Assembly (NCBI GenBank): GCA_048938855.1 | Contig: JBHLLT010000004.1 | Coordinates: 96,001-160,000, forward strand | Direction: 5' to 3' | Length of the DNA: 64,000 nt | Source: Promethearchaeota archaeon | GTDB lineage: Archaea > Asgardarchaeota > Lokiarchaeia > Sigyniarchaeales > SOKP01 | Part shown: piece after piece, positions 1 through 64,000 of the stretch | Layout: the number at the start of each line of letters is the position of its first letter | How positions within the stretch are numbered: position 1 is the stretch's first letter | Notes under the pieces: model-generated | What the model was told of the DNA's origin: nothing | Database searches by the model: none | The model's input: only the letters and a program-made list of their open reading frames with translations | Translations under genes and position numbers: made by a program

Positions 1-243
1 AAGGGTAAAACTTTAGAGCAAATCCAAGAAGAGAGATAATTTAAAAAGGTCTCAAAAATAAATCAAATATAATTTTTTTTAATTATTTTTCTCAATTTTT
101 AAATATTTTTACTTGTTTCTAGGAAAAATGCGTGTTTAATTTTTTTATAGGATAAGATTTTAAGCTATGGTTTTTAGAAGTATTATATAAAAATCTAAAA
201 TATCAATAATTTTAGTAAAAACTAAAGCAATGTGTGAAGACAA

Positions 244-1962
244 ATGGAAATCGATGAAGATTTAATGTCAAATACTCGCGTAGCATATATTTCCATGGAG
301 ATTGCTGTCGATTCTAATATTCCTACATATAGTGGAGGCTTAGGCGTATTATCTGGAGACACAGTACGATCTGCTGCAGATTTAGAAATACCTATGGTAG
401 GAATTTGTTTATGTTATAGTTCTGGATATTTTTATCAGTTTTTCAATGAATTTGGAGAACAAAAAGAAAAAGAAATCGCATGGAATTTTTATTATGAGTT
501 TGAGAAAGTAGAAAAGCCAATTACTTTGAAAATTGAGAATAAGGATGTTCATGTTAGTGCATGGTTATACCGTGTAATAGGACAATCAGGTCATGTGCTT
601 CCAATTTACCTATTAACTACTGATGTAGAGGGAAATGAGGATTGGATGAAAAGGATGACTGGTTCTTTATATGATAGTACAAGTCGATGGAATAGAATAG
701 TCCAAGAGATGATTCTAGGAATAGGAGGAGTAAAACTTTTAAAGTCATTGGGATACAATAATATTGAAACCTACCATCTAAATGAAGGTCATGGGTCATT
801 TTCTACCATAGAATTATATAAGGAATTAGGGAGTATTGAAAAAGTTAAAGAAAAAGTAGCCTTTACAACCCATACACCTGTACCAGCTGGACATGATCGA
901 TTCAGCCAAGATTTAATTGATAAAGTCTTTGAAAATAGAATGCCAAAAGAAATACGAAAGCTTGCGGATGACAACGGAGAATTTAATATGACATTCTTAG
1001 GTATGGCTTTATCAAGATATAGAAATGCAGTAGCAAGGAAACATGGAGATATCTCACGAAAAATGTTCCCTCAATATGAAATTGATTATATTACTAACGG
1101 AATTCACTTACCTTTTTGGGTTTCTAAACCATTCCGGAAGATATTCAGTAGAAAATGGCCTAATTGGAGAGCTAACCCATCTGTCCTTGAAAATGCTGTT
1201 GAATTAGATCCACTTGATATTTTTGATGCACACATCGAAAATAAATTCAATCTTATTAATTATCAAAAAGGACATTCTTGGAACCTATTGGATGAAGAAT
1301 TAACAACTATTGGTTTTGCGCGACGTTTTGCTACATATAAACGGGCAGTATTAATTTTTCATGATATAGATAGGCTAGGTAAGATAGCACAAGATCATCT
1401 TCAATTTATTTTTGCAGGGAAAGCTCATCCAAAAGATGTAGAAGGAAAGCAATATATTAAGAAGATTCATCAAGCGGGAGAATATTTGTATAATAATTAT
1501 GGTGTGAAAGTGGTAATGATGGAAAATTATAATATGGATCTTTCTCATTTACTTGTTTCTGGTGTGGATATTTGGCTTAATACACCCAATAGGTATCGTG
1601 AAGCAAGTGGAACAAGTGGGATGAAAGCGGCTCTCAATGGTGTATTGAATTTATCAGTTCAAGATGGATGGTGGTTAGAAGGCTATAAAATGAATAAATT
1701 AGCAGGTTGGGCAATTGGACCTAATGATTCTAATCCAGAAGACTCAGGAGTCTCGAATGACTGGGACATTGATTCAAATGCTCTTTATGAAATCCTCGAA
1801 AATGAAGTAATACCAACTTATCTGAACCATGATGAGTGGATCTTTAGACAACAAAATGCACTATCCCTTGCAGCCTATTTTAATACACATAGAATGATTC
1901 TCGATTATGCAGAGAAAGCTTATCGGTTAAAAAGGCAGAATAGATGGAAATATGTTAAATAA
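244..1962 (+). CDS. glgP: alpha-glucan (glycogen/maltodextrin) phosphorylase
   Basis: YSGGLGVL, HLNEGH, FTTHTP, GFARRFATYKR and EASGTSGMKA (PLP-lysine) motifs of GT35 phosphorylases. Confidence 0.95.
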   Translation: MEIDEDLMSNTRVAYISMEIAVDSNIPTYSGGLGVLSGDTVRSAADLEIPMVGICLCYSSGYFYQFFNEFGEQKEKEIAWNFYYEFEKVEKPITLKIENKDVHVSAWLYRVIGQSGHVLPIYLLTTDVEGNEDWMKRMTGSLYDSTSRWNRIVQEMILGIGGVKLLKSLGYNNIETYHLNEGHGSFSTIELYKELGSIEKVKEKVAFTTHTPVPAGHDRFSQDLIDKVFENRMPKEIRKLADDNGEFNMTFLGMALSRYRNAVARKHGDISRKMFPQYEIDYITNGIHLPFWVSKPFRKIFSRKWPNWRANPSVLENAVELDPLDIFDAHIENKFNLINYQKGHSWNLLDEELTTIGFARRFATYKRAVLIFHDIDRLGKIAQDHLQFIFAGKAHPKDVEGKQYIKKIHQAGEYLYNNYGVKVVMMENYNMDLSHLLVSGVDIWLNTPNRYREASGTSGMKAALNGVLNLSVQDGWWLEGYKMNKLAGWAIGPNDSNPEDSGVSNDWDIDSNALYEILENEVIPTYLNHDEWIFRQQNALSLAAYFNTHRMILDYAEKAYRLKRQNRWKYVK

Positions 1963-2004
1963 GATATCCAATACTGCTAATTTTCTTTTTTATCAATCTA
2001 TTTC

Positions 2005-2520
2005 CTAAGTACTTATTAATTCAAATGGACGAATTTTAATATATTCATCAAAATTCTTTTGATCCAAATAGTCCTCAAAAGTTTGTTTTAAAACTGATTC
2101 TAAAGTGGAAACGCCAGAGACTAATCCGTTTAGGTCTTTTGATAAAAGGAGAATATATTCTGAACTTGCTTTAAGATAAAAAGACTCAGGATTTAATTCA
2201 TGATTTAATTGCTTCTCAATGATTTCATTTGTTTTTTTAACAATCCCTGGGGTTGTGAATATTACAATTAAGAATTTATCAGAATATTCCTGTTTTAAGT
2301 AGGAATCTCTTATCCCCGCAGCGTGTAATGCTATTTTTGTGTATGATTTAATTAGATACTGAAGACGAGTCAATTCTTTTCTAAATTTGCTCTTGTTATG
2401 GAAAAAGATGAATTCACTATTTAATTCTAAGGGATCTTCATTAAAATAAGTAATTTTTATTGGAGCTTTTTTAAATTTAAATTCTTTGAGGAATGTCGAC
2501 ATTTTAATTACCATTCTCAA
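2005..2520 (-). CDS. hypothetical protein resembling the GH20 N-terminal (domain 2) fold
   Basis: ESFYLKASSEYILLLSKDLNGLVSGVSTL resembles the E-x-Y-x-L...G-x-x-x-G-x-x-TL signature; no catalytic barrel follows. Confidence 0.5.
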   Translation of the reverse strand: MRMVIKMSTFLKEFKFKKAPIKITYFNEDPLELNSEFIFFHNKSKFRKELTRLQYLIKSYTKIALHAAGIRDSYLKQEYSDKFLIVIFTTPGIVKKTNEIIEKQLNHELNPESFYLKASSEYILLLSKDLNGLVSGVSTLESVLKQTFEDYLDQKNFDEYIKIRPFELIST

Positions 2521-2608
2521 TAGATTTATTTAATTATAGTAAATTTCATTTAATAAAAAACTTCATCATTATAGCTTGTAAAGTAATTGAGAATTAATTA
2601 TATAAATT

Positions 2609-3598
2609 ATGAAATTCGGTAAACTAAATTTAGAAAATAGGTATATGCTGGCACCTATGCTAAATGTTACAACAGCACCATATCGGAGATTTTGTAGAAA
2701 AATTCAAAAAATTGGTTTAGTATTTGTGCCAATGCTTTACACTAAAAAAATCGAAAAGAATCCTAAAAATATTGAGAAAGATCTGTTTAAAATTGAAGAA
2801 GAACGCCCTATTGGGGTTCAATTAATAGGTTCTGATCCTAAAGCACTTAAAAATACCATCGATTATCTTGATAGTTTTGGATTTGATTTGTTAGATTTAA
2901 ATGCCGGATGTCCCTCAAAGAGAGCTATCAAAGCCCAAGAAGGGGGATATTTGATGAAGGATTTAGATAAATTAGAGATTCTAATTAATACTGCAGTAAA
3001 ATATTCTTCTAGGCCTGTTTCACTAAAAATAAGAACAGGTTTTGAGAAACCTGTTGATATCGGAAAGTTAACAGACATAGTAAATAATTCTGGAATTAAC
3101 CTACTAATTGTTCATGCTAGAACTGTTTTAAGTAAGTTTAACGATGAAACATTAGATTTAGATACAATTAAAACAATGAAGGAAAATATTTTGGTACCGG
3201 TTGTTGGAAATGGCAACATTATCAATCCTGTCACTGCTAAACGCTTTATAGACTATACTCATGTTGATGCGTTTATGATCGGTAGAGAATCGATGGGAAA
3301 TCCAGAGATTTTTAATCAAATCCATGAATATCTAATAAATAATCAGCTTGTTTTCTTCAAAAATAACAAGAAAATTATGGAAAAATATGTTAATATGTAT
3401 GAAAAATGTATAGATGAGTTCCTTTATGAGATTAATCACCCCATAGATAATAAACTCATAAAATTTATAGAATTAAAAAGAAATTCGATATGGCTATCTA
3501 AAAATATCAATAGATCGACAGAAATTAGAAATAAATTAAGTAAGGCTAAAAATATAGTTCAATTAAAAGAGATTTTGAATAATTACTTTAATAAATAA
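2609..3598 (+). CDS. dus: tRNA-dihydrouridine synthase family protein
   Basis: LAPM, VQLIG, DLNAGCP, SLKIRTG, VHAR, GNGNI and MIGR motifs. Confidence 0.92.
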   Translation: MKFGKLNLENRYMLAPMLNVTTAPYRRFCRKIQKIGLVFVPMLYTKKIEKNPKNIEKDLFKIEEERPIGVQLIGSDPKALKNTIDYLDSFGFDLLDLNAGCPSKRAIKAQEGGYLMKDLDKLEILINTAVKYSSRPVSLKIRTGFEKPVDIGKLTDIVNNSGINLLIVHARTVLSKFNDETLDLDTIKTMKENILVPVVGNGNIINPVTAKRFIDYTHVDAFMIGRESMGNPEIFNQIHEYLINNQLVFFKNNKKIMEKYVNMYEKCIDEFLYEINHPIDNKLIKFIELKRNSIWLSKNINRSTEIRNKLSKAKNIVQLKEILNNYFNK

Positions 3599-3626
3599 TC
3601 GCAAAAATTGCAAATGTTGAAGTTGT

Positions 3627-3845
3627 TCAGAGTTTCTTGATAAAAAATAGAGCAATCAATAAACAGGCAAGTATTCCACTAATAATAGAGATAATGATTA
3701 ATATTAAACTAATTATTTCAATAGCAAACAAAAATGAAGGACTTCCAGAATTTGCTACAGCTGAAATGATAATGAAAATTACCAGACATAATACTGTTAA
3801 TACAGCAAGAAGTATCCCAACTTGAAGAAATTTTTTCCGTTCCAT
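3627..3845 (-). CDS. small two-TM membrane protein
   Basis: 72 aa, two hydrophobic segments, basic termini. Confidence 0.6.
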   Translation of the reverse strand: MERKKFLQVGILLAVLTVLCLVIFIIISAVANSGSPSFLFAIEIISLILIIISIISGILACLLIALFFIKKL

Positions 3846-3889
3846 AATATAAACCTTGAAAATTATGTATAAAAAATAAATTAAAATGA

Positions 3890-4909
3890 TTATTTATATT
3901 TTTTTAAAAGCTCCTCTGGTGAAAATACTCCATCCTCAGTAATTATACCAGTTACTAATCTAAAAGGCGTAATATCAAAAGCGTAATTTAAACACTCCAC
4001 ACCATCTGGAATTATTTGCACTTTTCCTAATACATTGCTTACTTCTGTACAATCTCGTTGTTCAATTTTTACATCATCAATTGTTTCCTGAAGAGATAAA
4101 GTGGATGTTGGAGCAGCTACATAAAATGGTATGTTATTATCTTTCGCAGCAAGAGCAACTAAGTATGTGCCTATTTTATTGAATACAGCATCAGAAGTTA
4201 CTCTGTCAGTTCCGACAATAACTTTATTTATTTTCCCAAGTCTCATTATTAATCCAGATGAAGTATCAGATATTACTTTTACCGGAATTTTATCATAATG
4301 CAATTCATATGCTGTTAATCTAGCCCCTTGTAATCTAGGTCTAGTTTCATCCGCGATCACGCTGATTTTTTTCCCATCTTCAATTGCGGCTCTAATAGGT
4401 GCTAATGCTGTTCCATACTGAACCGTTGCCAGTGAACCAGCATTGCAATGAGTTAAAATTACATCCCCATCATCCAATAGAGCTGAACCATTCTTACCAA
4501 TACTTTTATTAACATTGATATCTTCTTGAGCCATTAATTTTGCTTCTTCAATAACTAATTCAGAAATGCTTGGAGGATTATCTGGATAAGTACTGATGAT
4601 CTCCCATATTCTGTTAACAGCCCAAAACAGATTTGAAGCGGTTGGTCGTGTATTTCTTATAATATTAGCAGCTTCTTCCATTTTTTTTAGAAATTCAGTC
4701 TTAGGAAGGTTTTTATATTCAATCGTTGCTAGGGCCATTCCCATGGCTGCCGCAACTCCGATTGCTGGAGCCCCACGTATATTCATTACCTTAATTGATT
4801 TTGCCACATCTCTAAAATCCTCAAACTCGAGAAATTCAAGTTTGTGAGGAAGGATCGTTTGGTCAATCATCTTTACTTTATTATCAATCCATTCAATTGA
4901 AGGAATCAT
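3890..4909 (-). CDS. mtnA: methylthioribose-1-phosphate isomerase (eIF2B-like family)
   Basis: IRGAPAIG, RPTASNL, LTHCNAGSLAT, DETRPRLQGARLT, NKIGTY and FDITP motifs; start moved to MIPSIEW at 4909. Confidence 0.92.
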   Translation of the reverse strand: MIPSIEWIDNKVKMIDQTILPHKLEFLEFEDFRDVAKSIKVMNIRGAPAIGVAAAMGMALATIEYKNLPKTEFLKKMEEAANIIRNTRPTASNLFWAVNRIWEIISTYPDNPPSISELVIEEAKLMAQEDINVNKSIGKNGSALLDDGDVILTHCNAGSLATVQYGTALAPIRAAIEDGKKISVIADETRPRLQGARLTAYELHYDKIPVKVISDTSSGLIMRLGKINKVIVGTDRVTSDAVFNKIGTYLVALAAKDNNIPFYVAAPTSTLSLQETIDDVKIEQRDCTEVSNVLGKVQIIPDGVECLNYAFDITPFRLVTGIITEDGVFSPEELLKKYK

Positions 4910-5018
4910 AAATATTATGAATTTGTGGCAATTTATATGCTTAATTAATATAAAAAGAACTTTTTTAGGTTGTTTCAAAATATATCTTGAATCTTAAAAA
5001 TTATTAAGTTAATCTAAT

Positions 5019-5891
5019 TTGATGAATGAAATAAAAGTATCCCCTATTATCTCTTGTAGCAGAAGAACTGATATTCCTGCATTTTTAATGGATTGGGTTA
5101 TTCAACAAATAGAAAAGGGGTATGTAGATGTTGCTAATCCGTTTAATCGAAATCAAATTTCCCGTATATCTTTAAATCCTAAAGACGTCAAATGTTGGGT
5201 TTGGTGGTCTAAGAATTTTGAAAATTGGATTAAAAAATTTAAGGAAAAAATGCACATATTCAATAGATATAAGGGACATTCATTTCAATTTACAATTAAT
5301 TCTCCTTCTGAATTAGAAAATAATGTAAAAATTTCTTTAGAGAAAAGGTTTCAACAATTAGAATGGTTAATAAATGAATTTGGTTTAATTGCGATAAATT
5401 ACAGATTTGATCCAATTATCCTATATAAAAAGTATAGTTCTAATAAAGTTGAAAGTAATTTAGAAAAATTCGAGTATATTATTGAAAATGTTTCCGCTCT
5501 TGGGTTAAAACAAATGATTTTTTCTTTTGCAACGATTTATGATAAAGTTAAAACTCGTATGAATGCTAGGGGTTATATGCCAATTGATCTTCCTATTGAA
5601 AAGAAAAAAGAAATTCTCCATAACATGGTAGACGTATGTGCAAAGAACAATATTAAGATGTATGCTTGTTGTCAACCGGATTTATATGATATAGAGGGAG
5701 TTGAGCAAGCACATTGTATCGATGCGTATAAAATAGAAAAAATTGTTGGAGAAAATATACCTAAAATAAGAGATACAGGTCAAAGAAGAGATTGTGGATG
5801 CTTTAAATCGAAAGATATTGGAGGCTATTCTGGAATTTTTCGCTGTAAACATAATTGTAGTTATTGTTATGCCTCACCAGCAAAGAGATAA
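5019..5891 (+). CDS. DUF1848 family protein (Cys-rich C-terminus)
   Basis: IISCSRRTDIPAF N-terminus, RFDPI, and QRRDCGC...SKDIG...CKHNCSYCYA. Confidence 0.85.
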   Translation: MMNEIKVSPIISCSRRTDIPAFLMDWVIQQIEKGYVDVANPFNRNQISRISLNPKDVKCWVWWSKNFENWIKKFKEKMHIFNRYKGHSFQFTINSPSELENNVKISLEKRFQQLEWLINEFGLIAINYRFDPIILYKKYSSNKVESNLEKFEYIIENVSALGLKQMIFSFATIYDKVKTRMNARGYMPIDLPIEKKKEILHNMVDVCAKNNIKMYACCQPDLYDIEGVEQAHCIDAYKIEKIVGENIPKIRDTGQRRDCGCFKSKDIGGYSGIFRCKHNCSYCYASPAKR

Positions 5892-5900
5892 GAAATAATT

Positions 5901-6356
5901 CTATTTGTTATTTCTAGAAAACTGTTTAGATAATTCCCAGAATGGTGGAACAAGTCCAAGGTCATATAATATATCATAAAAGCAAAAAGCACCCCATTGA
6001 TCTATAATTTTGCCATTTGAATTTATATATAAAATCGTAGCTCCTTCAAAAGAAACACTTTTTCCTGAAGGATCAAAACCCCATCCTTTACCTAGATGTG
6101 TTCCATGCCCTTCGTAGCGAATCCAAACTTTATTTTCTTCCCCTTTTATTTCAATAACTTTATATATTAAATCTGGAAAGATAGTTCGAAAATGATTAAT
6201 TTCGTGTTTTATTTGGGCAGGTCCAATTTTATCTATTTGAATCCAACTTGGATTATAATTAGGATCAATAATCTCATCAGCAATATTAAGATCCGGTTTA
6301 CTCCACATCTCTTCAAAAAACAATCTACCTATTTTTTCAGTTTCTTCAATTTTCAT
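5901..6356 (-). CDS. SnoaL-like ester cyclase family protein
   Basis: FPDL, GTHLG...PSGKSVSFEG and GKII motifs. Confidence 0.85.
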   Translation of the reverse strand: MKIEETEKIGRLFFEEMWSKPDLNIADEIIDPNYNPSWIQIDKIGPAQIKHEINHFRTIFPDLIYKVIEIKGEENKVWIRYEGHGTHLGKGWGFDPSGKSVSFEGATILYINSNGKIIDQWGAFCFYDILYDLGLVPPFWELSKQFSRNNK

Positions 6357-6523
6357 TTTATAAGAGTATATTTCAACTTTTTAAATTATAAATACAATTA
6401 TATTAAATACAATTTTATTGAATATTAAGGAAAAACCGAAATTAATACAAATAAAAAACGATTCAGTATTTATACTATATATAACATTATTGTTGAGGTT
6501 TTTATCAATATAGAGGTAATTTT

Positions 6524-7408
6524 ATGCCGAAATGTAAATTTTTTATAGTCGATGTATTTGCTGAAAGAAGATTTGAAGGAAATCAACTTGCTGTTTTTAT
6601 TTGTGAGGAAGTACTTTTTGAAGCTGAAATGCAAAAAATAGCTAAAGAGATGAACTATTCAGAGACAACGTTTATTACTTCGAAAGAGAATTATAATGTT
6701 CGTATTTTTACTCCAGAAGTCGAATTGCCTTTTGCAGGACATCCTACAATTGGAACTGCTTTTATAATTCAACAAGAACTAATTAAGGGAAATATAAAGA
6801 CAATTCTACTTAACCTTAAAATTGGACCAATCCCAGTTTTGTTTAAATACAAATCTGGAAAACCTGATTTAATTTGGATGGAACAAAATCCTCCATCTTT
6901 TGGTAAATTTTTTGATACAGAAACAATTTCTGAGATCTTAAGACTTGAGGAACATGATATTGATGATAGATTTCCAATTCAAGAAGTTTCTACTGGTGGA
7001 CCTTTCATTATAGTTCCTTTAAAGACATTAGATGCTTTGAAGCGAACAAAAGTTGATATAGATAAGTGTTTTGATCTATTGGAAAAGACTGAAGCAAAAT
7101 CAATTCTAATTTTCTGCCCTGAAACAAGAAAAAAGGGAACTGATTTAAGTGTACGCGTTTTTGCTCATTATCATGGTATTCCCGAAGATCCTGCCACAGG
7201 AAGCGGTAATGGATGCTTAGCTGCCTATTTAGTGAAACACGATTATTTCAATAAAAAGCGTATAGATATTAAAGTTGAACAGGGGTATGAAGTAGGAAGA
7301 CCTTCATTACTTTACTTAAGAGCAGAAGAAAACGATGAAGGGCAAATTAGTGTATCTGTAGGAGGAAAAGTCATCCTTACTGCAACTGGTGAATTAATAG
7401 ATAATTAA
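6524..7408 (+). CDS. PhzF family isomerase
   Basis: VDVFA, GNQLAV, SETTF, RIFTP.ELPFAGHPT, EDPATGSG and EQG motifs. Confidence 0.93.
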   Translation: MPKCKFFIVDVFAERRFEGNQLAVFICEEVLFEAEMQKIAKEMNYSETTFITSKENYNVRIFTPEVELPFAGHPTIGTAFIIQQELIKGNIKTILLNLKIGPIPVLFKYKSGKPDLIWMEQNPPSFGKFFDTETISEILRLEEHDIDDRFPIQEVSTGGPFIIVPLKTLDALKRTKVDIDKCFDLLEKTEAKSILIFCPETRKKGTDLSVRVFAHYHGIPEDPATGSGNGCLAAYLVKHDYFNKKRIDIKVEQGYEVGRPSLLYLRAEENDEGQISVSVGGKVILTATGELIDN

Positions 7409-7430
7409 AAAAATAAATTATTTTAAGTTT

Positions 7431-8549
7431 TTAAACACTCGTTCTATATGCTTTGACTTTTTTTATTAAGGCATTTACTTCCGCTGGATGTGAAAATAAC
7501 GCACACGGAGATCCATTAGTTTCTAATAAATGCTCACTTTCCCTAATTACCTTAAACAATTGACTATTCAAGCCTTCTCTTAGTGAATTTTTAGTAAGGT
7601 TATGAGTTGCAATATTAGAAACGGGGCATGGTGTTAAATCTCCTAATGGGGTAATATGAGCAAATCCCCTCCCTGCTGAGACACAACCCCCCATATATTC
7701 TTCATCTCCAGGTGAATGTAAAAGAAATATTTCTTTATTTTCTCGATAATCTAAAATTTTTTCTCTAAATTTCTTACTTTCCTCACTAGTAAGCATTAAT
7801 TCTGTGTCATTATCTACTGGTATATATTCAAGAAGGAAAGCTAGTCGTATCCCCTTAGAAATTAATTCGTCAATATGTTTGGAATCCATCCAAAACTTGA
7901 AGTTCTTTCGATTAATTGTTACCGAAATTCCGCTAATAATTCCTTTATCATCTAACTCGTTAATAGTATTAATAGCTTTTTCATAAACTCCCGAACCTCT
8001 TCGTTTATCTGTCAAATCTTGATCCCCTTCAATACTGACCATAATTATTGTATTTCTTAACCGCTTAAGTTTTTCAAAATCTTGATTATTTAGCATTGTT
8101 CCATTTGTAAAAATTAAGAATAATCTATCTTTGAATTCTTCACTAATTTTTAGTAGGTTGGGGAGCAGGAAAGGTTCACCACCTGCTATTATAAAAGCAA
8201 ACACACCCAATTCTTTTGCCTGGTTTATTATTTCAATCCACTGCTCTAAATCTAAAGTTTTTTTAGAATTTTGCTTGCATAATGTACCTGTTGCTGCCGC
8301 ATAGCAACCTGCACATTTGAGATTACAATTTGAAGTTATACTTAAAATTAGGAAGGGAGGAACTTTAAGACCTTTAATTAGCTCTTCCCCTCTTATTTTA
8401 CGCGACTTTTTATAGGCTTTAGCCAATTTCACCATAATGTACATACTTTTTGGATGCTTTAAAATCCAGGGCATAAAGATTTTTGCCATTGAGGGATCGA
8501 CTTTCTTCAAGGTACGGTTGATATAATTTGCGTTTATTTCATCCATCAT
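7431..8549 (-). CDS. radical SAM/SPASM-type protein
   Basis: CNLKCAGC, GGEP, FTNG; C-terminal GCVSAGRG...PCP. Confidence 0.9.
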   Translation of the reverse strand: MMDEINANYINRTLKKVDPSMAKIFMPWILKHPKSMYIMVKLAKAYKKSRKIRGEELIKGLKVPPFLILSITSNCNLKCAGCYAAATGTLCKQNSKKTLDLEQWIEIINQAKELGVFAFIIAGGEPFLLPNLLKISEEFKDRLFLIFTNGTMLNNQDFEKLKRLRNTIIMVSIEGDQDLTDKRRGSGVYEKAINTINELDDKGIISGISVTINRKNFKFWMDSKHIDELISKGIRLAFLLEYIPVDNDTELMLTSEESKKFREKILDYRENKEIFLLHSPGDEEYMGGCVSAGRGFAHITPLGDLTPCPVSNIATHNLTKNSLREGLNSQLFKVIRESEHLLETNGSPCALFSHPAEVNALIKKVKAYRTSV

Positions 8550-8787
8550 ATATTCAATATTTATTCTGTTCTTAGATTAAAATTAATATGAGTTTTGATT
8601 TTATTATTAAAAAAATTATGCTTAACTTATAATTTCAGTAGTCCAATTTTTACCGAACTAAAAAAAAGATTTCCACATAAGTGTCTAATGATTATTGCTA
8701 AAGATAACATATAAAAAGGAAGAACCTGAAGTCTTATGAAATATGATAAAAAAATAAATAAATCTTCTAATTTTAAAATTTTATAAA

Positions 8788-9318
8788 TTGCATGAGGAAT
8801 ATAAATTGAATAATCATACTAATGAAAAAACTAAAGAAAAACTTCCTCTGGTAGGTATTGGTCCTAAATTACTTATAGTTATGTGTCCACTTTTCGTTTT
8901 ATTAGGCATTTTGAATTCAATTTATTATCCTTTTTTTCAAATTACAATATATTATTATTTACTGGTTATTATTGGAGCTGGATTAGTAACAATGGGTATG
9001 ATAGTATTTATTTATTCTGAGAGAATGTTAAGTGTAGCACATGATTCATCAGATTTAGTTATCACAAAATTCTATGCATATGTTAGACATCCTATGTATG
9101 CTTCTTGGGGATTAGGAGTACTTCCTGGTATATTTTTCTTGATTAATAGTTGGTTATTCTTTTTAACTCTAATTATATATTATATATCTGTTAGAATCTT
9201 TATAAAAAAAGAAGAAAAATATTTAATGGAAAAATTTGGCAAAAAATATTTGCATTATAAAAAAAATGTAAATTTATTCTTTCCTAATGTGAAAAAATAT
9301 AAACCCGAACAACAATAA
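8788..9318 (+). CDS. isoprenylcysteine carboxylmethyltransferase/PEMT family membrane protein
   Basis: YAYVRHPMY and EEKYL..KFG..Y motifs, several TM segments. Confidence 0.85.
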   Translation: MHEEYKLNNHTNEKTKEKLPLVGIGPKLLIVMCPLFVLLGILNSIYYPFFQITIYYYLLVIIGAGLVTMGMIVFIYSERMLSVAHDSSDLVITKFYAYVRHPMYASWGLGVLPGIFFLINSWLFFLTLIIYYISVRIFIKKEEKYLMEKFGKKYLHYKKNVNLFFPNVKKYKPEQQ

Positions 9319-9330
9319 ACAACATTAGAT

Positions 9331-10770
9331 ATGAATATAAAGTTAAAATTTGCTGTATTAACCCTTTTTGTGGTTTTATTTCAGTCAGCTTTAAAAGTAA
9401 TTGGAGTCTTGATTACAGGTAGTCTAACTTTTTTATCTGAAACCGTTGATACTCTAACTGATATTTTATTTGTTTCTATAACATTATATTCACTTTATTA
9501 CAGTCAGAAACCAGCGGATTATGAGCATATGTATGGACATATGAAAGCTGATGCAATATCTGGATTGATTCAGGGTATACTTTTAATTAATATTTATGTT
9601 GTTTTGATTTATAATGCCATTCAAACAATCATCACATCTAATTTCCAAGTCGTTAATCCCGAATTTGGCTTAGTATTATTAATAATTTCATTTTTTGTAA
9701 ATTTGATTTTCTCAAGAGTTTTAATATCAAAAGGTAAGTCCCATAAAAGTATAACTTTAGAAATACAAGGTCTTAATTTATTTCAAGATTCGATGAGAGC
9801 TATTATTGTCTTTGTAAGTTTCATTTTTGCCTATTTTAATATCTTTTTTATCGATCCAATACTAAGTATTGTTCTTTCTGGTTGGATTATAATAGGAGCA
9901 TTCAGTTTAGCTAAAAAAGGGGTAAAAGAACTTACAGATACTAACCCCATTAGCACAATCATAACTGAAGAATTACGACAGAAAATATTTGGTTTAGAGC
10001 ACGTAATTGCTGTAAATGATGTAAAAATAAGGACAAGCGGTAAGACTTTATTTTTAGAAGTACATTTATCCGTTGAAGATCATATCTCAATTGTTCATGC
10101 AAATGAAAATATTATGTCTATAAGAAGCTTAAGTAAGAAATTATTTCCTTTATATGAAGTAGAATGTATAGTTGAAATGAACCCTATTGCCAGTGAAAAT
10201 TCTATAGGTGAAGGTTTGATTAATTTAATCTTTTCTATGAGGTCTGAATACCCAAAAGTCATTGATTTTAAGGATCTTAACATTTTTAGCATTGAAGATC
10301 AATATTTTATATCATTAACTGTTATTGTAGATGATAACCTCACTCTATCAGAAGCTCATCAAATCTGCTCACATTTTGAGGAAGAAATAATGAAACAAGC
10401 GCCGCGTATTTCTAGAGTTATAACTCATATAGAAGGGCAACCCTATAGTAGAGATTTAATACCAGGACAAATAAAATGTGCTGATGTCGGACCAGAAATG
10501 ATAAAGCAAATAAGTGAATCTGTTGAAAATGTGCTAAAGAAGCATCATAAAGTTAAAGGATATCATAGAATAGAATTTTGGGCAACTCTAGAATATTGTA
10601 TATTAGAAGCTCATATATTTTTCGATGGTTCATTAAATATTTCAGAAATACATAATTATATTTCTGAATTAGAAAATAACATTAGAGAAGAATTAGGTAT
10701 TGATAATTTAGACACAATATTTCTTCATTCAGAGCCAATAGAAGATCAGCAGGAAGGTATAATTTTCTAA
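9331..10770 (+). CDS. cation diffusion facilitator transporter with three C-terminal dimerisation-type domains
   Basis: 6 TM, PAD.EHMYGH.K, DPILS; repeated L...AH...HIE/HSEP domains. Confidence 0.88.
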   Translation: MNIKLKFAVLTLFVVLFQSALKVIGVLITGSLTFLSETVDTLTDILFVSITLYSLYYSQKPADYEHMYGHMKADAISGLIQGILLINIYVVLIYNAIQTIITSNFQVVNPEFGLVLLIISFFVNLIFSRVLISKGKSHKSITLEIQGLNLFQDSMRAIIVFVSFIFAYFNIFFIDPILSIVLSGWIIIGAFSLAKKGVKELTDTNPISTIITEELRQKIFGLEHVIAVNDVKIRTSGKTLFLEVHLSVEDHISIVHANENIMSIRSLSKKLFPLYEVECIVEMNPIASENSIGEGLINLIFSMRSEYPKVIDFKDLNIFSIEDQYFISLTVIVDDNLTLSEAHQICSHFEEEIMKQAPRISRVITHIEGQPYSRDLIPGQIKCADVGPEMIKQISESVENVLKKHHKVKGYHRIEFWATLEYCILEAHIFFDGSLNISEIHNYISELENNIREELGIDNLDTIFLHSEPIEDQQEGIIF

Positions 10771-10781
10771 TAAAAAGAGGT

Positions 10782-11933
10782 TTAAAATGGAAAATTATAT
10801 TTTTCTAAGTTTAATTCTTTTTGTATGGTTTTAATATCTTTTTGCAAGCTTTTATTTAGTGGAATACCATTTTTTTTTCTTTCCATTTCCTTATAGTATT
10901 CTTTTTCTCCAGCAGTGTAAATTCTGTCAGTTTCTGATGCTTTTTTAGAACCTCTTAATTCTCTCATTATATTCCCAGTTATTTTTTTAAACCTTCCCAA
11001 CGGTATAAAGTTCTGTACATTAATTGCTAAGAAGAAATGTCCTACTTTCAGTTTTTTTTGACCATTTTCAGTAATACCAGCTGTATCTTTAAGATAGACT
11101 CCATCCTGTAATGCAGAAGATAAAATTTCAGCAAAAGTAGCGTAACCGTAACCTTTATGCCCTGATGTGTCTTCACCTTTACCACCCAAAGGTAATAATG
11201 CCGCAGAACGATTAACTAATTTATTTAAGACAATGTCAGGATCATTTTTGGAATTTCCATTTGAAGAAATAATCAATCCATCTGGGAGTTGTTTATGTAA
11301 TCTATTATATACCTCAAGTTTCCCTCGTTGTATAATGGATGTTGCACAATCAATTAAAAAAGGAAAATCTTCATCAGTAGGGGCACCATAAGTTAAAGGA
11401 TTTGTGCCTAACATTGGCTCAATTCCAAAAGTAGGGGGTACAGATGGGCGGGTATTTGTAGTAACGAATCCTATCATTCCTTCTTTTATTGCCATTGATG
11501 AATAATATCCAGCTATACCAAAGTGAGTAGAATTTCTAACTGCTACTGCTCCAAGACCATATTTTTTTGCTTTTTCGATTGCCAATCTCATCGCCAAATA
11601 TGCAATAACATGCCCCATTCCGCAACCTCCGTCGAGAACTGCTGTAGTTTTATCATCTCTAATGATTTTTATCTTCGTTTTTGGATTATATATACCTTCC
11701 TTAATCCTATCATAATACATTTTTAATCTTTGAACACCATGTGAGTCAATCCCCTTTAAATCAGAAGAAATAAGAACTTCAGCAATAATTTCAGCGTGTC
11801 CTTCTGGAACATCTAATTTAATAAAAACATCACGAATAAAGCTTTTAAGCGTACTTACATCTATATAAACAGTATCATCTGATGGTGTTAAGTTAGTTTC
11901 CTTTAGGGCATTTTCTACCATTTTCGCAAACAT
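10782..11933 (-). CDS. Ldh_2 family oxidoreductase (malate/L-lactate dehydrogenase type 2), copy 1
   Basis: SHG, RNSTHFG, GTNP, LLPLGG and HKGYG motifs. Confidence 0.92.
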   Translation of the reverse strand: MFAKMVENALKETNLTPSDDTVYIDVSTLKSFIRDVFIKLDVPEGHAEIIAEVLISSDLKGIDSHGVQRLKMYYDRIKEGIYNPKTKIKIIRDDKTTAVLDGGCGMGHVIAYLAMRLAIEKAKKYGLGAVAVRNSTHFGIAGYYSSMAIKEGMIGFVTTNTRPSVPPTFGIEPMLGTNPLTYGAPTDEDFPFLIDCATSIIQRGKLEVYNRLHKQLPDGLIISSNGNSKNDPDIVLNKLVNRSAALLPLGGKGEDTSGHKGYGYATFAEILSSALQDGVYLKDTAGITENGQKKLKVGHFFLAINVQNFIPLGRFKKITGNIMRELRGSKKASETDRIYTAGEKEYYKEMERKKNGIPLNKSLQKDIKTIQKELNLEKYNFPF

Positions 11934-12083
11934 CCAAAAAAAGTAATAGGAATTAATTAGGAAACTTTCTATTTAATTAAAATCCTATTTATTAGAATGT
12001 CAAAGTTCTGATTAACATGTCTAATCGCTAACTATAATATTTATATTTCTTAACTGGTTTATATGTTATAAGTAGAAATATTC

Positions 12084-12230
12084 ATCAAAAGACATGAACC
12101 TTAAAATGTGGCTCCTGTCAACCCCTGGATTTTTGTCTTTTGGTTGTGTAATTACTTACACATAGGAATAACCTACTCTGCCTTTTGTAAATTTTGGGCC
12201 TTATTTTGAGGCTTTCTTGGCAGGAGCCGC
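12084..12230 (+). ncRNA. candidate structured non-coding RNA of unknown family
   Basis: 14-bp closing stem 12108-12121/12217-12230 with two G-U pairs on the + strand, three internal hairpins, and an 11-bp crossing helix 12084-12094/12134-12144; TATA-like TTTATAT at 12058. Confidence 0.5.
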
Positions 12231-12293
12231 CTTTAATAGATTCTAAATGATAAATATGGAAAAATTGAGTTTCTTTTTTATAAAATACTATGA

Positions 12294-13139
12294 TTATAGG
12301 AGTAGAAAATTTTTTAATAAGAATAGATCTAATTTTAAATCTTTTAATAATCTCATATTGTTAAAAAGATATGCATAAATGTTTTCTTCACTAAAATATT
12401 TGAAACAATAGTTTTTACTTTTTGTTTCCTTCAAAATATTTACAATACCAGAAACAAGTGACTTTAGATTTTTAATAACTAAATCTTTATCAGCCTTAAT
12501 TAGATTTATATCGATTAAATTGAACCAAGATTCCTTAGTGAAAGTAATATTCTTAAGTACAGGAGAATTCTTAAAATCTTTTTTAGTAGTAAGTGTATTG
12601 TACATTTCTTCTACTTTATTTAGTATTGTAATTTTTGATTTACTATACATTTTATTCTCAATCACATTCCTTAACATAATTAGAATTTTTTGAAATACTC
12701 CTAATATATCAAAGAAATCCGCCGTTTTTGCTAGGACTTCGACTTCTTCCCATTGATCATGATAATCTTCGATTTCATTAAGAAAAGGAAGAAAAATATT
12801 AATATCTCCATCCCAATTATGTCCTCTTTTCTCCCAAATGGAGTCAAACTGTTTTATAAATGCATTTTTAATTACATTAAGCCTTGCAAGGATGAACTCA
12901 GTTTTAGTATCTTTTGTATCAGCAGCGACAAAGAGTAGTTTATAATTGTCTTCTAATATATAAACCCATCTTAATCCCCCCATTTCTATAGAATCCAGTG
13001 ATTCTTGAAACTCTATCATAGAAAAATGGTAAAAAGCCGTTAAAAATCCAGAAACAATATCTTCATCTGCACTGGTTTTCAAAAATGATTTGTAAAGTAA
13101 TTTTGTTCCTGATTCAGAATCTAATACCCATATATTCAT
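12294..13139 (-). CDS. longin-like domain protein
   Basis: N-terminal IWVLDSESGTKLLYKSF...DIVSGFLTAF...F...LDSIEMG pattern typical of Asgard longin domains. Confidence 0.65.
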   Translation of the reverse strand: MNIWVLDSESGTKLLYKSFLKTSADEDIVSGFLTAFYHFSMIEFQESLDSIEMGGLRWVYILEDNYKLLFVAADTKDTKTEFILARLNVIKNAFIKQFDSIWEKRGHNWDGDINIFLPFLNEIEDYHDQWEEVEVLAKTADFFDILGVFQKILIMLRNVIENKMYSKSKITILNKVEEMYNTLTTKKDFKNSPVLKNITFTKESWFNLIDINLIKADKDLVIKNLKSLVSGIVNILKETKSKNYCFKYFSEENIYAYLFNNMRLLKDLKLDLFLLKNFLLL

Positions 13140-13306
13140 ATCAATAGAAAATAAATTGGCTTCTTTTAGGGAAAATAAAAATCCGAATCTTTTAAATTAT
13201 TTCCCAATAAATTTTAGAAATAATCTTAAGGTTCCAAAACTCGAAAACTTCAAAACTTGTTGCCAATATCTCTAATAATATGTTTTAATTTTGTATCTCC
13301 AATATC

Positions 13307-15025
13307 TTAATCCAAGTAATTACATATAATTTTAATATCTTGTTGGGTAAATTTGGGATTTTTAAGGTATTTTTTCATTAAAATATCTTTAATTTTAGAA
13401 TTATTTGAGTAATTATAGGATTTAGCTAAGAAATATACTTGAGTTTGGATTAAATAAGCTAAAAAGTGAAGAAAAGTGGAATTTATTCTTGTTTCATTAT
13501 TTTTTAAAGCTATTGTTATTTGCTCACGAGTCATTTTGCTATGAGCAATTTTATTTCTAATATTATTAAACCAAAAGAGCTCTCTCTCGAGTTTTAAAGG
13601 GAATTGAAACTTTTTTATTTTAGTTGGCATTCTAATGTCTTTTGAATCACCAATTCTAAACACTTTATCATAAAAATTAGAAAATTGTCTGAAGAAATCA
13701 ACTATGAAATCTCTTTTATTTTCAACTTCATAAAGCTCCACCCAATCTCCAATTCTCATTTTTGGCATTCCAGCCATAATTTCTTCCTTTATTTTTTCTG
13801 GGATATTCTCATCCTCCTGAGAGTCTTTCGAAATTTCATAATTCTTATCTGAATCAAGTAAATCGTATAATTCAGAGATTTCATTAAAAAAATAGGAAAA
13901 TTCTTTAGAGCTATTATTAACTGATTGACTCAACTGTTCTAAATAATCTAAATGAGCTTTTAACCATATTTTATATGCAATCCAATCCTTTTTGGGTAAT
14001 GGTATTTCTGGTTCTGAAATTTTATCTTCAATATCTTCTAATTTCACATCAGATATATTCATGTTCGGGTTATTTGTTACTAAGCCTAGTTTCTTTTCTA
14101 TTGTTTCAATATCTATTTGATCTGATTCAGATAATTTATAGTTTGAGATATTCATCTGATGCCATTCATCGATAAACTCATTTGGAATCCCCTCCTTCCA
14201 ATGATGGTTTCTTAAATAATTATAAAGTTTCTGGGGGTTGTATAATTCATCTAATTCTAAATGAGCAGGATTCACCTTCCTACTTCTGTATTCATGTAAT
14301 AATTGGATGAATTCCTTACCAAGAGCGTGATTTGTTGAAATAAGAACTTCATATTCCCTTGAAAAATCTTTTAAATTCTTACGAGGTTCAAATTTTATTT
14401 CAGAAATTTCTGGAATATTGATATCATAATAACGACTTGTGAAATCTAAGATTGAATTCCAGTATCTTTTATCATATTCCTTAAGGATATCATATAAATT
14501 ATCTAAAGTATTTGACTGATTTAGTTCTTTGAAGATCCGAGTTGCTACTATCTTGATCTTTTGAATATTTTCTTGTAATATAATCTCATCTTGAGAACTG
14601 GAAATAAGTAAATTTTCAAATTCTAACTCATCATCAGTAAGGTTGTAGTTTAAAAACTGATTATTTTTTTTATTGTAGAAAATGAATTTGCTTCCATTTG
14701 CTAAATTACTTATATTCTCATTTGAATTGATGACACATCGAATTCCATCCAATTCCATAATCTCTTTCACTTTTTCTTTATCAACATTATAAATAAAATA
14801 AAGTGTTGGAGTCTGTGAATATGAGTTAGTGCTTTCAAATTCTAAAATCTCTTTAAGATTGTGAAGAGCTGTGGTTTCAAGATCAATTACATTATATCCA
14901 ACAGTAAATTTTTCTAAGGCATGTAAATGTTTTAAGTCAACATAGGGGAAAATCACTAAATTCTTCTGCTGAAAAAAAATTATATTGAGAAATTCTGGTT
15001 TTATAAAATCTGAGCCTGTATCCAT
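13307..15025 (-). CDS. hypothetical protein with C-terminal HEPN-like RxxxxH motif
   Basis: 572 aa ORF; NNIRNKIAH in a helical C-terminal region; directly follows the GTPase gene. Confidence 0.55.
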   Translation of the reverse strand: MDTGSDFIKPEFLNIIFFQQKNLVIFPYVDLKHLHALEKFTVGYNVIDLETTALHNLKEILEFESTNSYSQTPTLYFIYNVDKEKVKEIMELDGIRCVINSNENISNLANGSKFIFYNKKNNQFLNYNLTDDELEFENLLISSSQDEIILQENIQKIKIVATRIFKELNQSNTLDNLYDILKEYDKRYWNSILDFTSRYYDINIPEISEIKFEPRKNLKDFSREYEVLISTNHALGKEFIQLLHEYRSRKVNPAHLELDELYNPQKLYNYLRNHHWKEGIPNEFIDEWHQMNISNYKLSESDQIDIETIEKKLGLVTNNPNMNISDVKLEDIEDKISEPEIPLPKKDWIAYKIWLKAHLDYLEQLSQSVNNSSKEFSYFFNEISELYDLLDSDKNYEISKDSQEDENIPEKIKEEIMAGMPKMRIGDWVELYEVENKRDFIVDFFRQFSNFYDKVFRIGDSKDIRMPTKIKKFQFPLKLERELFWFNNIRNKIAHSKMTREQITIALKNNETRINSTFLHFLAYLIQTQVYFLAKSYNYSNNSKIKDILMKKYLKNPKFTQQDIKIICNYLD

Positions 15026-15060
15026 GAGATCTCCTCAATTTTTAAGAATTTATAATGAAC

Positions 15061-15732
15061 TTATTCTTTAAAGTAATTAAAAATAATTTGAACTATTAAA
15101 TCCTTAAAACACTCTATTACATTTTTACCTTTTAGGGCTTCTGCGGGGTATACAACTAGTGTTCCATCGGGATATGATTCTTGAAGCGGTAACCCCAAAT
15201 GAAGTTTAAAGTTTTTAACAGGAAGAGCATTTTCTAAATCACGTTTATTCAGTTGAATTAGATAGGGTATCTTTTTAGGTTTGGCGAAACTAACCAATTC
15301 TCGAAAGCTTCTTTTATTTTGCTCTATCTTTTCAGGATCTGAATCTCCTATGAATATTATACCATCAGCACCATCTAAAACGTATTCACGTGTAGATAGG
15401 AATCTTTCTTGTCCTGTACAAGTCACTACATGACAAATAATATTGAATTTAATATCGTATAAAGTGAATTTAAATAATAAATAGAGAGAGTCTTCCCATA
15501 AAGTTCTTCCTTCAGTAGTTTCTATTGAATAGCCACGAGTTAATTTGATCAAATCGAATTTTTCACGTAATCTAAAGAAATTTGTAGTCTTTCCACTTTC
15601 TCCTGGCCCCCAATATACGATTTTGAATTGAATCATATTTTCTGAATCATTAAAATCAAAATCTTCACTTACTTCTACTTTTACTTTTCCTAAATTTCTG
15701 TGCTCTAATTCCATACGATCACCTGAGCTCAT
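15061..15732 (-). CDS. MglA-like small GTPase
   Basis: KIVYWGPGESGKTTN (G1), GRTL (G2), TCTGQ (G3), LDGADGIIF and NKRD (G4). Confidence 0.88.
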   Translation of the reverse strand: MSSGDRMELEHRNLGKVKVEVSEDFDFNDSENMIQFKIVYWGPGESGKTTNFFRLREKFDLIKLTRGYSIETTEGRTLWEDSLYLLFKFTLYDIKFNIICHVVTCTGQERFLSTREYVLDGADGIIFIGDSDPEKIEQNKRSFRELVSFAKPKKIPYLIQLNKRDLENALPVKNFKLHLGLPLQESYPDGTLVVYPAEALKGKNVIECFKDLIVQIIFNYFKE

Positions 15733-15737
15733 GAATA

Positions 15738-16289
15738 TTAGGAAATTGTGCCAATCTTATCTTTGAATATCTGTTTTTTCAATTCCTTGATATGTTCTTT
15801 GATATCTTTTTCTGGCATCTTTAAGACATTCTTCATATGTTCATTTTTCTCAATTTCTTCTTTAATAGCCTGGGCAAATTTACTCATCTGTAGGATCATA
15901 ACACCTAGATTTACTTCATTATCAGTTAGAAGCACAATAAGAATATCTCGTTTACCTTTTTTCTGAAGTTCTATATTTCCAATGGACTTTACAAATAATC
16001 TCATATCGCTATAAATTATTGTAGCACGTTCTAATGCTTCAGTTTCAAAGAAATCCTGTCCTTGCCGTGCGACTCCATATAAGGCGGCACCTATAGAACT
16101 TAAATCCCAATAGTTAAGTTTTCGATCGAATCTTGAGTCGATTGCGATAATTTTTGCATCCTGATCAATGGCTATTAGTCCATAGATGTACCCTTTTCGA
16201 GTTAATTTACCATAATTATATCTAATATCGTCCAACACTTCAGTTATTTTATTTTGGTATAATACCTTGGGTATATGAGTTAATGTCAT
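15738..16289 (-). CDS. roadblock/MglB-like protein
   Basis: GLIAIDQDAKIIA...LSSIGAALYG...ILIVLLTDNEVNLG roadblock pattern; adjacent to the MglA-like gene; start moved to MTLTH because the longer ORF runs through the promoter. Confidence 0.7.
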   Translation of the reverse strand: MTLTHIPKVLYQNKITEVLDDIRYNYGKLTRKGYIYGLIAIDQDAKIIAIDSRFDRKLNYWDLSSIGAALYGVARQGQDFFETEALERATIIYSDMRLFVKSIGNIELQKKGKRDILIVLLTDNEVNLGVMILQMSKFAQAIKEEIEKNEHMKNVLKMPEKDIKEHIKELKKQIFKDKIGTIS

Positions 16290-16338
16290 ATTTTTTCTTT
16301 TAAATTGTAATTTTGTTTGAAGAAGATAATAAAAGGTA

Positions 16339-16354
16339 TATTTAAAGAAAAAAA
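16339..16354 (-). promoter_or_regulatory. block-specific promoter TTTTTTTC-TTTAAATA
   Basis: Exact motif about 50 nt upstream of the roadblock start. Confidence 0.7.
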
Positions 16355-16419
16355 TAAGATAACCAACCAAAAAATATAGGATTTACAGATTTTATTTTGA
16401 ATTTCTTTTTTTCAGATAA

Positions 16420-17712
16420 CTAAGAATCTCCATTATGCTCTGATTCAATATTGAGATCATACCCGCAATTAGAGCAAAACTTTTGGGTACCTCGAAAGAA
16501 TTGTTTTCCACAATTTGGACAAACTCCTATATTTTGAGAATATAGATGAGGTGTAAATAAAGGAATACTCTGTGAATTGTAAAATGTAGTCTCCTGTTCA
16601 ATTGGTTTTGCTACTTCTAATTTACGACGAGATCTTCTTGATGCTATTATAATACTAAGAACTATTACTGTAAGTCCAACAACAGCTATGATAACAATAA
16701 TGATAGTAATATCTAAACCCCCAGGATTACTAGGAGGTGTATCTGCTCCTAACCATATATTTAATTGATCAAATTTGTCCTGATTTAATCGTGTCCCAAA
16801 ATTAGCATCCGTTCCATTTTCATATTCATAGGCATTAATTGTCAAAATATAATAGCTTCCATTCACTTCTTCCCATACTGGACTCCCACTTTGTCCTCCA
16901 GCAGTATCCATCCAATACCAATGATTAAAATTATCAGCACGGTCACCCACGTTTGAATTATAATACATATATTCCCCATTATCTAAATCTCCCGGATATC
17001 CTGCAGTATAGAGAGTTCCTGTATAGATAGGATCTGTTGGTAACGCAGTTTTTCTTCCCATCCATCCTGTTTGATTGCCAATAGTGCGATCAAGAGTGAT
17101 TAATGCCCAATCATGTTGGGGTGCTGCACTTTGAATCCATTCATTATATGTTCGGTAATTTGTAGCGAAGGCAATTCCGAATGGTCTTGCTGGACCTGCT
17201 TTCCCGGGAATTACTCTCACTTGGCTAACCCACCCTCCATGATCATGTATATATACACAATGTCCACATGTTAAAACGTGATATGAATCTACAATCATTC
17301 CAGAACCTATAAACAATGATTGATCTTCAGCAGTTATTTCTAACTTACAAATTGAACTCCATGGATAAGAAGAAGTGTCAGTTATTCTCACCCTACCATC
17401 AGGAGGAAAAACATACGACATTTGAAGCCCTTCATTTTCAAATGTATTGTCGTGATTAGTATGATCACCTAAATATGGGGGAATAGTATTCTGAAAAGAA
17501 TCCTCATCACGAGTGTTAGTGAAATATTGTATTTCTTCTGAATGTGTGAGAACATTGTACCCAACTGTAGAACTAATATTATCTAAAGAAAAACTGGGGG
17601 AAATTGTGTTGTTTTGAGCGAAATTAGTGTGATCCATATTAGTTAACGTAAAAATAAAAGGACTAGCAAGGAAGAATCCAATTAATATACAAATTGAGTT
17701 ATATCTTTGCAA
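16420..17712 (-). CDS. membrane-anchored trypsin-like (glutamyl endopeptidase type) serine protease with C-terminal zinc ribbon
   Basis: Signal peptide, LTCGHC, HDWAL, GGQSGSP, TM helix, CPNC...CSNC. Confidence 0.88.
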   Translation of the reverse strand: MQRYNSICILIGFFLASPFIFTLTNMDHTNFAQNNTISPSFSLDNISSTVGYNVLTHSEEIQYFTNTRDEDSFQNTIPPYLGDHTNHDNTFENEGLQMSYVFPPDGRVRITDTSSYPWSSICKLEITAEDQSLFIGSGMIVDSYHVLTCGHCVYIHDHGGWVSQVRVIPGKAGPARPFGIAFATNYRTYNEWIQSAAPQHDWALITLDRTIGNQTGWMGRKTALPTDPIYTGTLYTAGYPGDLDNGEYMYYNSNVGDRADNFNHWYWMDTAGGQSGSPVWEEVNGSYYILTINAYEYENGTDANFGTRLNQDKFDQLNIWLGADTPPSNPGGLDITIIIVIIAVVGLTVIVLSIIIASRRSRRKLEVAKPIEQETTFYNSQSIPLFTPHLYSQNIGVCPNCGKQFFRGTQKFCSNCGYDLNIESEHNGDS

Positions 17713-17781
17713 GAAATAAATACCTTTTTTACTCTTACATTTAGAAATTAGAATTTATTTATAAAACTAGTAGTTATAAAT

Positions 17782-18729
17782 TTAAAGAAATTGGATGTCA
17801 GATTTTTTTGTAAAATTTAACTCTTTTTCATTTGAATATGCATTTTCTTTAATAAGGACATTTGAAAGTTTAACAGTAGCCCCCTCAGTTATTAATTTCA
17901 AACATTCGACAGCTCGAATTCCCCAGACATTTACTTTAATCGATGCTGACTCATCCGAAAGTATCAGTTTTAACAAAAAAGATTTATCACCATTCTTAAG
18001 TGTTAATTCCTTGAAAAAATCAACCTGTATTTCTCCAGTTATAAATCTTATAAATCCATCCTTTTCAAAAAGGTTTTGAATTGTCCATTTAGATTTCTTT
18101 TTTGAATTCTCTTTTAAAATCTCACTTGAATGTTCTGAAGGTTGATATTTTGCGTTTTTTGAATTTACAATTTCAGGGAGTTTAACATTTTCAGGCGCTA
18201 AAATAATATTACTTTGCCTTCCCAAATGGACTTCTAACTTCCCATCTCTTCCCTTATTTGAATATCCTCCAATTATTTGAATTATTTCTCCCTTCTTAAA
18301 AAGTTCATTTTCCAATATCTCCACATTCTCATTCCATAATACAACCTTAATACAATCAGAATTATCACAGATTTTAAATGAACCAACGCGCCCTGAAGTA
18401 CCATCTTTTTTAATAAAAGCACCAACTTGGAATACTGTTTCGACCATTCCAACAATTACAATATTTCTCATATTTTCCACAATCGAGGAGATAGTTATAG
18501 CAAAATCATTATAGTCTATGATTTCTTCAGTAATATGGTTTAAAATCTCCTTATTCTCTATGGAATCTATATTGACCCCCTGCTCCTTAGCAATTAAATA
18601 TAAAATTGCTGGTTTCGTCATGAATCCTTGAAATTCAGCCTCTTTCTCTGTTATATTTTCATTAATTTCTTGTTCACTTATCCCTGCATCCAATAGTGCC
18701 TGATAAATCTCTTCAGCTCTTTCGACCAT
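17782..18729 (-). CDS. RPA/SSB-like protein with two OB folds
   Basis: DNSDCIKVVLWNE and DESASIKVNVWG OB-fold motifs; archaeal RPA-type N-terminus. Confidence 0.85.
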   Translation of the reverse strand: MVERAEEIYQALLDAGISEQEINENITEKEAEFQGFMTKPAILYLIAKEQGVNIDSIENKEILNHITEEIIDYNDFAITISSIVENMRNIVIVGMVETVFQVGAFIKKDGTSGRVGSFKICDNSDCIKVVLWNENVEILENELFKKGEIIQIIGGYSNKGRDGKLEVHLGRQSNIILAPENVKLPEIVNSKNAKYQPSEHSSEILKENSKKKSKWTIQNLFEKDGFIRFITGEIQVDFFKELTLKNGDKSFLLKLILSDESASIKVNVWGIRAVECLKLITEGATVKLSNVLIKENAYSNEKELNFTKKSDIQFL

Positions 18730-18749
18730 ATTTTTTCATACTCTTAATA

Positions 18750-18989
18750 TTATTCATAAATATATGGAAAATTTCTTTGCCTATTATTAACTTCAAAAGA
18801 AGAATTAAGATTTAGACTTAAAACTCTTGTAATTTCTTCATTGGAATTAACACAACAATTCCAATTATTCACGCTTCTATCATTATTAAGAACTATTCCA
18901 CATTTATTGGAATGGTGTAGACAGACATTAAATCCTCTTCTTCTGCTTGAAGTAATTTCTTCTAATGAAATTTTATTCATTTCTTCCAA
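18750..18989 (-). CDS. small hypothetical protein
   Basis: 79 aa ORF between the block promoter motif and the RPA gene. Confidence 0.45.
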   Translation of the reverse strand: MEEMNKISLEEITSSRRRGFNVCLHHSNKCGIVLNNDRSVNNWNCCVNSNEEITRVLSLNLNSSFEVNNRQRNFPYIYE

Positions 18990-19031
18990 ATGATTATTTA
19001 ATTTTCTTTAGATAGAAGTTAATAGGGATTA

Positions 19032-19047
19032 TATTTAAAGAAAAAAA
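19032..19047 (-). promoter_or_regulatory. block-specific promoter TTTTTTTC-TTTAAATA
   Basis: Exact motif upstream of the 18989 ORF and RPA gene. Confidence 0.7.
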
Positions 19048-19073
19048 TGGAAAAATGAATTAGAACTCTAATT

Positions 19074-19694
19074 TTACTTATTATTTAATTTTTTAATGTA
19101 ATTTGCTGTTAGTCCTATTTTATTTCGGGTTCTGTGAAAAGCATATGCAGAGCAATTACAGAAAACCCTTAAATTAGATTGAATTATTTTATAATGAGCT
19201 TGGGCTAGCTCGTTGTCGAGAAGATCAGTTATGAAAATCACTACAGCAACCTGAGTCATGATCTGTGGTCTAAAACATAATTGACTTAATTTAATCTCTA
19301 ATCTTTTCGCATTTTCCCTTGCTCTTTTATAATCAAATACAGGAGCTAATCGATGAAGTTTATGCAAATATACTCGAACTTTATGAGTTTGATGCCGAGA
19401 ACAGAACAATTTTGCATTTATTCTGAAAAATCTCTTAATTCTAATCAAATCAATTAAAAAGCCTGAAATCATTCTATGAACTATTATTTTTGGGACATTA
19501 GTGGCTTCACTTATCTGATTATATTCAGAATCAGTAAGGGCTCGGACCTTTTCATTATTAGGAGCAAATGTAATGTTGCGAAATAAATAATTTAGTACTA
19601 CTTGACGAGAAGCACTTGAATTTTTAAAAAACTTTACATAATACTCATTTATATCATCTGCTTTAATAATTGGTTGTTTCAGAGTCTGACTCAT
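19074..19694 (-). CDS. hypothetical protein with possible TFB/cyclin-like C-terminal repeat
   Basis: PQIMTQVAVVIFI...IIQSNLRVFCNCSAYAFHRTRNKI has cyclin-repeat HTH-like spacing. Confidence 0.45.
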   Translation of the reverse strand: MSQTLKQPIIKADDINEYYVKFFKNSSASRQVVLNYLFRNITFAPNNEKVRALTDSEYNQISEATNVPKIIVHRMISGFLIDLIRIKRFFRINAKLFCSRHQTHKVRVYLHKLHRLAPVFDYKRARENAKRLEIKLSQLCFRPQIMTQVAVVIFITDLLDNELAQAHYKIIQSNLRVFCNCSAYAFHRTRNKIGLTANYIKKLNNK

Positions 19695-19801
19695 GATTTC
19701 CTCACTACAGCAACTAAATATTAAGTTATCATATTAATGAGTCTATTTAAACAAAAAATAGGCTTTAACTTTCACGAGAATTCATATTTAAAAAAAAAAA
19801 A

Positions 19802-20896
19802 TTATAAAAGATTATCCAAAGTAATTTGGCGTTTTTTTGATTGTTGCTTTTGTTGGAAAAAATGATCTCTACATATCTCGTAATTTTTTTTTAATTTATC
19901 AAGATTTTTTTCCAGACGTTCCTTATTTAAATAGTGTTCTTCACACAATAAAGTGAATATTCTTGATTCATTGGGGGGATTCCACAACAAATTATCGATT
20001 TTTTCATTTACATCTGGGAATAAAAAAATTTTTCTCACTTCTTTAATAATGCTTGGATTTAGTCTACTAAAATCATACTTGTTATACTCTTTTAGAATAA
20101 CAGACTCTAGAGATTTGTACTTTCTAATTAGAGTTAATGCTTTCTTTGGACCAACTCCAGATACACCTACATTATAATCCGTACCGATAAGTATCCCGAT
20201 ATCAACTAATTGAAACAGTGAAATTCCCAAATTTGATAAATTTTTCTGCAAATCTATTATAGCAGGTTTTATCTTTTGATATTGCCATTTGCCTTGTACT
20301 TTTCTTTGCAATGATTTCGAAAGATTTTGGATTATATATGGACACCCTAATAATATAGAATCATAATCTTGTGAGTTAGAATAATGGGCAAACCCTTTCT
20401 TAACCAAATGAGTACACTGAGACTCTGCTGATGCCGGTGATTCTATGTAAGGAACACCTAATGCCCCAAGAAGTTGTTTAGATTCTCTTATAATATTTTT
20501 CCACATATATTCCCCGCTGAGTGCAATTTCTCTTGCTAAACCTTTATTATTCTCTCTAATTGCCTTTTCATACCATTTTTGAGTGAAAAGGAAGTCTTTT
20601 AATTGATCTTTTGTTATTAATTTTTTAAGAATTGAGACTTTTCCATCAAAACAGAAAATAGGAAAAATATTTTTTGAATAGTAAAAATTTACTCGATATA
20701 AAAGACCATATAGATGAGATATCGGTCTCTGTGTTCGATCTAATATAAGTTTTGTGTTAGAATTACCTGGATTCTTTAACGTGAAGTTAAATAATCCCAT
20801 TATTATATTTGGAGCATCAACTGCTATAATTTTCCCTCTTAAATCTTGAATATCAATTATCTTTGAGACAATTAAATTTTGTATTTTAACTCCCAT
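19802..20896 (-). CDS. flap endonuclease-1 (FEN1/XPG family) homolog
   Basis: MGV N-terminus, AVDA, FDG, AESQC, SQDYDS, GTDYN.GVSGVGPKKA, C-terminal PIP-like QITLDNLL. Confidence 0.92.
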   Translation of the reverse strand: MGVKIQNLIVSKIIDIQDLRGKIIAVDAPNIIMGLFNFTLKNPGNSNTKLILDRTQRPISHLYGLLYRVNFYYSKNIFPIFCFDGKVSILKKLITKDQLKDFLFTQKWYEKAIRENNKGLAREIALSGEYMWKNIIRESKQLLGALGVPYIESPASAESQCTHLVKKGFAHYSNSQDYDSILLGCPYIIQNLSKSLQRKVQGKWQYQKIKPAIIDLQKNLSNLGISLFQLVDIGILIGTDYNVGVSGVGPKKALTLIRKYKSLESVILKEYNKYDFSRLNPSIIKEVRKIFLFPDVNEKIDNLLWNPPNESRIFTLLCEEHYLNKERLEKNLDKLKKNYEICRDHFFQQKQQSKKRQITLDNLL

Positions 20897-21078
20897 GTCT
20901 TATTATCAACAAAATAATTTAATAAAAAGAAAAAATGAAATTAATTTTTGTAGATCCAAAATGAAATTCACTTGTACTGTTTTTAGAGATATAATTTAAT
21001 TTAAGGTGAATGACACAAATCAAATGACGGTATTTCAGCAGAAGATTAACTTTTGAGAAAGAGGTTAGAATTAGTTGC

Positions 21079-21453
21079 TTACTCTTGAATATCCTTTAGA
21101 TCTTCATCAATTGATTTTAAAAATTTTTTTTGAGTCATTTCATCTTTGAAGTCATCTTCAAATGAATCTGCTAAAGCTTCTAAATCTTGATCTGACATGA
21201 GATTATCTTCATCAATTTCACTGTATAGAAATTCTTTAAAAAACTCAAAACCACAATCCCTACATTCAATCAGCTCTCCATAATCTATATATTCATTGGA
21301 TTGACAATTAGGACAGCGAAATTCTGAAGGCATTTTTGGATGAAATATCATAAGTAGATATGTAATAACTAATAATATGAACACTGAGAATATAAACCTA
21401 TCATCATAAATGTAAAAAATCATGCAAATAGGTAAAATTGCGGGAATATACAT
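21079..21453 (-). CDS. membrane-anchored zinc-ribbon protein
   Basis: GGTGA ribosome-binding site, hydrophobic N-terminus, CPNC...CRDC, acidic tail. Confidence 0.6.
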   Translation of the reverse strand: MYIPAILPICMIFYIYDDRFIFSVFILLVITYLLMIFHPKMPSEFRCPNCQSNEYIDYGELIECRDCGFEFFKEFLYSEIDEDNLMSDQDLEALADSFEDDFKDEMTQKKFLKSIDEDLKDIQE

Positions 21454-21523
21454 TTCACCTTCTGTTTTCTAGCTTAGATTTATCTTTTCTTTTTAAATAA
21501 AAATAAGATCAAATATTTTCTGC

Positions 21524-21538
21524 TTTTTCCTTTAAATA
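21524..21538 (+). promoter_or_regulatory. block-specific promoter TTTTTCC-TTTAAATA
   Basis: About 55 nt upstream of the unannotated + strand gene at 21591. Confidence 0.65.
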
Positions 21539-21590
21539 CAATCAATTAAATGTTTAATTAATATAAATAGTAAAAGGCAAAGTGATGTGA

Positions 21591-21974
21591 ATTTCGAAAA
21601 AACACGAATTTGATACTAGATATATCGTAAAACCGAAATATGAACCATCTCGAAGGATTATTGCTATATTCTTTTGTATTTTATTATTTGTTTTCGTATT
21701 TTTTCCAGTTTTTGGGTTAAATTGGAGATACCAAATTGGAGGTGCATTATCTAGTATTATTGATGGAATAGGTACATTTTCTATAGCAATTGGTGGACTT
21801 CTTACTTTAGTGGGTTTTGTGGGAATTTTTACAAGGAGTTCGCATTGGGCTAGAAATGTAATAATTGGGATAGCGTTATTATGGATTGGATGCTGGTGTA
21901 CTGGATCAGTAGTTGATTTCTTTGGTATATTAATAGGGGATTCCACCTCTTCGGGGGGTGGTGGATATCATTAA
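21591..21974 (+). CDS. three-TM membrane protein with apparent ATT start (missing from ORF track)
   Basis: 127 sense codons, ISKKHEF...RIIAIFFCILLFVFVFFP...GGGGYH; GTGATG site and promoter upstream; in-frame TGA immediately before the ATT. Confidence 0.75.
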   Translation: MSKKHEFDTRYIVKPKYEPSRRIIAIFFCILLFVFVFFPVFGLNWRYQIGGALSSIIDGIGTFSIAIGGLLTLVGFVGIFTRSSHWARNVIIGIALLWIGCWCTGSVVDFFGILIGDSTSSGGGGYH

Positions 21975-22117
21975 TAATTCTTTTGCGTGGAATCTTATTT
22001 CTGTTTTTTATCCTTAATTATGTTCGAAAGATTGAACACAATTATCTTAATAAGGTATTTTAACGGTATCATTATATGAAATTAAGGTTATATCTCTAAG
22101 AAATTTAAAGATTAAAA

Positions 22118-22768
22118 ATGAAAATAAGAAGAAACAAAGTCTTCAACCCATTGAAAAAAAGGAATATCCGAATTATCTTCTTTAATCCTTATTCACCTTT
22201 CATTAAATCAGTAGGATATTTAATTATCATATTTTCGTTTCAATTTCCTTGGTATTGTTCACATACTTATTATTTTAACAGACCTACTATTATTTATTAT
22301 CATGTCAGCCAAATTTTAAATGCTCCAAATGTTTATTTTTGCTTCATACTTTTAGGTGTTTTTGGTGGATTTTTATTAAATTGTTTATCTTTAGTTCGTA
22401 AACTAAACTTAGGATACATCCATTTAACATTGTTAGCTTTGTTAGAACTAATCTTAGTTATCCCAATGATGTGTTATCCAATTATCTGTGTAGAATTTTA
22501 TTATGGATATATTTGGTATCTCGAAGATATAAATAGGTATTTTATTCAATGTGGATATTATATTAACGTTTTTGGCAATCTAATATTATTACTAGATGTA
22601 ATAATTAAAAGGGGTCTCATTTCTCATTATTTTAGAAATTGGAAATATAATTCTCTTTTAATAAGAAAATTGGAAAATATTGACAATACAATTCAACATT
22701 TGCATGTTAAAAGAGTATCAGTAAATCCTAAAATACTTAATTCCTGTATGAACTCCACAAATAGCTAA
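22118..22768 (+). CDS. hypothetical membrane protein
   Basis: Several hydrophobic segments; 3' end overlaps the convergent gene by 51 nt. Confidence 0.55.
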   Translation: MKIRRNKVFNPLKKRNIRIIFFNPYSPFIKSVGYLIIIFSFQFPWYCSHTYYFNRPTIIYYHVSQILNAPNVYFCFILLGVFGGFLLNCLSLVRKLNLGYIHLTLLALLELILVIPMMCYPIICVEFYYGYIWYLEDINRYFIQCGYYINVFGNLILLLDVIIKRGLISHYFRNWKYNSLLIRKLENIDNTIQHLHVKRVSVNPKILNSCMNSTNS

Positions 22769-22936
22769 TAATATAATAGAGACTATAATAACTCCCGTCA
22801 TCTTATGCTTCTGAAATTGACCCAAAAAGAGAAAACCTAATATTCCCACTATTAAACCAAGCATACCGATTATTGACCCTAATGCCATTAAAAATTCTAT
22901 CGCTTCTACAATACCATCAAAATAATCGAATATCAT
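22718..22936 (-). CDS. small two-TM protein, VirB2/CedA1-pilin-like architecture
   Basis: Amphipathic N-helix, Gly-rich TM, basic loop, second TM; promoter variant at 22961-22975. Confidence 0.6.
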   Translation of the reverse strand: MIFDYFDGIVEAIEFLMALGSIIGMLGLIVGILGFLFLGQFQKHKMTGVIIVSIILLAICGVHTGIKYFRIY

Positions 22937-22988
22937 AGTAATTAATAATATTATCAGATCTTTATAAATAAAAAATTGAACTAACTAC

Positions 22989-23004
22989 TTTTTTTCTTTA
23001 AATA
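22989..23004 (+). promoter_or_regulatory. block-specific promoter TTTTTTTC-TTTAAATA
   Basis: Exact motif upstream of the 23043 gene. Confidence 0.7.
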
Positions 23005-23042
23005 TTCGAGAATTACTTATATTCAATCATTATACAAATTCG

Positions 23043-23369
23043 ATGTTTATTATGAGAAAAATAGATGAGATTGGAATCTGTCCAAATTGCGATTGTACGA
23101 TTTCTATTTTCAAAACTCGGAATTACAAGCGATTTGCAAAATGTGAGATATGCGGTATGTCTTATGCATTACCAAAACGAGGCTCTATTAATAATTCTGC
23201 TTTACTTTGTCCAAGGAGTAAGTTTCCAATTTTAATTGTAGATAAAAAAGACCATAAAGCATATTTTTGGACTGACCAGCCTTGTTTTGGTTGTGTTTCA
23301 TTTGACAAGTGTGAACAAATAAAAGATCTAATCTCTGAATTTACTGAACTTAAGGTGTATGGATATTAA
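23043..23369 (+). CDS. double zinc-ribbon protein (topoisomerase C4 zinc-finger-like)
   Basis: IGICPNC...RFAKCEICG.SY.LP...CP...CFGC....C. Confidence 0.7.
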   Translation: MFIMRKIDEIGICPNCDCTISIFKTRNYKRFAKCEICGMSYALPKRGSINNSALLCPRSKFPILIVDKKDHKAYFWTDQPCFGCVSFDKCEQIKDLISEFTELKVYGY

Positions 23370-24369
23370 TCGGTTTAAAGTTATCATATTTACCATTTTT
23401 ATAATTCTTTCAAGTATTTCAATGGGCTCAACGAATTTTTTTATCCTTTTTGTTAAAGCAAGTGAAAATGAAGCTCTTCACACAAATTCTATTGGCGATG
23501 TAATAACGGATAAGGTTTATAATTTTACAGTGGAGGAACCAATTTTAGTATTTAACGATGTCATTCTTTTCGAGAAATATTATTATTATGATATTATGGC
23601 TGTGGTGGTGACTCCTCATACCTGCGATTTGAATATAACTTTATTTGATCCAGAAGGCGATCCGTATGAAATTACTTATGAGTCAAATATGGTTCAGGAT
23701 GATTATAGAATTATTCCTTTTGGAACAGCACTCACAGGAAATTACACCATATTATTTGAGGCAATACTTATAGAAAATCTTAATATTCATATAAAAATTG
23801 AACGAGGGTTCAAATGTCTTTATGATGAAATAGCTGGTGATGAACTTCAAAAATTGAAATATTATGACGTGAGAAAGTTCAAAAATGGAACTAAAATTGT
23901 CTTTAACACAACCTTTAAAAGTGATTGGTATTATAAATTTTATTTTGAAAGAGTCTCTCCAATCTCTAAAAAATTGAGCTGTTATGTTGTAATGGAGCAC
24001 GACATTATAAGTTCTATTGGAATACCATATACAATTTATAGAAATGAATCTCTTGAATTTCAAATATCCTCTATATACAGATTTGGTACAGCTGTCGAAG
24101 GACTTTATATTATGAATTTAACGATATATTGTAATGTTCCCTGTGTAAACATCGCTTTTGCAGTTGTAGAAAGTTACAGGATTGCGGATGAGATCGATCC
24201 GAATGATGACGATCCACCCCCAGATATACCAGGAAATAACACTTCGGGAATGGATGTAATTATCCCAACTGCATGGACAGTAGGTATGATAGTGTTTGTA
24301 GGAAGCGCTGTAGCTATACCTATCTTAATCGTTGTCAGTCGAAAAAAGAAAAATCCAATAACGATTTAA
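23359..24369 (+). CDS. secreted, C-terminally anchored surface protein
   Basis: Signal sequence, beta-rich body with N-x-T/S sequons, DDDPPP linker, TM followed by RKKK. Confidence 0.75.
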   Translation: MDINRFKVIIFTIFIILSSISMGSTNFFILFVKASENEALHTNSIGDVITDKVYNFTVEEPILVFNDVILFEKYYYYDIMAVVVTPHTCDLNITLFDPEGDPYEITYESNMVQDDYRIIPFGTALTGNYTILFEAILIENLNIHIKIERGFKCLYDEIAGDELQKLKYYDVRKFKNGTKIVFNTTFKSDWYYKFYFERVSPISKKLSCYVVMEHDIISSIGIPYTIYRNESLEFQISSIYRFGTAVEGLYIMNLTIYCNVPCVNIAFAVVESYRIADEIDPNDDDPPPDIPGNNTSGMDVIIPTAWTVGMIVFVGSAVAIPILIVVSRKKKNPITI

Positions 24370-24454
24370 TTTTTTTATCTTTTTGATTTTAATGCTAAGA
24401 GTATATATTTCCAAAAGTCAAAGAATTATATTTTATTCTTCTATCGCTTTTAAT

Positions 24455-24850
24455 ATGGAACAACTCGAAAACATCTTTTTAGAAACAAAAAAAATTTTAG
24501 AAAAGAATTCAGAAACATTTCTTGTAAAGGATCAATATATTGGTTCTCAAGCTAAGCAGAAAAAGGCAGGATATCACTTGTACGGAAGTAAACGGATTAG
24601 TATATTTGGAAAAAAATCTCAACCTACATATATAGCCGGTGTAATTCAACAAAAAAGTTATATAAGCTTTTATTTCTCCCCAATTTATTCACACCCGGAA
24701 TTATTCTCAGATATCAGTCCAAATCTTAGAAAAGTGTTAAAGGGAAAATCCTGCTATAACATTAATAAAACTTCACCTCAACTTCTTATAGAAATTGAGA
24801 GTATATTAGAAAAAGGAATTAATAAATATAAAGAGATTGAATGGATTTAA
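24455..24850 (+). CDS. DUF1801/YdhG-like protein
   Basis: YISFYFSPIY...L.K.LKGKSCYN motif; start moved to MEQLE. Confidence 0.65.
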   Translation: MEQLENIFLETKKILEKNSETFLVKDQYIGSQAKQKKAGYHLYGSKRISIFGKKSQPTYIAGVIQQKSYISFYFSPIYSHPELFSDISPNLRKVLKGKSCYNINKTSPQLLIEIESILEKGINKYKEIEWI

Positions 24851-24868
24851 CCCTTCAATATGGTTTTT

Positions 24869-25372
24869 TTATCTAACATTCCATTGCATTGCACATTCAC
24901 CAACTCCACCTTTCTGGACACCCTCAAACCGCATATTTCTAAAACCAAACTTGTTTTTTACTTTAGATAAGATCCCCATCATAACTTGAGGAAACATACA
25001 AGCAGGGCTCCCGTAATCATGGTATCTGTAATATGTATTAGCAAAACACATTTTACAGCTGTCTTGATAAGCGAGAACTTTAATAATATTTCCTTCTGTA
25101 TCTTTCTTTACATTAACCTTAGCATTATCGGTTATTGCCCATTCTCGCTCTAAAAATTCCTGTAATCTTTTCAAAAAATCTTCAATAGTCTCAATACCTT
25201 CCTCATTAAATTCTTTTCCAATAGTTCGTCCAATCTTTGTTAAAATTTCGTCTTTTTTATCTGCGGGAAGGGCTTTCTGTAAAGCATACCATAGCTTGAA
25301 AAAAGTACCGTAAGACACCGTATCAAATCGAGTTGGTAAATCATTTACTTCATCTTTTGTTAAAGTTGTCAT
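24869..25372 (-). CDS. V4R/MetOD1-like ligand-binding protein
   Basis: IGRTIG, C.MC, PACMFP..MMGIL and GECAM pattern. Confidence 0.55.
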   Translation of the reverse strand: MTTLTKDEVNDLPTRFDTVSYGTFFKLWYALQKALPADKKDEILTKIGRTIGKEFNEEGIETIEDFLKRLQEFLEREWAITDNAKVNVKKDTEGNIIKVLAYQDSCKMCFANTYYRYHDYGSPACMFPQVMMGILSKVKNKFGFRNMRFEGVQKGGVGECAMQWNVR

Positions 25373-25568
25373 TATTATTTTACACTAATAATTATTGTTA
25401 TATCTTATTTACACCAAAAGAAGTTCGTATCTTAAGGGTTTTGATTATCTAATATTAAAAATCATAGAATGTAGATTAAATAAAATATGTATAGTTAGCT
25501 AATTATTAATGTTTTAAAATTGAAGAATTAAGATAAATTTCACATTAAAAAGATAAAAAAATAAGAAT

Positions 25569-26798
25569 TTAAGTATTAATTAATACCTTAGCATTATTCT
25601 GCCAGTCTGTGACTGTTTTCACTGAAGCTCCAGATATACTTACTGAAAGTTCTTCAGGATTAGCCTCTAATAAATCTGAAATAGTTATGATTCCTTGATT
25701 TCGTAAATTCTCCACAGTTCCCTTTCCAATACCTTTCACTTGAAGTAATTCAATTTCTTTATTTTCAGAAGAAGTGTCACTATTTTCTGCATCAGTTTCT
25801 TCATATAATGTTTCAATTTCAAAATCCAATCCAGGTGATTCAGGGAGGTCAACCTTATCAGTGTCAGCCACTCCAGCTCCAGTTATATAAAATTCTGCTT
25901 CTTCTGGAGGAAGGTCTGGAGCATCTACTATAACTGCTCTTCGTTTTAGCGAGTTGTTTGAGGAAAAACCTTTTGTTTTAAACATTACTCTGAAATGACA
26001 CCCATGAGCAACAATGTTGCCTCCAATTGCGTCATCTGCTGAAAACAATCCCATCATTTTAGTAGCAACTTGATTAGTAAGTAACACAGCACAATTATAA
26101 GTTTCGGCAATACGAGATAATCCATGAATCATATTATTTAAAACTGCTTGTCTAGGTGCGAGTTTTCCAATTCCTATATATTCTGCCCTTAACAGTGCCA
26201 TTAGACTGTCAATAATAATCAAACGAACCCCACGAGTTTTACAGAGAGCTTCAGCTTTTTGAATCATCTGTTCTTGATGATCAGAAGAATAAATCCGAGC
26301 ATGAAAAATTTTAGAGAGGACATCTTTAGGACTGAGTTCAAATCTTTTTGCGATACGTTTGATTTTTTCTTTTGAAAAAGTATTTTCAGTATCAATATAA
26401 GCAACAGCGCTATTTATTCCTCCCCTTTTTTCAGGAAGTTGAACTGTTACTGAAATTGTATGCGCTAAGGCGGTCTTTCCAGACTTAAATGGGCCATAAA
26501 CTTCAGTGAGTTTTCCAGTTTGGAATCCACCTCCTAAGATACGATTTAATTCAGCTGAACCTGTAGTAAAATATTCAACATTGTCATCAATTTTTGCAGC
26601 TGGAGTAAAGTCAGTCATTCCTAACGCATTTCTCGCATTCCAGATTAACTTTTTTGCTGTCTTCTCTCCTAATCCATCAATATTAGCAACGATAGAATGA
26701 GGACTCATTGCTAATGCTTCAGCAGTACTTATTCCATTCTCTTGTAGTAGCTTTATTTGGCGTGAATTGATTCCCTTTACTTGATCTAAATCTGCCAT
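25569..26798 (-). CDS. radA: RadA/Rad51 recombinase paralog with extra C-terminal HhH domain
   Basis: N-terminal HhH, EVYGPFKSGKT, YIDTENTF, LIIIDS, LTNQV, GGNIVAH; acidic linker then VKGIGKGT HhH. Confidence 0.9.
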   Translation of the reverse strand: MADLDQVKGINSRQIKLLQENGISTAEALAMSPHSIVANIDGLGEKTAKKLIWNARNALGMTDFTPAAKIDDNVEYFTTGSAELNRILGGGFQTGKLTEVYGPFKSGKTALAHTISVTVQLPEKRGGINSAVAYIDTENTFSKEKIKRIAKRFELSPKDVLSKIFHARIYSSDHQEQMIQKAEALCKTRGVRLIIIDSLMALLRAEYIGIGKLAPRQAVLNNMIHGLSRIAETYNCAVLLTNQVATKMMGLFSADDAIGGNIVAHGCHFRVMFKTKGFSSNNSLKRRAVIVDAPDLPPEEAEFYITGAGVADTDKVDLPESPGLDFEIETLYEETDAENSDTSSENKEIELLQVKGIGKGTVENLRNQGIITISDLLEANPEELSVSISGASVKTVTDWQNNAKVLINT

Positions 26799-26857
26799 CC
26801 TTCTGGTATATCAACTCCATTTTTAAAAATTTTGTTGATATACACTTCTATTTAGTA

Positions 26858-26873
26858 TATTTAAAGAAAAAAA
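26858..26873 (-). promoter_or_regulatory. block-specific promoter of the radA paralog
   Basis: Exact TTTTTTTC-TTTAAATA motif. Confidence 0.7.
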
Positions 26874-26985
26874 GTAAAGAAAAAGAAGGATATACAACAA
26901 AAAGCTATATCAAAGAGAAAAAAATCCCAAATTTAGAAATTTATATTTCTTCTTTTTCTTGTTAAAAAAATAATTATATTAAAGC

Positions 26986-27004
26986 TATTTAAAGAAAAAA
27001 AAAA
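26986..27004 (-). promoter_or_regulatory. second block-specific promoter upstream of radA
   Basis: Exact motif; followed by a 12-bp inverted repeat rather than an ORF. Confidence 0.6.
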
Positions 27005-27014
27005 GGTAGATTAA

Positions 27015-27224
27015 TTATTCTTTTATTAAAAAATAACCAATTCCTCCTTGGGCTGATGTAACATTAATAACTTTAAATCCGGTTGAATCTATATGTTGTT
27101 CAATATATTGAAGAGCTTCTTGAAAGAAATCCTTCTTTTTGATTTTAATTTCTTTAGTTTCCATCGAACTATGGTGGAGTAATTGCTCAGTCATTCTGGA
27201 GAGAAAAATAATTTCAGTTTTCAT
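27015..27224 (-). CDS. small hypothetical protein
   Basis: 69 aa ORF with AGGGA ribosome-binding-like site. Confidence 0.6.
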   Translation of the reverse strand: MKTEIIFLSRMTEQLLHHSSMETKEIKIKKKDFFQEALQYIEQHIDSTGFKVINVTSAQGGIGYFLIKE

Positions 27225-27314
27225 TCTTATCCCTTTTTTTTACAAAAATTTTACCTAAAATATCATCTAACAAATATTTATATCTATCTCATTCATAGCG
27301 AAGGTTTAAAAAAA

Positions 27315-27385
27315 AAACTGAATCCCTCACAGGGATAATCATCCAATAACTACCATTTTTTTATTGGAATCATTTTTTCAAGTTT
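27315..27385 (-). promoter_or_regulatory. SECIS element 1 (eukaryote-like)
   Basis: AUGAU-UCCAAUAA-AAAAAUGGUAG-UUAUUGGA-UGAU directly 3' of a TGA-containing ORF. Confidence 0.85.
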
Positions 27386-27587
27386 AAGATAAATCTATTC
27401 TGTGAAAGAGGCTTACGTATAAAACGATCAAAACAATTGCAGTTAATAAAAAGATCACTGAAGCTATAAGATAATTAACATAAAAACCTCACGCCCCCGA
27501 TTCAAGATAACAAGCTATAGATGTTATTACTGATCCTATTATGGCTACAAGAATTATTGCTTTCTTTAAGTTTTCATTCAACAGCAT
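27384..27587 (-). CDS. putative small two-TM selenoprotein (67 aa, Sec33)
   Basis: MLLNENLKKAIILVAIIGSVITSIACYLESGA-U-GFYVNYLIASVIFLLTAIVLIVLYVSLFHRIDLS; TGA at 27489-27491; alternative TTG start at 27581. Confidence 0.82.
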
Positions 27588-27700
27588 CACTTTTTTCTGT
27601 TTGAGAGTTTGTTTTAATCAAATATTAATTCGATTAAATATAAAAAATTTGACTATGAAATAATCGCAAGTAGAAATATTAAAAAGGAAAAATAAAAGTA

Positions 27701-28099
27701 TTATTCATTTAGAAGAATTTTTAATCCTTGAATAAGTTCTTGAGGAGTTACTCCATATAAAAGTGCCTGATGCATCATTTTAATGTTTATATCAATTAGA
27801 GAATCTAAGTCTTTTCCCGGTTGAAATTTCACCATTAGTTTCTTGATAATTTTATATACTGAGAATTTATTTTGCTTTAATTTCCCAAAATAGCCTCCAT
27901 ATGCCAAGAAGAGGTTTGCCATGAGTTCAAGGTCTTCTTGTGAGTTATTTTTATAACACTCTTCGCATACCACTCCAAAACTAAGTCCTTCCTGATATAT
28001 TGAAGCTCCTCGTTTGATTTCATTTCTACAAATCCCACATTTTATCACATCACGAGATAAATGGGTGGTCGGTTCTATATTAATTGAATTGATTTCCAT
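27701..28099 (-). CDS. zinc-finger hypothetical protein
   Basis: CGIC...CEEC; block promoter about 24 nt upstream (probably leaderless). Confidence 0.7.
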   Translation of the reverse strand: MEINSINIEPTTHLSRDVIKCGICRNEIKRGASIYQEGLSFGVVCEECYKNNSQEDLELMANLFLAYGGYFGKLKQNKFSVYKIIKKLMVKFQPGKDLDSLIDINIKMMHQALLYGVTPQELIQGLKILLNE

Positions 28100-28120
28100 A
28101 ATATTCTTTAATACTAGGTA

Positions 28121-28135
28121 TATTTAAAGAAAAAA
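28121..28135 (-). promoter_or_regulatory. block-specific promoter TTTTTTC-TTTAAATA
   Basis: Exact motif. Confidence 0.7.
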
Positions 28136-28233
28136 GGGTAGAAAATAGTTTGATAAATGTATATAAAACCCGAACTATTTTCACATTTGATGTCTAAATA
28201 TTAAAATAAAATAATGATTTTAGCAAAATATTA

Positions 28234-28299
28234 CCAAAATCCTGGGCGAGGATAATCATCCAATAACTACCATTTTTTTATTGGAATCATTTTTCTTGG
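28234..28299 (-). promoter_or_regulatory. SECIS element 2 (eukaryote-like)
   Basis: Same core as SECIS 1 with a different but complementary basal helix (CCAAGA/UUUUGG). Confidence 0.85.
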
Positions 28300-28314
28300 A
28301 TTTAAACCTGAATT

Positions 28315-28530
28315 TTACTTATTCGATTTTCTTTTATCTTCTATGTATAACATTCTGATTACACCGAGTAACACACAAGCAATTATGAAACTAGCAAACA
28401 TCACATATGGAGGAAATAATAAATAACTACCTCAAGCTGAAAGCATCGACATCACTAACATGCTAATACCAAAAATTATGAAAATAAAAGAAACAACACC
28501 TAAAATTCCTTTAACTACTGCATTTGACAT
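28315..28530 (-). CDS. putative small two-TM selenoprotein (71 aa, Sec33)
   Basis: MSNAVVKGILGVVSFIFIIFGISMLVMSMLSA-U-GSYLLFPPYVMFASFIIACVLLGVIRMLYIEDKRKSNK; TGA at 28432-28434. Confidence 0.82.
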
Positions 28531-28593
28531 AAAAATCATTCTATTTTGTTATTCACTTATCCTGAATTTTAAAATCGTTTAGATCTTTAATCT

Positions 28594-28803
28594 TTATTTA
28601 TTTTGTATTAATGGGAGCACAATATATATTACAATTGATACTATTGCAATGCTATCACTAATTATCGCGGGTATTGTGAGATATCTTATATTTCATGATA
28701 AAACAGGGTAATAGTACGGGGAAAGTATATGTAAAACGACACCGATAACACCAAATATACATATAAGACTCAATAGAATTGTCTTGATTTTTTTAGTTTT
28801 CAT
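28594..28803 (-). CDS. putative small two-TM selenoprotein (69 aa, Sec37)
   Basis: MKTKKIKTILLSLICIFGVIGVVLHILSPYYYPVLS-U-NIRYLTIPAIISDSIAIVSIVIYIVLPLIQNK; TGA at 28693-28695. Confidence 0.78.
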
Positions 28804-28928
28804 CTGAAATCTTTATTTTCTGGCATTTATATTTATTTTTGTATATTATTTTCACTAATCACTATTTTAAGTTTATTATCAAAAGTTCTATAATTTTGTA
28901 TTAGTTGAAAGCTTACTTTGAATATTTC

Positions 28929-28993
28929 CCGAATCCCTCACAAGGATAATCATCCAATGACTATCATTTTTTCATTGGAATCATTTCTTTCGG
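28929..28993 (-). promoter_or_regulatory. SECIS element 3 (eukaryote-like)
   Basis: AUGAU-UCCAAUGA-AAAAAUGAUAG-UCAUUGGA-UGAU; compensatory A-U to G-C change versus copies 1 and 2; basal helix CCGAA/UUCGG. Confidence 0.85.
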
Positions 28994-29011
28994 TTTAAAT
29001 TTGAGTAAGAT

Positions 29012-29236
29012 CTAGCCTCTTATATCTTCCACCACTAAAACTATTAATACAACAATATAGACCAATGCTAAAAAGAGGCCTATAATCACTGAATAAACTG
29101 GATTTACTGATATTGTCCATGTTGTCGATGGAGCTCAAACAACAGTCATCATTGAGTCGATTATTGCTCTAAAAATGAAAAATAATGCACACATTATTAG
29201 AACTACTTTGGTTGTCCACTTCAATTCAAATCTCAT
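29012..29236 (-). CDS. putative small two-TM selenoprotein (74 aa, Sec34)
   Basis: MRFELKWTTKVVLIMCALFFIFRAIIDSMMTVV-U-APSTTWTISVNPVYSVIIGLFLALVYIVVLIVLVVEDIRG; TGA at 29135-29137; GAGTGAG site upstream. Confidence 0.8.
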
Positions 29237-29268
29237 TTTACTCACTCAACATATTAATCACAGAACAT

Positions 29269-29475
29269 TTATGTTCGTTTCGCTTTCCTAATATAAAGTA
29301 TATATGCCACAACCAAGATTCCCGCAATTGAGAAGCTAATAATTGCTGGGATGGGCGTCTCTACTAGCAGATGTCCTCAAGCTAATATGTTATATCCAAT
29401 TATTAATCCAACACCCATAACCAAGAAAACAACTATGAATGTGATTAAAAGCCCTTTAATTACATCCTTTCTCAT
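29269..29475 (-). CDS. putative small two-TM selenoprotein (68 aa, Sec33)
   Basis: MRKDVIKGLLITFIVVFLVMGVGLIIGYNILA-U-GHLLVETPIPAIISFSIAGILVVAYILYIRKAKRT; TGA at 29377-29379. Confidence 0.82.
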
Positions 29476-29593
29476 TTTAATCATTAAATTTCTATTTAAT
29501 TTATGACGATGAAAAAGAAAAATCATTATATAAAACTTGTTTAATAAAAGTTTGAAAATTTGGATTTGGTAAAAGCTGAAATAATTTTTTTAA

Positions 29594-30304
29594 TCAAATT
29601 AGTACTATTCCATTATGCTTTAGAATAAATTGAAAGTTCCATTTCATATCATTGAATTGTATAAGTAAATCTTTTTTTTCAGTATTAATTACTTTTCTCA
29701 ACTCGATATCAATTGTCTGAATTCTATCATATAGCTTATAGAAGAAAGGTCTAAGCTTTTGGAGAGTTGGATTATAAGTAACTTCATGAATTATGAACAA
29801 GATAATACCATTCCTTTTACAAAATATAATAAAAGGCATAAGAATTGTGTCGTAAAAGCTATCTAATATATATGAAACATGCTGTGGCGTATTAAAATGA
29901 GTTATTTTATAACGTAAATGGTGGGATATATTATCAATAACCAAGTATTTAAGATATGGGGGTAAAATGAAATTTGAGTTTAATATTTTTTCTATAATTG
30001 AAGATTGTTCTTCATATGTGCAGATTGGTCCTTTTTGAGGGATTATATAAATATTATTTACTACATATTCTAATTTTTGGGGATTATTTTCAAAAATTTG
30101 TGATATCCGTTTTACTGGAAACCTTTCGCTTGCTTGAACCCAAATACATGAATCTTTATATGGTTCGTTTTCGGTTAAAAGGTTACCTATTAGCTGAAGT
30201 GCAAATGTAGTCTTACCGGTCCCAGATTCACCAGAGATAGAGAGTATATTATGATGAGAAAATAACTTTTCAATACCATGGAATAGGTTCAATTCTGTCT
30301 GCAT
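29594..30304 (-). CDS. RadB/Rad51-paralog-like ATPase
   Basis: SISGESGTGKT, IWVQASERF, LVIDNISHHLR; no N-terminal HhH; start moved to MQTEL. Confidence 0.8.
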   Translation of the reverse strand: MQTELNLFHGIEKLFSHHNILSISGESGTGKTTFALQLIGNLLTENEPYKDSCIWVQASERFPVKRISQIFENNPQKLEYVVNNIYIIPQKGPICTYEEQSSIIEKILNSNFILPPYLKYLVIDNISHHLRYKITHFNTPQHVSYILDSFYDTILMPFIIFCKRNGIILFIIHEVTYNPTLQKLRPFFYKLYDRIQTIDIELRKVINTEKKDLLIQFNDMKWNFQFILKHNGIVLI

Positions 30305-30305
30305 G

Positions 30306-30650
30306 TTAATCTTCTTCAAGCAGTTCAAGTACTTCTTGTTTGATTTTATCTATTTGTTGATCCTTTTCTTTTTTTTTTTCATTATCTACTTGATTGTCAT
30401 TATTCTCTGAAGAAGAATTCATAAGCTGCTGTATCATCATTAACGTTATTAGGTCATCCATTCTACTGTCTTGCTGAGCATTTTTTCCACTAAAAAATCC
30501 AAATACCCCTCTATTCGAACCCGAAGATCTCGATTTGAAAAACAAATAGACAATTATAAACAATACAATAATAATAATGGCATACATTGGATTCTGTTGA
30601 TAGAAGATAAAAAATCCAAGTATTAACGCAATATAACAATATCCTTTCAT
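30306..30650 (-). CDS. small membrane protein
   Basis: Two N-terminal hydrophobic segments and a charged tail; apparent operon with the RadB-like gene. Confidence 0.7.
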   Translation of the reverse strand: MKGYCYIALILGFFIFYQQNPMYAIIIIVLFIIVYLFFKSRSSGSNRGVFGFFSGKNAQQDSRMDDLITLMMIQQLMNSSSENNDNQVDNEKKKEKDQQIDKIKQEVLELLEED

Positions 30651-30671
30651 TCATTCCACCTCTTTTTTATG

Positions 30672-31415
30672 TTATTTTTCCTTCCATGGTTTTTTTGGTT
30701 TATAATGCTTACGAGAAAATTGCTTAAACTTGATCTTCTCTGGTTGTTTGAAATTTCTTGATTTTGCTTTAAATACGATTTTTCTAACCCCAATAAACGA
30801 AAATTTTAACAGTAGGTAAATAGCGGTAATAGCTATATAATAAAAAAAATCTAAAATAAAGTAGATTTGAGTGAAAATTAAAAATAACCATAAAATTAAA
30901 ACTGATAGACAAATTAAGAGAATTTGATACCAGGAATAAGCTGGATCCTTTCTAAAAGAATGAGTTATATATTGCAAATCACCTTTAGAAGGAGACGCAG
31001 TCAAAAGTAGGGAAATCAATATAAAGATTGCAATTATTTTCACTAAAGGATTAAAAGATGGAGTAAAAATTACTCCAAACCATAATAAAAAAATTAACCA
31101 CGTACTAATATAGAGGGGTGCGAAACTGATTATAATTGTTTGTAGAAAGCTTGGTGGTTTTTCAAGACTTATCGACCCATAAACGCCACCATTATTTTGT
31201 TCGGTTTTTTTCTGCCATTTGATATTAAAACTATATGGCATTTTGCCTACGACTAAACTCATTAAATAATGAGCAAGCTCATGGAAAAAGACGCCAAAAA
31301 TACAAATTCGCAGAGCAATAGGCCTTAAAACTCCAGATCTATCACTATTTATGAAACTTGACATTATTAGAGATATGAATAATATGCCAAGAAAGATCAA
31401 TGGTTCTTCAATCAT
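30672..31415 (-). CDS. membrane zinc metallopeptidase (M50-like)
   Basis: GVFFHELAH, ISFAP and SPSKGD motifs; multiple TM. Confidence 0.78.
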   Translation of the reverse strand: MIEEPLIFLGILFISLIMSSFINSDRSGVLRPIALRICIFGVFFHELAHYLMSLVVGKMPYSFNIKWQKKTEQNNGGVYGSISLEKPPSFLQTIIISFAPLYISTWLIFLLWFGVIFTPSFNPLVKIIAIFILISLLLTASPSKGDLQYITHSFRKDPAYSWYQILLICLSVLILWLFLIFTQIYFILDFFYYIAITAIYLLLKFSFIGVRKIVFKAKSRNFKQPEKIKFKQFSRKHYKPKKPWKEK

Positions 31416-31871
31416 GAATTATTATACCATTCATCAAATATAAAGGAAAAAATGTGGAATTTAAATATTCCAAATTAGACTTAAATATAGAAAATATCAC
31501 CTTATTTATTAAAGACAACAAATTCAGAAAGAGAGGCCATTAAATTCGTTGTTTTGATACTGTGATATTAGAAATGGTAAGATTTTACTATACTTATCTT
31601 CCAAATTTATATAAGAATCATTATAATTTTATATTTCCTTACGTTTATTGATAAGTTTTGGTTTAATCTCGTTTATTTCGAGCAATTTGCTTTCATTGAC
31701 AGAAATGTCAATGCAGAATAGAATTAAAAAAATCATAAAATTTTTGTAACTACCAAAAAACTACCCCTTGAAATTGAAGAGAAGAAAGCTTCTTTTCATC
31801 GATTAAATTTTGAAGAAAAGATTTAAAAACCAAACTCCTTCCTTATATTCTTTAGGTAAATAAAAAAAATA

Positions 31872-33113
31872 GTGATCAAAACAATGGCAACTTATAAAGC
31901 ACTTCAAAATAGTCCGTTATCTATTATTAATTCTCACTTAGAATGTGATATTTGTGGTTCAGCAGATATTGTTGATACTTCAGAGGGATATGTATGTAGA
32001 AAATGTGGAATTGTTCTTGAAATTCAAAAACTCCAGTACAATCGACCTTATAATAAAGATTTGATTCAACATTCAATAGGGACTGGGAAAACTCAGATTG
32101 GAAATAATCGCGAAAGATATGTCTCACCAAATTCAGAAAAGTTGAATAGATTAAACAGACAAAATTCAATAATTCCTAATGAACAAGCGATTATTGAAAG
32201 AGCTGATTTAGAGATATCAAGAATCTTCAGTGAATTAAACTTAAGTGAATTTGATACACTCAAAAAGATGGTTCTTAGTAAATTTAAAGAGATTAGATCT
32301 AAATTAAGAAAAGGAGTAAAATTTCGTAATACGGATAAATTAGTTTCTATAATCATCTATTTTTGTCTTAAACTTCGAAACATATCGATAAATGCAATTG
32401 AATTAATTAATGTTTCGAAGATTACCAAAAAGGAATTTAATGATTTTTGTTTACAAGTAAGAAAATTTATTCCTGAATATTTAGATCGAAACAGACAAAA
32501 ATATATTCTTAACCAGATTTTTGAGGTTTCTCAACATTTTGAACTTGGAATGGAATTCTTTCATCTTGCCCGGAAAATCTTAAAAAAATTATGGCATGGC
32601 ATCAAAGACACGACTGATGCCGCCCTCGCCGGATTAGTATCCTCAATCTCTCTTTTATGTTCTCAAAATGAAGAGGTAACTGTCAGTGCGATATGTAATC
32701 GATTAGGGATAAGAATGTCTACAATCCAAGCTCAAGTTAAAAAGAAAATTATTAATGAATTTCGTGTTGAAGGATTTATTAGTCTTATTAAATCTGCTGA
32801 TCTTTTGGTACAAATTATGGATAAAATGGGATTAATTAACGACAGGCCTTTCATACGCCAAAAAGTGATAGCTGAAGCATCTGAAATTGTTGAGATTGAT
32901 GTTGGTAATGCTGACAGAGTGTTTAATGCCATTGATAACATAGATTATTATTATGCTTATTATGTAATTAAAGGTGATGATAATAAAGTAATATTTATCA
33001 ACGTAGCCATTTATCATTTTGATGATTCCTTTAAGAAAAATGAAAAGCCTCAAAGTATGGCATTTCTGGATTTTTTACTTTATAGGTACCCTCTTCCAAC
33101 CGGACCTCCATGA
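31872..33113 (+). CDS. tfb: divergent transcription initiation factor IIB paralog
   Basis: Zinc ribbon CDIC...YVCRKCG, two cyclin repeats, C-terminal extension. Confidence 0.82.
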   Translation: MIKTMATYKALQNSPLSIINSHLECDICGSADIVDTSEGYVCRKCGIVLEIQKLQYNRPYNKDLIQHSIGTGKTQIGNNRERYVSPNSEKLNRLNRQNSIIPNEQAIIERADLEISRIFSELNLSEFDTLKKMVLSKFKEIRSKLRKGVKFRNTDKLVSIIIYFCLKLRNISINAIELINVSKITKKEFNDFCLQVRKFIPEYLDRNRQKYILNQIFEVSQHFELGMEFFHLARKILKKLWHGIKDTTDAALAGLVSSISLLCSQNEEVTVSAICNRLGIRMSTIQAQVKKKIINEFRVEGFISLIKSADLLVQIMDKMGLINDRPFIRQKVIAEASEIVEIDVGNADRVFNAIDNIDYYYAYYVIKGDDNKVIFINVAIYHFDDSFKKNEKPQSMAFLDFLLYRYPLPTGPP

Positions 33114-33270
33114 AGTGAAATTTAACAAACCTTAGCCCGACTTTAATTCTCAATTTTGAATTTTTTTCCTTTCTATTTCTGTTGAAATATTCTATGTTAT
33201 GATTTTTTATTTATAAATATCTATCAGAATCTTCTCTCAAATATTAATTAATATAGCAAGTGAATCATAT

Positions 33271-36198
33271 ATGAATAGAAAATATCAGCATAAATTATAT
33301 GTAATACTAATTCTTTTTAGTTTAAGTATAGTTCTTACACCTTTTATAAATAACCTTTCTGGACAAGGAAAAACACAAAATATCTTGTATAATGAAATTC
33401 CATCTCAGGATTTAACTGCCTCTACGGGAGATAACAGCGAATTATTAGATACTATCTTCAATAATAAAATACTAGGATATAACAATAAGGGGTATTTTCC
33501 CCAAATTTATGAACCTTCTTTACAGGCTACATATTATGCTTTATATACACTCAGTAGCGTTGGTAAATTGCATGAGATTAATCAATCTGATGTAATTGAA
33601 TACATTATGGAACATTATGAAGAGGGTGAAACTCGATTCATGGATATTTTATCATACAGATATTTAGATACTGATTTTTCTAAAACATATTTTCCCTTAA
33701 GTACAGTACTAGAAGTAACATGTTATGCCATACTTTCGTTAGAAATTCTTAATGCATTAGATTCAATGGATGTCCAAACAATGATAGAGTTTATATGGAG
33801 CTGTTATAATCCTAACAGTGGAGCATTTATTGGCCAACCTTATAATACAGTTTTAGAGGATGAATTTAAGATCGCGACAGCAGATAATACTTATTTCGCT
33901 GTTATCACATTAGATTTACTTATGGATGATTGGCTCGGGTATTCTACCCAGAAAGATTCAATAATAGCATTTATGAACGGACTTCAAATAACTGGTGAGG
34001 GTGGTTGGATTACAGGAGGTTTTGATAATGATGAGGAAGGAAATTTCAATTCACTTCTCTTCCATCATGAGCCTAATTTATTATCTTCATATTATTGCAT
34101 TAAAACACTAGAAGTGTTTGGAATGGTATCGAGTATCAATGAACCAGAATTTCACCAGTTTTTAACTTATCTATATGATTCAAATTATTATTTTTTCCAT
34201 ATATCAGAAATAGATTATGGGGTAAATTATACAAATATTGTAGCAACATCTATTGGCCTAGAGTTGTCTAATATCACAAATTTTACAGAGATAGACAGAG
34301 TCGGGACGCTATCATTTGTTTTAGATAATCGTAATTCATTAGGTAATTGGGATCAATCCACTACGGTAGTACTCCATGAACTTATTGATACTTATCAAAT
34401 TATTCGTTCATTAAACAATACTGGAGAGATTAAACTTATATCTAATGAAGATAAAAATCAGATAGGAAATGCAACATTATTCTATCAATCATATAAAGGA
34501 TTTTCACATCTTTCTATGGATTATACTTCAATGAACCTAATCTATACAATTACAAGCTCTTTTGATTTATATGATCGAACTTCAGATTTGGACATTCAGC
34601 AACTTTATAGGGCTATTAGAGATTCCTATAATAATTTTCCTCCCAATAAAGCTTCTAGGTATTTTTATGGCTTTTTACGTGAATATTCTTTAATTGGCTG
34701 GTTCCGCTCATACCCTATAGAATATTATACTTCTAGTTATAAGAATTATATTGAAGAGATTACTCAGATTAACTCTCATCAATCAACATACTATGCATTA
34801 GAATCTCTAGTTAATCTTTTTAAATTAGATGATTTCGGAAGCACATATGATTTATTGGATTTGATGAGGGATATTGTGAAAACCCAATTTCTGAACTATT
34901 CCTATTATGATACATTTGGCGGATTCTCTTCTCTCTTAAAATATACAGAAGATATGTCTGATGTTATTAATAGTAAGATATATTGTGATTATACTTATTA
35001 TGCTATCAAAAGTCTACAAATTCTATGTGATTATTTTGGATTACCTATAGATGAGACTGGTATTGATCTAACTGCTTTGTATACGTATATTGATAGACAT
35101 ATTATTGAATCTCCCACGACTCTTTATTTCGATCCTAATTATGCCAACGATATCGAATCCATACTAAAAACTACATATTACATGTTTTATGTACTAGATG
35201 CAATTGATTTATACAATAAGAACAGTCAAAAAGTTAAAAATTATATTGAGACAAATCTCAACTATTCTAATATTGAAAACATATATTACAGCTATAAACT
35301 CTCAAAACTTTTAAATTTGAGTATTGAATTTGACTTTCATCAGATTCATGCTTTAATACAAGAACTTTATACAGAAGAATTTGATGAGTTTTATTCGACT
35401 CCTGCCAATAACCTACTTAACCAAGAAATCTTTCTCTGGATCTGTGATATGGCCCGAACAAGTCAAATTGAAATTGAAGCTTATTATTCTGATATATGTC
35501 CATTAGGTGGGGTAAATTACATGGAAGCATCTCTATATAATCTTGTTTTAAGGAATTTTGGTACGTATATTACTTTCAAATTTGAAAGCGATCAGCTTGG
35601 GACCTTTATTTTTTCAAAATTAGCAAACAATTCATATATATACAACCTCTTGATTCCCTTAAGTTCAAATAGTTATCCAATAATTGAAGGATATTTAAGA
35701 GCATATGAAGGACTAGAATTAAAAGCAGAACAATATATCTGCTTTTCGACTAATTATTCCTTAGAATATGCTGTGAGTTCTCAGACAGAAATAAGTGGTT
35801 TAGTCTTTAAGATTAATGTTTCAGTTTTAACCAATAATGAGAAATATCCAATAACGAATGGAAATGCATTTGTTCGAATCTATAGAAATGATGTATTTTT
35901 AGGTGAAATCCAAGCAAACCATCAAATTCTTTCAGATTATAGTATATTTAGTATTAATTATAATCCTATAAAAACAGGCCATTTTTACTTTGAATTTTAT
36001 CTTAATGATGGTATTTCTGATTCTTTAATGAATATCAAAAATATCCTTCTTGATATAAATGAAATTTCAGAGAGTTACAAAGAGAATATTATAACTGCAA
36101 TTCCATTAACGATAGTATTTATAGCGGTTCCTGGAACTATCTTTATTGTTTCATCTAAAAAGCTAAATAAATTAAAAAAAGAATCTAAGTATAGCTAA
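33271..36198 (+). CDS. large secreted prenyltransferase/squalene-cyclase-repeat (alpha/alpha barrel) protein with C-terminal TM anchor
   Basis: Signal peptide; repeated TYYA/TYFA helices with GAF/GGF turns; C-terminal TM followed by a basic tail. Confidence 0.7.
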   Translation: MNRKYQHKLYVILILFSLSIVLTPFINNLSGQGKTQNILYNEIPSQDLTASTGDNSELLDTIFNNKILGYNNKGYFPQIYEPSLQATYYALYTLSSVGKLHEINQSDVIEYIMEHYEEGETRFMDILSYRYLDTDFSKTYFPLSTVLEVTCYAILSLEILNALDSMDVQTMIEFIWSCYNPNSGAFIGQPYNTVLEDEFKIATADNTYFAVITLDLLMDDWLGYSTQKDSIIAFMNGLQITGEGGWITGGFDNDEEGNFNSLLFHHEPNLLSSYYCIKTLEVFGMVSSINEPEFHQFLTYLYDSNYYFFHISEIDYGVNYTNIVATSIGLELSNITNFTEIDRVGTLSFVLDNRNSLGNWDQSTTVVLHELIDTYQIIRSLNNTGEIKLISNEDKNQIGNATLFYQSYKGFSHLSMDYTSMNLIYTITSSFDLYDRTSDLDIQQLYRAIRDSYNNFPPNKASRYFYGFLREYSLIGWFRSYPIEYYTSSYKNYIEEITQINSHQSTYYALESLVNLFKLDDFGSTYDLLDLMRDIVKTQFLNYSYYDTFGGFSSLLKYTEDMSDVINSKIYCDYTYYAIKSLQILCDYFGLPIDETGIDLTALYTYIDRHIIESPTTLYFDPNYANDIESILKTTYYMFYVLDAIDLYNKNSQKVKNYIETNLNYSNIENIYYSYKLSKLLNLSIEFDFHQIHALIQELYTEEFDEFYSTPANNLLNQEIFLWICDMARTSQIEIEAYYSDICPLGGVNYMEASLYNLVLRNFGTYITFKFESDQLGTFIFSKLANNSYIYNLLIPLSSNSYPIIEGYLRAYEGLELKAEQYICFSTNYSLEYAVSSQTEISGLVFKINVSVLTNNEKYPITNGNAFVRIYRNDVFLGEIQANHQILSDYSIFSINYNPIKTGHFYFEFYLNDGISDSLMNIKNILLDINEISESYKENIITAIPLTIVFIAVPGTIFIVSSKKLNKLKKESKYS

Positions 36199-36241
36199 TT
36201 CAAAATTTTTCCTTTTTATTTAATCACTATTTAAATGTTAT

Positions 36242-36868
36242 TTGATGACTTTAACCTCAGATTTGAATAGTGCCAGACATTATAATATAGAGCAATTTCA
36301 AAAGATTCTTAAGGTTATTAATCAAATCGTAGATTATTTAGCAAAATTTGAAAACCATTATGATAGAAAGTTTAATTTTACTAAACTAATAAAACTTTTG
36401 AATATACCGCTATCTCAAACTGATGGTATAATCTATTTATTGCTAAATTTTCAAGAGAAATTTGAAAATGTGTTTAATGAATACAGGATAAAAAAATACT
36501 TAGCAAATAACCACGTATATCTTAAAACTGAGAGAAAGAATGAATACGAGAAAATTGATGCGCCTCAAGTAGTTCAAATATCAAGCGCCCACATAGAATT
36601 GTTAAATGATATTACCTATATTTTTAAGCACGTAAAGAGAGGAAATGGTTTTGATATTATTAAGAACGGATCAGAATTATTGGCTAAAGTAAAAAAACTA
36701 CGAGATACACACCCCTATTTGTTTGAAACAAAAGGAAATGGTGTTGTATACCCCTCTGAACTTGGATTAAAATTAGGTGAAATTATTATTTCTTACAGCA
36801 AGAGCAACAAAAAGATTCAAACTATAGATGTTGGAAATCATAAATTTATGGTGAGGAAAGATGGGTGA
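36242..36868 (+). CDS. hypothetical protein
   Basis: 208 aa ORF overlapping the hef start; promoter variant at 36206-36220. Confidence 0.7.
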   Translation: MMTLTSDLNSARHYNIEQFQKILKVINQIVDYLAKFENHYDRKFNFTKLIKLLNIPLSQTDGIIYLLLNFQEKFENVFNEYRIKKYLANNHVYLKTERKNEYEKIDAPQVVQISSAHIELLNDITYIFKHVKRGNGFDIIKNGSELLAKVKKLRDTHPYLFETKGNGVVYPSELGLKLGEIIISYSKSNKKIQTIDVGNHKFMVRKDG

Positions 36869-39032
36869 AGCAAGACAAACCATGGAAAAAAATGAATCGA
36901 TTTTAAACTCAGCTTATTTGGAAATTAGAGATTATCAGGTAAAAATTGCTGAAGAGTGTGCTGGAAAGAACTCATTGGTAGTGCTTCCCACGGGGTTAGG
37001 TAAAACAATAATTGCTGTTCTAGTTGCAAGTAAAGTATTAGAAAGATTTCCAACAGGTAGTAAAGTTATTGTACTCGCTCCTACAAGGCCATTAATAAAC
37101 CAACATTATCATACATTTTTGAAGTTTCTTAAGATCTCTGAAGATAAATTTGCAATCCTTACAGGAAAGTTACTCCCTGATCACCGAATAGATATTTTTA
37201 ATCAGAATCAAATATTATTTTATACTCCTCAAACTCTCAGAAATGACCTAGTAAATCAAAAATATAATCTCTTGAATACAGCTTTAGTGATTTTTGATGA
37301 AGCTCACCATGGGATAGGAGATTATCCCTATACTATGATTGCTGATGAATTTATTGATCATAATCCAGATGGGATCATTTTAGGACTTACTGCTTCTCCT
37401 GGAGCTTCAAAAAATAAAATTGCAATATTATGTAAAAATTTACATATTCCTATAGATAATATCCATATTAGAACCCGAAAAGATGAAGATGTAAAAACTT
37501 ACCTCAAACCAATGGATATCTACAAAATAGGGGTAGATTTAACCAGTCTAATGGAGGATGTGTACCAATTAATTACAAATGTCTTAGAGGAAAGACTACA
37601 TTATCTTTCCCAACTTAATTTTTTAGAACCAAAGGGAACTGAACTATATAAAAAAATCATAAGAAAAGATTTACTAAAGTTAAACTCAGAATTAGTAACT
37701 GCTATAAAAGGAAATGGAGATAAAACTGGGGTGTATAGTGCATTATCGATTAATGCCCAAGCCTTAATATTATTTCATATGCTTGAATTAGTAGAACAGC
37801 AAGGCTTAGATGTGTTATTAGATTATTTCAATAAACTCCATCTGGATGCAAAGAAGAAAAGTAGTTCAAAAGCAACTAAAATATTATCATCGGATGGGCG
37901 ATTGCATCGTATATTTTTAGAATTAAAAAAAAATATCGATTTTTTTCCTGAACAGTTGGTCCATCCCAAATATCATATTCTAGTTAAAATCATCCTCGAT
38001 GAAATTAATAATAATGCAAATTCACGAATCTTAGTATTTGTAAAATTACGTAGTTCAGTAAAAAATATAACAAAAAAACTACAAAAAATTCCTTCAATTA
38101 AAGCAGTACGATTTGTAGGACAATCAACAAAATCCATTGAAGATAAAGGAATGTCTCAAAAACAACAAATAGAAATTTTGGATCAGTTTAAAGCTGGTCA
38201 ATATAATGTGCTAGTTTCTACTAACGTTGGTGAAGAGGGGTTGGATATTGCTGAATGTGATTTAGTTATATTTTATGATGTAGTTGCTTCAGATATTAGG
38301 TTTATTCAGCGAAAGGGGCGAACTGCTCGACATAGAGAGGGTAAAGTCATCATTCTTTATAGTAAGGAAACACGAGATGAGATCTATTTAAGAATCGCTC
38401 TGAGTAAACTGAAAAGAATGAACCTTCAACTTAGAAAACCCCATCAATTAAAGACTTCTTTTAATCAAACGCCTTTCAATGTTCAAAGACCAATTATCAA
38501 GGCGAAGAGTCAAATTACTAAACCTCAAAAAGAGAATAAACCAATCAATGTCATGAGAAACAAAGTAGGAATAAGGCAATATCAGTCAAAACTCCAAAAT
38601 TTTATAGAAAAAAAAACAGATAGCGAAATTACTCCTAAAAATGTTCCTCTTAAGATAAGTAAATTTTTACCAATGAAGTTTGGATTGAGAAAAAGATTTC
38701 AAAGAGATAATATCTCATTTAATATTATTGAAAACGGTCTTCATATTTTAATTCATAATAAAATCCTGATTCAGATCTTTAATCCTAAAATGTTTAAAGA
38801 AGATAAATTCTTGACTGAAATTGATGAGTTCAGGCAAATTTCTTCATTAGTAATCATTATTTTTGATTTTATTGACTTTTTTGAATCTATTAAGGGAGAA
38901 AAAAGAGTTATTGAAAGAAAAATACAGATATTTGCCAAACAACATAATATACAAGTGATTTGTATTGATAATGATGAAGAATTATATTTTATAATAAAAA
39001 ATATATTAGAAAATCCACAATTGGAGAATTAA
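36861..39032 (+). CDS. hef: Hef/FANCM-like SF2 helicase with degenerate C-terminal nuclease-like region
   Basis: RDYQ, LPTGLGKT, LAPTRPL, DEAHH, LTASPG, EEGLDI and QRKGRTAR; no ERK nuclease motif seen. Confidence 0.9.
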   Translation: MGEARQTMEKNESILNSAYLEIRDYQVKIAEECAGKNSLVVLPTGLGKTIIAVLVASKVLERFPTGSKVIVLAPTRPLINQHYHTFLKFLKISEDKFAILTGKLLPDHRIDIFNQNQILFYTPQTLRNDLVNQKYNLLNTALVIFDEAHHGIGDYPYTMIADEFIDHNPDGIILGLTASPGASKNKIAILCKNLHIPIDNIHIRTRKDEDVKTYLKPMDIYKIGVDLTSLMEDVYQLITNVLEERLHYLSQLNFLEPKGTELYKKIIRKDLLKLNSELVTAIKGNGDKTGVYSALSINAQALILFHMLELVEQQGLDVLLDYFNKLHLDAKKKSSSKATKILSSDGRLHRIFLELKKNIDFFPEQLVHPKYHILVKIILDEINNNANSRILVFVKLRSSVKNITKKLQKIPSIKAVRFVGQSTKSIEDKGMSQKQQIEILDQFKAGQYNVLVSTNVGEEGLDIAECDLVIFYDVVASDIRFIQRKGRTARHREGKVIILYSKETRDEIYLRIALSKLKRMNLQLRKPHQLKTSFNQTPFNVQRPIIKAKSQITKPQKENKPINVMRNKVGIRQYQSKLQNFIEKKTDSEITPKNVPLKISKFLPMKFGLRKRFQRDNISFNIIENGLHILIHNKILIQIFNPKMFKEDKFLTEIDEFRQISSLVIIIFDFIDFFESIKGEKRVIERKIQIFAKQHNIQVICIDNDEELYFIIKNILENPQLEN

Positions 39033-39035
39033 AGC

Positions 39036-39560
39036 ATGGAAAATAAAACCTGGGAAAGAGATACGACTCCTTACGTAGTGTTTGCATGTGAAAAATGCCA
39101 TCAATATACATATGTAAAAAGAACTCAAAAATCTAAGAGATGTGTTAGGTGCGGGTATACTCATATAATAAATAAAATTAAGCATCAAGGTGAAATTGTA
39201 AATGGAATCTCAAAAGCAGTTGAGTTGGTGAAACAGAAACAAAATGGACTTGCAGTAATGGAATTAGGTTCAGAACCAGAGTTTAGAACCTCAGGGGATT
39301 TTATTATTACTGGAAATGAAGTTAAACAAAACCAAAAATTACATCATAAATCAATTCATGATGATTATTCCAAAATATTTGAAGCCATGTTGTATAATTT
39401 ATCTGAAACTCATAAATCATTTCCCTACTATATTATTGAAATTATAGCAGAAAATTATGGAATCCCACAAACTGAAGTGAAACTATTGGTAAGAAATTTT
39501 GAAAAATCTGGTGTTTTAATACGTTCAAAAAATTATTATTACCAAGTTAAATTAATCTAG
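39036..39560 (+). CDS. zinc-ribbon (DUF1922-like) plus winged-helix protein
   Basis: YVVFACEKC...KRCVRCG; C-terminal wHTH-like segment. Confidence 0.65.
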   Translation: MENKTWERDTTPYVVFACEKCHQYTYVKRTQKSKRCVRCGYTHIINKIKHQGEIVNGISKAVELVKQKQNGLAVMELGSEPEFRTSGDFIITGNEVKQNQKLHHKSIHDDYSKIFEAMLYNLSETHKSFPYYIIEIIAENYGIPQTEVKLLVRNFEKSGVLIRSKNYYYQVKLI

Positions 39561-39700
39561 GCGTTTTATTTAATTGATAATTCTAATCTAATAGAAAATA
39601 TGCTTAAAATACTAATATTTCGTGACACTCAAGTGTTGCCAACCTGATGTTAAATTCATCAAAACAAACAGCACATTTAACAATATTAAGAAAACGAAAT

Positions 39701-39925
39701 TTAAGTTATATATTTTTTAAATTCATGAGCAAATTCTATTATCAAAAGTGTTTGATAAACTGGATGCCGTTCAGAAAATGGTATTTTTTCATGTCCATAG
39801 TAGATAAAGTCCTCAGAATTAGAAAATTTGGAAAAGGGAATAATAACGTTATTTAATTTCAGAGGTTCTGGTAAATCTTGAACAGGTATTTTTTGATATT
39901 TTTTATTTGTTGATTTTGAACTCAT
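39701..39925 (-). CDS. small protein, tandem paralog A
   Basis: IIPFSKF...IYYGHEKIPFSERHPVY shared with its neighbour; GGTGA site upstream. Confidence 0.75.
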   Translation of the reverse strand: MSSKSTNKKYQKIPVQDLPEPLKLNNVIIPFSKFSNSEDFIYYGHEKIPFSERHPVYQTLLIIEFAHEFKKYIT

Positions 39926-40019
39926 GCTTCTCTCACCTTTTAATATAGGATAGAATCTAAATTATATAAAGAAAAATATGGAGTCATTAGAGATTTTGTG
40001 ATTTCTATTGACTTAATAC

Positions 40020-40238
40020 TTATTTTTCACTAAACTCATTTAAAAGAGTAGATTTATAAAGAGGATGCCGTTCTTTGAAGATTATCTTTTCAGGTCCTTC
40101 ATAAATATATTCTGGACTTCTTGATATTCCAAACTTAGAAAAAGGAATTATTATTTTATTAAAATTAATGGAGTCCTCTTTATAGTCATCAAAACTGATG
40201 ATTATTAATTCCGTTTTTTCTAAAGATTGAGAACTCAT
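40020..40238 (-). CDS. small protein, tandem paralog B
   Basis: IIPFSKF...IYEGPEKIIFKERHPLY. Confidence 0.75.
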   Translation of the reverse strand: MSSQSLEKTELIIISFDDYKEDSINFNKIIIPFSKFGISRSPEYIYEGPEKIIFKERHPLYKSTLLNEFSEK

Positions 40239-40400
40239 GATTAAAACCTTTTCATTATTTTTTATTTTATCTAAATAGAAAACCTAAATATTCTTATAAA
40301 AAATCTATTGGAATGAAATTGAAGTTTTAGGATTCATGATTTTAAATACCAATTTAGCAAAAAGACTTAAAAAGAATGTCAAAAAGATAAATATCAAAAG

Positions 40401-41012
40401 TTGATTTTTATGAGCGAAATCAAAATCAAAAATACAACTAAATTTGTTGAATCCAAATGGTTTGGAATTAAACTCAGTCAAACATCGGTAGTTATTCTGT
40501 TTTTATTAGCATTATTCGGAATAATAGAAGAGTCAATGCTTCCTCTTTCAATTATCAGTATTATTAGATATGTTCTATTCGGATTTCGGACGTTAAGCTA
40601 TATATCAACACAGATATTCTTTTTCATAACAGGAGTAATTATTTTGTTAATTTCTTGTTATACTTTTTCTATATGTGTTAAATCTAAAAATGATAACAAT
40701 GAAATTCAAGAGGACAACAATATATCAATAAATGGTATCAGATGGTTTGGTTTTATATTATCTCGAACTTCTGCCACAATTCTTATGTTTTTAGCGATTA
40801 TTGGGATAATACCTACTATTTCTTCAATATACAATCAAATAATTAGTCTAATAGATGTGATTAAATCTTTTTTAATCTATGGATTAGATTGGTATGAACT
40901 ATTAGGTATAATCTTTATGTTCCATCTAATATCAATACTAATTTCTGAACTAATAATCTATTCATATTCAATAATACGATTTTCTCAATTAAAGAAAATT
41001 ATTGAAAGATAA
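40401..41012 (+). CDS. membrane protein with internal duplication
   Basis: WFGIKLSQTSVVILFLLALFGII and WFGFILSRTSATILMFLAIIGII repeats. Confidence 0.7.
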   Translation: MIFMSEIKIKNTTKFVESKWFGIKLSQTSVVILFLLALFGIIEESMLPLSIISIIRYVLFGFRTLSYISTQIFFFITGVIILLISCYTFSICVKSKNDNNEIQEDNNISINGIRWFGFILSRTSATILMFLAIIGIIPTISSIYNQIISLIDVIKSFLIYGLDWYELLGIIFMFHLISILISELIIYSYSIIRFSQLKKIIER

Positions 41013-41057
41013 AATTTACTGTAAAAACGATTAATTTATAATTATAACAGAAAGATC

Positions 41058-41333
41058 TTATCCTTTTCTTTTACTTTTTAGTTTTTTTAGATACAATTTC
41101 ATGAAATATCTTTCACTTTCACAAAATTCTAGTTTTTTCTCTTTGGAAAGATTAATACAGTTGAGTAAAATAGCATGAATTTTTTTAAGAGTCGTAAGAT
41201 TTTCGTCACATAAATTTTCAATATTTTTTTCTAGTTTTTCAACTGACTTACCTTCAGAATTCTTCAAACTTCTTTCTGAAGGCTCTCCATTATCTACTTT
41301 TATATGATATTTCTTATCAATTTTAGAATCCAT
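41058..41333 (-). CDS. hypothetical protein
   Basis: 91 aa ORF just downstream of the helicase. Confidence 0.5.
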   Translation of the reverse strand: MDSKIDKKYHIKVDNGEPSERSLKNSEGKSVEKLEKNIENLCDENLTTLKKIHAILLNCINLSKEKKLEFCESERYFMKLYLKKLKSKRKG

Positions 41334-41360
41334 ATGCCTTAGGCATTTTTATTATTTTGA

Positions 41361-43889
41361 TTACTTATCTTTAATAATTTTTTTACATAAGTTTATTCCC
41401 AATCCAGTTTTCTGATTAAGAACATAAGGATTTTCCTTTTTAACTTGTGTAGCTGTATGATAGCCCGCTTTATACAAAATTCTTGCCCTTACACGAGCAA
41501 CATCATGTAGTCTTAATACTAAATCGAACAATTCTTCATGAATGCCATAGTGTAGTCGAATTTTAAGAGTTTCACACATTTCAGCAATTCTAGTTAACTT
41601 ATCCTGAAGATCAATCCCATTTGTGCTTAAATTAGTAGCAATGATACCAATAAAGGTAATAATTCTTTCTAAATTATCTCTTACAGAAAATAGATCTCCT
41701 GCCATTATATTATATTTATCTAAAATTTGATCAATCGGTTCCTCATCTGCCCATTCTAAAATGGGTTGTAACATTTTATAGTCTTTTACACGGGATTCTG
41801 CTTTAAGAATATCAAAGGATTCTTTGATCAATTCTTGAAATGTATTAATTTCAACGTATTCAAGCTTAAATCTAATCATTACACCAGATACTGGATATAA
41901 ATATAATCTTATAATTAATTTCCCAAAATGAGAACATCTGATTAAACCATCTTCATCTTTTATAATTAAACCCTTCTCGAATAAATAAGACAAGATATAT
42001 TGATTTTTGACAGATTTTGGAACAATAGAATCGACATATTTTTGAAATTTTGGATCAGGAAGTTGGATTAAATAGAGCAAAAAAGAAGTAATATGTTTAC
42101 AGAACTCGAAGGAAAATTCATCATTTGCAAAGTTATCAGAGATACCATTTTTAAATCCACAAGTGCACTGTATACCAGTTTCTATATCAAATTGGCAATA
42201 ATATACTCCAAATGATGTCTTTACATATCCAGAGATATTTGAATCATTAAGTTTTGTTAATTTAACTTGATAATTACTTTCTTTTAATTCTCTTACAGTA
42301 TTCACATTAGTATGAAGTTTTAGGATATTAATTGGGGTGATTTCTTTTATCATAAGCAATTGTTCGATGGGAATCTTCTGTTCCTTCATTTTACTTTTTA
42401 TTCCATACCAGAAAAACGTCTTTTCGAAGAATTGCTTAAGCTGTTCTAAATTAATCTTCTTTTCTTCATAAATTCTCAACAATACTTGTTCCTTAAGAGT
42501 ATTGGTCTTGTTTAATCCTGAAGTGAGATCATTGTATCGTGGAATTGAAACATGCTTAAGCATATGATTTTGGAAAAAATAATCTTCCACCCATATTTTC
42601 TCATCAATATCTCTAACTAATATTATACCATATCCAACAGAATCAAGGCCAGGTCTTCCGGCTCTACCCAATATCTGGAATGCTTCATTTGCGGAAAAAG
42701 GTTTGAAATAAGAAAAACCATCCCCATTTTCGAAATAGCCAGAGAAATTTTTAAGATTGTGTCCAGATGTTACATACTTCTTAAAGTCTTTTAGGATAAC
42801 TACACGAGCAGGTGTGTTTATACCGGCAGAGAGCGTTGTGGTACAGCTGATTATTTTAATAATTCGTTTTCTAAAATTATCTTCAATAATTTTCCTCTCT
42901 TTTGGAAGGAGTCCAGCATGGTGAAATGCAACACCAGACTTTATTACTTTTTTTAAATCACGATGCCCCCCTTTAATTGAAGATAGCCTTTTTTCTAATG
43001 ATTTACAAACATTTAATTCATTCTCTTCAAGATATTTTTTTACAAGAATCTTAATATTTTCTGCTAGCTTCTGGGCTGCTTTCCGACGGTTAACAAAGAT
43101 AAGTACTTGTCCATTTTTCTCAAGAGTATATTTAATTATTTTTTTAATCGTTGAGTCCTTGTTTTGAGTAATTTCAATTTTATAGTGGAGTGGAACAGGA
43201 CGGTTATCTGATTTAATGAGGATTGTTTTATTTCCAAGTGAAGAAAGCCATGAATTAAAAAATTCTGCATTAGCTATTGTTGCTGAAAGTCCAATAATTT
43301 GTGGATTATGAAGGAATTCATTTAATCTAACTATTAAGGATTCTAACCTCGGACCTCTATCAGATTCACCAATAATATGAATTTCATCAATAATTATTGT
43401 TGAAATATTAAAGATCCACTCTTTATCGTAAAAATTCCTAAGAATTGAGTCCATTTTTTCATAGGTGGTCACTATTAAATCTGCTTTTTCTAATTTGAAG
43501 TCATCTACATCGTAATCACCTATAGAAAGTTCAATTTTTAACCCAAACCTACTATAATTTTTCTTAAAATGAGAATATTTTTCTGTAGCTAATGCTTTAT
43601 AAGGAACTAAATATATAGATTTTCCAAATTTTTGAAATATGTTATTTATAGCACACAATTCACCAATTAAGGTCTTACCGCTTCCAGAAGGCGCACAAAT
43701 TAAAAAGGATTTCCTAAAAAATAACCCCTTTTTGATACTGTCCATTTGAATTTGCCTTAGGTTAAAGATCTTTCCCTCAAAGAGTACACGCAGAACCCGT
43801 TTGTCAGATATATATTTAAATATTTCTTTTTCTGGATTGATTTCTAACTCTTTTTTTTTAATTTTATCTGTAAAATCTGTTAAGGATAT
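41361..43889 (-). CDS. Hel308/Ski2-like SF2 helicase with SWIM-type zinc-finger insertion
   Basis: APSGSGKT, DEIH, LSAT, FHHAGL, QILGRAGRPG; CTC...CKH insertion; frame open upstream through the Q-motif LRQIQ to ATA at 43889. Confidence 0.88.
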   Translation of the reverse strand: MSLTDFTDKIKKKELEINPEKEIFKYISDKRVLRVLFEGKIFNLRQIQMDSIKKGLFFRKSFLICAPSGSGKTLIGELCAINNIFQKFGKSIYLVPYKALATEKYSHFKKNYSRFGLKIELSIGDYDVDDFKLEKADLIVTTYEKMDSILRNFYDKEWIFNISTIIIDEIHIIGESDRGPRLESLIVRLNEFLHNPQIIGLSATIANAEFFNSWLSSLGNKTILIKSDNRPVPLHYKIEITQNKDSTIKKIIKYTLEKNGQVLIFVNRRKAAQKLAENIKILVKKYLEENELNVCKSLEKRLSSIKGGHRDLKKVIKSGVAFHHAGLLPKERKIIEDNFRKRIIKIISCTTTLSAGINTPARVVILKDFKKYVTSGHNLKNFSGYFENGDGFSYFKPFSANEAFQILGRAGRPGLDSVGYGIILVRDIDEKIWVEDYFFQNHMLKHVSIPRYNDLTSGLNKTNTLKEQVLLRIYEEKKINLEQLKQFFEKTFFWYGIKSKMKEQKIPIEQLLMIKEITPINILKLHTNVNTVRELKESNYQVKLTKLNDSNISGYVKTSFGVYYCQFDIETGIQCTCGFKNGISDNFANDEFSFEFCKHITSFLLYLIQLPDPKFQKYVDSIVPKSVKNQYILSYLFEKGLIIKDEDGLIRCSHFGKLIIRLYLYPVSGVMIRFKLEYVEINTFQELIKESFDILKAESRVKDYKMLQPILEWADEEPIDQILDKYNIMAGDLFSVRDNLERIITFIGIIATNLSTNGIDLQDKLTRIAEMCETLKIRLHYGIHEELFDLVLRLHDVARVRARILYKAGYHTATQVKKENPYVLNQKTGLGINLCKKIIKDK

Positions 43890-43910
43890 CCATAATCACC
43901 TAAGATTATA

Positions 43911-44153
43911 TTAATACGGATTTGTCCATTTTTTCATGAGTTCTTGAAAAGTTTGTGAATCTCTTGAAATCTCAATACTCTCAATAACTCCTAAGTTTCT
44001 AATTTTTAAGTCTGAATTAATATAGCAAATTAAGGCATGAAGAGGTTCTCCATGTAAATGAATATGGGGAAAATAGATATCAGTATTTATCTTTTTTGTA
44101 AATTGTATCTCAATCCCAAGAGTTATCCTTTCTTTACACAAGGGACATACCAC
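43911..44153 (-). CDS. small Cys/His metal-binding protein
   Basis: CPLC...HIHLHG..H; start may lie further upstream (frame open to 44219). Confidence 0.65.
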   Translation of the reverse strand: MVCPLCKERITLGIEIQFTKKINTDIYFPHIHLHGEPLHALICYINSDLKIRNLGVIESIEISRDSQTFQELMKKWTNPY

Positions 44154-44318
44154 ATTTTGTGATTTATATTTAACTTCCTTAATATCCCTAATTTTTCCAA
44201 AAACTATAACGATAATAGATCACTTGATAATTTCTATTCAATTAACTACTTATGGGAATGAGTCAATATAAAGAAAAAAAGTCAAAATATTTATTGTCAA
44301 AATTATCTTTACCTTCGA

Positions 44319-44333
44319 TTTTTTCTTTAAATA
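44319..44333 (+). promoter_or_regulatory. block-specific promoter TTTTTTC-TTTAAATA
   Basis: Exact motif heading the 44396-52172 operon; divergent variant at 44265-44280. Confidence 0.7.
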
Positions 44334-44395
44334 CCAACATCAATATTTAATCTTTAAATAGAAACAATTCCATATTCTAACCTTTTACGATATAT

Positions 44396-46393
44396 ATGAC
44401 AGATACTCAAGAAGGCTTAATGCAAAAAAAATCGGATTTAAAATTTTACTACAAAATGGCTCAAGAAGCCTTTCAGGCAAATGATGTAGATCAAGCACTT
44501 AAAATATCAAAGAGTGGTCTTGAACAAGCTAAATTACAAAATAAAGGAGATTGGGTGGTTAAGTTTGATACTTTTAATATAAATGTTTCTCAACTTCAAT
44601 CATTAGTTCCGAGTATTAAAAGAGAATCCCTTACAATCTTGAAAGGAATAGGTTTAAGGGTCGCCGAAAAACTAACAAAAATTGGCATTAATTCAATTTC
44701 AGATTTAGCAGAATCATTCCCTAGAAAAATTGCTCAAATTGATGGTGTTGGATTAGTGAAAGCTCAGAAAATTATAGATAATGCGAAGAAGTATGTTGGA
44801 ATGAAAAAATTAAATGATTTTTCTGATACAAATATTTCTAAAGAAGACTTAAAAGCGAAAGAAGAATCAAACAAAAAACAAGAACCTACAAGGTGGTTTG
44901 ACGAAAAATTTAAAAAACTAGAAACAGAAAAATGGTATCCACCAGAAGCGGAAATTTCTGAAACCGAGATTGTTGATGAGAATTTAGAAGATTATATGGG
45001 TACTGATGAAAATATCAATGATTTTTTCGATGAGAATATTGAAGAGCATTATGAACCAGTTGTTAATTATTATGATTCGGATACTAAGATTGATTTGGAT
45101 GAACCGAGAGGATTAAGAGAACCTGACTCAAAAGATTCTTTAATAATTTCACCAGAATTAGTTCGACAATCCAATCTTAAGATACAAGAACAAGATCCTA
45201 TTTTTAAAGAGACACTTAGCCCATCTCAATTCCAGGAAAATATTACAGCAGTTATTAAAACATTTGAATTATCTGAATTCGTTACTATTAAAAAGATTCC
45301 CAACCTGAGAAGGCTATTTACTGGAATTGACCTAATAGCAATAAAACTTGTCCAAGTAAAAGAATTCTTAGATTTAATATATATTATCCCAATTAAATTC
45401 AGTTCTTTAAAAGGTTCTATAATTACTTCAAGTAATACTATTAAATATAGATCTGTAGAAAATTACTCTGAAAAGGATTTTCAGTTGGACCAGTTATCCC
45501 AATCATACATTAAAGCTATTTCAAATGCTCTAAATGTTATTGAAGAAGATCTTTTGAATAATGGTAGCTTTTTTCGGTTTTTATCAAAATACTTGAAAAT
45601 TAATATCTTCCTTGAAAAAACCATTACTCATAAAAAGCTTTTCTTTCGCTCCGGTCCAGTCCAATATAAAGTTTTGATTGAACCGCTTTTACTTTGCCAT
45701 AATAACGTTGGATTTACTGAAAAAATCGTTCCTTTTGCATACCAAAAACGAATAAATTTGCATGTTTTATCACAATCTCAATTACAAGATTTTTTACAAT
45801 ATATTGATCAAAAATATTATTTGATTGAAACATATAGCGAGCAAAATAATGCATTAGCTCTCAATTGTGAAGCAATTAATAAATTCATAAGAGATTTACG
45901 GAAGTATTCTACACCCTTCATGCTTTATGGTTTTTTATTTCTATTAATATTACTATTCCAATGGTATACAGTCTTATCTTTCTTAATTAATTTAGGTTAT
46001 GGGATAATTTCACTTTACATTGTTGTAGTAGGGTATATTTATCTAAAGCTCTATAATCAAAAATCAGAAATCCAGCGTGATTTTTCTATACCATATTATC
46101 AAAAGAACTTCGATTTCGATGAGACAAATCTTATCTTAATTAATGAAGAACTGAGCCCAAGATTTATGGAACAGTTTGTTTATGAATGTATTGAAAAAGA
46201 CAGTAATCTTAATTTCATAAATCAAATAGAACAGAAAAACGCCGAAACCTTTCTTAGAAATAAATTAAATAAGATAAAAATAGATGATTCTCAGCTCTTC
46301 GAACCCGAAGACAACACTCAATCTGCAGAAAATAAAGAATCCAAGCTTAAAAACAAATTAGTAGATAAATACAGCTCATTTTTGGAGGATTAA
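44396..46393 (+). CDS. membrane protein with tandem HhH DNA-binding motifs
   Basis: LKGIGLRVAEKL and IDGVGLVKAQKI HhH motifs, acidic linker, two TM near the C-terminus. Confidence 0.75.
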   Translation: MTDTQEGLMQKKSDLKFYYKMAQEAFQANDVDQALKISKSGLEQAKLQNKGDWVVKFDTFNINVSQLQSLVPSIKRESLTILKGIGLRVAEKLTKIGINSISDLAESFPRKIAQIDGVGLVKAQKIIDNAKKYVGMKKLNDFSDTNISKEDLKAKEESNKKQEPTRWFDEKFKKLETEKWYPPEAEISETEIVDENLEDYMGTDENINDFFDENIEEHYEPVVNYYDSDTKIDLDEPRGLREPDSKDSLIISPELVRQSNLKIQEQDPIFKETLSPSQFQENITAVIKTFELSEFVTIKKIPNLRRLFTGIDLIAIKLVQVKEFLDLIYIIPIKFSSLKGSIITSSNTIKYRSVENYSEKDFQLDQLSQSYIKAISNALNVIEEDLLNNGSFFRFLSKYLKINIFLEKTITHKKLFFRSGPVQYKVLIEPLLLCHNNVGFTEKIVPFAYQKRINLHVLSQSQLQDFLQYIDQKYYLIETYSEQNNALALNCEAINKFIRDLRKYSTPFMLYGFLFLLILLFQWYTVLSFLINLGYGIISLYIVVVGYIYLKLYNQKSEIQRDFSIPYYQKNFDFDETNLILINEELSPRFMEQFVYECIEKDSNLNFINQIEQKNAETFLRNKLNKIKIDDSQLFEPEDNTQSAENKESKLKNKLVDKYSSFLED

Positions 46394-46396
46394 GAA

Positions 46397-47128
46397 ATGA
46401 AAAAAAAAATAACTCAAAGCTTTCGAATAATATATTTTATTGGTCTTATCTTGCTGTTTTTTTCACTATTCTTAGATTGGTATTCATTCCAGATCTATGA
46501 TTTTGATAATGAGCTCGTTGTCTCCTGGAGTTATTATTTTTTTATTGGATGGATAACGCCTTTTTCTGAAAGTTCTCCTCTTAATGAAGCAATTAAACCC
46601 AAAGATGTTTCAATTCCTTTTATAGTTAATATTTTATTGCTCCTTGCTTTAATTGCCTCTGGTTATATTGTTTTACTAAAAAATGTTGATCAGGCTACTA
46701 ATATTAAGTCATATAATAAGTATGGCCATGTGAATGGATTTCTACTTTTTTTAATAGCCTATTATATCATAATATGCCCCGTGATGTATTTAATACCAAA
46801 TGAGCTTTATTATCCTCTCCTAAATATACGAAATTATGATTCAGAACTTATCAAATGGTATACTATTGGTCCAAGTTATATTTTACAGTTAATCTCATTT
46901 CCATTAATCTTCCCTTACTCCGTTTTCTATTTTAAAACAATAAGTAAATTCATACAACAGGAACGCACTCCAGAAAAAAATTTTCATAGAATGATTCAGG
47001 AATCTCAAGAGCTACTTGATTTGGATCAATATATTGCTGAAGAAGAATTAAAGAAAGAATGCGATCCCCAAACAGCTAAAGATGATATCAACAATATTTT
47101 AACTACATTTATAGAGGGAAAATATTGA
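46397..47128 (+). CDS. four-TM membrane protein
   Basis: SLFLDWY first TM and three more TM; coupled in operon. Confidence 0.75.
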   Translation: MKKKITQSFRIIYFIGLILLFFSLFLDWYSFQIYDFDNELVVSWSYYFFIGWITPFSESSPLNEAIKPKDVSIPFIVNILLLLALIASGYIVLLKNVDQATNIKSYNKYGHVNGFLLFLIAYYIIICPVMYLIPNELYYPLLNIRNYDSELIKWYTIGPSYILQLISFPLIFPYSVFYFKTISKFIQQERTPEKNFHRMIQESQELLDLDQYIAEEELKKECDPQTAKDDINNILTTFIEGKY

Positions 47129-47985
47129 ACTTACAAGTAATTGATGCGAAACTGAAGAATCTAATTCAAGTATGTAAAGAAACTAAGAACTATAAAAAAT
47201 TAGCAGTAGTAAGTTTTGTATTAACAAGTAATAAAGTTAATGAGATTGGTATTAATCTTGGAGTAAGACCTAGAGATAAGGGTTCAGGAGAAAAAATTTT
47301 TGAATATATGGAAACAATAAATAAAATATTTGAAACCAATTTAAAAATCCCAATCTTTCAATTAGGCCATATAGAAACAATTAGAGAATGTGAGACTCTT
47401 TTTCTCAAAAGTAGAGGAAATATTCCCTATGATTATATCAAAACAATATTTCAAGTCTATTATGAATTAAGGAAATTGGATATACTTAATCTACATAAAA
47501 GATTGGAATATGATGATTTTATAGAGTCCTCCAAGTTGGGTATTTTTTCTTTTTTATCTCCGAAAGCGAACCGGAAAGAGAAAAACTCAAGTGATTTACG
47601 ACCATTAATTTTACAAAAGATTAGGGAACGAGAAGCTAGAATTCAAAAAAATCTTAAATTAAAATTAGATAGTCACCAATTCGAGACCGCAATCTATTTG
47701 AGATCAATTAAAAATTCACTCATAAATAATAAAAAAGGAAAAATAACAATTCACGGAGCGCTTAAGGATAATATCAAGTATCAAAACTCAATCGAAAATA
47801 TATATGGGTATTTTCTTATTGGATTGATCATTCTACTTATCTCGATAGGAGTGATAATCCTCATAGAATTAACCGTAACGCCATTTTCTTCAAGCGAGTT
47901 AAGTGTTTGGACATTATTTTTCTTTGGGGGCACAATTTTATTAATATTCATATATATAAAAATGTACAGAAGGGAGAGGCTATAA
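47125..47985 (+). CDS. protein with two C-terminal TM helices
   Basis: TTG start overlaps the upstream stop; C-terminal hydrophobic hairpin. Confidence 0.75.
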   Translation: MNLQVIDAKLKNLIQVCKETKNYKKLAVVSFVLTSNKVNEIGINLGVRPRDKGSGEKIFEYMETINKIFETNLKIPIFQLGHIETIRECETLFLKSRGNIPYDYIKTIFQVYYELRKLDILNLHKRLEYDDFIESSKLGIFSFLSPKANRKEKNSSDLRPLILQKIREREARIQKNLKLKLDSHQFETAIYLRSIKNSLINNKKGKITIHGALKDNIKYQNSIENIYGYFLIGLIILLISIGVIILIELTVTPFSSSELSVWTLFFFGGTILLIFIYIKMYRRERL

Positions 47986-47986
47986 T

Positions 47987-50900
47987 GTGACAAAAGATTT
48001 CTCATATGAATCTGTATCAGGAATAACCAATTTTGGAAAGGAAGATAATAGAAAAAAATATATGATACTCGAAGAGAAAGAAGAAAAAAAAAGATATTTA
48101 AGAATATGGAGCACAAATCCATCATTTAAAGATACGAATAATAAATTTTCATTAGTAAAAACTGCTTTTTTACTAATTTTATCTCTCTTTATTATTATAT
48201 CAATGTATATTTTAAATCAGCAACTAATTATTTCAATTATTACTGGACTTTTATGCGGGGTTTTATTTATCATAGTGTTTTATGATGAGATCTATACATT
48301 GAAATACTTAATACCTTTTGTATTTAAGAACACTGTATCTTTTAATCCATTTGAGAATATTGTTTTTTGGTTAAACAAAAAAGATTCTGCTACATTATAC
48401 CTCTCTAACAGAAGAGATACGGTTCACATGGCTATTAGAATATTTCAGATAACAGTGATTCCCGAAAATATTCATTCTGCTATTCATCAGTTTATAAAAG
48501 CGCTGAGTTCTAAAAATTTAAGGTTATCATATTCATATCAAGTTATTCAAAAACCAATTATTTCTACATTGCAAGAAAATATGTCAAAGGAGACAGCTAT
48601 AAGTTCCTTGGAGTCAAGAGAAGCAAAAATCTATTTCTCTATATTTTATAATTCAATTGGATTACTTACTAACCATAAATTGGATCAAATACAATATTTT
48701 ATCAAAAAACATTCTGTAGATCTTAAAAGTAATCTTGTTAGTAATTTTCACCACTTTAAAGTTAAAATACTCACAGGAAATTCATTAGTTAATGCTTTAA
48801 GAACATTTTTCATTCAAGAGAAGTCTGATCAAGATAATTTTGAAAGCAAAAAAGAAACTTTGAAAGAATTTAAACCAAGATTTTTAGCTAAATTCTTAAT
48901 GTGGATTACGTTGATTGTTTATTTTGATTTTGTATTTTTTTCAATGGAACTGTTTGTTTTATACATCATTTTCATCAATTTGGGCTTAATTACAATACTG
49001 GTGTTAATTTGGTGGAGATCAATATTATTCCAATATACAAAATCTAAATTATTACAAGATGATGATATTTTAATTATAAATCCATTCAAGAATGTTTTTT
49101 TTTACCATTTTAGACAGTTCCCCTATACATTATTTGTTCATATTAACAATCAAATTCTCATTGGAATGAAGATGGTTAATCTCAAGTATATTTATCAAAC
49201 CCCCTTTTGTCTTCTTAGTAAGTTTATTGAAAGTCTGAATAATCATAAAATATCTTTTAGTTATACACTAAAAAATCAACCCATTGATTATTATGAGTTC
49301 TATAAAAAAGGGTTGAAATACATCAATGAAAAACATAAATCACTCATACTTTGGAGAGATGATACGAAAATTAAAGATGCCATTCAAGCTGAACATTGGT
49401 TAAGTTACCGTTATGGAATGTGGTATAGTATGCTTACTATGACCATAAATAGTTATAGATTCTCCAATTCACTTGATAATGGTATAATTTCCGAAATGGA
49501 AGATGAGTTAACTATTAAGATTGATGCCCTAAGAGGAGCATTTAATATTAACTTTCAAGGCTATGAAATTGAGGATTTAAAAGCACACAATTTAATTTCA
49601 GGGTACATGTTTTCGACCTTGAAGAACAACTTATTTCAGTTAATTGGTAGCCACCTTAATTATGTCATGTTACAAGGAACATCTATGTATCCCCTGTCAA
49701 CGATTGTAGATATTCTTAAAAAGGGGACTAAAACAAAAATCGCAGCTGAATTTAACACTCCCCTCTATTTAGAAAATCACATCACTATTGGACACACAAT
49801 TAATACTGAAGTATTAGAACCTGAAATACCTGTAGGGTTTACTTTAGACCAATTGAAGAATTTACTTATAGTAAATGGGAAATCAGAAACAAGAGATACC
49901 ATTTCTATGAAAATTGTTTTAGAATTGATAGAGTCAAAAGTTCCTTCTCTAATTTTTGATTTTACAGGAAACTGGTCTAAGTTGTACAGCTATTTTGAAG
50001 ATTCTACGTTTAAAAAGGATATATTGCATTTTAAATATGGAAGTGCTTTCATAATCGATCCTACTAAATCAGACATCCCTTATGATCCTCATAATACAGA
50101 TTATTTAGAATTTGTATTTGATGCGTTTGGATTAGCGTTTAAGAAAGGTGAGAGAACAATTGAAATGTTTCGAAATACTCTCCAAAAAAATCCTGATATG
50201 GATTTGGGTTCAATTCGTATGGCCTTACAGAATCAAAGTGAATGGGAAAAAAGCCCAATAAATGACACTTTGCTTTCATTGTTTTCAGATTTTACCCAAG
50301 ATGATTTGAGTTTCTTTCAAGTGATACAAAAAGACAGTATCGTAGCAAATCAATTCATTCAAAATTCAAAGACTATCATAATCGACCTTTCTTTTCTAAG
50401 AGAATTAAATAAGAAAATATTTTTAACGTTCATTATTCTGGCGAAAATTATTCATTATGTTAAAGAAAACAGAGATTTCCATGAAAAATTTATAATAATT
50501 CCAAGTATTGATATTTTTTTTGATTCCTACTTCCTAGAGTTAAAAAGGAATTATGATAAAGTAGATCTTTTCTTAAAGCCTTTACTAGAAAATAATTTTG
50601 GTCTTATTCTGTCAGCAAATCAAATACATTATCTCCATACCAACTTTTTACTTTATTTTAATAATATCATCTCACTTAAAGCCACTGATGTCAGAGATGT
50701 TTCAATTTTGCGTAATCTAATGAATTTACAGGAAATTGAGGGCATTGGATATTATACTAAGAGCCGAAATCAGACATACCAAATAGGGTATCTAAAGAAT
50801 ATGAAAGATAATGAAGTTTTAATTCGGAGAGAAGATATTGACCAACCATTTCCGGCATACATAGAATGGAAAGAGATATCTGAAAAAAATCCGCTCTCGT

Positions 50901-51820
50901 ATGATAAAATAGTGAAGTTAATGGAACAACAGGGATACGATATAAAATTTACAGAGAGAAGAATATTAGAACAAGCAAAAAAAATGCTTTTTGAGATAGA
51001 TCTAGGACACTATATTATTTATTTGGATGAGGTTATCAAATTTTTAGATGAGATTCAAACAATTGACCAGATTGGAAATCTCTATAAGCATAAGCTAAGA
51101 TCTCAATTAAAAGAGATAATTTATCCTAAAGCATCCCAAAAAACTAGTAAAAAAGAACACATTAAAAGAATTAGAGATGATCTATTAAACATTTTAATCA
51201 AACACGGATATTTAGTAGAAGACCATCCAAGAAGAGCGAGTGGTTCAGAAACTTTAAGAACTTCTTATTCTATAGGAGATAGATATCAAGAAGCATTAAA
51301 TGATTATTATAAAACAAAAGGACATACGCAAACAGATGTGAATATTGAAATATTAGAAAAATCTACAGAAAAATCAAATTTAGATAATATATTTCAAGAA
51401 AAAACTCGAAAATATATTGTTCAACAAAAAAATTTAAAAGATGCCTTAATGCGCGAGTTTTCTGATTTTAATTATGATTTATTTAAAATTTATAGTTATA
51501 TTAACCGAGGAAATTATAAAGGTGCTTTAAAAATAGAGCAAGGTTTAATTAATAGATTTTTAAATAATGTAATTTCACATTATTATAATATAGAAAGTCC
51601 TATATCTCATGATACATTAGAGAGGTTCCTAACTCTATTAGGAAGTATTGCAGATTTTCCTTTAACAAGACAAGAACTCTTAGGTTATATAGAACATTAC
51701 CAAGTAATAGATTTAAAAAATAGCAATTTAGAAGTTTTGGCTAGAGAAATTTATCAATTTATATATAATTTCTTTGATGAAATTCAGTACTATATATTTG
51801 AGGGGAAAAATAATAACTAG
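47987..51820 (+). CDS. membrane-bound VirB4/HerA-like protein with degenerate Walker motifs
   Basis: Two TM hairpins, then ITIG...LLIVNGKSETRD, LIFDFTGNW, IIIDLS, FIIIPSID, LILSANQ in HerA/VirB4 motif order. Confidence 0.7.
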   Translation: MTKDFSYESVSGITNFGKEDNRKKYMILEEKEEKKRYLRIWSTNPSFKDTNNKFSLVKTAFLLILSLFIIISMYILNQQLIISIITGLLCGVLFIIVFYDEIYTLKYLIPFVFKNTVSFNPFENIVFWLNKKDSATLYLSNRRDTVHMAIRIFQITVIPENIHSAIHQFIKALSSKNLRLSYSYQVIQKPIISTLQENMSKETAISSLESREAKIYFSIFYNSIGLLTNHKLDQIQYFIKKHSVDLKSNLVSNFHHFKVKILTGNSLVNALRTFFIQEKSDQDNFESKKETLKEFKPRFLAKFLMWITLIVYFDFVFFSMELFVLYIIFINLGLITILVLIWWRSILFQYTKSKLLQDDDILIINPFKNVFFYHFRQFPYTLFVHINNQILIGMKMVNLKYIYQTPFCLLSKFIESLNNHKISFSYTLKNQPIDYYEFYKKGLKYINEKHKSLILWRDDTKIKDAIQAEHWLSYRYGMWYSMLTMTINSYRFSNSLDNGIISEMEDELTIKIDALRGAFNINFQGYEIEDLKAHNLISGYMFSTLKNNLFQLIGSHLNYVMLQGTSMYPLSTIVDILKKGTKTKIAAEFNTPLYLENHITIGHTINTEVLEPEIPVGFTLDQLKNLLIVNGKSETRDTISMKIVLELIESKVPSLIFDFTGNWSKLYSYFEDSTFKKDILHFKYGSAFIIDPTKSDIPYDPHNTDYLEFVFDAFGLAFKKGERTIEMFRNTLQKNPDMDLGSIRMALQNQSEWEKSPINDTLLSLFSDFTQDDLSFFQVIQKDSIVANQFIQNSKTIIIDLSFLRELNKKIFLTFIILAKIIHYVKENRDFHEKFIIIPSIDIFFDSYFLELKRNYDKVDLFLKPLLENNFGLILSANQIHYLHTNFLLYFNNIISLKATDVRDVSILRNLMNLQEIEGIGYYTKSRNQTYQIGYLKNMKDNEVLIRREDIDQPFPAYIEWKEISEKNPLSYDKIVKLMEQQGYDIKFTERRILEQAKKMLFEIDLGHYIIYLDEVIKFLDEIQTIDQIGNLYKHKLRSQLKEIIYPKASQKTSKKEHIKRIRDDLLNILIKHGYLVEDHPRRASGSETLRTSYSIGDRYQEALNDYYKTKGHTQTDVNIEILEKSTEKSNLDNIFQEKTRKYIVQQKNLKDALMREFSDFNYDLFKIYSYINRGNYKGALKIEQGLINRFLNNVISHYYNIESPISHDTLERFLTLLGSIADFPLTRQELLGYIEHYQVIDLKNSNLEVLAREIYQFIYNFFDEIQYYIFEGKNNN

Positions 51821-52172
51821 TGACCAGAGAAAAGAATTTCTTTATGAAATGTTAGAAAAGATTGTTTTTAATGAAGCTCAATTAACAATCTTGAAAAATG
51901 GAATTGAAAAGGTAGCAAATGGTTATCTTACTCCAAAAGATTTAAGAAAACAAATTATAGAACTAAGAGTGAAACTCATTGAAGACTTGATAGAGTTTTT
52001 CCCATTTTACCTTAAACAGAACTTAATTGAAAATAAGTTATTAAATTTTACTGATTCAAATGAATCATCATTAATATCAGCAGAATTAGAGGAGAGAAAT
52101 AATTTACTTGAAGAAGTTGGATGTCGAATAAATAATATCTATAGAAAATTAAAAGAAAAATACAATGTATAA
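51774..52172 (+). CDS. hypothetical helical protein
   Basis: Last gene of the operon; true start may be ATA near 51810 after GAGGGG. Confidence 0.6.
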   Translation: MMKFSTIYLRGKIITSDQRKEFLYEMLEKIVFNEAQLTILKNGIEKVANGYLTPKDLRKQIIELRVKLIEDLIEFFPFYLKQNLIENKLLNFTDSNESSLISAELEERNNLLEEVGCRINNIYRKLKEKYNV

Positions 52173-52298
52173 AAAATATATTTAAAGGAAAAAAGATCCG
52201 TAATTCTATTTCTTTTTTATTTAAAAGTACTTGCCAAAATTTTAGTTAAATAATATTGAAACTCTATATTTGACTGAAAAAAGAGAAAACAAAATCAT

Positions 52299-53642
52299 AT
52301 GATCTCAGGAGAATTAATTTCAAATTCAGTAATATCTCTTAATGAATTATTTCCTAATTTCACAAATCAATTCATTATACCATTTGAAAAGGTAGTAGAA
52401 CTAGATATCCATAATGGGATGCATCTAAATTTTAAACTATGTGACAGAGATCAAAAAAACAAAGTACCTCCTATTTTACGCTTAGCTAACATAGAAGATG
52501 CAGAGGAAATTGTTGGGATTTACAAGGAATTATATAATTGTACATATCCATACAAAGAAATGGAAGATATTAATGAAGTCCAAAAGATGATACAAAATCC
52601 ATCATTTAAATGGATAATTTATCAAGACGCTTCTTTTAAAATTGCAGGTTGTATAACTTTTGTCTTAGATTTTAACAATAGAAGAGGTTACATTCGGGGA
52701 TTTATGCTTAAAAAGGAATATCAAGGATATATTGATATAACAAAAGCGATGATCGGCTCGATGTTATGCATGATCCATAGTTTTAAAGATCGAATATTTA
52801 ATTGGTATGTAGAAAACAGAACTGCTCATGCAAAATCCCAATATTCAATGTATGTATGTGGAATTGCCCCGATAGGATTTTATCCAAATAAAGATATTTT
52901 TGAGGGAAAAGTCGAATCTGATTTAATGCAAATTTTGTATGATGAGAAAGCATTGCGTCAGTATAGATCTCCAAAAATACCTACATTAATTCATGCTGTT
53001 GAGGGATGTTATTTATTTTCTCATAAACGGTATAATTTAGGTAACTATAAAATAAAATCCCCCAAAATCGTTCTTGATTACAAAAAAATAAAAGAATTAA
53101 AAACCAATTTAAAAAGAAATATACAAAAAGATGATTTTGGGTATGAAACTATATTATTTTCATTTAAAAAAGCAAATTCTTATTTTCAATTTTTGTACAC
53201 GCCTACAGTTTCAAATTTTGAAAAAACTATCTATGAAGTTTCATCCTTAGAAGAATTATTTGTATTTGCCCAAGAATTTATGAGATGGAAAAAAAAATTA
53301 AGGGCTCGCTATTGTGAAATATTTGTTTCAGCCTATCAACCTGAACATCAACAAATTTTTTATGACGCAGGATTGTCTCCTCGAGGATATATTCCCAGCT
53401 GGATTTTTAATAATGAAGATCATGTGTTCGAGGATTTTATTCTTTTTAATTGCCATGATGGACAAATTGGAGACAATATAGAGTTAATCCAAGAAGGGTG
53501 GGATCTACTTGATGTCTTTCATATTAAGAGCTCACAATCATTAGTAAATAGGGAAATGAAATCAATTAATTCTAACTGTAAAAAGATATTAGAGCTAAAA
53601 AGGAAAAAAACACACGTGGGTCTTAATTTAGGGGAATTCTAA
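52299..53642 (+). CDS. GNAT-fold protein (probably tandem domains)
   Basis: LRLANIEDAEEIVGIY...YPY, KEYQG, GFYP and GYIP motifs. Confidence 0.65.
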   Translation: MISGELISNSVISLNELFPNFTNQFIIPFEKVVELDIHNGMHLNFKLCDRDQKNKVPPILRLANIEDAEEIVGIYKELYNCTYPYKEMEDINEVQKMIQNPSFKWIIYQDASFKIAGCITFVLDFNNRRGYIRGFMLKKEYQGYIDITKAMIGSMLCMIHSFKDRIFNWYVENRTAHAKSQYSMYVCGIAPIGFYPNKDIFEGKVESDLMQILYDEKALRQYRSPKIPTLIHAVEGCYLFSHKRYNLGNYKIKSPKIVLDYKKIKELKTNLKRNIQKDDFGYETILFSFKKANSYFQFLYTPTVSNFEKTIYEVSSLEELFVFAQEFMRWKKKLRARYCEIFVSAYQPEHQQIFYDAGLSPRGYIPSWIFNNEDHVFEDFILFNCHDGQIGDNIELIQEGWDLLDVFHIKSSQSLVNREMKSINSNCKKILELKRKKTHVGLNLGEF

Positions 53643-53662
53643 GAAATTTTTGTTTTTTTTTA

Positions 53663-54481
53663 TTATTTCTTGTATAAACCTAAGAATATTATTATAAACA
53701 CAAATATGTCTACTGATTCAACTATTATGATATACATTGCTACTTCACCTAAAATATTCTGTATAATTGGTCTTAATATATTTGAAATCAAATATAAAAA
53801 GAATCCAAGTGTTAAAACGCCTGGTTTAACAATAGTAAGACGCCTTAATCTGTAAGCTAAGAAAAAGATATACACAATTCCAATTAATGATGGAATAACA
53901 ATAGCAGGTAAAATCATACCCATAATTGTATTATTTGGAGCTATAAGAATTGCAACAGATTCAATACATATAATAATCAGTATAAGAGTAACTCGCAATT
54001 TATTCATATATTCTTTATTTTTCAATTTTTGATATCTATCTTCTAGTCTAAAAAAGATAATTTCGAAGCCCAGGTAAATTAAGGGGGCTACTTCAAATAT
54101 TATGGTAAAAAATCTGAATTTAAGGAACAATAAAACAATATCATCACTAAATGTAAAAAAAGTAAGATCCCAAAGTAAATCAATTACTTTTCCAAAAATT
54201 AGAATAAGGAAGAACAAACCTAATAGGAAGGGGATATCTGATAAATATTGTGCTTCTTGTTTAAACCATTTATTAAATAAATAAACAGTTGTGATAATTA
54301 AGATTATTATTCTAACGGATATTACTAACAGGACCTCAAATGCGCCTTCATAGATTTGAAAGGCTTGAATAATAAGTGGCCAGTTAAGAAGATATAGAAC
54401 ACCAATACTAATAATAGCTAAAATAATGCATACAAGTAATAGTAATTTATAACGTCCTTTTTTTGATAATTCCATATTCAT
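53663..54481 (-). CDS. multi-pass membrane protein
   Basis: About 8 hydrophobic segments. Confidence 0.75.
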   Translation of the reverse strand: MNMELSKKGRYKLLLLVCIILAIISIGVLYLLNWPLIIQAFQIYEGAFEVLLVISVRIIILIITTVYLFNKWFKQEAQYLSDIPFLLGLFFLILIFGKVIDLLWDLTFFTFSDDIVLLFLKFRFFTIIFEVAPLIYLGFEIIFFRLEDRYQKLKNKEYMNKLRVTLILIIICIESVAILIAPNNTIMGMILPAIVIPSLIGIVYIFFLAYRLRRLTIVKPGVLTLGFFLYLISNILRPIIQNILGEVAMYIIIVESVDIFVFIIIFLGLYKK

Positions 54482-54524
54482 TGATATAAATTAGTCTTTT
54501 TAAATTGAACTAAAATAAATATAC

Positions 54525-55661
54525 CTATTTTTCAAATAAATGTATTATCGATTCTATTTGCCTTTTATTTGGATCTTGTTCAATTTGGGTATGGATTAGT
54601 TCCATAAGTTTAGATTGCGAGATACTAATACATTCTAAAAAATCACTTACTTCTTTTTCTTTAAATTTATTCTTAAGGATAAGTGGAACTACAATCCTAA
54701 GTGTTCTCAGCCACTTTTTCCTTTCTTGAGGATTTTGGCGTACTAGTTCTGCATATTGATATGCATACAGAATTCCTCCATATCTATGTAAATCATAAAA
54801 TGTAGCTGCATGTACTACGTTACAATTCGTTAAAAGTGGATCCGCATGGCCTTTTTTGATGTAATTTTTAGATTCAACAAGATTGACAATCTTTTGTTCT
54901 CTATACGGTATTACGTGATATGGTAAAAGGACTCTAGGTAGGTTTTCAATTTTTAATTCCTCATCATTCAAGTAGCATTCTGAATCAGACTGATCAAAGA
55001 AAAGATTATTAAATAATATCATAGGTTTCCACACGTGAATTATTTCATTTCTTGGTATTTCATAATAATATCGAAAAATTTGATCAGGAGAATATCCAAA
55101 TAAAACATAAGGAATATCTTTTTTTATCGCTTGTTTTACCACAATACTGTGGATTAGATCGGAACAAGAGTCACATATAACTCTCGTTAAAAAAGTATCA
55201 TTTGATTTATGATTGTAAAAATGCCATTTATAGAGCTTAGTAAATGTAGGTATGCAATCTTCTATAAGTAAATGATCTACATTAATCTTTGCTAATGTAT
55301 CTTTCATATTTTGCTTCGCAATTTGAGTCATGAAGCCCGTATCAGAAGTTACTGCTAAGGGGTTTAAACCTAAATTATTTACAAGATAGTCTAACAGAGC
55401 CGTAGAATCTTTTCCTCCAGAATATCCTAAGATACAATCATATTGAACATTTCCATGGTTTTTTTGCATATTTTTAACAATCCGATTCCAATCTATAAGA
55501 GCTTTTTCTCTTATTTTAGAATCAATTTTAGTTCGTGACCAGTTGATATTTTTATGTTCATGATCAGAGCAAAAATCACACAACCCTTCTGAATTTAAAT
55601 GAACTCCTAAGAATCCATCTGGTAATATGCATTTTCTACAAATGTTTTGTTGCTCTAACAT
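54525..55661 (-). CDS. PP-loop ATPase, N-acetyl-sugar amidotransferase-like
   Basis: CRKCILP...GLCDFC, YDCILGYSGGKDS, CDSC. Confidence 0.8.
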   Translation of the reverse strand: MLEQQNICRKCILPDGFLGVHLNSEGLCDFCSDHEHKNINWSRTKIDSKIREKALIDWNRIVKNMQKNHGNVQYDCILGYSGGKDSTALLDYLVNNLGLNPLAVTSDTGFMTQIAKQNMKDTLAKINVDHLLIEDCIPTFTKLYKWHFYNHKSNDTFLTRVICDSCSDLIHSIVVKQAIKKDIPYVLFGYSPDQIFRYYYEIPRNEIIHVWKPMILFNNLFFDQSDSECYLNDEELKIENLPRVLLPYHVIPYREQKIVNLVESKNYIKKGHADPLLTNCNVVHAATFYDLHRYGGILYAYQYAELVRQNPQERKKWLRTLRIVVPLILKNKFKEKEVSDFLECISISQSKLMELIHTQIEQDPNKRQIESIIHLFEK

Positions 55662-55695
55662 ATAAACACCTTTTATAAACTACATAATTCTGTTC

Positions 55696-55805
55696 TATTT
55701 AAAGGAAAAATAAATATAAGCTGTAAAAAAGAAGGCAAATTTTGATACTAAAAATTCAGCTAAGTTTCAAGAAAATTTGATAAAAAGAATTTTTTTCTTT
55801 AAATA
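55696..55805. promoter_or_regulatory. divergent pair of block-specific promoters
   Basis: Motif at 55696-55710 (-) and 55790-55805 (+). Confidence 0.7.
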
Positions 55806-55856
55806 AAAATACCATAGATATACATCAAAGTTTCACAATATAATAGCAAGATTACA

Positions 55857-57014
55857 ATGGTTCAAGTATTAGAAAAAATAGACTTTCACAAATTAGAAAT
55901 AAAAGAATCGTATGATCTGGGAGAAATAAAAGAAGTTTTAGAGTCCAAGCTATTTGTCCCTAATATTGATATAAAATCTAAAATAATTAGTGAACTTCTT
56001 TTATATTTGGATTTAAAATTTTCCGAGCCTGCATATAAGATAAAATTTTTTGTTGCGTATGGAGATTCAGAAGTACATGGATTTGTAATTAGTCAAATTG
56101 ATCCGTATTATACGAGTTATAGCCGTAAATGTGGTACATTCGGATGGCTTCATGCGGACACGTTTGAAGTATGCAAGAAATTGATATATCAATGTGAAAG
56201 TTTCATAAAGGAAAATAGAATAAGAAAATTAAGAGGAAATATAAATTTTCCAAAGAATTTAGGGGGAATTGGATTTCAATTCAAAGGATTTCATGAAAAA
56301 ATGTTGTATGGAGTCGCATATAATAATCCTTCTTTAAAAATTTTTGAGTATTTAGATGCTTTAGGATATCAGAGAGAATCAGAATATTCATGTGTACATG
56401 TTACACAAAAAAGATGGAATAAAGGGAGAAAAATTGATAAAAATATTGAATTCAGATATGTTACGATAAAAGAGATTTATGAGTATATGGATTCAATACG
56501 TAAGCTTGCCAAAAATTCCTTTCATGAAATTTTGCCTGATGCTTCAGGAAGTAATAGAGTAACTGAATTTTTTGAAGCATTTAAAAAGATTCCAAAATCA
56601 TTCCATAAAATAAAATCTGATATCAAATCTAATTTTAAATCTTATATCCCTCAATTTATAGAAGCTTGGGAGACATGTAATCTTGAAAAAATAGAACCAT
56701 TTGCTCCAATGGCTTTTGATAAAAGTAGTGGTGAACTAATAGGCATATTATTAGGATTACCGGATATATTTGAAACATGGACAGAAAAACCTATTACAAG
56801 ATGCAATGTAGATACTGCAATGGTAAAGCAAGGGTATTTTGGGAAAGGGATTTTTTCAGCTCTTAATAATATCGGTCAACTAACATGTAACCTATTTGGT
56901 GTTAATTATTTTGAAGGAACAGGCATTTGGTCGAATAATTCACGTGCCATTGATACGATCTTTCCACATTGTAAACCAATTAGGAAACATTATGTCTTTC
57001 AAAGACGTATTTAA
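55857..57014 (+). CDS. GNAT-fold protein (YghO-like)
   Basis: GTFGW, LRGNINF, YNNP, GLPD and YFGKGIFSAL motifs. Confidence 0.65.
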   Translation: MVQVLEKIDFHKLEIKESYDLGEIKEVLESKLFVPNIDIKSKIISELLLYLDLKFSEPAYKIKFFVAYGDSEVHGFVISQIDPYYTSYSRKCGTFGWLHADTFEVCKKLIYQCESFIKENRIRKLRGNINFPKNLGGIGFQFKGFHEKMLYGVAYNNPSLKIFEYLDALGYQRESEYSCVHVTQKRWNKGRKIDKNIEFRYVTIKEIYEYMDSIRKLAKNSFHEILPDASGSNRVTEFFEAFKKIPKSFHKIKSDIKSNFKSYIPQFIEAWETCNLEKIEPFAPMAFDKSSGELIGILLGLPDIFETWTEKPITRCNVDTAMVKQGYFGKGIFSALNNIGQLTCNLFGVNYFEGTGIWSNNSRAIDTIFPHCKPIRKHYVFQRRI

Positions 57015-57040
57015 ATCTTCTTAATAATTAAGTAATACTT

Positions 57041-58147
57041 TTAGATGAAAGGAAATTGGTATTTATCTAGTCCAAGTTCATCTCTCATTACTTTAATGTC
57101 ATTCTGTAAGCTTTTGTTTAAAGGAATCCCTTTCTTATTTCTTTCAATTCCAGCAATATATTCTTTTTCTCCGGCTGTATAAATTCTCTCAAAATTAGGA
57201 ATCTTTCTTGATCCTCTTAATCCCCGCATTATATTCCCTGCTGTTTTTTTAAACGAATCTGATCCAATAAAACTCTCAGGATTAATAACCAAGAAAAAAT
57301 GGCCAACTTTTAATCTCTTTTGACCATTTTCTTCTATTCCTAACGTATCTCTTAAGTAGATACCTCCCTGCAAAGCAGCAGATAGAATTTCTACAACTGT
57401 TGCATATCCATAGCCTTTATAACCAGCTGTATCTTCACCTTTACCTCCTAATGGTAGTAAAGCAGCTTTTCTCTCTAGCATTTTTTCTAATACTTTATTT
57501 GGGTCAGTCATAGTCTCACCTTGATCATCAATCACAGTGTTTTCTGGGAGTGGTTTATTGATTCGAGAATTAACCTCAACCTTACCTCTTTGAATTATAG
57601 ATGTGGCGCAATCAAGAACAAACGGAAATTCCTCATCAGTAGGTGCTCCAACAGTTAAGGGATTTGTACCTAACATTGGTTCGCACCCAAACGTTGGTGG
57701 AATAGATGGTCTCGCATTAGTAACAGTTATCCCGATCATCCCCTCTTTTATAGCCATTAGAGAATAATATCCTGCAATGCCAAAATGAGTTGAGTTTCTT
57801 ACCGCAACTGCACCTAATCCATATTTTTTTGCTTTTTCAATTGCCATTTTCATAGCTTTATAGGCAATCACATGCCCCATACCGCAATTTCCATCCAATA
57901 ATGCTGTAGAGGGACCCTCTTTTATAATATCAATCTTGGTTTTTGATTCATAAACCCCTTGTTTTATTCTATCATAATACATCTTACATCTCTGAATACC
58001 ATGAGACTCTATACCTCTTAAATCTGAAGTAATCAAAACATCTGCAATAATTTCAGCATCTTCTTTTGGAACACCTAATCCTATGAAAACATCTCTCATG
58101 AAACTTTCAAGGATTTTAGAATCTATAAGTACAATATTATCTGACAT
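57041..58147 (-). CDS. Ldh_2 family oxidoreductase, copy 2
   Basis: Same motifs as 10782-11933 with long identical peptide blocks. Confidence 0.92.
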   Translation of the reverse strand: MSDNIVLIDSKILESFMRDVFIGLGVPKEDAEIIADVLITSDLRGIESHGIQRCKMYYDRIKQGVYESKTKIDIIKEGPSTALLDGNCGMGHVIAYKAMKMAIEKAKKYGLGAVAVRNSTHFGIAGYYSLMAIKEGMIGITVTNARPSIPPTFGCEPMLGTNPLTVGAPTDEEFPFVLDCATSIIQRGKVEVNSRINKPLPENTVIDDQGETMTDPNKVLEKMLERKAALLPLGGKGEDTAGYKGYGYATVVEILSAALQGGIYLRDTLGIEENGQKRLKVGHFFLVINPESFIGSDSFKKTAGNIMRGLRGSRKIPNFERIYTAGEKEYIAGIERNKKGIPLNKSLQNDIKVMRDELGLDKYQFPFI

Positions 58148-58344
58148 TTTAAACTAGCCAATTTATTTTAAAGTTTACTATGTGTTTAATTTGAATGTTT
58201 AATTTTTTTTTTACTTTTAGATTTAAAATAATTCTAGAGAATATGGTCTAGATATTATTCTTGTATTTATAGTACAAACTCTACTAAATTATGTGATATT
58301 GTATAATCAATTATAGGATAATTAAAAATAAAGCTTCGAGAGTC

Positions 58345-59199
58345 ATGAATAAAAAAGAAAAGCTAAAATGTCCATTATGCGGCAATAAATTCATTCCTAG
58401 AACATTTTACCCTGAGGAAGCTACTTTTTCTTCTGAGGGAAAATTATTATCAGGATTTAATGGGTATATAAGTTCTAGTGGAGTAAAACCAGCTGAAGTA
58501 ATTCTTGGTTCTTGGATTACTTATTGTCCGAATTGTAATTATATTATGAAGTTCGTTAAAGAAATTGTTAAGAAAGAAAAGATTCAATCTCAAACAGTTT
58601 CAGCCAAAGAAGTCAAAGAAAAATATAATAATTATTACTTCGGGTTTCAATTTGAGGATTATTCACAATATTTATCTGGTGTTTCTGAAAAAGTTAAAGC
58701 TAACATTAAAAAATCTCTTAAAGGTGTAGATCTTGACATATGGGAAAATATGTATGAAATTGAAGACACATTTAAGCTTTTAGTGAGGTTCTATGCGAAT
58801 CTAGAGAAATATTGTGATGCTCAACTTCCAGATGATAATGATAAGGATTTGCCAACTAAAATTAAACTGTTGAATTTAATACCCCAATTAGAAAATCTAT
58901 TGTTAGAATTGAATAAGATAAGAGAACAAACTATACAAGGAAACTATGAGCTATCTCCAGGTGATAAAGAAAATGTTAATACAGCGGTGGTGAATTTTAC
59001 TTTGAATTTAATTGAAAAACATATTAAACCGTTAGTTGATGGAAAGAAGCTAAGGGCACAATATAATTATGTCGATATTAAAGATCTTAATTCGGAAATT
59101 AAAGTCTTCCTTAGTGGATATCTTAATGGTTTATTCAATCATGGAAAGTCTGCTAATCATCAAGTAAAATCATTTTTAGATAATCTACTTATCAATTAA
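58345..59199 (+). CDS. zinc-ribbon protein with helical C-terminal domain
   Basis: CPLC...CPNC. Confidence 0.7.
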   Translation: MNKKEKLKCPLCGNKFIPRTFYPEEATFSSEGKLLSGFNGYISSSGVKPAEVILGSWITYCPNCNYIMKFVKEIVKKEKIQSQTVSAKEVKEKYNNYYFGFQFEDYSQYLSGVSEKVKANIKKSLKGVDLDIWENMYEIEDTFKLLVRFYANLEKYCDAQLPDDNDKDLPTKIKLLNLIPQLENLLLELNKIREQTIQGNYELSPGDKENVNTAVVNFTLNLIEKHIKPLVDGKKLRAQYNYVDIKDLNSEIKVFLSGYLNGLFNHGKSANHQVKSFLDNLLIN

Positions 59200-59292
59200 T
59201 ATCACTAAATTTTAGTTCCTTCTTTTATATTCTACGCCATATTATCACCATGCTATACGTTTTTTTGAATTCCCTTCACATAATTTAAATTC

Positions 59293-59457
59293 ATGATTTT
59301 GAATGATTTAAACACTAAAGTGAAAGGAAAGTTTTATAAAGAGATTATAATTGAGGATGATAGCGAAGATTTTGTTTATGTTTTTCCTGATACAAAAGAA
59401 TTTCTATCAATCATGAGAAGAAAAGAGATTAAAAAAGAGCTAATTTCGAAAAAGTAA
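59293..59457 (+). CDS. possible 54 aa protein (below ORF track cutoff)
   Basis: MILNDLNTKVKGKFYKEIIIEDDSEDFVYVFPDTKEFLSIMRRKEIKKELISKK. Confidence 0.35.
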   Translation: MILNDLNTKVKGKFYKEIIIEDDSEDFVYVFPDTKEFLSIMRRKEIKKELISKK

Positions 59458-59545
59458 TACAAGGTTTTATCTGTGAACAGGAAATACACAAAATCTTAAT
59501 TTTTTTGAAAATGTAAATTTTAAATTATACTATAAATTATAGAAT

Positions 59546-59855
59546 TTGGGCACCTTGGGCAACGCCTGAATCCCCTTGCTGGGAGGACAACAAAATGCTC
59601 ATAGTTGAAATTGCCTGAATTAAGAATTCATGAGTGCTATTATCCAATCTTGTGTTCCGTCGAAGCACTCCCCATAATGGTAGGTATCAGAACAGTACCT
59701 TTTGTAGGAAAGGTATAAGTCCCTAATTAGAAAACCGGACAGGTCCGGGAGGAAGCATCCGTAACTATAGGTATTTACGCTTTATGGTAAGGGTGTGGAG
59801 GGGCATGAGATCTTATGGTCATAATAGTAGGATTGATATCGAGGTTCAGGACTTT
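59546..59855 (+). ncRNA. ffs: signal recognition particle (7S) RNA
   Basis: Helix 8 CAGGUCC-GGGA-GGAAGCA, helix 6 UACCUUUU-GUAG-GAAAGGUA, Alu-like 5' end GCCUGAAUCCC...GGGAGG; GC-richer than its flanks; ends approximate. Confidence 0.9.
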
Positions 59856-60072
59856 CTAATTTTAATTATCTTTTCTTATTATGTTAATAGACTATAAATG
59901 GATTTTGAATAATTAATGATAAAAAAAAATATATAGAATTGAGGAATGTTGGTTTAGGTGTGGTCATTCGAAAAGCCATTTATCTAAACTAGTTCCTCTA
60001 CATTTCTATAATGTTAACTAAAAGTTTTTTTCCTGTTTTATGCCATAGGACTTACACTTGTTTTTACCCTTT

Positions 60073-60696
60073 TTAGTGGAAAAAGACTAATTCTACAGGC
60101 CACAAGCCAGGATAAAATGGGTGCCCCTCTGGTTTAGTAAGACCGACCTGATTCACTTTTACGTTCGCAGTGTCCCCCGCACTGAAACCAAATGCGTCAA
60201 CTAGAAATGTTCCTGTACCACTCCCAGTCAAATGCGAATATGGAGCTTCACCGGCACCATAAAACCATACATCAATAAGATTTGGGACAGGTCCCCCCAT
60301 TTCACCCTCAACAATTACGATGCATGTGAAAGAGTAGTCCATTTCACCTTCAAATACAAATGGATTAACACCATAATCACCGACCAACATATAGGCACCT
60401 TTTACATGTAAATTAATCCTATACATAATTCGTCCATCTTTCAGGTCTCTCTCGAGTACAGAACCATGATGTTCGCAATCCGAGATTAAATTTGTGCCTG
60501 GAGGAGTTACATAAAATCCATGAGGGAAAATGATTAAATTAGTTTCGGGATCCACCCAAGCTGCTACACCAGTGTAATCGTTAGTGTCTACAAAGTCCGA
60601 AATTGGTCTAGAATTTGCTGTTCCTAATACTGCTGGCATAAAACTTAACATACAAATTCCCAAAGTTGCTAGTAGAAATATTTTTGTTTTTTTCAT
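60073..60696 (-). CDS. secreted hypothetical protein
   Basis: Signal peptide MKKTKIFLLATLG; GC content higher than neighbours. Confidence 0.75.
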   Translation of the reverse strand: MKKTKIFLLATLGICMLSFMPAVLGTANSRPISDFVDTNDYTGVAAWVDPETNLIIFPHGFYVTPPGTNLISDCEHHGSVLERDLKDGRIMYRINLHVKGAYMLVGDYGVNPFVFEGEMDYSFTCIVIVEGEMGGPVPNLIDVWFYGAGEAPYSHLTGSGTGTFLVDAFGFSAGDTANVKVNQVGLTKPEGHPFYPGLWPVELVFFH

Positions 60697-61050
60697 TTTT
60701 ATCAAACCTCTTTTCAAATTCAATTTATCAATTTTAGAAAATGATCATTTCTTAAGGATCAAAATATGATAGATGAATAATTTTTCAATTAGACTCCGCA
60801 TCCTTAATCGTTATTAAGAAATGATCAAATTAACAAAGATTTAACATAATATTTAACTTTATTGTCGTAAATTTAATTTGTAAAAAAGCTAACCTCGTTT
60901 ATCCTTTTATTTTTTTATTTTTTTTTTTCAAGTTTGTAATAGATCTTGATATTTTTATGGGAGCTATTTTAGACACAAAATTGTAAAAAATAAATAGGAT
61001 TGAAATATGTTTTTACTTATAAAAAAAATTTTAGAAATCCTAATAGTCAA

Positions 61051-62850
61051 ATGGAAAGGAAAGATTTAACTATAATCATATTAGCCATTGTTTTAATTTT
61101 CTCTAGTATTGGGAATGGTATTTTAGCTTTTATATTTACTAGAATAGATAATAAAGAATACGGAGAAATTATTAAAGTAGTAAGCAGAAAAAATCCTTTT
61201 ACTATGGATCCTTGTAATTCTTGGGATAGCAATTCAAATAATGTATTTAATCAAGTACTAGAGACTTTACTTGCCTATGATTTAACTGACCCTAAGTTAC
61301 CTATTATAGGAAGACTTGCAGAATCCTGGGACTTTCAAAGTTCAAAATTCGGTACTAACATCACATTCCAGCTACGTGATGAAGTTTATTTTCATGATGG
61401 TTCAAAACTTACTGGAGAATGTGTTTTACATACTTTCGAAAGAATTAATTTCTTCGGTAATGCAACAGGAACCTTAGATCCCGATCTATATGTGATGGCT
61501 GCACCACATTCTCTTTATAAATTTCCTAATAAACCACCAGGGTTAACACCTATCTTTAATCATACCTTAAGTTTTATTAATCCTATGGATGAGTTAGAAG
61601 TTACACTAGTGTTGAATGCCCCATTTGCACCTGTTGAAGGGTTATTGGCTTATAGTGCAAGCTCAATTGTGCATCCTGATTCTACTCCAGCAGATAGAAT
61701 GTTGGTTCTCGGGAAAGATTTGGTCATTGGAACTGGCCCATTCAAATTGGTAAAATATGTTCCAAATTCAGAGGTTCGATTCTCTAGATGGGAAAGGTAT
61801 TGGAGGACGGGTGCATATTTTGATAGCATCGTGTATATCTATTATAGAAATGATGTCACAGCCAATAATGCTATGTTATCTGGAGATATCGACTGGCTAG
61901 GTCAGGGGATTGCCTCACTTAAAGCCCAATTTGAAGCTGATCCAGATATAACTGTGACTGGAGATGGAATCCATGCATACATTAATGATACTAAATATCA
62001 TTACATTGAATTTAACAATGAAATTATAAATGTTACATGGAGAAAGGCAATATCATATGCATTTAACTATAGCTATCTTATTAAAGAAATACAACAAGAT
62101 ACAGTTGTAAGGGCCCATTCTCTAGTACCCCCTGGGTTTCCCGCACATAATGCTTCAGTAAAAGCTGCTAATTATGATATACCTAAAGCAAGACAATATA
62201 TGCAGAAGATGGGTTATGGATATACTGCTGGAGTTCCTTGGCAAGTAGGCTCTCAATTGGGAGATAAATTTTTTCCTGGTAGTGATGAAAATCTCTGGAA
62301 AGCCGCAGAATTTATTCCTACAACTAACGCATCGGGATGGACATTACCCACAGCTAATTTTAGTAATAATGCTTTTAATTTTTGGCTGGAATTGGGGGAT
62401 CATTTCATGGAACTACTTATACAACGATTTACTGAAGATATGGATTTGATTGGAATTAAAATAATCCCACAATTATTATCATGGGATCAGTTATTAGATG
62501 TTGGGCTTAATCATCGTGAAAGACTCCATCTCTATTATATTTGGTGGGGCCCTGATTATTTTGAAACATTTAATATGATTGACCCTTTGGTTAATCCAGA
62601 TTCTTCAATGAACTTTGGAGGAATCAATGAGGCTGAAATAACAACACTCTTGGCTGTTACTGCTGCTGAAACAGATACTCTTCAAAGATATGAGTACTAT
62701 AAGAAACTCCAATATTTAATTCATGATAAATATTTCTGTCAAATACCTTTAATGTATTTTAAACTCTACCATGTCCATGCCTCAGATTTGAAAGGGTTCC
62801 CATATAACGTAATGAGACTTCATTACTGGTATTTATGCTATCGTGAATAG
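61051..62850 (+). CDS. ABC transporter substrate-binding protein, family 5 (Opp/Dpp)
   Basis: DP...VLETL, LAESW, LRDEVYFHDG, GTGPFKL, RKAISYA and WGPDY motifs. Confidence 0.92.
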   Translation: MERKDLTIIILAIVLIFSSIGNGILAFIFTRIDNKEYGEIIKVVSRKNPFTMDPCNSWDSNSNNVFNQVLETLLAYDLTDPKLPIIGRLAESWDFQSSKFGTNITFQLRDEVYFHDGSKLTGECVLHTFERINFFGNATGTLDPDLYVMAAPHSLYKFPNKPPGLTPIFNHTLSFINPMDELEVTLVLNAPFAPVEGLLAYSASSIVHPDSTPADRMLVLGKDLVIGTGPFKLVKYVPNSEVRFSRWERYWRTGAYFDSIVYIYYRNDVTANNAMLSGDIDWLGQGIASLKAQFEADPDITVTGDGIHAYINDTKYHYIEFNNEIINVTWRKAISYAFNYSYLIKEIQQDTVVRAHSLVPPGFPAHNASVKAANYDIPKARQYMQKMGYGYTAGVPWQVGSQLGDKFFPGSDENLWKAAEFIPTTNASGWTLPTANFSNNAFNFWLELGDHFMELLIQRFTEDMDLIGIKIIPQLLSWDQLLDVGLNHRERLHLYYIWWGPDYFETFNMIDPLVNPDSSMNFGGINEAEITTLLAVTAAETDTLQRYEYYKKLQYLIHDKYFCQIPLMYFKLYHVHASDLKGFPYNVMRLHYWYLCYRE

Positions 62851-62931
62851 TAAACAAGTGCAAATAAAGTGAAAATACCCTTGAATTACAGGGGAAATTA
62901 ATATAATTATAATTGTTGCCTTAAAATCATT

Positions 62932-63378
62932 TTAATTTTTCGGTTCTTTAAATAGGATATATTTGCAATGTCTATTATTAGAATTAAGAATACACTCCTT
63001 AATTTCAGCAGTGTATTTAAATTCGGGATGCGTAGAGTTTAGTATAGCTGCTGTGTATGGAATGCAAATTGTATTTTGAATAAGATCTGATTTATCAGGA
63101 TTATACTTACCACCTATAGGACAAAAGCGATTCGAATACTTAAGTGATATTTCTAAAGTATTATCATCTATGCTTGTTATGCTAGTTTTTGCGTTTAATA
63201 CAGCATAAATTCTTTTTAAAGTATTTTCTAAAACTGTAACTCCTTTTTTTTGCAAAATTTTTCCCAACTTTGCTCCTAAACTAGCTGAAATTGATTTAGG
63301 GAGGTTTGGACCGCCCACATCAATCATTTCTTTGATATATGCTTGAAAAAATTTTAAGGCATCTCTATTCTTTGACAT
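62932..63378 (-). CDS. MetOD1/V4R-like protein, paralog 1
   Basis: LGAKLG, FCPIGG, ICIPYT, C...C pattern; start moved to MSKNR. Confidence 0.7.
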   Translation of the reverse strand: MSKNRDALKFFQAYIKEMIDVGGPNLPKSISASLGAKLGKILQKKGVTVLENTLKRIYAVLNAKTSITSIDDNTLEISLKYSNRFCPIGGKYNPDKSDLIQNTICIPYTAAILNSTHPEFKYTAEIKECILNSNNRHCKYILFKEPKN

Positions 63379-63495
63379 TTTAATAATTAGATATGATAAT
63401 TGAAAATTAAGAATAATATAGTTAATTTTCAGCATTAAAGTATTTAAGAATTGCTAAGAAGATTATTTGTTTGTCAATAAATTTAATAAAATGTC

Positions 63496-63954
63496 TCATT
63501 GGCCTACATTACTCTTTTCATTGAGCTTAAGAATATAATGACAAGTTCTATGATTATTAAGCGGAATACAATTTAATATATCTTCTTTGAATGTATATTG
63601 AGGAAAAATCTCATTTAGGAAGCCTTTTGTGTAAGGAATGCAAATATTTTCTTGAAAGATTGGAGCTCGAGCTGGGTTATAAGAACCTCCAATCGGACAA
63701 AATCTATTAGGGTATTTTACAATGACTTCATAAGTGTTTTCATTTAATTGCTTTATCACTGGTTTCGCATTTATTACAGTATAAATTTGCCTTAATGCCA
63801 TACTAACCTCCTGAGTCAATCCTCTTTTTTTATATAATTTTCCCAATTTCGCTCCAGATTTTGCTGAAATGGCTTTTGGTAAATTACTTCCACCAATATC
63901 AATCATTTCTTTAATATAAGCTTGAAAAAACTTTAATGCGTCTTTAATGTTAAT
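63496..63954 (-). CDS. MetOD1/V4R-like protein, paralog 2 (apparent ATT start)
   Basis: DALKFFQAYIKEM is identical to paralog 1 and lies upstream of the ORF-track Met; GAGGAG site; in-frame TGA at 63961-63963. Confidence 0.72.
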   Translation of the reverse strand: MNIKDALKFFQAYIKEMIDIGGSNLPKAISAKSGAKLGKLYKKRGLTQEVSMALRQIYTVINAKPVIKQLNENTYEVIVKYPNRFCPIGGSYNPARAPIFQENICIPYTKGFLNEIFPQYTFKEDILNCIPLNNHRTCHYILKLNEKSNVGQ

Positions 63955-64000
63955 TACTCCTCAAAACATCATTAAACCCAAATTAATAAGAAAAAGGGAA

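Follow-up and report, generated by a model that had tools for sequence, protein, structure and literature searches.

A promoter type found almost nowhere else in the genome of a Loki-type Asgard archaeon appears to drive a 45-kb optional gene island whose divergent TFB most likely reads it

Why should a large block of genes in an archaeal chromosome begin, gene after gene, with a promoter element that the remainder of the genome almost never uses? This question was raised by a sequence-only reading of a 64,000-nucleotide stretch of DNA (hereafter ‘the window’; Promethearchaeota archaeon, GCA_048938855.1 JBHLLT010000004.1:96001-160000). That reading noted a T-rich element in place of the usual BRE in front of many genes, and proposed that a TFB paralog encoded within the block acts like an alternative sigma factor. 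We therefore examined whether the element is real, whether it is restricted to the block, and whether the TFB paralog is a plausible reader.

The element is real. The 15-mer TTTTTYC-TTTAAATA occurs 11 times in the block and 16 times in the whole 3.95-Mb genome, and its density is thus about 215 times higher in the block. Shuffled sequences predict 0.04 sites. When only intergenic DNA is counted, 11 sites reside in the island and 2 elsewhere, whereas 0.02 are expected (Poisson P about 6e-27). A compositional artefact is rejected by the shuffles, by a reversed-pattern control and by the intergenic-only background. The sequences flanking the 15-mer are unrelated, so it is a short cis-element and not a repeat or MITE. 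All 11 exact sites exist on the strands originally reported, although two coordinates were off by one (22990 rather than 22989, and 55791 rather than 55790), and all eight reported close variants are present with 1-3 mismatches in the right orientation. Eight of the 11 exact sites lie 21-62 nt from a start codon, one is a second promoter 187 nt upstream of a RadA-like gene, and two (21524+ and 52179-) face no ORF. As had been judged by eye, the element is absent from 1-12 kb and 57-64 kb apart from chance-level hits with 1-2 mismatches, for example at 9220 inside an ORF.

The block proves to be a discrete presence/absence island that is larger than the range originally given. In a relative (G004; related genomes are denoted here by G numbers), the two flanking Ldh_2 orthologs are adjacent, 157 nt apart, and homology to that empty site ends near 11,995 and resumes near 57,030. 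The features of the island are as follows, where genes are designated by w and a number or by their coordinates.

11995..57030: the island, a 45-kb presence/absence segment between two tandem Ldh_2 paralogs (10782-11933 and 57041-58147).
16339..16353, minus strand: exact motif; promoter of w15738 (ATG at 16286, 52 nt downstream) and probably of the co-directional genes down to 12294.
19032..19046, minus strand: exact motif; promoter of small ORF 18750-18980, the RPA-like gene 17782-18729 (RPA by NCBIfam) and the trypsin-like/Zn-ribbon gene 16420-17712.
19744..19799, minus strand: two 1-mismatch motifs (19744, 19785) upstream of w19074, both conserved in G011 and G030.
20920..20934, minus strand: 3-mismatch variant 23 nt upstream of the FEN1/XPG-like gene 19802-20896 (leaderless geometry).
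21524..21538, plus strand: exact motif with no ORF downstream, pointing antisense into w21554; conserved in G007, G012 and G021.
22961..23004: back-to-back pair, variant 22961(-) for the 72-aa ORF 22718-22936 and exact 22990(+) for operon 23043-24850.
26858..27000, minus strand: two exact motifs (26858, 26986), 59 and 187 nt upstream of the RadA-like gene 25569-26798; both conserved in G007 and G011.
28121..28135, minus strand: exact motif 21 nt upstream of w27701 (leaderless geometry).
31437..31451, minus strand: 2-mismatch variant 21 nt upstream of the operon w30672, w30306 and RadB-like ATPase 29594-30328.
31690..31883, plus strand: near-invariant control region of the TFB-like gene.
31884..33113, plus strand: the island TFB, with Zn-ribbon, B-reader/linker, two predicted cyclin folds, an altered HTH recognition helix and an extra C-terminal domain of about 120 aa.
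33203..33217, plus strand: 3-mismatch variant upstream of the 975-aa alpha/alpha-toroid protein 33271-36198; exact or 1-mismatch in G012, G019, G030, G001 and G006.
36206..36220, plus strand: 3-mismatch variant 21 nt upstream of the operon w36242, Hef-like helicase 36861-39032 and DUF1922 protein.
39963..39977, minus strand: 2-mismatch variant driving an unlisted small ORF (SD plus ATG 38 nt downstream).
44265..44333: divergent pair, variant 44265(-) for w43911, the Hel308-like gene 41361-43745 and w41058, and exact 44319(+) for the membrane operon 44396-52172 (HhH membrane protein through the 1277-aa HerA/VirB4-like protein, whose atlas neighbours serve as a lead only).
52179..52227: back-to-back pair, exact 52179(-), which faces no ORF and is antisense to the operon end, and a 3-mismatch variant (+) 71 nt upstream of w52299; the pair is conserved in G003, G006, G007, G009, G002 and G025.
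55696..55805: divergent pair of exact motifs, 55696(-) for w54525 (WbuX-like amidotransferase) and w53663, and 55791(+) for w55857.

The element has the layout of a core promoter with an unusual upstream half. Its TTTAWATA TATA box is invariant, and an unselected, initiator-like A (75 %) lies 22 nt after the TATA box, where the transcription start would be expected. At the BRE position, which is the seven bases abutting the TATA box, the island carries T at -7 to -2 and C at -1 (18 % purine). In contrast, host promoters have 57 % purine, with A at 0.5-0.57 at positions -3 to -5. An attempt to derive a host promoter logo anchored on tRNA genes was not useful because aragorn found only 13 tRNAs. 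The element is not a general host promoter and is not used upstream of housekeeping genes; only 7 of 76 exact or 1-mismatch sites outside the island look like promoters.

Phylogenetic footprints indicate that the element is maintained with its genes. The same orthologs carry it at the same spacing in G007, G011, G003, G012, G030, G001 (two copies), G019, G002, G025, G006, G009 and G021, although the proteins are only 40-90 % identical. In the closed genome G006, the island is split by 750 kb and the motif follows both parts, which argues for a trans-acting reader. Motif and TFB paralog co-occur across relatives, and wherever a contig spans the w30672-w33271 interval the TFB gene is present (12 of 12 cases). 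However, the motif and the TFB gene share one island, and therefore their co-occurrence is not independent evidence. A search for counter-examples revealed several assemblies that have island genes with the motif but no detected TFB gene (G008, G009, G021 and G035). In G009, G021 and G035 the contigs break before the TFB position, making these cases uninformative rather than contrary, and the G008 hit is an unrelated paralog context.

The TFB-like protein is a true but very divergent member of its family, and fold and profile methods were needed to identify it. Pfam yields only a weak Zn_Ribbon_TF match, and a phmmer search against PDB finds only the ribbon (1pft, E 0.56). A six-frame search of the genome with the Pfam TFIIB model (PF00382) finds 24 repeats in 12 host genes and none in the island at E <= 0.001. 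With the predicted structure, however, the top Foldseek hits are TFIIB/TFB chains, including the P. woesei TFB core (1ais_B and 1d3u_B; TM about 0.6, prob 1.00). The structure model has only moderate confidence overall (mean pLDDT 55), but reaches 70-86 over the cyclin core (residues 100-290). Likewise, hhalign against 8 host TFBs gives 98 % over 259 columns (E 1.5e-13), and aligns the ribbon and the B-reader/linker segments with those of host TFBs. The four Cys of the ribbon are invariant in 12 orthologs.

The recognition helix of the C-terminal cyclin/HTH domain of TFB is known to read the BRE in the major groove just upstream of TATA (PMC4581349; PDB 1d3u). All 12 canonical TFBs of the host genome keep the T-[ILV]-R-x-R core of this helix. 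In the island protein the aligned helix reads S-T-I-Q-x-Q, such that both Arg residues are replaced by Gln; the peptide IRMSTIQAQVK, singled out by the sequence-only reading, is encoded at 32709. The helix is the longest invariant stretch in 12 orthologs that are 55-83 % identical overall. Covariation between helix and motif was uninformative inside the genus because both are invariant there. A distant genus has a linked TFB-like gene, also without Arg-x-Arg but with a different helix, and looser T-run promoters, but this sample is too small.

The TFB gene itself is not in the regulon, because it has a host-type promoter. An alignment of 12 genomes shows that its near-invariant ~200-nt control region holds a perfect palindrome at 31696-31711, an inverted repeat at 31779-31797, a host-type purine BRE plus TATA at 31812-31829, a conserved block at 31834-31855 over the expected TSS, and an SD-like GTGATC. 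These elements are unique in the genome. A structured RNA is not supported for this region, as there is no Rfam hit and the RNAalifold result is weak (-8.7 kcal/mol, covariation -0.15). The earlier suggestion that the selenoprotein genes have ordinary TATA contexts and may be separate from the regulon is only partly right. The cluster at 28.3-29.5 kb has a host-type promoter, but the unit comprising w27701 and the 27384-27587 gene has an exact motif.

Every prediction of the alternative-TFB proposal that could be tested by computation was borne out, and we consider the following explanation, with moderate confidence, to be the best available. The block is a dispensable chromosomal island carrying extra copies of RadA, a RadB-like ATPase, RPA, FEN1, Hef and Hel308, plus a membrane operon, small selenoproteins and many orphan genes. 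Nearly all of its transcription units start from one private core-promoter class, and the most likely reader of the T-rich element is the island's own TFB, which keeps the Zn-ribbon, the B-reader and both cyclin folds and so could recruit RNA polymerase. In the absence of binding, TSS or expression data, that this TFB binds the motif and that the genes are co-expressed are still inferences. The host-type promoter and palindromic operators of the TFB gene suggest a two-step cascade, in which a signal de-represses or activates the TFB gene and the new TFB, with host TBP and RNAP, then fires the island promoters together. The purpose of the programme is also inferred, and is probably recombination, repair or DNA exchange. 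A stronger version, in which this TFB has re-specified BRE recognition through the change from Arg-x-Arg to Gln-x-Gln and alone turns on the entire self-contained programme, remains tentative.

The alternative that survives best, although we consider it unlikely, is that the T-run/C element is bound by a different regulator that sits next to TBP and works with a host TFB, whereas the divergent TFB has another role, for example as a TFB3-like co-activator or a competitor. In Sulfolobales, the T-rich damage-response promoter box ANTTTC is bound by Orc1-2 rather than by a TFB, and TFB3 acts without binding DNA itself (PMC6061795, PMC6101594). The island encodes other possible DNA binders, namely Zn-ribbon proteins at 21079, 23043 and 39036, and back-to-back motif pairs at 29-34 nt spacing could suit a dimeric binder. 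However, many sites are single, and the element occupies exactly the seven bases where the TFB HTH must sit; a second protein there would clash with any TFB. In addition, the island TFB, unlike TFB3, keeps both cyclin folds and an invariant HTH that is altered at the base-contacting positions.

It is also possible, but improbable, that the block is an integrated mobile element or provirus and that the motif is simply its own promoter type, as in phage early/late promoters. This view is compatible with the TFB model but would change what the programme is. Consistent with it are the clean empty site, the 0-4 copies per genome, the fast divergence of many genes, the fact that all repair genes are paralogs of host genes, and the TFBs known to be encoded by Asgard viruses and MGEs (bioRxiv 10.1101/2021.07.29.453957). 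However, no integrase was found in Pfam scans, no tRNA target or significant boundary repeats were found, there are no PHROG hallmark genes, and no relatives were found on IMG/VR contigs or in phage records. The island occupies the same chromosomal site in several genomes, is split into two chromosomal parts in G006, and is present in 30 of 36 genomes of the genus and linked in another family. Nor is it recognizable as a known anti-phage defence system, because PADLOC gave only generic helicase-core similarities (HamB, Cas3, PbeA) for the Hel308-like and Hef-like proteins, without system partners. Finally, use of a rare host promoter type read by one of the 12 canonical TFBs is doubtful, because, despite some variation in their helices and a handful of promoter-like near-matches outside the island (for example upstream of a host RPA-like paralog), all 12 keep the T-[ILV]-R-x-R core, only 2 exact intergenic sites lie outside the island where a host class should appear at host genes, and genomes with the TFB-like gene have about twice as many exact motifs as those without.

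We found no paper describing this island, but several known systems offer parallels. In the Sulfolobales DNA-damage response, TFB3 and Orc1-2 drive Ups pili, the Ced DNA importer and recombination genes (PMC6101594, PMC6101591, PMC6061795); there too a tightly regulated TFB paralog is tied to DNA-transfer and recombination genes whose promoters share a short T-rich box. However, TFB3 is truncated and lacks the DNA-binding cyclin core, whereas the island TFB is full length, its box lies exactly at the BRE position, and its proposed targets are clustered in one optional island and include whole paralogs of RadA, RPA, FEN1, Hef and Hel308. No Orc1/Cdc6 gene was seen by Pfam among the island ORFs. 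The Sulfolobus TFB2 cell-cycle regulon (bioRxiv 10.64898/2026.09.06.749720) and the multiple TFBs of Halobacterium show that full-length paralogs direct subsets of promoters in the manner of sigma factors. For TFB2, the BRE is reported as similar to that of TFB1, with only the spacing differing, whereas the island sequence is pyrimidine instead of purine and the helix has lost both conserved Arg.

Compared with the canonical P. woesei complex (PDB 1ais/1d3u), the island retains an 8-bp TATA box, an abutting 7-bp upstream element, an initiator-like position about 25 nt from the TATA centre and a ribbon plus two-cyclin protein, but differs in the T-run ending in C, the Gln-x-Gln helix, the extra C-terminal domain and a protein that falls below the Pfam TFIIB threshold. 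The proposed logic parallels that of bacterial and phage alternative sigma factors, in which a replaceable initiation factor switches on a gene block while its own gene is read by the housekeeping factor, although the protein context (TFB/TBP/archaeal RNAP) differs and the case here lacks experimental evidence. Accessory TFB homologs are also encoded by Asgard viruses and MGEs and by rudiviruses (bioRxiv 10.1101/2021.07.29.453957; PMC13700489), but those elements are viruses or plasmid-like MGEs, and no matching promoter class was reported for them.

Alternative TFBs are known, but their promoter specificities have been subtle or indirect, which has left open whether archaeal and eukaryotic-type initiation factors can act as real promoter-selectivity switches, as bacterial sigma factors do. 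The island offers a clean, testable case that combines a sharply distinct BRE-position element, a matching change at the two base-reading residues of the TFB helix, a compact and private target set, and an obvious upstream control region. Because it sits in Asgard archaea, it bears on how TFIIB-family paralogs (TFIIB, Brf, Rrn7) could have acquired separate promoter classes. Its cargo, a second recombination toolkit plus a DNA-translocase-like membrane complex, hints at a regulated DNA-exchange or repair programme in this lineage.

The pattern TTTTTYC-TTTAAATA has 11 exact matches in the window (contig C70, 96001-160000, of the genome designated G000), all of which lie between 16.3 and 55.8 kb, whereas dinucleotide-preserving shuffles predict 0.04. 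The complete 3.95-Mb assembly (93 contigs, 30 % GC) contains only 16 exact matches, and therefore the density in the block is about 215 times that of the rest of the genome. When only intergenic DNA is counted, using a rough gene call, 11 sites are found in 7.4 kb of island spacers and 2 in the other 728 kb, compared with 0.02 expected (P about 6e-27). The sequences that flank the 15-mer are unrelated, and the motif is therefore a short cis-element and not a dispersed repeat. Outside the island, most exact and 1-mismatch sites lie inside coding sequence, and only 7 of 76 look like promoters. One of the few promoter-like near-matches outside the island (G000 contig C31, about 8988, minus strand) carries a T-run without the C followed by the same TATA box, and resides 54 nt upstream of the ORF for the host paralog of the island’s RPA-like gene. 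The eight close variants listed in the sequence-only reading are all present with 1-3 mismatches and in the right orientation, although two of the coordinates in that reading are off by one base.

Eight of the 11 exact sites, and most of the variants, lie 21-62 nt upstream of a start codon on the correct strand. The island is syntenic in many genomes of the same genus. In 12 genomes of this collection (G007, G011, G003, G012, G030, G001 with two copies, G019, G002, G025, G006, G009 and G021), the motif recurs upstream of the same orthologs at the same distance, which is about 60 nt for the RadA-like gene, 21-22 nt for genes w27701 and w30672, about 40 nt for w23043, and 45-52 nt for w55857. 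The proteins themselves are only 40-90 % identical. An alignment of the region upstream of the RadA-like gene from ten genomes reveals the 15-mer as an invariant block within diverged sequence, followed by an SD and the start codon.

We pooled 125 sites from 14 island copies, which revealed an additional signal that was not used for selection. A T-rich stretch is followed by an A (75 %) located exactly 22 nt after the last TATA base. This would place the TATA centre near -26, which is the normal archaeal geometry. For several genes the A of the ATG falls on this position, as would fit leaderless mRNAs. Some further motif contexts are as follows.

21524-21538 (plus strand), 26986-27000 (minus strand) and 52179-52193 (minus strand): three exact motifs with no ORF downstream, of which two point antisense into the 3' end of a gene or operon and one is a second promoter 187 nt upstream of the RadA-like gene.
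22961-23004, 44265-44333, 52179-52227 and 55696-55805: back-to-back divergent pairs of island promoters.
About 39560-39925 (minus strand): an unlisted small ORF with an SD, starting 38 nt downstream of the motif variant at 39963.

All three positions in the first group are conserved in relatives, and these motifs may therefore drive antisense or non-coding transcripts. The divergent pairs likewise represent a recurrent and conserved architecture, in which the two 15-mers in relatives start only 28-38 nt apart.

The promoters of the host genome are organized differently. Across the genome, TTTAAATA exhibits no T-rich upstream preference outside the island, and strand-asymmetric k-mers in host upstream regions point to a purine-rich box in front of TATA. 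The seven bases before host TATA boxes are 57 % purine, with A at 0.5-0.57 at positions -3 to -5, whereas in the island they are 18 % purine, with T at -7 to -2 and C at -1. The island therefore has the opposite polarity at the position where TFB reads the BRE.

The genome carries 12 canonical TFB genes, which is a large paralog set, and none of these resides in the island. All 12 encoded proteins end with a helix of the form T-E-x-T-[ILV]-R-x-R-x-K. By sequence, the protein encoded by the island ORF at 31884-33113 matches only the TFIIB Zn-ribbon, and does so weakly. However, an AlphaFold model built from 12 orthologs has pLDDT values of 70-86 over residues 100-290, and its best structural matches are TFIIB and TFB chains, including the P. 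woesei TFB core in the TBP-DNA complexes 1ais and 1d3u. A profile-profile comparison with eight host TFBs gives 98 % probability (E 1.5e-13) over 259 columns running from the ribbon to the HTH, and places the island segment G-I-R-M-S-T-I-Q-A-Q-V-K opposite the host segment G-V-T-E-V-T-L-R-S-R-Y-K. Thus, the two Arg residues that are invariant in host TFBs are invariant Gln in the island protein. This helix is also the longest invariant stretch in orthologs that are otherwise 55-83 % identical, and copies at 44-46 % identity retain it as well. The protein has an extra C-terminal region of about 120 aa that was modelled poorly. The sequence-only reading, which had described a TFB paralog with a changed recognition helix, is therefore correct on this point. 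This helix of the C-terminal cyclin/HTH domain is known to insert into the major groove just upstream of TATA, where it reads the BRE (PMC4581349).

The TFB-like gene was found in 24 of 36 genomes of the genus, and the island’s 1277-aa protein in 30 of 36. Exact motifs are roughly twice as frequent in genomes with the TFB-like gene, and are well above a reversed-pattern control. Wherever a contig spans the interval between w30672 and w33271, the TFB gene is present. In assemblies where the gene was not found, the island contigs break before that point (G009, G021 and G035) or the hit is an unrelated paralog (G008), and these assemblies therefore provide no counter-example. In the closed genome G006 the island is split, such that the TFB gene and its neighbours lie at 963 kb whereas the right half lies at 206-222 kb. 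Motifs accompany both parts, which fits a diffusible reader. In another family of the order (genomes G050 and G048), a 25 %-identical TFB-like gene is still linked to homologs of the island genes. Its helix again lacks Arg-x-Arg, and several island promoters there have long T-runs abutting the TATA box, although the exact 15-mer is absent. The related island of this distant genus also contains a tandem array (L043-L044; G050 contig C1, about 1,744,380-1,745,340) with a 120-nt period and at least 8 copies. All of these linkage observations are consistent with the island TFB being the reader of the motif, but the evidence is circumstantial because the TFB gene and the motif travel on the same island.

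The TFB gene itself has no T-run motif, and instead is preceded by a control region that is almost invariant in 12 genomes and far more conserved than the protein. The components of this region are as follows.

31690-31883: the control region, comprising roughly 200 nt upstream of the start codon.
31696-31711: a perfect 16-bp palindrome, with a matching reverse-complement half-site about 38 nt away.
31779-31797: a second inverted repeat.
31812-31829: a purine-rich box plus TATA of the host type.

In addition, the region includes a conserved block over the expected start site and an SD-like sequence, and the start codon alternates between ATG and TTG among genomes. These elements are unique in the genome. 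They show no convincing RNA structure and no Rfam match, and therefore they are probably operators. Such an arrangement is expected of a master regulator that is transcribed by the host machinery under tight control, and suggests that the island operates as a cascade.

The island encodes a full-length RadA with an extra C-terminal HhH domain, a RadB-like ATPase, an RPA-like protein, a FEN1/XPG nuclease, a Hef-type helicase and a Hel308-type helicase, each of which is a 30-42 % identical paralog of a host gene located elsewhere in the genome. It also carries genes for a 975-aa alpha/alpha-toroid protein, a trypsin-like protease, an Arf/Ras-like GTPase and small selenoprotein candidates, as well as a five-gene membrane operon. 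In a protein atlas, the nearest neighbours of the 1277-aa protein are all HerA/DUF87/FtsK/TrwB-type ATPases, including CedB, but the scores are 0.88-0.89 and this similarity should be regarded only as a lead. The boundaries of the island and some of its features are as follows.

10782-11933 and 57041-58147: two Ldh_2 paralogs, 70 % identical, between which the island lies.
About 11,995 to 57,030: the island, a 45-kb indel.
12110-12240: a GC-rich element of about 132 nt at the left edge of the island.
25569-26798 (minus strand): the island RadA gene, whose product passes the RadA equivalog model, has the normal N-terminal part, and carries the extra HhH domain at residues about 349-399.

In G004, a genome that lacks the island, the two Ldh_2 paralogs are adjacent tandem genes (L061; contig C175, 6075-8480), which provides a clean empty site without flanking repeats. 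The GC-rich element is 84-90 % conserved at the same edge in G011, G030 and G001, and a 39-nt piece of it recurs elsewhere inside other island copies and once on G000 contig C22 (about 36927). This element may be a small RNA gene, although it has no Rfam hit. We found no integrase, tRNA, att repeats, virus hallmark genes, viral-contig relatives or defence-system signatures. We interpret the segment as an optional, mostly vertically inherited chromosomal island rather than an active mobile element, although past mobility is not excluded.

The closest functional analogy is the DNA-damage response of Sulfolobales, wherein TFB3 and Orc1-2 drive the Ups pili, the Ced importer and repair genes through a T-rich promoter box (PMC6061795, PMC6101594, PMC6101591). 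In that system, however, TFB3 is truncated and the box is read by Orc1-2. Sulfolobus TFB2 is a full-length paralog with its own regulon, but its BRE is reported as similar to that of TFB1 (bioRxiv 10.64898/2026.09.06.749720). TFB genes on Asgard viruses and MGEs are also known, but no matched promoter class was reported for them (bioRxiv 10.1101/2021.07.29.453957; PMC13700489). We found no paper describing this island or its promoter.

The observation is confirmed, and we have very high confidence that the promoter class is real. How this class is read is less certain. Perhaps another factor reads the box, although we consider this unlikely, and reading by a host TFB is more doubtful still. 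A mobile-element framing is equally improbable, and would not be exclusive of the TFB model. Interpretation of the block as an alternative-TFB regulon, as proposed in the sequence-only reading, is the best-supported model, and we hold it with moderate confidence. Alternative TFBs are already known, whereas the example inferred here would be distinguished by a re-specified BRE and by a private, clustered regulon.

Follow-up and report, generated by a model that had tools for sequence, protein, structure and literature searches.

A 45-kb accessory island of an Asgard archaeon combines a divergent TFB and a distinctive promoter with recombination and membrane genes

Results

An island between two Ldh_2 paralogues

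The window analysed here, a stretch of 64,000 nucleotides, contains a discrete 45-kb island at about 12000-57020 (Table 1). An earlier note, made from the letters of this DNA, had described a gene cluster at 17782-52172; the cluster is real, but its true limits are wider. Homology at the left junction stops near 12000. In G004, a member of the same genus, the same flanks occur, the Ldh_2 pair is 208 nt apart and the island is absent, leaving a clean empty site, while in G016 the island occupies the same chromosomal site as here. Synteny of the island was found in more than 30 species of the family and survives changes in gene order, for example at locus L051. The island is nevertheless accessory, which the earlier note had not foreseen, since some species of the genus are devoid of it: it is missing from G004 and G023 and probably from G013. 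Its orientation is inverted in G003 and it is split in G006; both of these genomes carry the membrane operon and lack the island RadA. In the distant Asgard family f21, a RadA paralogue, Hel308, a RadB-like gene, FEN1 and a dead-P-loop HerA-like protein are also clustered. Extra HerA-like copies lie elsewhere in G012, G015 and G022, one of them adjoining a DUF87 ATPase and a TFIIB-repeat protein. No paper describing the island was found in the literature.

Table 1 Features of the island and its left flank, in window coordinates
Feature	Position	Strand	Remarks
Ldh_2 paralogue, left flank	10782..11933	-	70% identity to right-flank copy 57041-58147
Whole island	12000..57020	.	between two tandem-type Ldh_2 paralogues
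572-aa soluble protein	13307..15025	-	downstream of GTPase pair
Arf-family small GTPase	15061..15732	-	Pfam Arf E 3.6e-10
Roadblock/LC7-like partner of GTPase	15738..16289	-	PDB profile match weak, E 0.044
Exact motif	16339-16353	-	49 nt upstream of ATG of roadblock-like gene
RPA-like OB-fold ssDNA-binding protein, second copy	17782..18729	-	Pfam/NCBIfam; 3' of 79-aa ORF 18750-18989
Exact motif	19032-19046	-	promoter of 79-aa ORF, then RPA
Conserved 206-aa protein	19074..19694	-	17 orthologues
One-mismatch motif	19744-19758	-	upstream of 206-aa protein
FEN1 paralogue	19802..20896	-	XPG_I 72.8 bits, XPG_N 23.1 bits
Small Zn-ribbon protein	21079..21453	-	hydrophobic N-terminus, acidic tail
Exact motif	22990-23004	+	promoter of next two genes
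108-aa multi-CxxC zinc protein	23043-23369	+	unit 22990..24369
336-aa protein	23359-24369	+	N- and C-terminal hydrophobic anchors
RadA paralogue with second, C-terminal HhH	25569..26798	-	HHH_5 at residues 350-400
Exact motifs, two	26858-26872 and 26986-27000	-	upstream of radA
Five small TM-Sec(TGA)-TM ORFs with three SECIS-like repeats	27384..29475	-	hairpin topology
132-aa CxxC protein	27701..28099	-	
Exact motif	28121-28135	-	21 nt from ATG of 132-aa CxxC protein
RadB/KaiC-like RecA-fold ATPase	29594..30328	-	intact Walker A GESGTGKT
114-aa single-pass membrane protein	30306..30650	-	acidic tail
Five-TM protein, S2P/M50-like	30672..31415	-	invariant HExxH in TM2
Motif variant TTTTTTCCTTTATATT	21 nt upstream of S2P-like gene	-	
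Divergent TFB/TFIIB paralogue	31872..33113	+	Zn ribbon, two cyclin folds, ~90-aa C-terminal extension
975-aa protein	33271..36198	+	N- and C-terminal anchors, prenyltransferase-type alpha/alpha-toroid repeats
208-aa protein	36242..36868	+	one operon with Hef helicase
Hef-type helicase without ERCC4 nuclease domain	36861..39032	+	NF010337 553 bits
DUF1922-type Zn-ribbon protein	39036..39560	+	
Two paralogous hydrophilic proteins, 72-74 aa	39701..40238	-	not pilin-like
Hel308-like helicase	41361..43745	-	DEAD, Helicase_C, Helicase_dom4_arc domains
80-aa CxxC protein	43911..44153	-	5' of Hel308; whole unit 41361..44153
Two-mismatch motif	44265-44279	-	upstream of Hel308 unit
Exact motif	44319-44333	+	promoter of 665-aa HhH protein
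665-aa protein	44396-46393	+	RadA-N-type (HhH)2 domain, conserved middle domain, TM hairpin; unit 44319..46393
Two membrane proteins, 243 and 286 aa	46397..47985	+	operon with 665-aa HhH protein
1277-aa membrane protein	47987..51820	+	VirB4/HerA/TrwB-fold domain, residues ~585-970
132-aa protein	51774..52172	+	operon's last gene
447-aa conserved protein	52299..53642	+	
Multi-TM ORFs	53663-54481 (8 TM), 40401-41012, 46397-47128		candidates for VirB6/CedA-like channel of 6-7 TM
Zn-ribbon and PP-loop-type ATPase-like protein	54525..55661	-	
One-mismatch motif	55696-55710	-	upstream of Zn-ribbon/PP-loop protein
Exact motif	55791-55805	+	promoter of 385-aa protein
385-aa protein, island right end	unit 55791..57014	+	

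A second set of recombination genes

The earlier note had recognised RPA, FEN1, a RadA with an extra HhH, RadB-like, Hef and Hel308-like genes side by side and had called them a second set. Pfam and NCBIfam searches agree with these assignments, and whole-genome tblastn together with family searches placed other copies on other contigs. The non-island copies are 31-42% identical to their island paralogues and all about equally distant from them: RPA on contig C31 (32%), the housekeeping FEN1 on C81 (34%), RadA on C34 (40%) and C93 (38%), Hef on C79 with its ERCC4 nuclease present (42%), and Hel308 on C34 (31%). The island RadA scored 324 bits against NF003301 (cut-off 259), E 1.8e-68 against Pfam Rad51 and 290 bits against TIGR02236, under the cut-off of 361; its N-terminal HhH domain is present and its Walker A motif, GPFKSGKT, is intact. 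In a phylogenetic tree it forms a clade of its own, supported at 100% and on a stem of 1.23, to which the host paralogues are not sister; the genome has three RadA, and the C34 and C93 types represent a Loki-specific duplication. Among 121 sampled Asgard genomes, island-type RadA was detected only in family f1 (9 of 15 genomes), apart from a separate find in a single f2 genome, G038, whose copy is 61% identical. The island FEN1 exceeds the Pfam cut-offs for XPG_I and XPG_N and reaches 280 bits against a TIGR03674 cut-off of 352, indicating that it is divergent. The NF010337 match of the island Hef spans only model positions 7-538 of 781, and a search of the genome for ERCC4 found the domain on C79 and C62 only, with none on C70. 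The island Hel308 scored 326-398 bits with NCBIfam models, far under their cut-offs of 887-1200.

A divergent TFB and a promoter with a T6C tract

Judged by its sequence and modelled fold, the gene at 31872-33113 is a genuine, complete but highly divergent TFB. PF00382 misses it, yet detects 12 canonical TFBs in the same genome. Its Zn ribbon matches Pfam Zn_Ribbon_TF with E 3.7e-4, under the curated cut-off, and 19 orthologues keep C25, C28, C42 and C45 without exception. Profile comparison with the PDB retrieved TFIIB (E 4e-4), the best 40 Foldseek matches were all TFIIB, TFB or Brf, and alignment with Pyrococcus woesei TFB (1d3u_B) gave a TMt of 0.78 and an rmsd of 3.1.

The shared promoter proposed in the earlier note exists far beyond chance. 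The 15-mer TTTTTTCTTTAAATA has 11 exact copies in the 3.95-Mb genome, eight of which belong to the island (window 16339-55805). Seven of these eight lie 21-62 nt 5' of a gene start, the eighth (26986-27000) is a second motif 187 nt upstream of radA, and none of the three copies outside the island is in promoter position. The motif at 28121-28135 is so close to its ATG that the transcript is expected to be leaderless. Most island transcription units stand behind a promoter in which the TATA box TTTAAATA has a T6C tract immediately on its 5' side. At this position, normally that of the BRE, A-rich sequence would be usual: genome-wide, the same TATA box is preceded by A-rich sequence and has C at position -1 in just 7% of cases. 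Orthologous sites retain the motif in G016 and G006, even though the proteins are only 40-80% identical, and G038 has T-run variants of it. The TFB gene itself is without a T6C promoter, and we propose this gene as the switch point of the regulon.

A membrane operon around a VirB4/HerA-fold protein

The HhH domain of the 665-aa protein matched PDB entry 1pzn with E 6.6e-10. Its middle domain belongs to a family of 181 clusters with no Pfam match, and ESM gave a hint of an Mrr-like nuclease (score 0.81), which we take as a lead only. The 1277-aa protein had been called VirB4/HerA-like, and modelling confirms this at the level of fold: the model of residues 540-1020 (pLDDT 81) gave VIA-align Z scores of 24.3 with VirB4 (4ag5), 24.2 with DndH-C, 23.9 with HerA (4d2i) and 20.8 with TrwB. 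All 52 homologues have a degenerate Walker A motif, with a P-loop of the form NGxxxxR[ED] and no GK[ST], and Walker B reads hhhhPxhD without a DE motif; the f21 homologue has GGSQDERN at the P-loop position. A P-loop without GK[ST] indicates that this protein cannot be a CedB-type motor, and no active translocation ATPase of the VirB4/HerA family was found in the island.

Protease-like, GTPase and other genes

The M50-like protease of the earlier note is a tentative identification. H45, E46 and H49 do not vary among 21 orthologues and fall inside a predicted TM helix (37-55), whereas the best PDB profile matches, to S2P/RseP (E 0.013 and 0.054), cover the HExxH helix alone and there is no Pfam match. 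P142-S143 and D146 (PSxxD motif) are invariant in place of an LDG-type motif. The earlier description of pilin-like small proteins was not substantiated: the proteins at 39701-40238 and the small ORF at 41058-41333 are hydrophilic, and only the five TM-Sec-TM ORFs have a hairpin topology, which makes them candidates. The SECIS-like repeat of these ORFs is kept at the same place in seven relatives.

The 572-aa protein, which has no Pfam, PHROG or PADLOC match, adjoins the GTPase in L051 and L062 too. No PDB match was obtained for the 206-aa protein. The 108-aa and 336-aa proteins are conserved in 23-24 loci, and the 975-aa protein is probably a surface protein.

Discussion

The architecture of an island and its regulon is close to certain. 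The island TFB is the likely reader of the T-run at the BRE position, as their co-occurrence suggests. Together with TBP it would read the T-run as a BRE and recruit RNA polymerase, akin to an alternative sigma factor, and its expression may switch on the whole island as one unit. In the explanation that we favour, the island is inherited vertically yet dispensable, a chromosomal block that acts as a private regulon and serves DNA exchange; to this explanation as a whole we give about even weight.

As to function, the cargo, a membrane module plus a recombination toolkit, points to DNA handling at the membrane followed by recombination. The module would comprise a membrane protein predicted to bind DNA through its (HhH)2 domain, a pair of small membrane proteins and the VirB4/HerA-fold protein, whose dead ATPase site suggests a scaffold or gate, not a motor. 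RPA, the two-HhH RadA, the RadB-like ATPase, Hel308, the nuclease-less Hef and FEN1 would supply single-stranded DNA handling and recombination; the putative S2P-like intramembrane protease, the probable surface proteins and the small GTPase with its roadblock-like partner are further cargo. We infer that a switchable programme of DNA exchange between cells, by uptake or transfer and tied to homologous recombination, is plausible and the likeliest function, at a little short of an even chance. Such a programme would be analogous, not homologous, to TFB3/Ups/Ced of Sulfolobales. Neither a VirB6/CedA-like channel nor a VirB2-type pilin was identified among the multi-TM and hairpin candidates of the island, and this counts against DNA exchange, as do the dead P-loop of the VirB4/HerA-fold protein and the genomes without the island or without its RadA.

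The same enzymes could serve a purely intracellular stress or DNA-damage regulon, for membrane-tethered double-strand break or fork repair or for chromosome handling at division, with no DNA passing between cells and the membrane proteins acting in signalling or envelope remodelling. RPA, FEN1, RadA, Hef and Hel308 are classic archaeal enzymes of fork restart and homologous recombination, the dead P-loop speaks against a DNA pump, and the position of the S2P-like gene beside a single-pass membrane protein and the TFB suggests a cascade of regulated intramembrane proteolysis. We nevertheless regard this reading as unlikely: a full housekeeping set exists elsewhere in the genome, the regulon includes surface proteins, and HhH and the VirB4/HerA fold both occur in the membrane proteins of one operon that is conserved across Asgard families with recombination genes. 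A defence island against viruses or plasmids, built of helicase, nuclease and HerA-type modules, is highly improbable. The Hel308-like helicase does resemble Hachiman HamB (146 bits), but NCBIfam Hel308 models score far above it (398 bits); the HerA fold of SIR2-HerA and DUF4297-HerA systems is among the top structural matches, but the island has no HamA, SIR2, DUF4297 or other effector. PADLOC has no match for the HerA-like, HhH or uncharacterised island proteins, and RadA, RPA, FEN1 and TFB are not defence components.

The island could also be what is left, domesticated or in decay, of a large mobile element, of integrative conjugative type or a provirus, with the TFB, Zn-ribbon proteins, promoters and recombination or replication-type genes once the element's own and their present function residual. 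The presence/absence polymorphism, the clean empty site in G004, the inversion in G003 and the split in G006, and the extra HerA-like copies in other contexts would fit such an origin, as would the long branch of the island RadA outside the host RadA clade, the roughly equal distance of all island paralogues from host copies and the report that Asgard viruses encode TFB plus zinc-ribbon proteins (PMC13700489). Against this, the island has the GC content of the genome, several species have it at one and the same position in the chromosome, it diverges roughly as the flanking genes do, and its ORFs are intact across dozens of species. The earlier note had noticed neither an integrase nor a relaxase, and neither a capsid nor a replication initiator gene; Pfam and PHROGs scans of the island likewise found none of these, nor a terminase. 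No att-like repeats were found at its boundaries, and IMG/VR and INPHARED (GenBank phage and virus records) hold no island relatives, the best viral RadA being 28% identical. We regard a mobile remnant as improbable.

The reading of an inducible DNA-exchange programme put forward in the earlier note is partly supported, and as regards the regulon it is strengthened by the TFB and the T6C tract. Of the two findings that the note had named as refuting it, sole copies of the genes and a cluster not kept in relatives, neither was borne out. Its analogy with TFB3 and Ced is reasonable but stops short of membership in the Ced or Ted systems, given the P-loop without GK[ST], the lack of an identified CedA/VirB6-like channel and a pilin that is a candidate by topology. 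In Sulfolobales, TFB3 co-regulates Ced, Ups and HerA (PMC9905601, PMC6101594). Like that programme (PMC6101594, PMC6101591, PMC9905601), the island is chromosomal, not on a plasmid, and joins a TFB paralogue, here the presumed regulator, with a VirB4/HerA-like membrane protein, small two-TM proteins and homologous-recombination functions. TFB3, however, is a co-activator that is truncated and lacks DNA-binding cyclin folds, whereas the island TFB has a Zn ribbon and both folds. Unlike the Sulfolobales genes, those of the island are spare paralogues within one 45-kb accessory block, their promoters have a special element at the BRE position, the VirB4/HerA-fold protein has a dead P-loop, and neither a CedA/VirB6 homologue nor type IV (Ups-like) pilus genes were identified in the island. 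Ted loci also co-localise with homologous-recombination genes (PMC9905601). The island resembles Ted of Thermoproteales (TedA, TedB and TedC beside rad50, herA and parA; PMC9905601) in that DNA-transfer-type membrane genes and recombination genes are clustered on the chromosome. It differs in its dedicated TFB and promoter, in its inactive VirB4/HerA-type ATPase and in that no TedC pilin or TedA channel homologue was identified in it; the neighbours are Rad50 and HerA in Ted, but RadA, Hel308, Hef, FEN1 and RPA here. As in haloarchaeal alternative-TFB regulons and those of bacterial alternative sigma factors (ComX/SigH competence), one dedicated initiation factor and a distinctive promoter element would together activate a functionally coherent set of genes. 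In contrast to both, the factor and nearly all its presumed targets lie in one island, and unlike the haloarchaeal factors, the island TFB is too divergent for Pfam TFIIB.

With a core common to distant Asgard families, it is conceivable, if rather doubtful, that Asgard archaea have an ancient, dedicated programme of DNA exchange and recombination under its own TFB. A specialised RadA, Hel308, FEN1, RPA and a RadB-like ATPase would belong to it, as would a membrane complex with an inactivated VirB4/HerA-type protein at its core. Matsuo et al. (2025, PMC12722695) reported a second RadA clade in some Asgard archaea; Asgard genomes, those of Lokiarchaeia among them, are known to encode more than one full-length RadA, as ours does. 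In our own tree the island copy forms a separate clade on a long branch, and it carries an added C-terminal HhH.

Island genes form a second recombination set

The recombination genes that the earlier note had named in the island (about 12.0-57.0 kb of the window) proved to be correctly identified when compared with Pfam and NCBIfam models. Divergent copies of most of them were found on other contigs of the same genome (G000, a MAG of 3.95 Mb and 30% GC from a Loki-type Asgard archaeon, in which the window is C70:96001-160000): RPA on C31 (32% identity to the island protein), FEN1 on C81 (34%), RadA on C34 (40%) and C93 (38%), Hef on C79 (42%) and C43 (35%), and Hel308 on C34 (31%). Family models gave higher scores to the copies outside the island than to the island copies, and the ERCC4 nuclease, missing from the island Hef, is present in the C79 one. 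Judged by these sequence features, the housekeeping role seems to belong to the copies on the other contigs, and the island genes are therefore rightly described as a second set with separate housekeeping counterparts, as had been proposed.

Recombination genes and transcription factor of the island (window coordinates)
Feature	Position	Basis
RPA-like OB-fold protein	17782-18729	Pfam and NCBIfam
FEN1	19802-20896	Pfam and NCBIfam
RadA with second HhH domain beyond an acidic linker	25569-26798	Pfam and NCBIfam
RadB/KaiC-like ATPase	29594-30328	Pfam and NCBIfam
Predicted divergent TFB, 413 aa, with C-terminal extension	31872-33113	sequence and AlphaFold fold
Hef-type helicase	36861-39032	Pfam and NCBIfam
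Hel308-like helicase	41361-43745	Pfam and NCBIfam
HhH protein with hydrophobic segments	44396-46393	Pfam and NCBIfam

A distinctive promoter and a divergent TFB are restricted to the island

With up to two mismatches allowed, the window contains 27 occurrences of the 15-mer TTTTTTCTTTAAATA, where 6.7 were expected. Exact copies number 11 in the whole genome, eight of them within 16339-55805 of the window; seven of these eight sit 21-62 nt upstream of an ORF start, and that at 26986, the eighth, is an additional radA copy of the motif at a distance of 187 nt upstream of the gene. None of the three exact sites outside the island is in promoter position, and most other island units are preceded by variants with one to three mismatches. 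The shared promoter suggested earlier is thus real. In T6C-TTTAAATA, the T6C plus TATA part of this promoter, T6C lies directly upstream of the TATA box, the usual place of the BRE. Where this TATA box occurs across the genome, the 7 nt that precede it are rich in A and have C at -1 in 7% of cases; in the island they read T6C. The motif is kept at orthologous sites in two genomes of the same genus (G016 and G006), many of whose proteins are just 40-60% identical. An exact or one-mismatch motif was not found in G038, a genome of another family, where only T-run-plus-TATA variants were spotted by eye. Chance co-location of the island genes was ruled out by the promoter statistics together with synteny.

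The island TFB has an invariant CxxC...CxxC ribbon, with a weak match to the Pfam TFIIB-ribbon model. A profile of its orthologues retrieved TFIIB cores from the PDB (E 4e-4). AlphaFold modelled the core of the protein at a pLDDT of 80-94, and the first 40 matches of this model in Foldseek were all TFIIB, TFB or Brf; against the Pyrococcus TFB core (1d3u_B), TMt was 0.78 and rmsd 3.1. It is not among the 12 canonical TFBs that PF00382 detects in G000. From its sequence and predicted structure, the protein is therefore assigned as a genuine TFB that has diverged strongly and carries a C-terminal extension. Together with the canonical proteins, which have two repeats (e.g. C31:16456-17010 and C49:222373-222921), it makes up an unusually large TFB complement. 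The product of 19074-19694 was considered as a TFB cyclin/HTH fragment, a reading that found no support, its profile having no TFB match in the PDB at E<=5.

We infer that the island TFB pairs with the T-run: it would read the T-run in the place of the BRE and would turn the island on as a single unit. The T6C element was not found upstream of the TFB gene itself. Whatever its function, a 45-kb island to which a single divergent TFB and a single distinctive type of promoter element are restricted represents an unusually clean natural archaeal 'alternative sigma-like' arrangement.

The membrane module includes a predicted pseudo-ATPase

The operon at 44396-52172 begins behind an exact motif. 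Its first product has an (HhH)2 domain that most resembles the N-terminal domain of RadA/Rad51 (1pzn, E 6.6e-10). The conserved middle domain that comes next in this membrane protein belongs to a family without a Pfam match, comprising 181 clusters at 50% identity; the HhH domain persists in distant members, and a few also have an NYN RNase. ESM-Atlas points to an Mrr-like nuclease fold (0.81; TM 0.3-0.5), which we treat as a lead only.

The same operon encodes a 1277-aa protein with N-terminal TM hairpins. Since its sequence profile found nothing significant in the PDB, its fold had to be predicted. The model of residues 540-1020 (pLDDT 81, pTM 0.82) matched VirB4 (Z 24.3), DndH-C (24.2), HerA (23.9) and TrwB (20.8), scores that do not distinguish among these proteins, and the VirB4/HerA-like nature claimed for it was upheld at the level of the fold. 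In 52/52 homologues the P-loop reads NGxxxxR[ED] and Walker B reads hhhhPxhD. These degenerate motifs indicate that the HerA-like protein is a conserved pseudo-ATPase, predicted to act as a scaffold or gate and not as a motor. The island also brings to light a family of VirB4/HerA-fold proteins, Asgard-wide in range, in which a dead P-loop is conserved.

A paralogous dead-P-loop protein of 1279 aa lies in G012 (L080, C76 836-11775). Its neighbours are a DUF87/HerA-domain protein of 631 aa and a protein of 1673 aa that has a TFIIB repeat and an HTH; this locus may represent another module of this kind with a different construction. The HerA-like profile also found weak but specific homologues in other Asgard families. 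In the distant family f21, a 512-aa homologue with the same dead P-loop, its membrane part being a separate ORF, has recombination genes as neighbours, at most about 15 kb away: a RadA paralogue, Hel308, a RadB-like gene and FEN1. This clustering indicates that the linkage between the pseudo-ATPase and the recombination toolkit predates the present form of the island. No shared T-run promoter was visible in the f21 cluster. The cluster (L132, G086:C54 1-15045; also L133-L137) has 43% GC, a 294-aa membrane part beside the 512-aa protein, and an additional M28-peptidase-like large protein.

The island is conserved but accessory

Synteny in relatives agreed with a conserved cluster: the HerA-like gene is present in 21/24 sampled genomes of the genus, and many species maintain gene order across both island halves. 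In L051 the order is scrambled and the island genes remain clustered. In G003, the block is inverted against the left flank, next to the left-type Ldh_2, and in G006 it is split; both are without island RadA. Some genomes have additional HerA-like copies at other places. G004, G023 and G013 are without island RadA, TFB and HerA-like gene, the G013 contig breaking just inside the left edge of the island. The island is thus accessory. On either side of it stands an Ldh_2 gene (malate/L-lactate dehydrogenase family; 10782-11933 and 57041-58147), the two being paralogues in direct orientation with 70% identity, and G004 has a clean empty site with the same flanks, in which the Ldh_2 paralogues stand in tandem, 208 nt apart (L138, G004:C175 6075-8480).

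A survey of 121 Asgard genomes turned up island-type RadA (identity of at least 59%) in family f1 only, and it was seen separately in G038 of family f2. Island-type RadA was found in 35 species at 68-94% identity. In a RadA tree of 45 sequences, island RadA forms its own clade, whose stem is 1.23 substitutions per site long, its deeper placement being subject to long-branch effects. The host C34 and C93 types derive from a Loki-specific duplication (support 100), and these non-island types A and B group with single f2/g2 copies (support 100). On this tree, a recent origin of island RadA by duplication of the host gene is rejected. The Loki-order duplication into types A and B leaves G000 with three full-length RadA genes, those outside the island being at C34:82700-83623 and C93:22909-23832; RadB-like genes lie on C49. 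RadA paralogy in Asgard archaea has been published (PMC12722695).

Probable function and origin

As an analogue, the TFB3/Ups/Ced response of Sulfolobales comes closest, along with the Ted loci, which adjoin recombination genes (PMC9905601, PMC6101594, PMC6101591). The island and Ced/Ted are similar in their working on paper but differ in the ATPase motifs that mark membership, which are degenerate in the island protein. Of the DNA-exchange programme proposed earlier, the conserved, very probably co-regulated island stands, and ATPase motifs of the Ced/Ted type do not. The island is real, conserved, very probably co-regulated and accessory, and its most likely function would be an exchange of DNA linked to recombination. 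A repair regulon that works entirely inside the cell is a less probable alternative. A role in defence is very improbable, PADLOC having yielded generic helicase similarity only.

As to origin, a recent virus or mobile element is unlikely: no hallmark genes and no att-like repeats at the flanks were found, IMG/VR and GenBank viruses contained no relatives, PHROGs gave no meaningful match, GC is host-like, and several species carry the island at the same site. There is perhaps a modest chance that the island is a domesticated remnant of such an element, as suggested by its presence/absence as an indel polymorphism, by its long-branch paralogues roughly equidistant from the host copies, and by the TFBs that Asgard viruses encode together with zinc-ribbon proteins (PMC13700489).

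Searches of the literature turned up no paper on the island, its promoter or its TFB. Should it be a switchable DNA-exchange/recombination programme, Asgard archaea would have their first system of this type, and it would bear on how recombination came under regulation and recombinases became specialised near the origin of eukaryotes.

Other genes of the window

In the product of 30672-31415, an invariant HExxH lies in a TM helix and the best PDB profile matches are S2P/RseP with weak E-values, making an M50-like assignment plausible. The pilin-like small proteins of the earlier note fared less well: the ORFs at 39701-40238 and 41058-41333 are both hydrophilic, and were rejected, and for five TM-Sec-TM ORFs (27384-29475) the likeness is one of topology alone. 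These ORFs of 68-75 aa (27310-29475, minus strand) encode a TM helix, a loop with an in-frame TGA and a second TM helix. They are accompanied by three SECIS-like repeats of about 79 nt; in seven relatives the repeat recurs, in up to five copies (L040), in the interval that separates the RadA paralogue from the orthologue of 27701. The window also encodes an Arf-family GTPase, whose partner is weakly roadblock-like. The 378-aa product of 54525-55661 (minus strand) has an N-terminal CxxC...CxxC and weak PP-loop (DndC/QueC/PAPS-reductase-like) similarity, an architecture like that of tRNA-thiolation enzymes, yet its gene has an island-type promoter. Finally, 62932-63435 and 63496-63906 are adjacent small paralogues with a 137-nt repeat of 74% identity, and their counterparts occur as two to three tandem copies in G006, G016 and G023.

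Follow-up and report, generated by a model that had tools for sequence, protein, structure and literature searches.

Five short open reading frames on the minus strand of a 2.1-kb segment very probably encode membrane proteins in which an in-frame UGA is decoded as selenocysteine (Sec), and represent one lineage-specific family of membrane selenoproteins of about 70 residues. The segment belongs to a 64,000-nucleotide stretch of a Promethearchaeota archaeon contig, here called the window. SECIS elements, the presence of Sec machinery, TGA conservation, selection, exchange between Cys codons and TGA, and loss of the SECIS in Sec-less paralogues together argue that these are real selenoprotein genes. 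The published lists of 7 Asgard and 11 archaeal selenoprotein families, all of them soluble redox enzymes or SelD, do not contain the family (PMC11227280, PMC13188914, PMC4989117, PMC9723677), in line with the original prediction, which had proposed a new selenoprotein family.

The array and its UGA-containing reading frames

The five minus-strand frames, which have 67–74 codons and are absent from the annotation, were all found where the original prediction had placed them, with the loop TGA at codons 33, 34, 37, 33 and 33. Each has one in-frame TGA, located between two hydrophobic helices. The context is Ala-U-Gly in ORF1, ORF4 and ORF5, all five frames end at TAA or TAG, and their Trp codon is TGG, as had likewise been described.

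ORF1, 29269..29484, minus strand: two-TM protein of 68–71 codons, ATG at 29484 or 29475; UGA/Sec codon 33 at 29379-29377, Ala-U-Gly; first cistron of pair 1
ORF2, 29012..29236, minus strand: two-TM protein of 74 codons; UGA/Sec codon 34 at 29137-29135, Val-U-Ala; second cistron of pair 1
ORF3, 28594..28803, minus strand: two-TM protein of 69 codons; UGA/Sec codon 37 at 28695-28693, Ser-U-Asn; first cistron of pair 2
ORF4, 28315..28530, minus strand: two-TM protein of 71 codons; UGA/Sec codon 33 at 28434-28432, Ala-U-Gly; Cys within TM2 (IIACVLLG); second cistron of the unit with ORF3
ORF5, 27384..27587, minus strand: two-TM protein of 67 codons; UGA/Sec codon 33 at 27491-27489, Ala-U-Gly; monocistronic

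A six-frame scan of the genome (3.95 Mb) for the pattern ATG start, hydrophobic helix, one TGA, second hydrophobic helix and TAA or TAG yielded 8 ORFs, 4 of which lie inside this 2.1-kb stretch, a count far above the chance expectation for such ORFs there; ORF1 was missed only because its frame is open upstream of the start. The count bears on an alternative in which the frames have arisen by chance in AT-rich DNA or are pseudogenes in decay, with an unrelated repeat or mobile element as the source of the hairpins behind them. With a GC content of 30%, hydrophobic open frames are indeed common in this genome, and the hairpin is present three times in 2 kb. However, such an origin is at odds with the small number of these ORFs genome-wide, with the placement of the hairpins and with the comparative data presented below, which already contradict it, and we regard its probability as practically negligible. 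TGA is an ordinary stop codon in this genome, where it ends 215 of 1634 long open frames. The gene neighbours of the array, radA, a P-loop ATPase gene and genes of unknown function, lend no support to any particular role; no mer or ars genes are located near it.

SECIS elements and the Sec machinery

The array contains three hairpins (27310-27388, 28227-28305 and 28921-28999) which form a direct-repeat family, with lengths of 77–79 nt and 76–80% identity. Bit scores refer to R1, a covariance model built from the window hairpins.

SECIS S2, 28923..28999, minus strand: lokiSECIS core of AUGA, 9-position stem, 11-nt loop AAAAAUGAUAG and GA, with helix I and a side hairpin; 94.7 bits
SECIS S4, 28229..28305, minus strand: 89.0 bits; assigned to ORF3 and ORF4
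SECIS S5, 27312..27388, minus strand: 89.8 bits; behind ORF5, followed by a run of U

The lokiSECIS has been defined by AUGA directly 5' of the main stem, a 9-bp stem, an 11-nt apical loop with A at positions 1–5 and G, usually preceded by A, at its end, and GA or AA immediately after the stem (Mariotti et al. 2016, PMC4989117). All three window hairpins have AUGA 5' of the main stem, which consists of a U.U position and eight Watson-Crick pairs and carries an 11-nt loop. The loops, AAAAAUGGUAG and AAAAAUGAUAG, begin with AAAAA and end with AG, and the sequence 3' of the stem reads ...UUGGA-U-GA-U in all three elements; the hdrA copies of the genome have GA or AA at this site. The hairpins are situated just 3' of coding sequence, and the same model matches behind known selenoprotein genes of the genome. 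Every published lokiSECIS feature thus recurs in the three near-identical hairpins that had been predicted to be 3' SECIS elements of the Lokiarchaeota type. On contigs C20, C74, C77 and C64, R1 matches follow hdrA or hdrA-vhuD genes that contain in-frame TGAs, so that the comparison with the SECIS of known selenoprotein genes, proposed along with the prediction, revealed the same architecture as in the hdrA-vhuD SECIS. The hdrA SECIS on contig C62, located by a pattern scan, was left out of the model because MAFFT misaligned it.

Support for the hairpin structure comes from covariation, not from energy. Among 33 distinct copies, pairing is kept in 95% of cells and compensatory changes occur in 16 of 17 pairs, including 8/8 pairs of the main stem, whereas single-sequence folding indicated that the hairpins are no more stable than shuffled sequences (z -0.8 to +0.4). 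A search of the region against Rfam at E-values up to 10 returned chance matches only and no SECIS family; standard SECIS tools have been reported to miss lokiSECIS (Mariotti et al., PMC4989117).

The model match of S2 starts 13 nt past the ORF2 stop, with helix I at 18 nt, and that of S4 10 nt past the ORF4 stop, with helix I at 15 nt; the paired part of S5 starts 2 nt past the ORF5 stop, its model match overlapping the last 5 nt of the ORF, stop codon included. Without exception, the hairpin shares the strand of a UGA ORF and begins at its stop or within about 15 nt of it in the window, and within about 60 nt in relatives. This constant placement, and the occurrence of the same hairpin at known selenoprotein genes, speak against an unrelated repeat or mobile element.

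S2 is the sole SECIS available to ORF1 and ORF2, and the UGA codons of ORF1 and ORF3 lie about 390–400 nt and one whole cistron upstream of a SECIS. One SECIS common to adjacent hdrA and vhuD genes has been proposed in Lokiarchaeota (PMC4989117; PMC11227280). In the related array of genome G007, a UGA-free cistron separates the ORF1 orthologue from its only SECIS, which implies that the element acts across a cistron. From the hdrA-vhuD precedent and the G007 arrangement we infer that S2 and S4 each serve two cistrons, including ORF1 and ORF3, respectively. If this is true, comparison of the arrays demonstrates that a 3' SECIS of archaea can work past an intervening cistron. The presence of the SECIS also follows that of Sec: Sec-containing members have elements scoring 58–95 bits, the Sec-less member L153 and the Cys form that ends the G007 array have none, and the Sec-less L152 retains a decayed element of 28.6 bits.

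The machinery for Sec insertion, whose presence the original prediction had asked to have confirmed, was found in the genome. It comprises a tRNA-Sec (61 bits, anticodon TCA) with an adjoining SepSecS gene, a SelB-like gene about 5 kb from these (231.6 bits, just under the bacterial selB cut-off), a PSTK-like gene (132.8 bits, under the cut-off), and two selD genes which contain one TGA each and are thus Sec-containing.

Homologues and constraint past the UGA

Of the 53 other species in this genus, 14 have homologues, and 10 metagenome contigs carry further ones; the related loci were recovered with a radA query and a SECIS 20-mer. A locus search with the family alignment, a search for ORF1 in genomes and one for the ORF4 subgroup in metagenomes gave nothing usable. 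The genes are arranged in tandem arrays of 5–10 paralogues and occur in a single genus among the genomes searched. The TGA column is held over at least 15 species at dS values of 0.4–1.6, which is not compatible with decaying or chance frames, and TGA is aligned with TGA in 9 of 9 orthologue pairs. It is kept in the ORF1 orthologues of G007 and G017 and in the ORF2 orthologue of G007, and the ORF3 orthologues (G007, G011 and G097; contigs L132, L135 and L139) all read LS/T-U-N-I. For ORF5 no close orthologue was found, which makes it the weakest member. Scored with a leave-out family HMM, ORF1, ORF2, ORF3 and ORF5 gave E-values of 7e-17, 1.3e-6, 3.4e-10 and 1.6e-5, respectively.

The original prediction had suggested searching homologues for a conserved TGA or Cys at the aligned site, and regarded Trp or arbitrary residues there as evidence against it. 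Among 47 distinct DNA-backed members, the Sec column is occupied by TGA in 41 and by Cys (3), Ser, Ala or Asp in the others. The expected conservation thus holds for most members, but a few divergent paralogues have Ser, Ala or Asp, and the database homologue P0013 has neither Cys nor Sec in the loop. These exceptions suggest that Sec is not obligatory for the fold and, judging from their sequences, is dispensable in some paralogues. In the Cys-form paralogues of G007, the loop Cys aligns with the Sec column, with a placement ambiguous by one residue, and some paralogues have two Cys in this loop, in the motif CxGxxCP. A second Sec/Cys site is indicated by the Cys in TM2 of ORF4, where the G007 and L132 orthologues have TGA instead.

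Trp was observed at the Sec column in five database proteins. The tryptophan of P0017, however, corresponds to TGA in a contig with 77/78 identity, and for this reason the five entries look like gene calls in which TGA was translated as Trp. A search of the genus with two of the Trp-containing proteins found only relatives of 56–78% identity, all with TGA. The Trp entries could be taken to mean that read-through of the UGA inserts a residue other than Sec, by near-cognate incorporation of Trp or Cys or by local recoding, to give full-length proteins devoid of selenium, and conservation past the TGA would be explained equally well in this way. Against such read-through stand the P0017 case, the normal use of TGA as a stop, the 3' lokiSECIS of hdrA-vhuD architecture at every UGA gene or gene pair, the absence or decay of this element in Sec-less paralogues, and the finding that, in all DNA examined, TGA is exchanged with codons for Cys and not with TGG. 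We therefore consider read-through as another residue very unlikely, and prefer decoding as Sec.

Purifying selection after the TGA, which the original prediction had proposed to test, is strong for ORF1 when compared with G000 and for ORF4. The region 3' of the TGA showed a dN/dS of 0.05–0.18 in the former comparison and 0.04 in the latter (dS 1.4), with dS values of 1.4–1.6 for the two. Constraint is weaker in ORF2, with dN/dS of 0.43–0.63 (0.43 downstream of the TGA, against the G007 orthologue); past the UGA, ORF3 and ORF2 gave 0.32–0.43, and a value of 0.64 was obtained between the ORF1 orthologues of G007 and G017. These data also address the possibility that translation terminates at the UGA to produce single-helix micropeptides of 32–36 residues, the downstream frame being kept for other reasons such as an RNA structure or a separately started peptide. 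Gene callers do yield exactly such stubs, ending at the UGA (P0016, P0018). Yet in all 41 Sec members the frames on either side of the UGA are in phase, and constraint on the downstream frame is protein-like, with dN/dS as low as 0.04–0.05 at saturated dS; a conserved IPAIIS motif and an ED-KR tail are encoded there. In addition, the part of ORF1 downstream of the TGA has no Met codon that could serve as a start, and the paralogues without Sec have uninterrupted ORFs that match the others in length and architecture. Termination at the UGA is thus extremely unlikely, as compared to Sec-dependent synthesis of a two-helix protein.

Topology, known families and possible function

Lysine plus arginine residues number on average 2.4 and 3.0 in the N- and C-terminal tails, respectively, and 0.56 in the loop; AlphaFold2 predicted helices at residues 2–31 and 42–67 with moderate confidence (pLDDT 70). 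Hydropathy, charge and this model suggest a helical hairpin whose two basic tails are cytoplasmic; by the positive-inside rule, on which this assignment depends entirely, the Sec loop would be on the outer face. The loop, of about 10–20 residues, would begin with a small residue, Sec and Gly and lead into the conserved, IPAIIS-like start of helix 2.

Searches of Pfam and NCBIfam gave no accepted match, only sub-threshold generic TM matches (MreD, holin, SecE, AmaP). Like the Lokiarchaeota genes with lokiSECIS (HdrA-VhuD, VhuU, PrxL; PMC4989117, PMC11227280), the array genes have the recoding signal just past the stop and would depend on the same Sec machinery; in contrast, their products are unrelated to the listed families and are predicted to be membrane hairpins of about 70 residues, encoded in tandem arrays. 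The array proteins share with SELENOK and SELENOS a small size, a membrane anchor, a single Sec as the only obvious functional group and a kink-turn SECIS in the 3' UTR. SELENOK and SELENOS, however, span the membrane with a single TM helix, and their Sec lies close to the C-terminus in a disordered cytosolic tail. The array proteins have two helices and Sec in the inter-helix loop predicted to be outside, as the original prediction had held in distinguishing the two topologies, and no similarity to SELENOK/SELENOS was detected with Pfam.

Class II holin-like and other small two-TM hairpins resemble the array proteins in having about 70 residues, two TM helices, both termini inside and a charged C-terminal tail. 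Four members match Phage_holin_3_6 (best E = 0.002), but these matches, below curated cut-offs, reflect generic TM composition, and there is no phage context; holins are not known to require Sec or a conserved residue in the loop. Weakly matching 4-TM proteins of a sister genus (L149-L151), whose loop lacks both Sec and Cys, were not accepted as members. Contig C66 of the genome encodes another small selenoprotein (...SCGUGG...); with an hhalign probability of 8%, it was treated as a separate family.

Bacterial membrane selenoproteins of metal resistance include a putative MerT (PF02411) with a C/SxxU motif, a Sec-containing P-type ATPase and SaoP (PMC13188914). Common to these and the array family are Sec or Cys at the membrane interface as a likely soft-metal ligand and Sec/Cys exchange among homologues; most array-family members, however, have a single Sec without a partner Cys, and the known examples are bacterial, not archaeal. 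Identity with MerT was rejected, since PF02411 was not detected in 19 members (Pfam, E up to 1) and the five window ORFs lack a C/SxxU motif. The CxGxxCP paralogues are reminiscent of the motifs of a Cys pair and Pro in small Hg transporters, which we take as a lead only.

In the proposed mechanism, each mRNA would end in a eukaryote-like SECIS of the Lokiarchaeota type. When the ribosome reaches the UGA, just past the first TM helix, the Sec machinery would insert Sec in place of termination, and translation would run through the second helix to TAA or TAG. ORF1 with ORF2 and ORF3 with ORF4 would form two-gene units with one SECIS behind the second gene, as in hdrA-vhuD, while ORF5 would use its own. 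The exposed selenol would do the chemistry, possibly as a redox nucleophile, forming a selenenylsulfide with thiols or a diselenide with another Sec, or it may ligate soft metals or metalloids at the membrane surface. The paralogues with a Cys pair point to thiol/selenol chemistry at the loop site; the specific chemistry, surface redox or metal, is much less certain than the decoding as Sec.

We tentatively suggest, as a possibility that we hold with less than balanced confidence, that this Asgard lineage displays free selenols outside the cytoplasmic membrane on rapidly diversifying, tandemly amplified hairpin micro-proteins. A selenol without an enzyme fold might then be a surface site for redox reactions or soft metals, or a covalent diselenide or selenenylsulfide clasp between subunits, and with these proteins archaea might have their first selenoproteins in the membrane and outside the cytoplasm.

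Catalogues of archaeal selenoproteomes rest on homology to families already known, and searches of this kind miss this whole class of micro-proteins; gene callers cut genes of the array type at the UGA or translate them with Trp. In this genome the family makes up about a third of the selenoprotein genes counted, and it provides annotators with a concrete model for finding such genes. For a Sec on the outer face, in a short loop without an enzyme fold, the need for a "faster redox enzyme" would not explain why Sec is used. The arrays moreover constitute a natural test set for the rules of SECIS function, with elements apparently shared by two cistrons, acting across a UGA-free cistron or decaying after Sec loss, and these cases should help to clarify the mechanism of the eukaryote-like SECIS in Asgard archaea.

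Five TGA-containing frames and their SECIS elements

The original prediction of five minus-strand ORFs, each with a single in-frame TGA (codons 33, 34, 37, 33 and 33), and of three near-identical hairpins behind the genes was confirmed. The whole array extends from 27312 to 29484 on the minus strand. In the following list, TGA within the ORFs is treated as coding (U, selenocysteine, Sec), and codons are numbered as in the original prediction.

29484/29475-29269, minus: ORF1, TGA at codon 33, context Ala-U-Gly
29236-29012, minus: ORF2, TGA at codon 34, context Val-U-Ala
28921-28999: S2, SECIS direct repeat (77-79 nt) behind ORF2
28803-28594, minus: ORF3, TGA at codon 37, context Ser-U-Asn
28530-28315, minus: ORF4, TGA at codon 33, context Ala-U-Gly
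28227-28305: S4, SECIS direct repeat (77-79 nt) behind ORF4
27701-28099, minus: 132-residue ORF between S4 and ORF5, two CxxC pairs near the N-terminus
27587-27384, minus: ORF5, TGA at codon 33, context Ala-U-Gly
27310-27388: S5, SECIS direct repeat (77-79 nt) behind ORF5

Each of the five ORFs is closed by TAA or TAG, and ORFs 1, 4 and 5 indeed share the Ala-U-Gly context claimed for three of them. All six frames of the 3.95-Mb genome were scanned for ORFs that start with ATG, encode two hydrophobic helices separated by one TGA, and stop at TAA or TAG; eight were retrieved, four of them inside the 2.1-kb stretch of the array. Elsewhere in the genome TGA is a normal stop, ending 215 of 1634 open frames of at least 300 codons.

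All three hairpins follow the pattern AUGA-U-(8 bp)-AAAAAUG(G/A)UAG-(8 bp)-U-GA, i.e., AUGA, a nine-position stem, an 11-nt loop with five A first and AG last, and GA, matching point for point the Lokiarchaeota-type SECIS (lokiSECIS) defined in Mariotti et al. 2016 (PMC4989117). A pattern scan and R1, a covariance model from SECIS copies, revealed the same architecture directly 3' of hdrA or hdrA-vhuD, known selenoprotein genes of this genome, on contigs C20, C62, C74, C77 and C64, where the frames carry TGAs at the known Sec sites. Judged by sequence, this identifies the window hairpins as SECIS elements belonging to the genome. In an alignment of 33 distinct copies, drawn from this genome and from related ones, 95% of the cells were paired and compensatory changes occurred at 16 of 17 pairs, above all shuffled and slid controls, with a somewhat favourable bias from fitting the alignment to the model. 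Outside the published core, the elements carry a basal helix and, just 3' of GA, a conserved side hairpin of 4-6 bp (window 27312-27388, 28229-28305 and 28923-28999; loci L011-L015), making the SECIS a three-way junction. Both additions covary and also occur behind hdrA-vhuD; the side hairpin is not mentioned in the accessible part of PMC4989117.

A weaker R1 match of 43 bits (L016:1501-1582; contig C47:26693-26774, plus strand) resembles a SECIS of type II, its apical loop containing a ministem. It sits exactly where a 311-codon frame ends; the single TGA of that frame is upstream of the first Met.

The genome contains all of the Sec machinery, as the original prediction required: a tRNA-Sec (61 bits, anticodon TCA), SepSecS about 200 nt and a SelB-like factor (231.6 bits) about 5 kb from it, a full-length PSTK-like gene (132.8 bits), and two selD genes with one TGA in each.

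Conservation of the Sec column and of the sequence beyond it

A search with a profile of the ORFs revealed relatives in other species of the genus (14 of 53 with the best alignment), almost all of which carry exactly one TGA; among 400 genomes of the phylum, 84 further genera gave no real matches. A SECIS 20-mer query retrieved 10 metagenome contigs, every one with family ORFs. Since leave-one-subgroup-out profiles recovered all five window ORFs (E 7e-17 to 1.6e-5 at Z = 10,000), these constitute one family, with ORF2 and ORF5 as its most divergent members in the window. Conservation of TGA or Cys at the aligned loop position (Sec column) held largely, though not throughout: 47 distinct DNA-backed members have TGA (41) or Cys (3), and Ser, Ala and Asp once each. 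The preceding residue is small (Ala, Ser or Gly in 27/34), and Gly follows in 22/34.

Purifying selection downstream of the TGA, likewise anticipated, was observed: dN/dS was 0.04 for ORF4, 0.32 for ORF3 and 0.43 for ORF2, while ORF1 gave 0.05 against G007, a sister species, and 0.18 against the related genome G017 (G007 against G017, 0.64). TGA stands opposite TGA in nine orthologue pairs, dS of orthologue pairs ranges from 0.4 to 1.6, and the downstream frame is in phase in 41 of 41 Sec members. The best-conserved motifs lie after the TGA, where helix 2 begins with an IPAIIS-like sequence and the protein ends in an acidic-basic tail; ORF1 has no Met codon there.

When 1.8 billion representative proteins were searched with a profile, 12 matched. 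These comprise N-terminal stubs that break off at the TGA (ORF1 of the window among them), Sec-less forms, and five proteins of full length in which Trp occupies the Sec column (P0009, P0011, P0012, P0015 and P0017). P0012 has Trp at both positions that are TGA in G007 and contig L132, and P0017 shares 77/78 residues with an ORF of contig L135, the DNA of which has TGA at that codon. The Trp forms are therefore probably gene calls with TGA read as Trp, the DNA basis being P0017 via L135.

Probable sharing of SECIS elements and Sec/Cys exchange

ORF1 and ORF3 lack a SECIS of their own, the nearest being those behind ORF2 and ORF4, about 390-400 nt 3' of the UGA. A SECIS directly follows the orthologues of ORF1 and ORF3 in G017 and G011. 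In G007, the ORF1 orthologue is followed by a UGA-free paralogue and only then by a SECIS; the gene one cistron upstream is thus the only one that this SECIS can serve. This arrangement resembles that of hdrA-vhuD, for which a SECIS common to two genes was proposed by Mariotti et al. (PMC4989117) and Huang et al. (PMC11227280). At the orthologous G007 locus (L029/L050; contig C17, ~12400-15300), about ten paralogues form an array, with four or five SECIS elements to serve them. Two of the paralogues are Cys-pair forms, one has Ser, and the orthologue of ORF4 carries two TGAs. A SECIS occurs upstream of radA in 7 of 35 related MAG loci, as in the window. By its radA gene, adjacent to the array, the organism groups with Promethearchaeota (Lokiarchaeota) MAGs.

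Two TGA-free G007 paralogues hold a loop Cys pair (CxGxxCP), one Cys being aligned to the Sec column, and the helix-2 Cys of ORF4 (IIACVLLG) is TGA in the G007 and L132 orthologues. No SECIS accompanies the Sec-less member L153 or the Cys form that terminates the array in G007. A Sec-less paralogue with Ala at the Sec column (L152:300-383; G094 contig C58) precedes a degenerate element of 28.6 bits, as compared to 58-95 bits for Sec members, which looks like a relic after Sec loss. L154 (G006 contig C1:2779300-2780300) has three in-frame loop TGAs (..ST-U-YLA-U-GRLA-U-V..) directly before a normal 72-bit SECIS; this is either a loop with several Sec residues or a copy in decay.

R1 also matched behind one more small ORF, outside the window (L012:1575-1787; contig C66:27745-27957, minus strand). 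This sixth gene has 70 codons, encoding one clear TM helix, ...NAGTNGSCG-U-GG... and a hydrophobic tail, and has its own lokiSECIS 12 nt 3' of the stop. The G-U-G is kept in orthologues of G003, G007 and G030, whereas evolution is fast downstream of the TGA (dN/dS 0.4-1.0). Membership in the two-helix family was rejected, as hhalign detected no homology (probability 8%); the gene represents a second family.

Predicted topology, function and relation to known selenoproteins

A helical hairpin is indicated both by hydropathy and by AlphaFold2, which predicts helices at 2-31 and 42-67 (mean pLDDT 70). The mean number of Lys plus Arg residues is 2.4 for the N tail and 3.0 for the C tail, as compared to 0.56 for the loop; by the positive-inside rule, the two tails would be cytoplasmic and the Sec loop would lie outside the cell. 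Pfam and NCBIfam contain no matching family, the 132-residue CxxC ORF has no Pfam match, and its fellow neighbours, radA, a P-loop ATPase and membrane proteins, likewise give no functional hint. Because of the Sec/Cys exchange and the Cys-pair paralogues, our best guess is that the function lies in the chemistry of the exposed selenol itself, in redox reactions or soft-metal binding. Bacterial membrane selenoproteins tied to metal resistance (PMC13188914) are the nearest functional precedent; homology to these was not found.

A survey of the Asgard selenoproteome reported seven families, each found by homology (PMC11227280), and a 2026 review counts 11 archaeal families (PMC13188914). Membrane or small selenoproteins are not mentioned in these two, in PMC9723677 or in the accessible part of PMC4989117, and full-text literature searches added nothing, in agreement with the predicted novelty of the family. 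The reading of ORF1-ORF5 as selenoprotein genes is strongly supported at the sequence level. The decoding mechanism is of a type already described; what is new relative to this literature is the protein family, together with its location in the membrane and its organisation in arrays.
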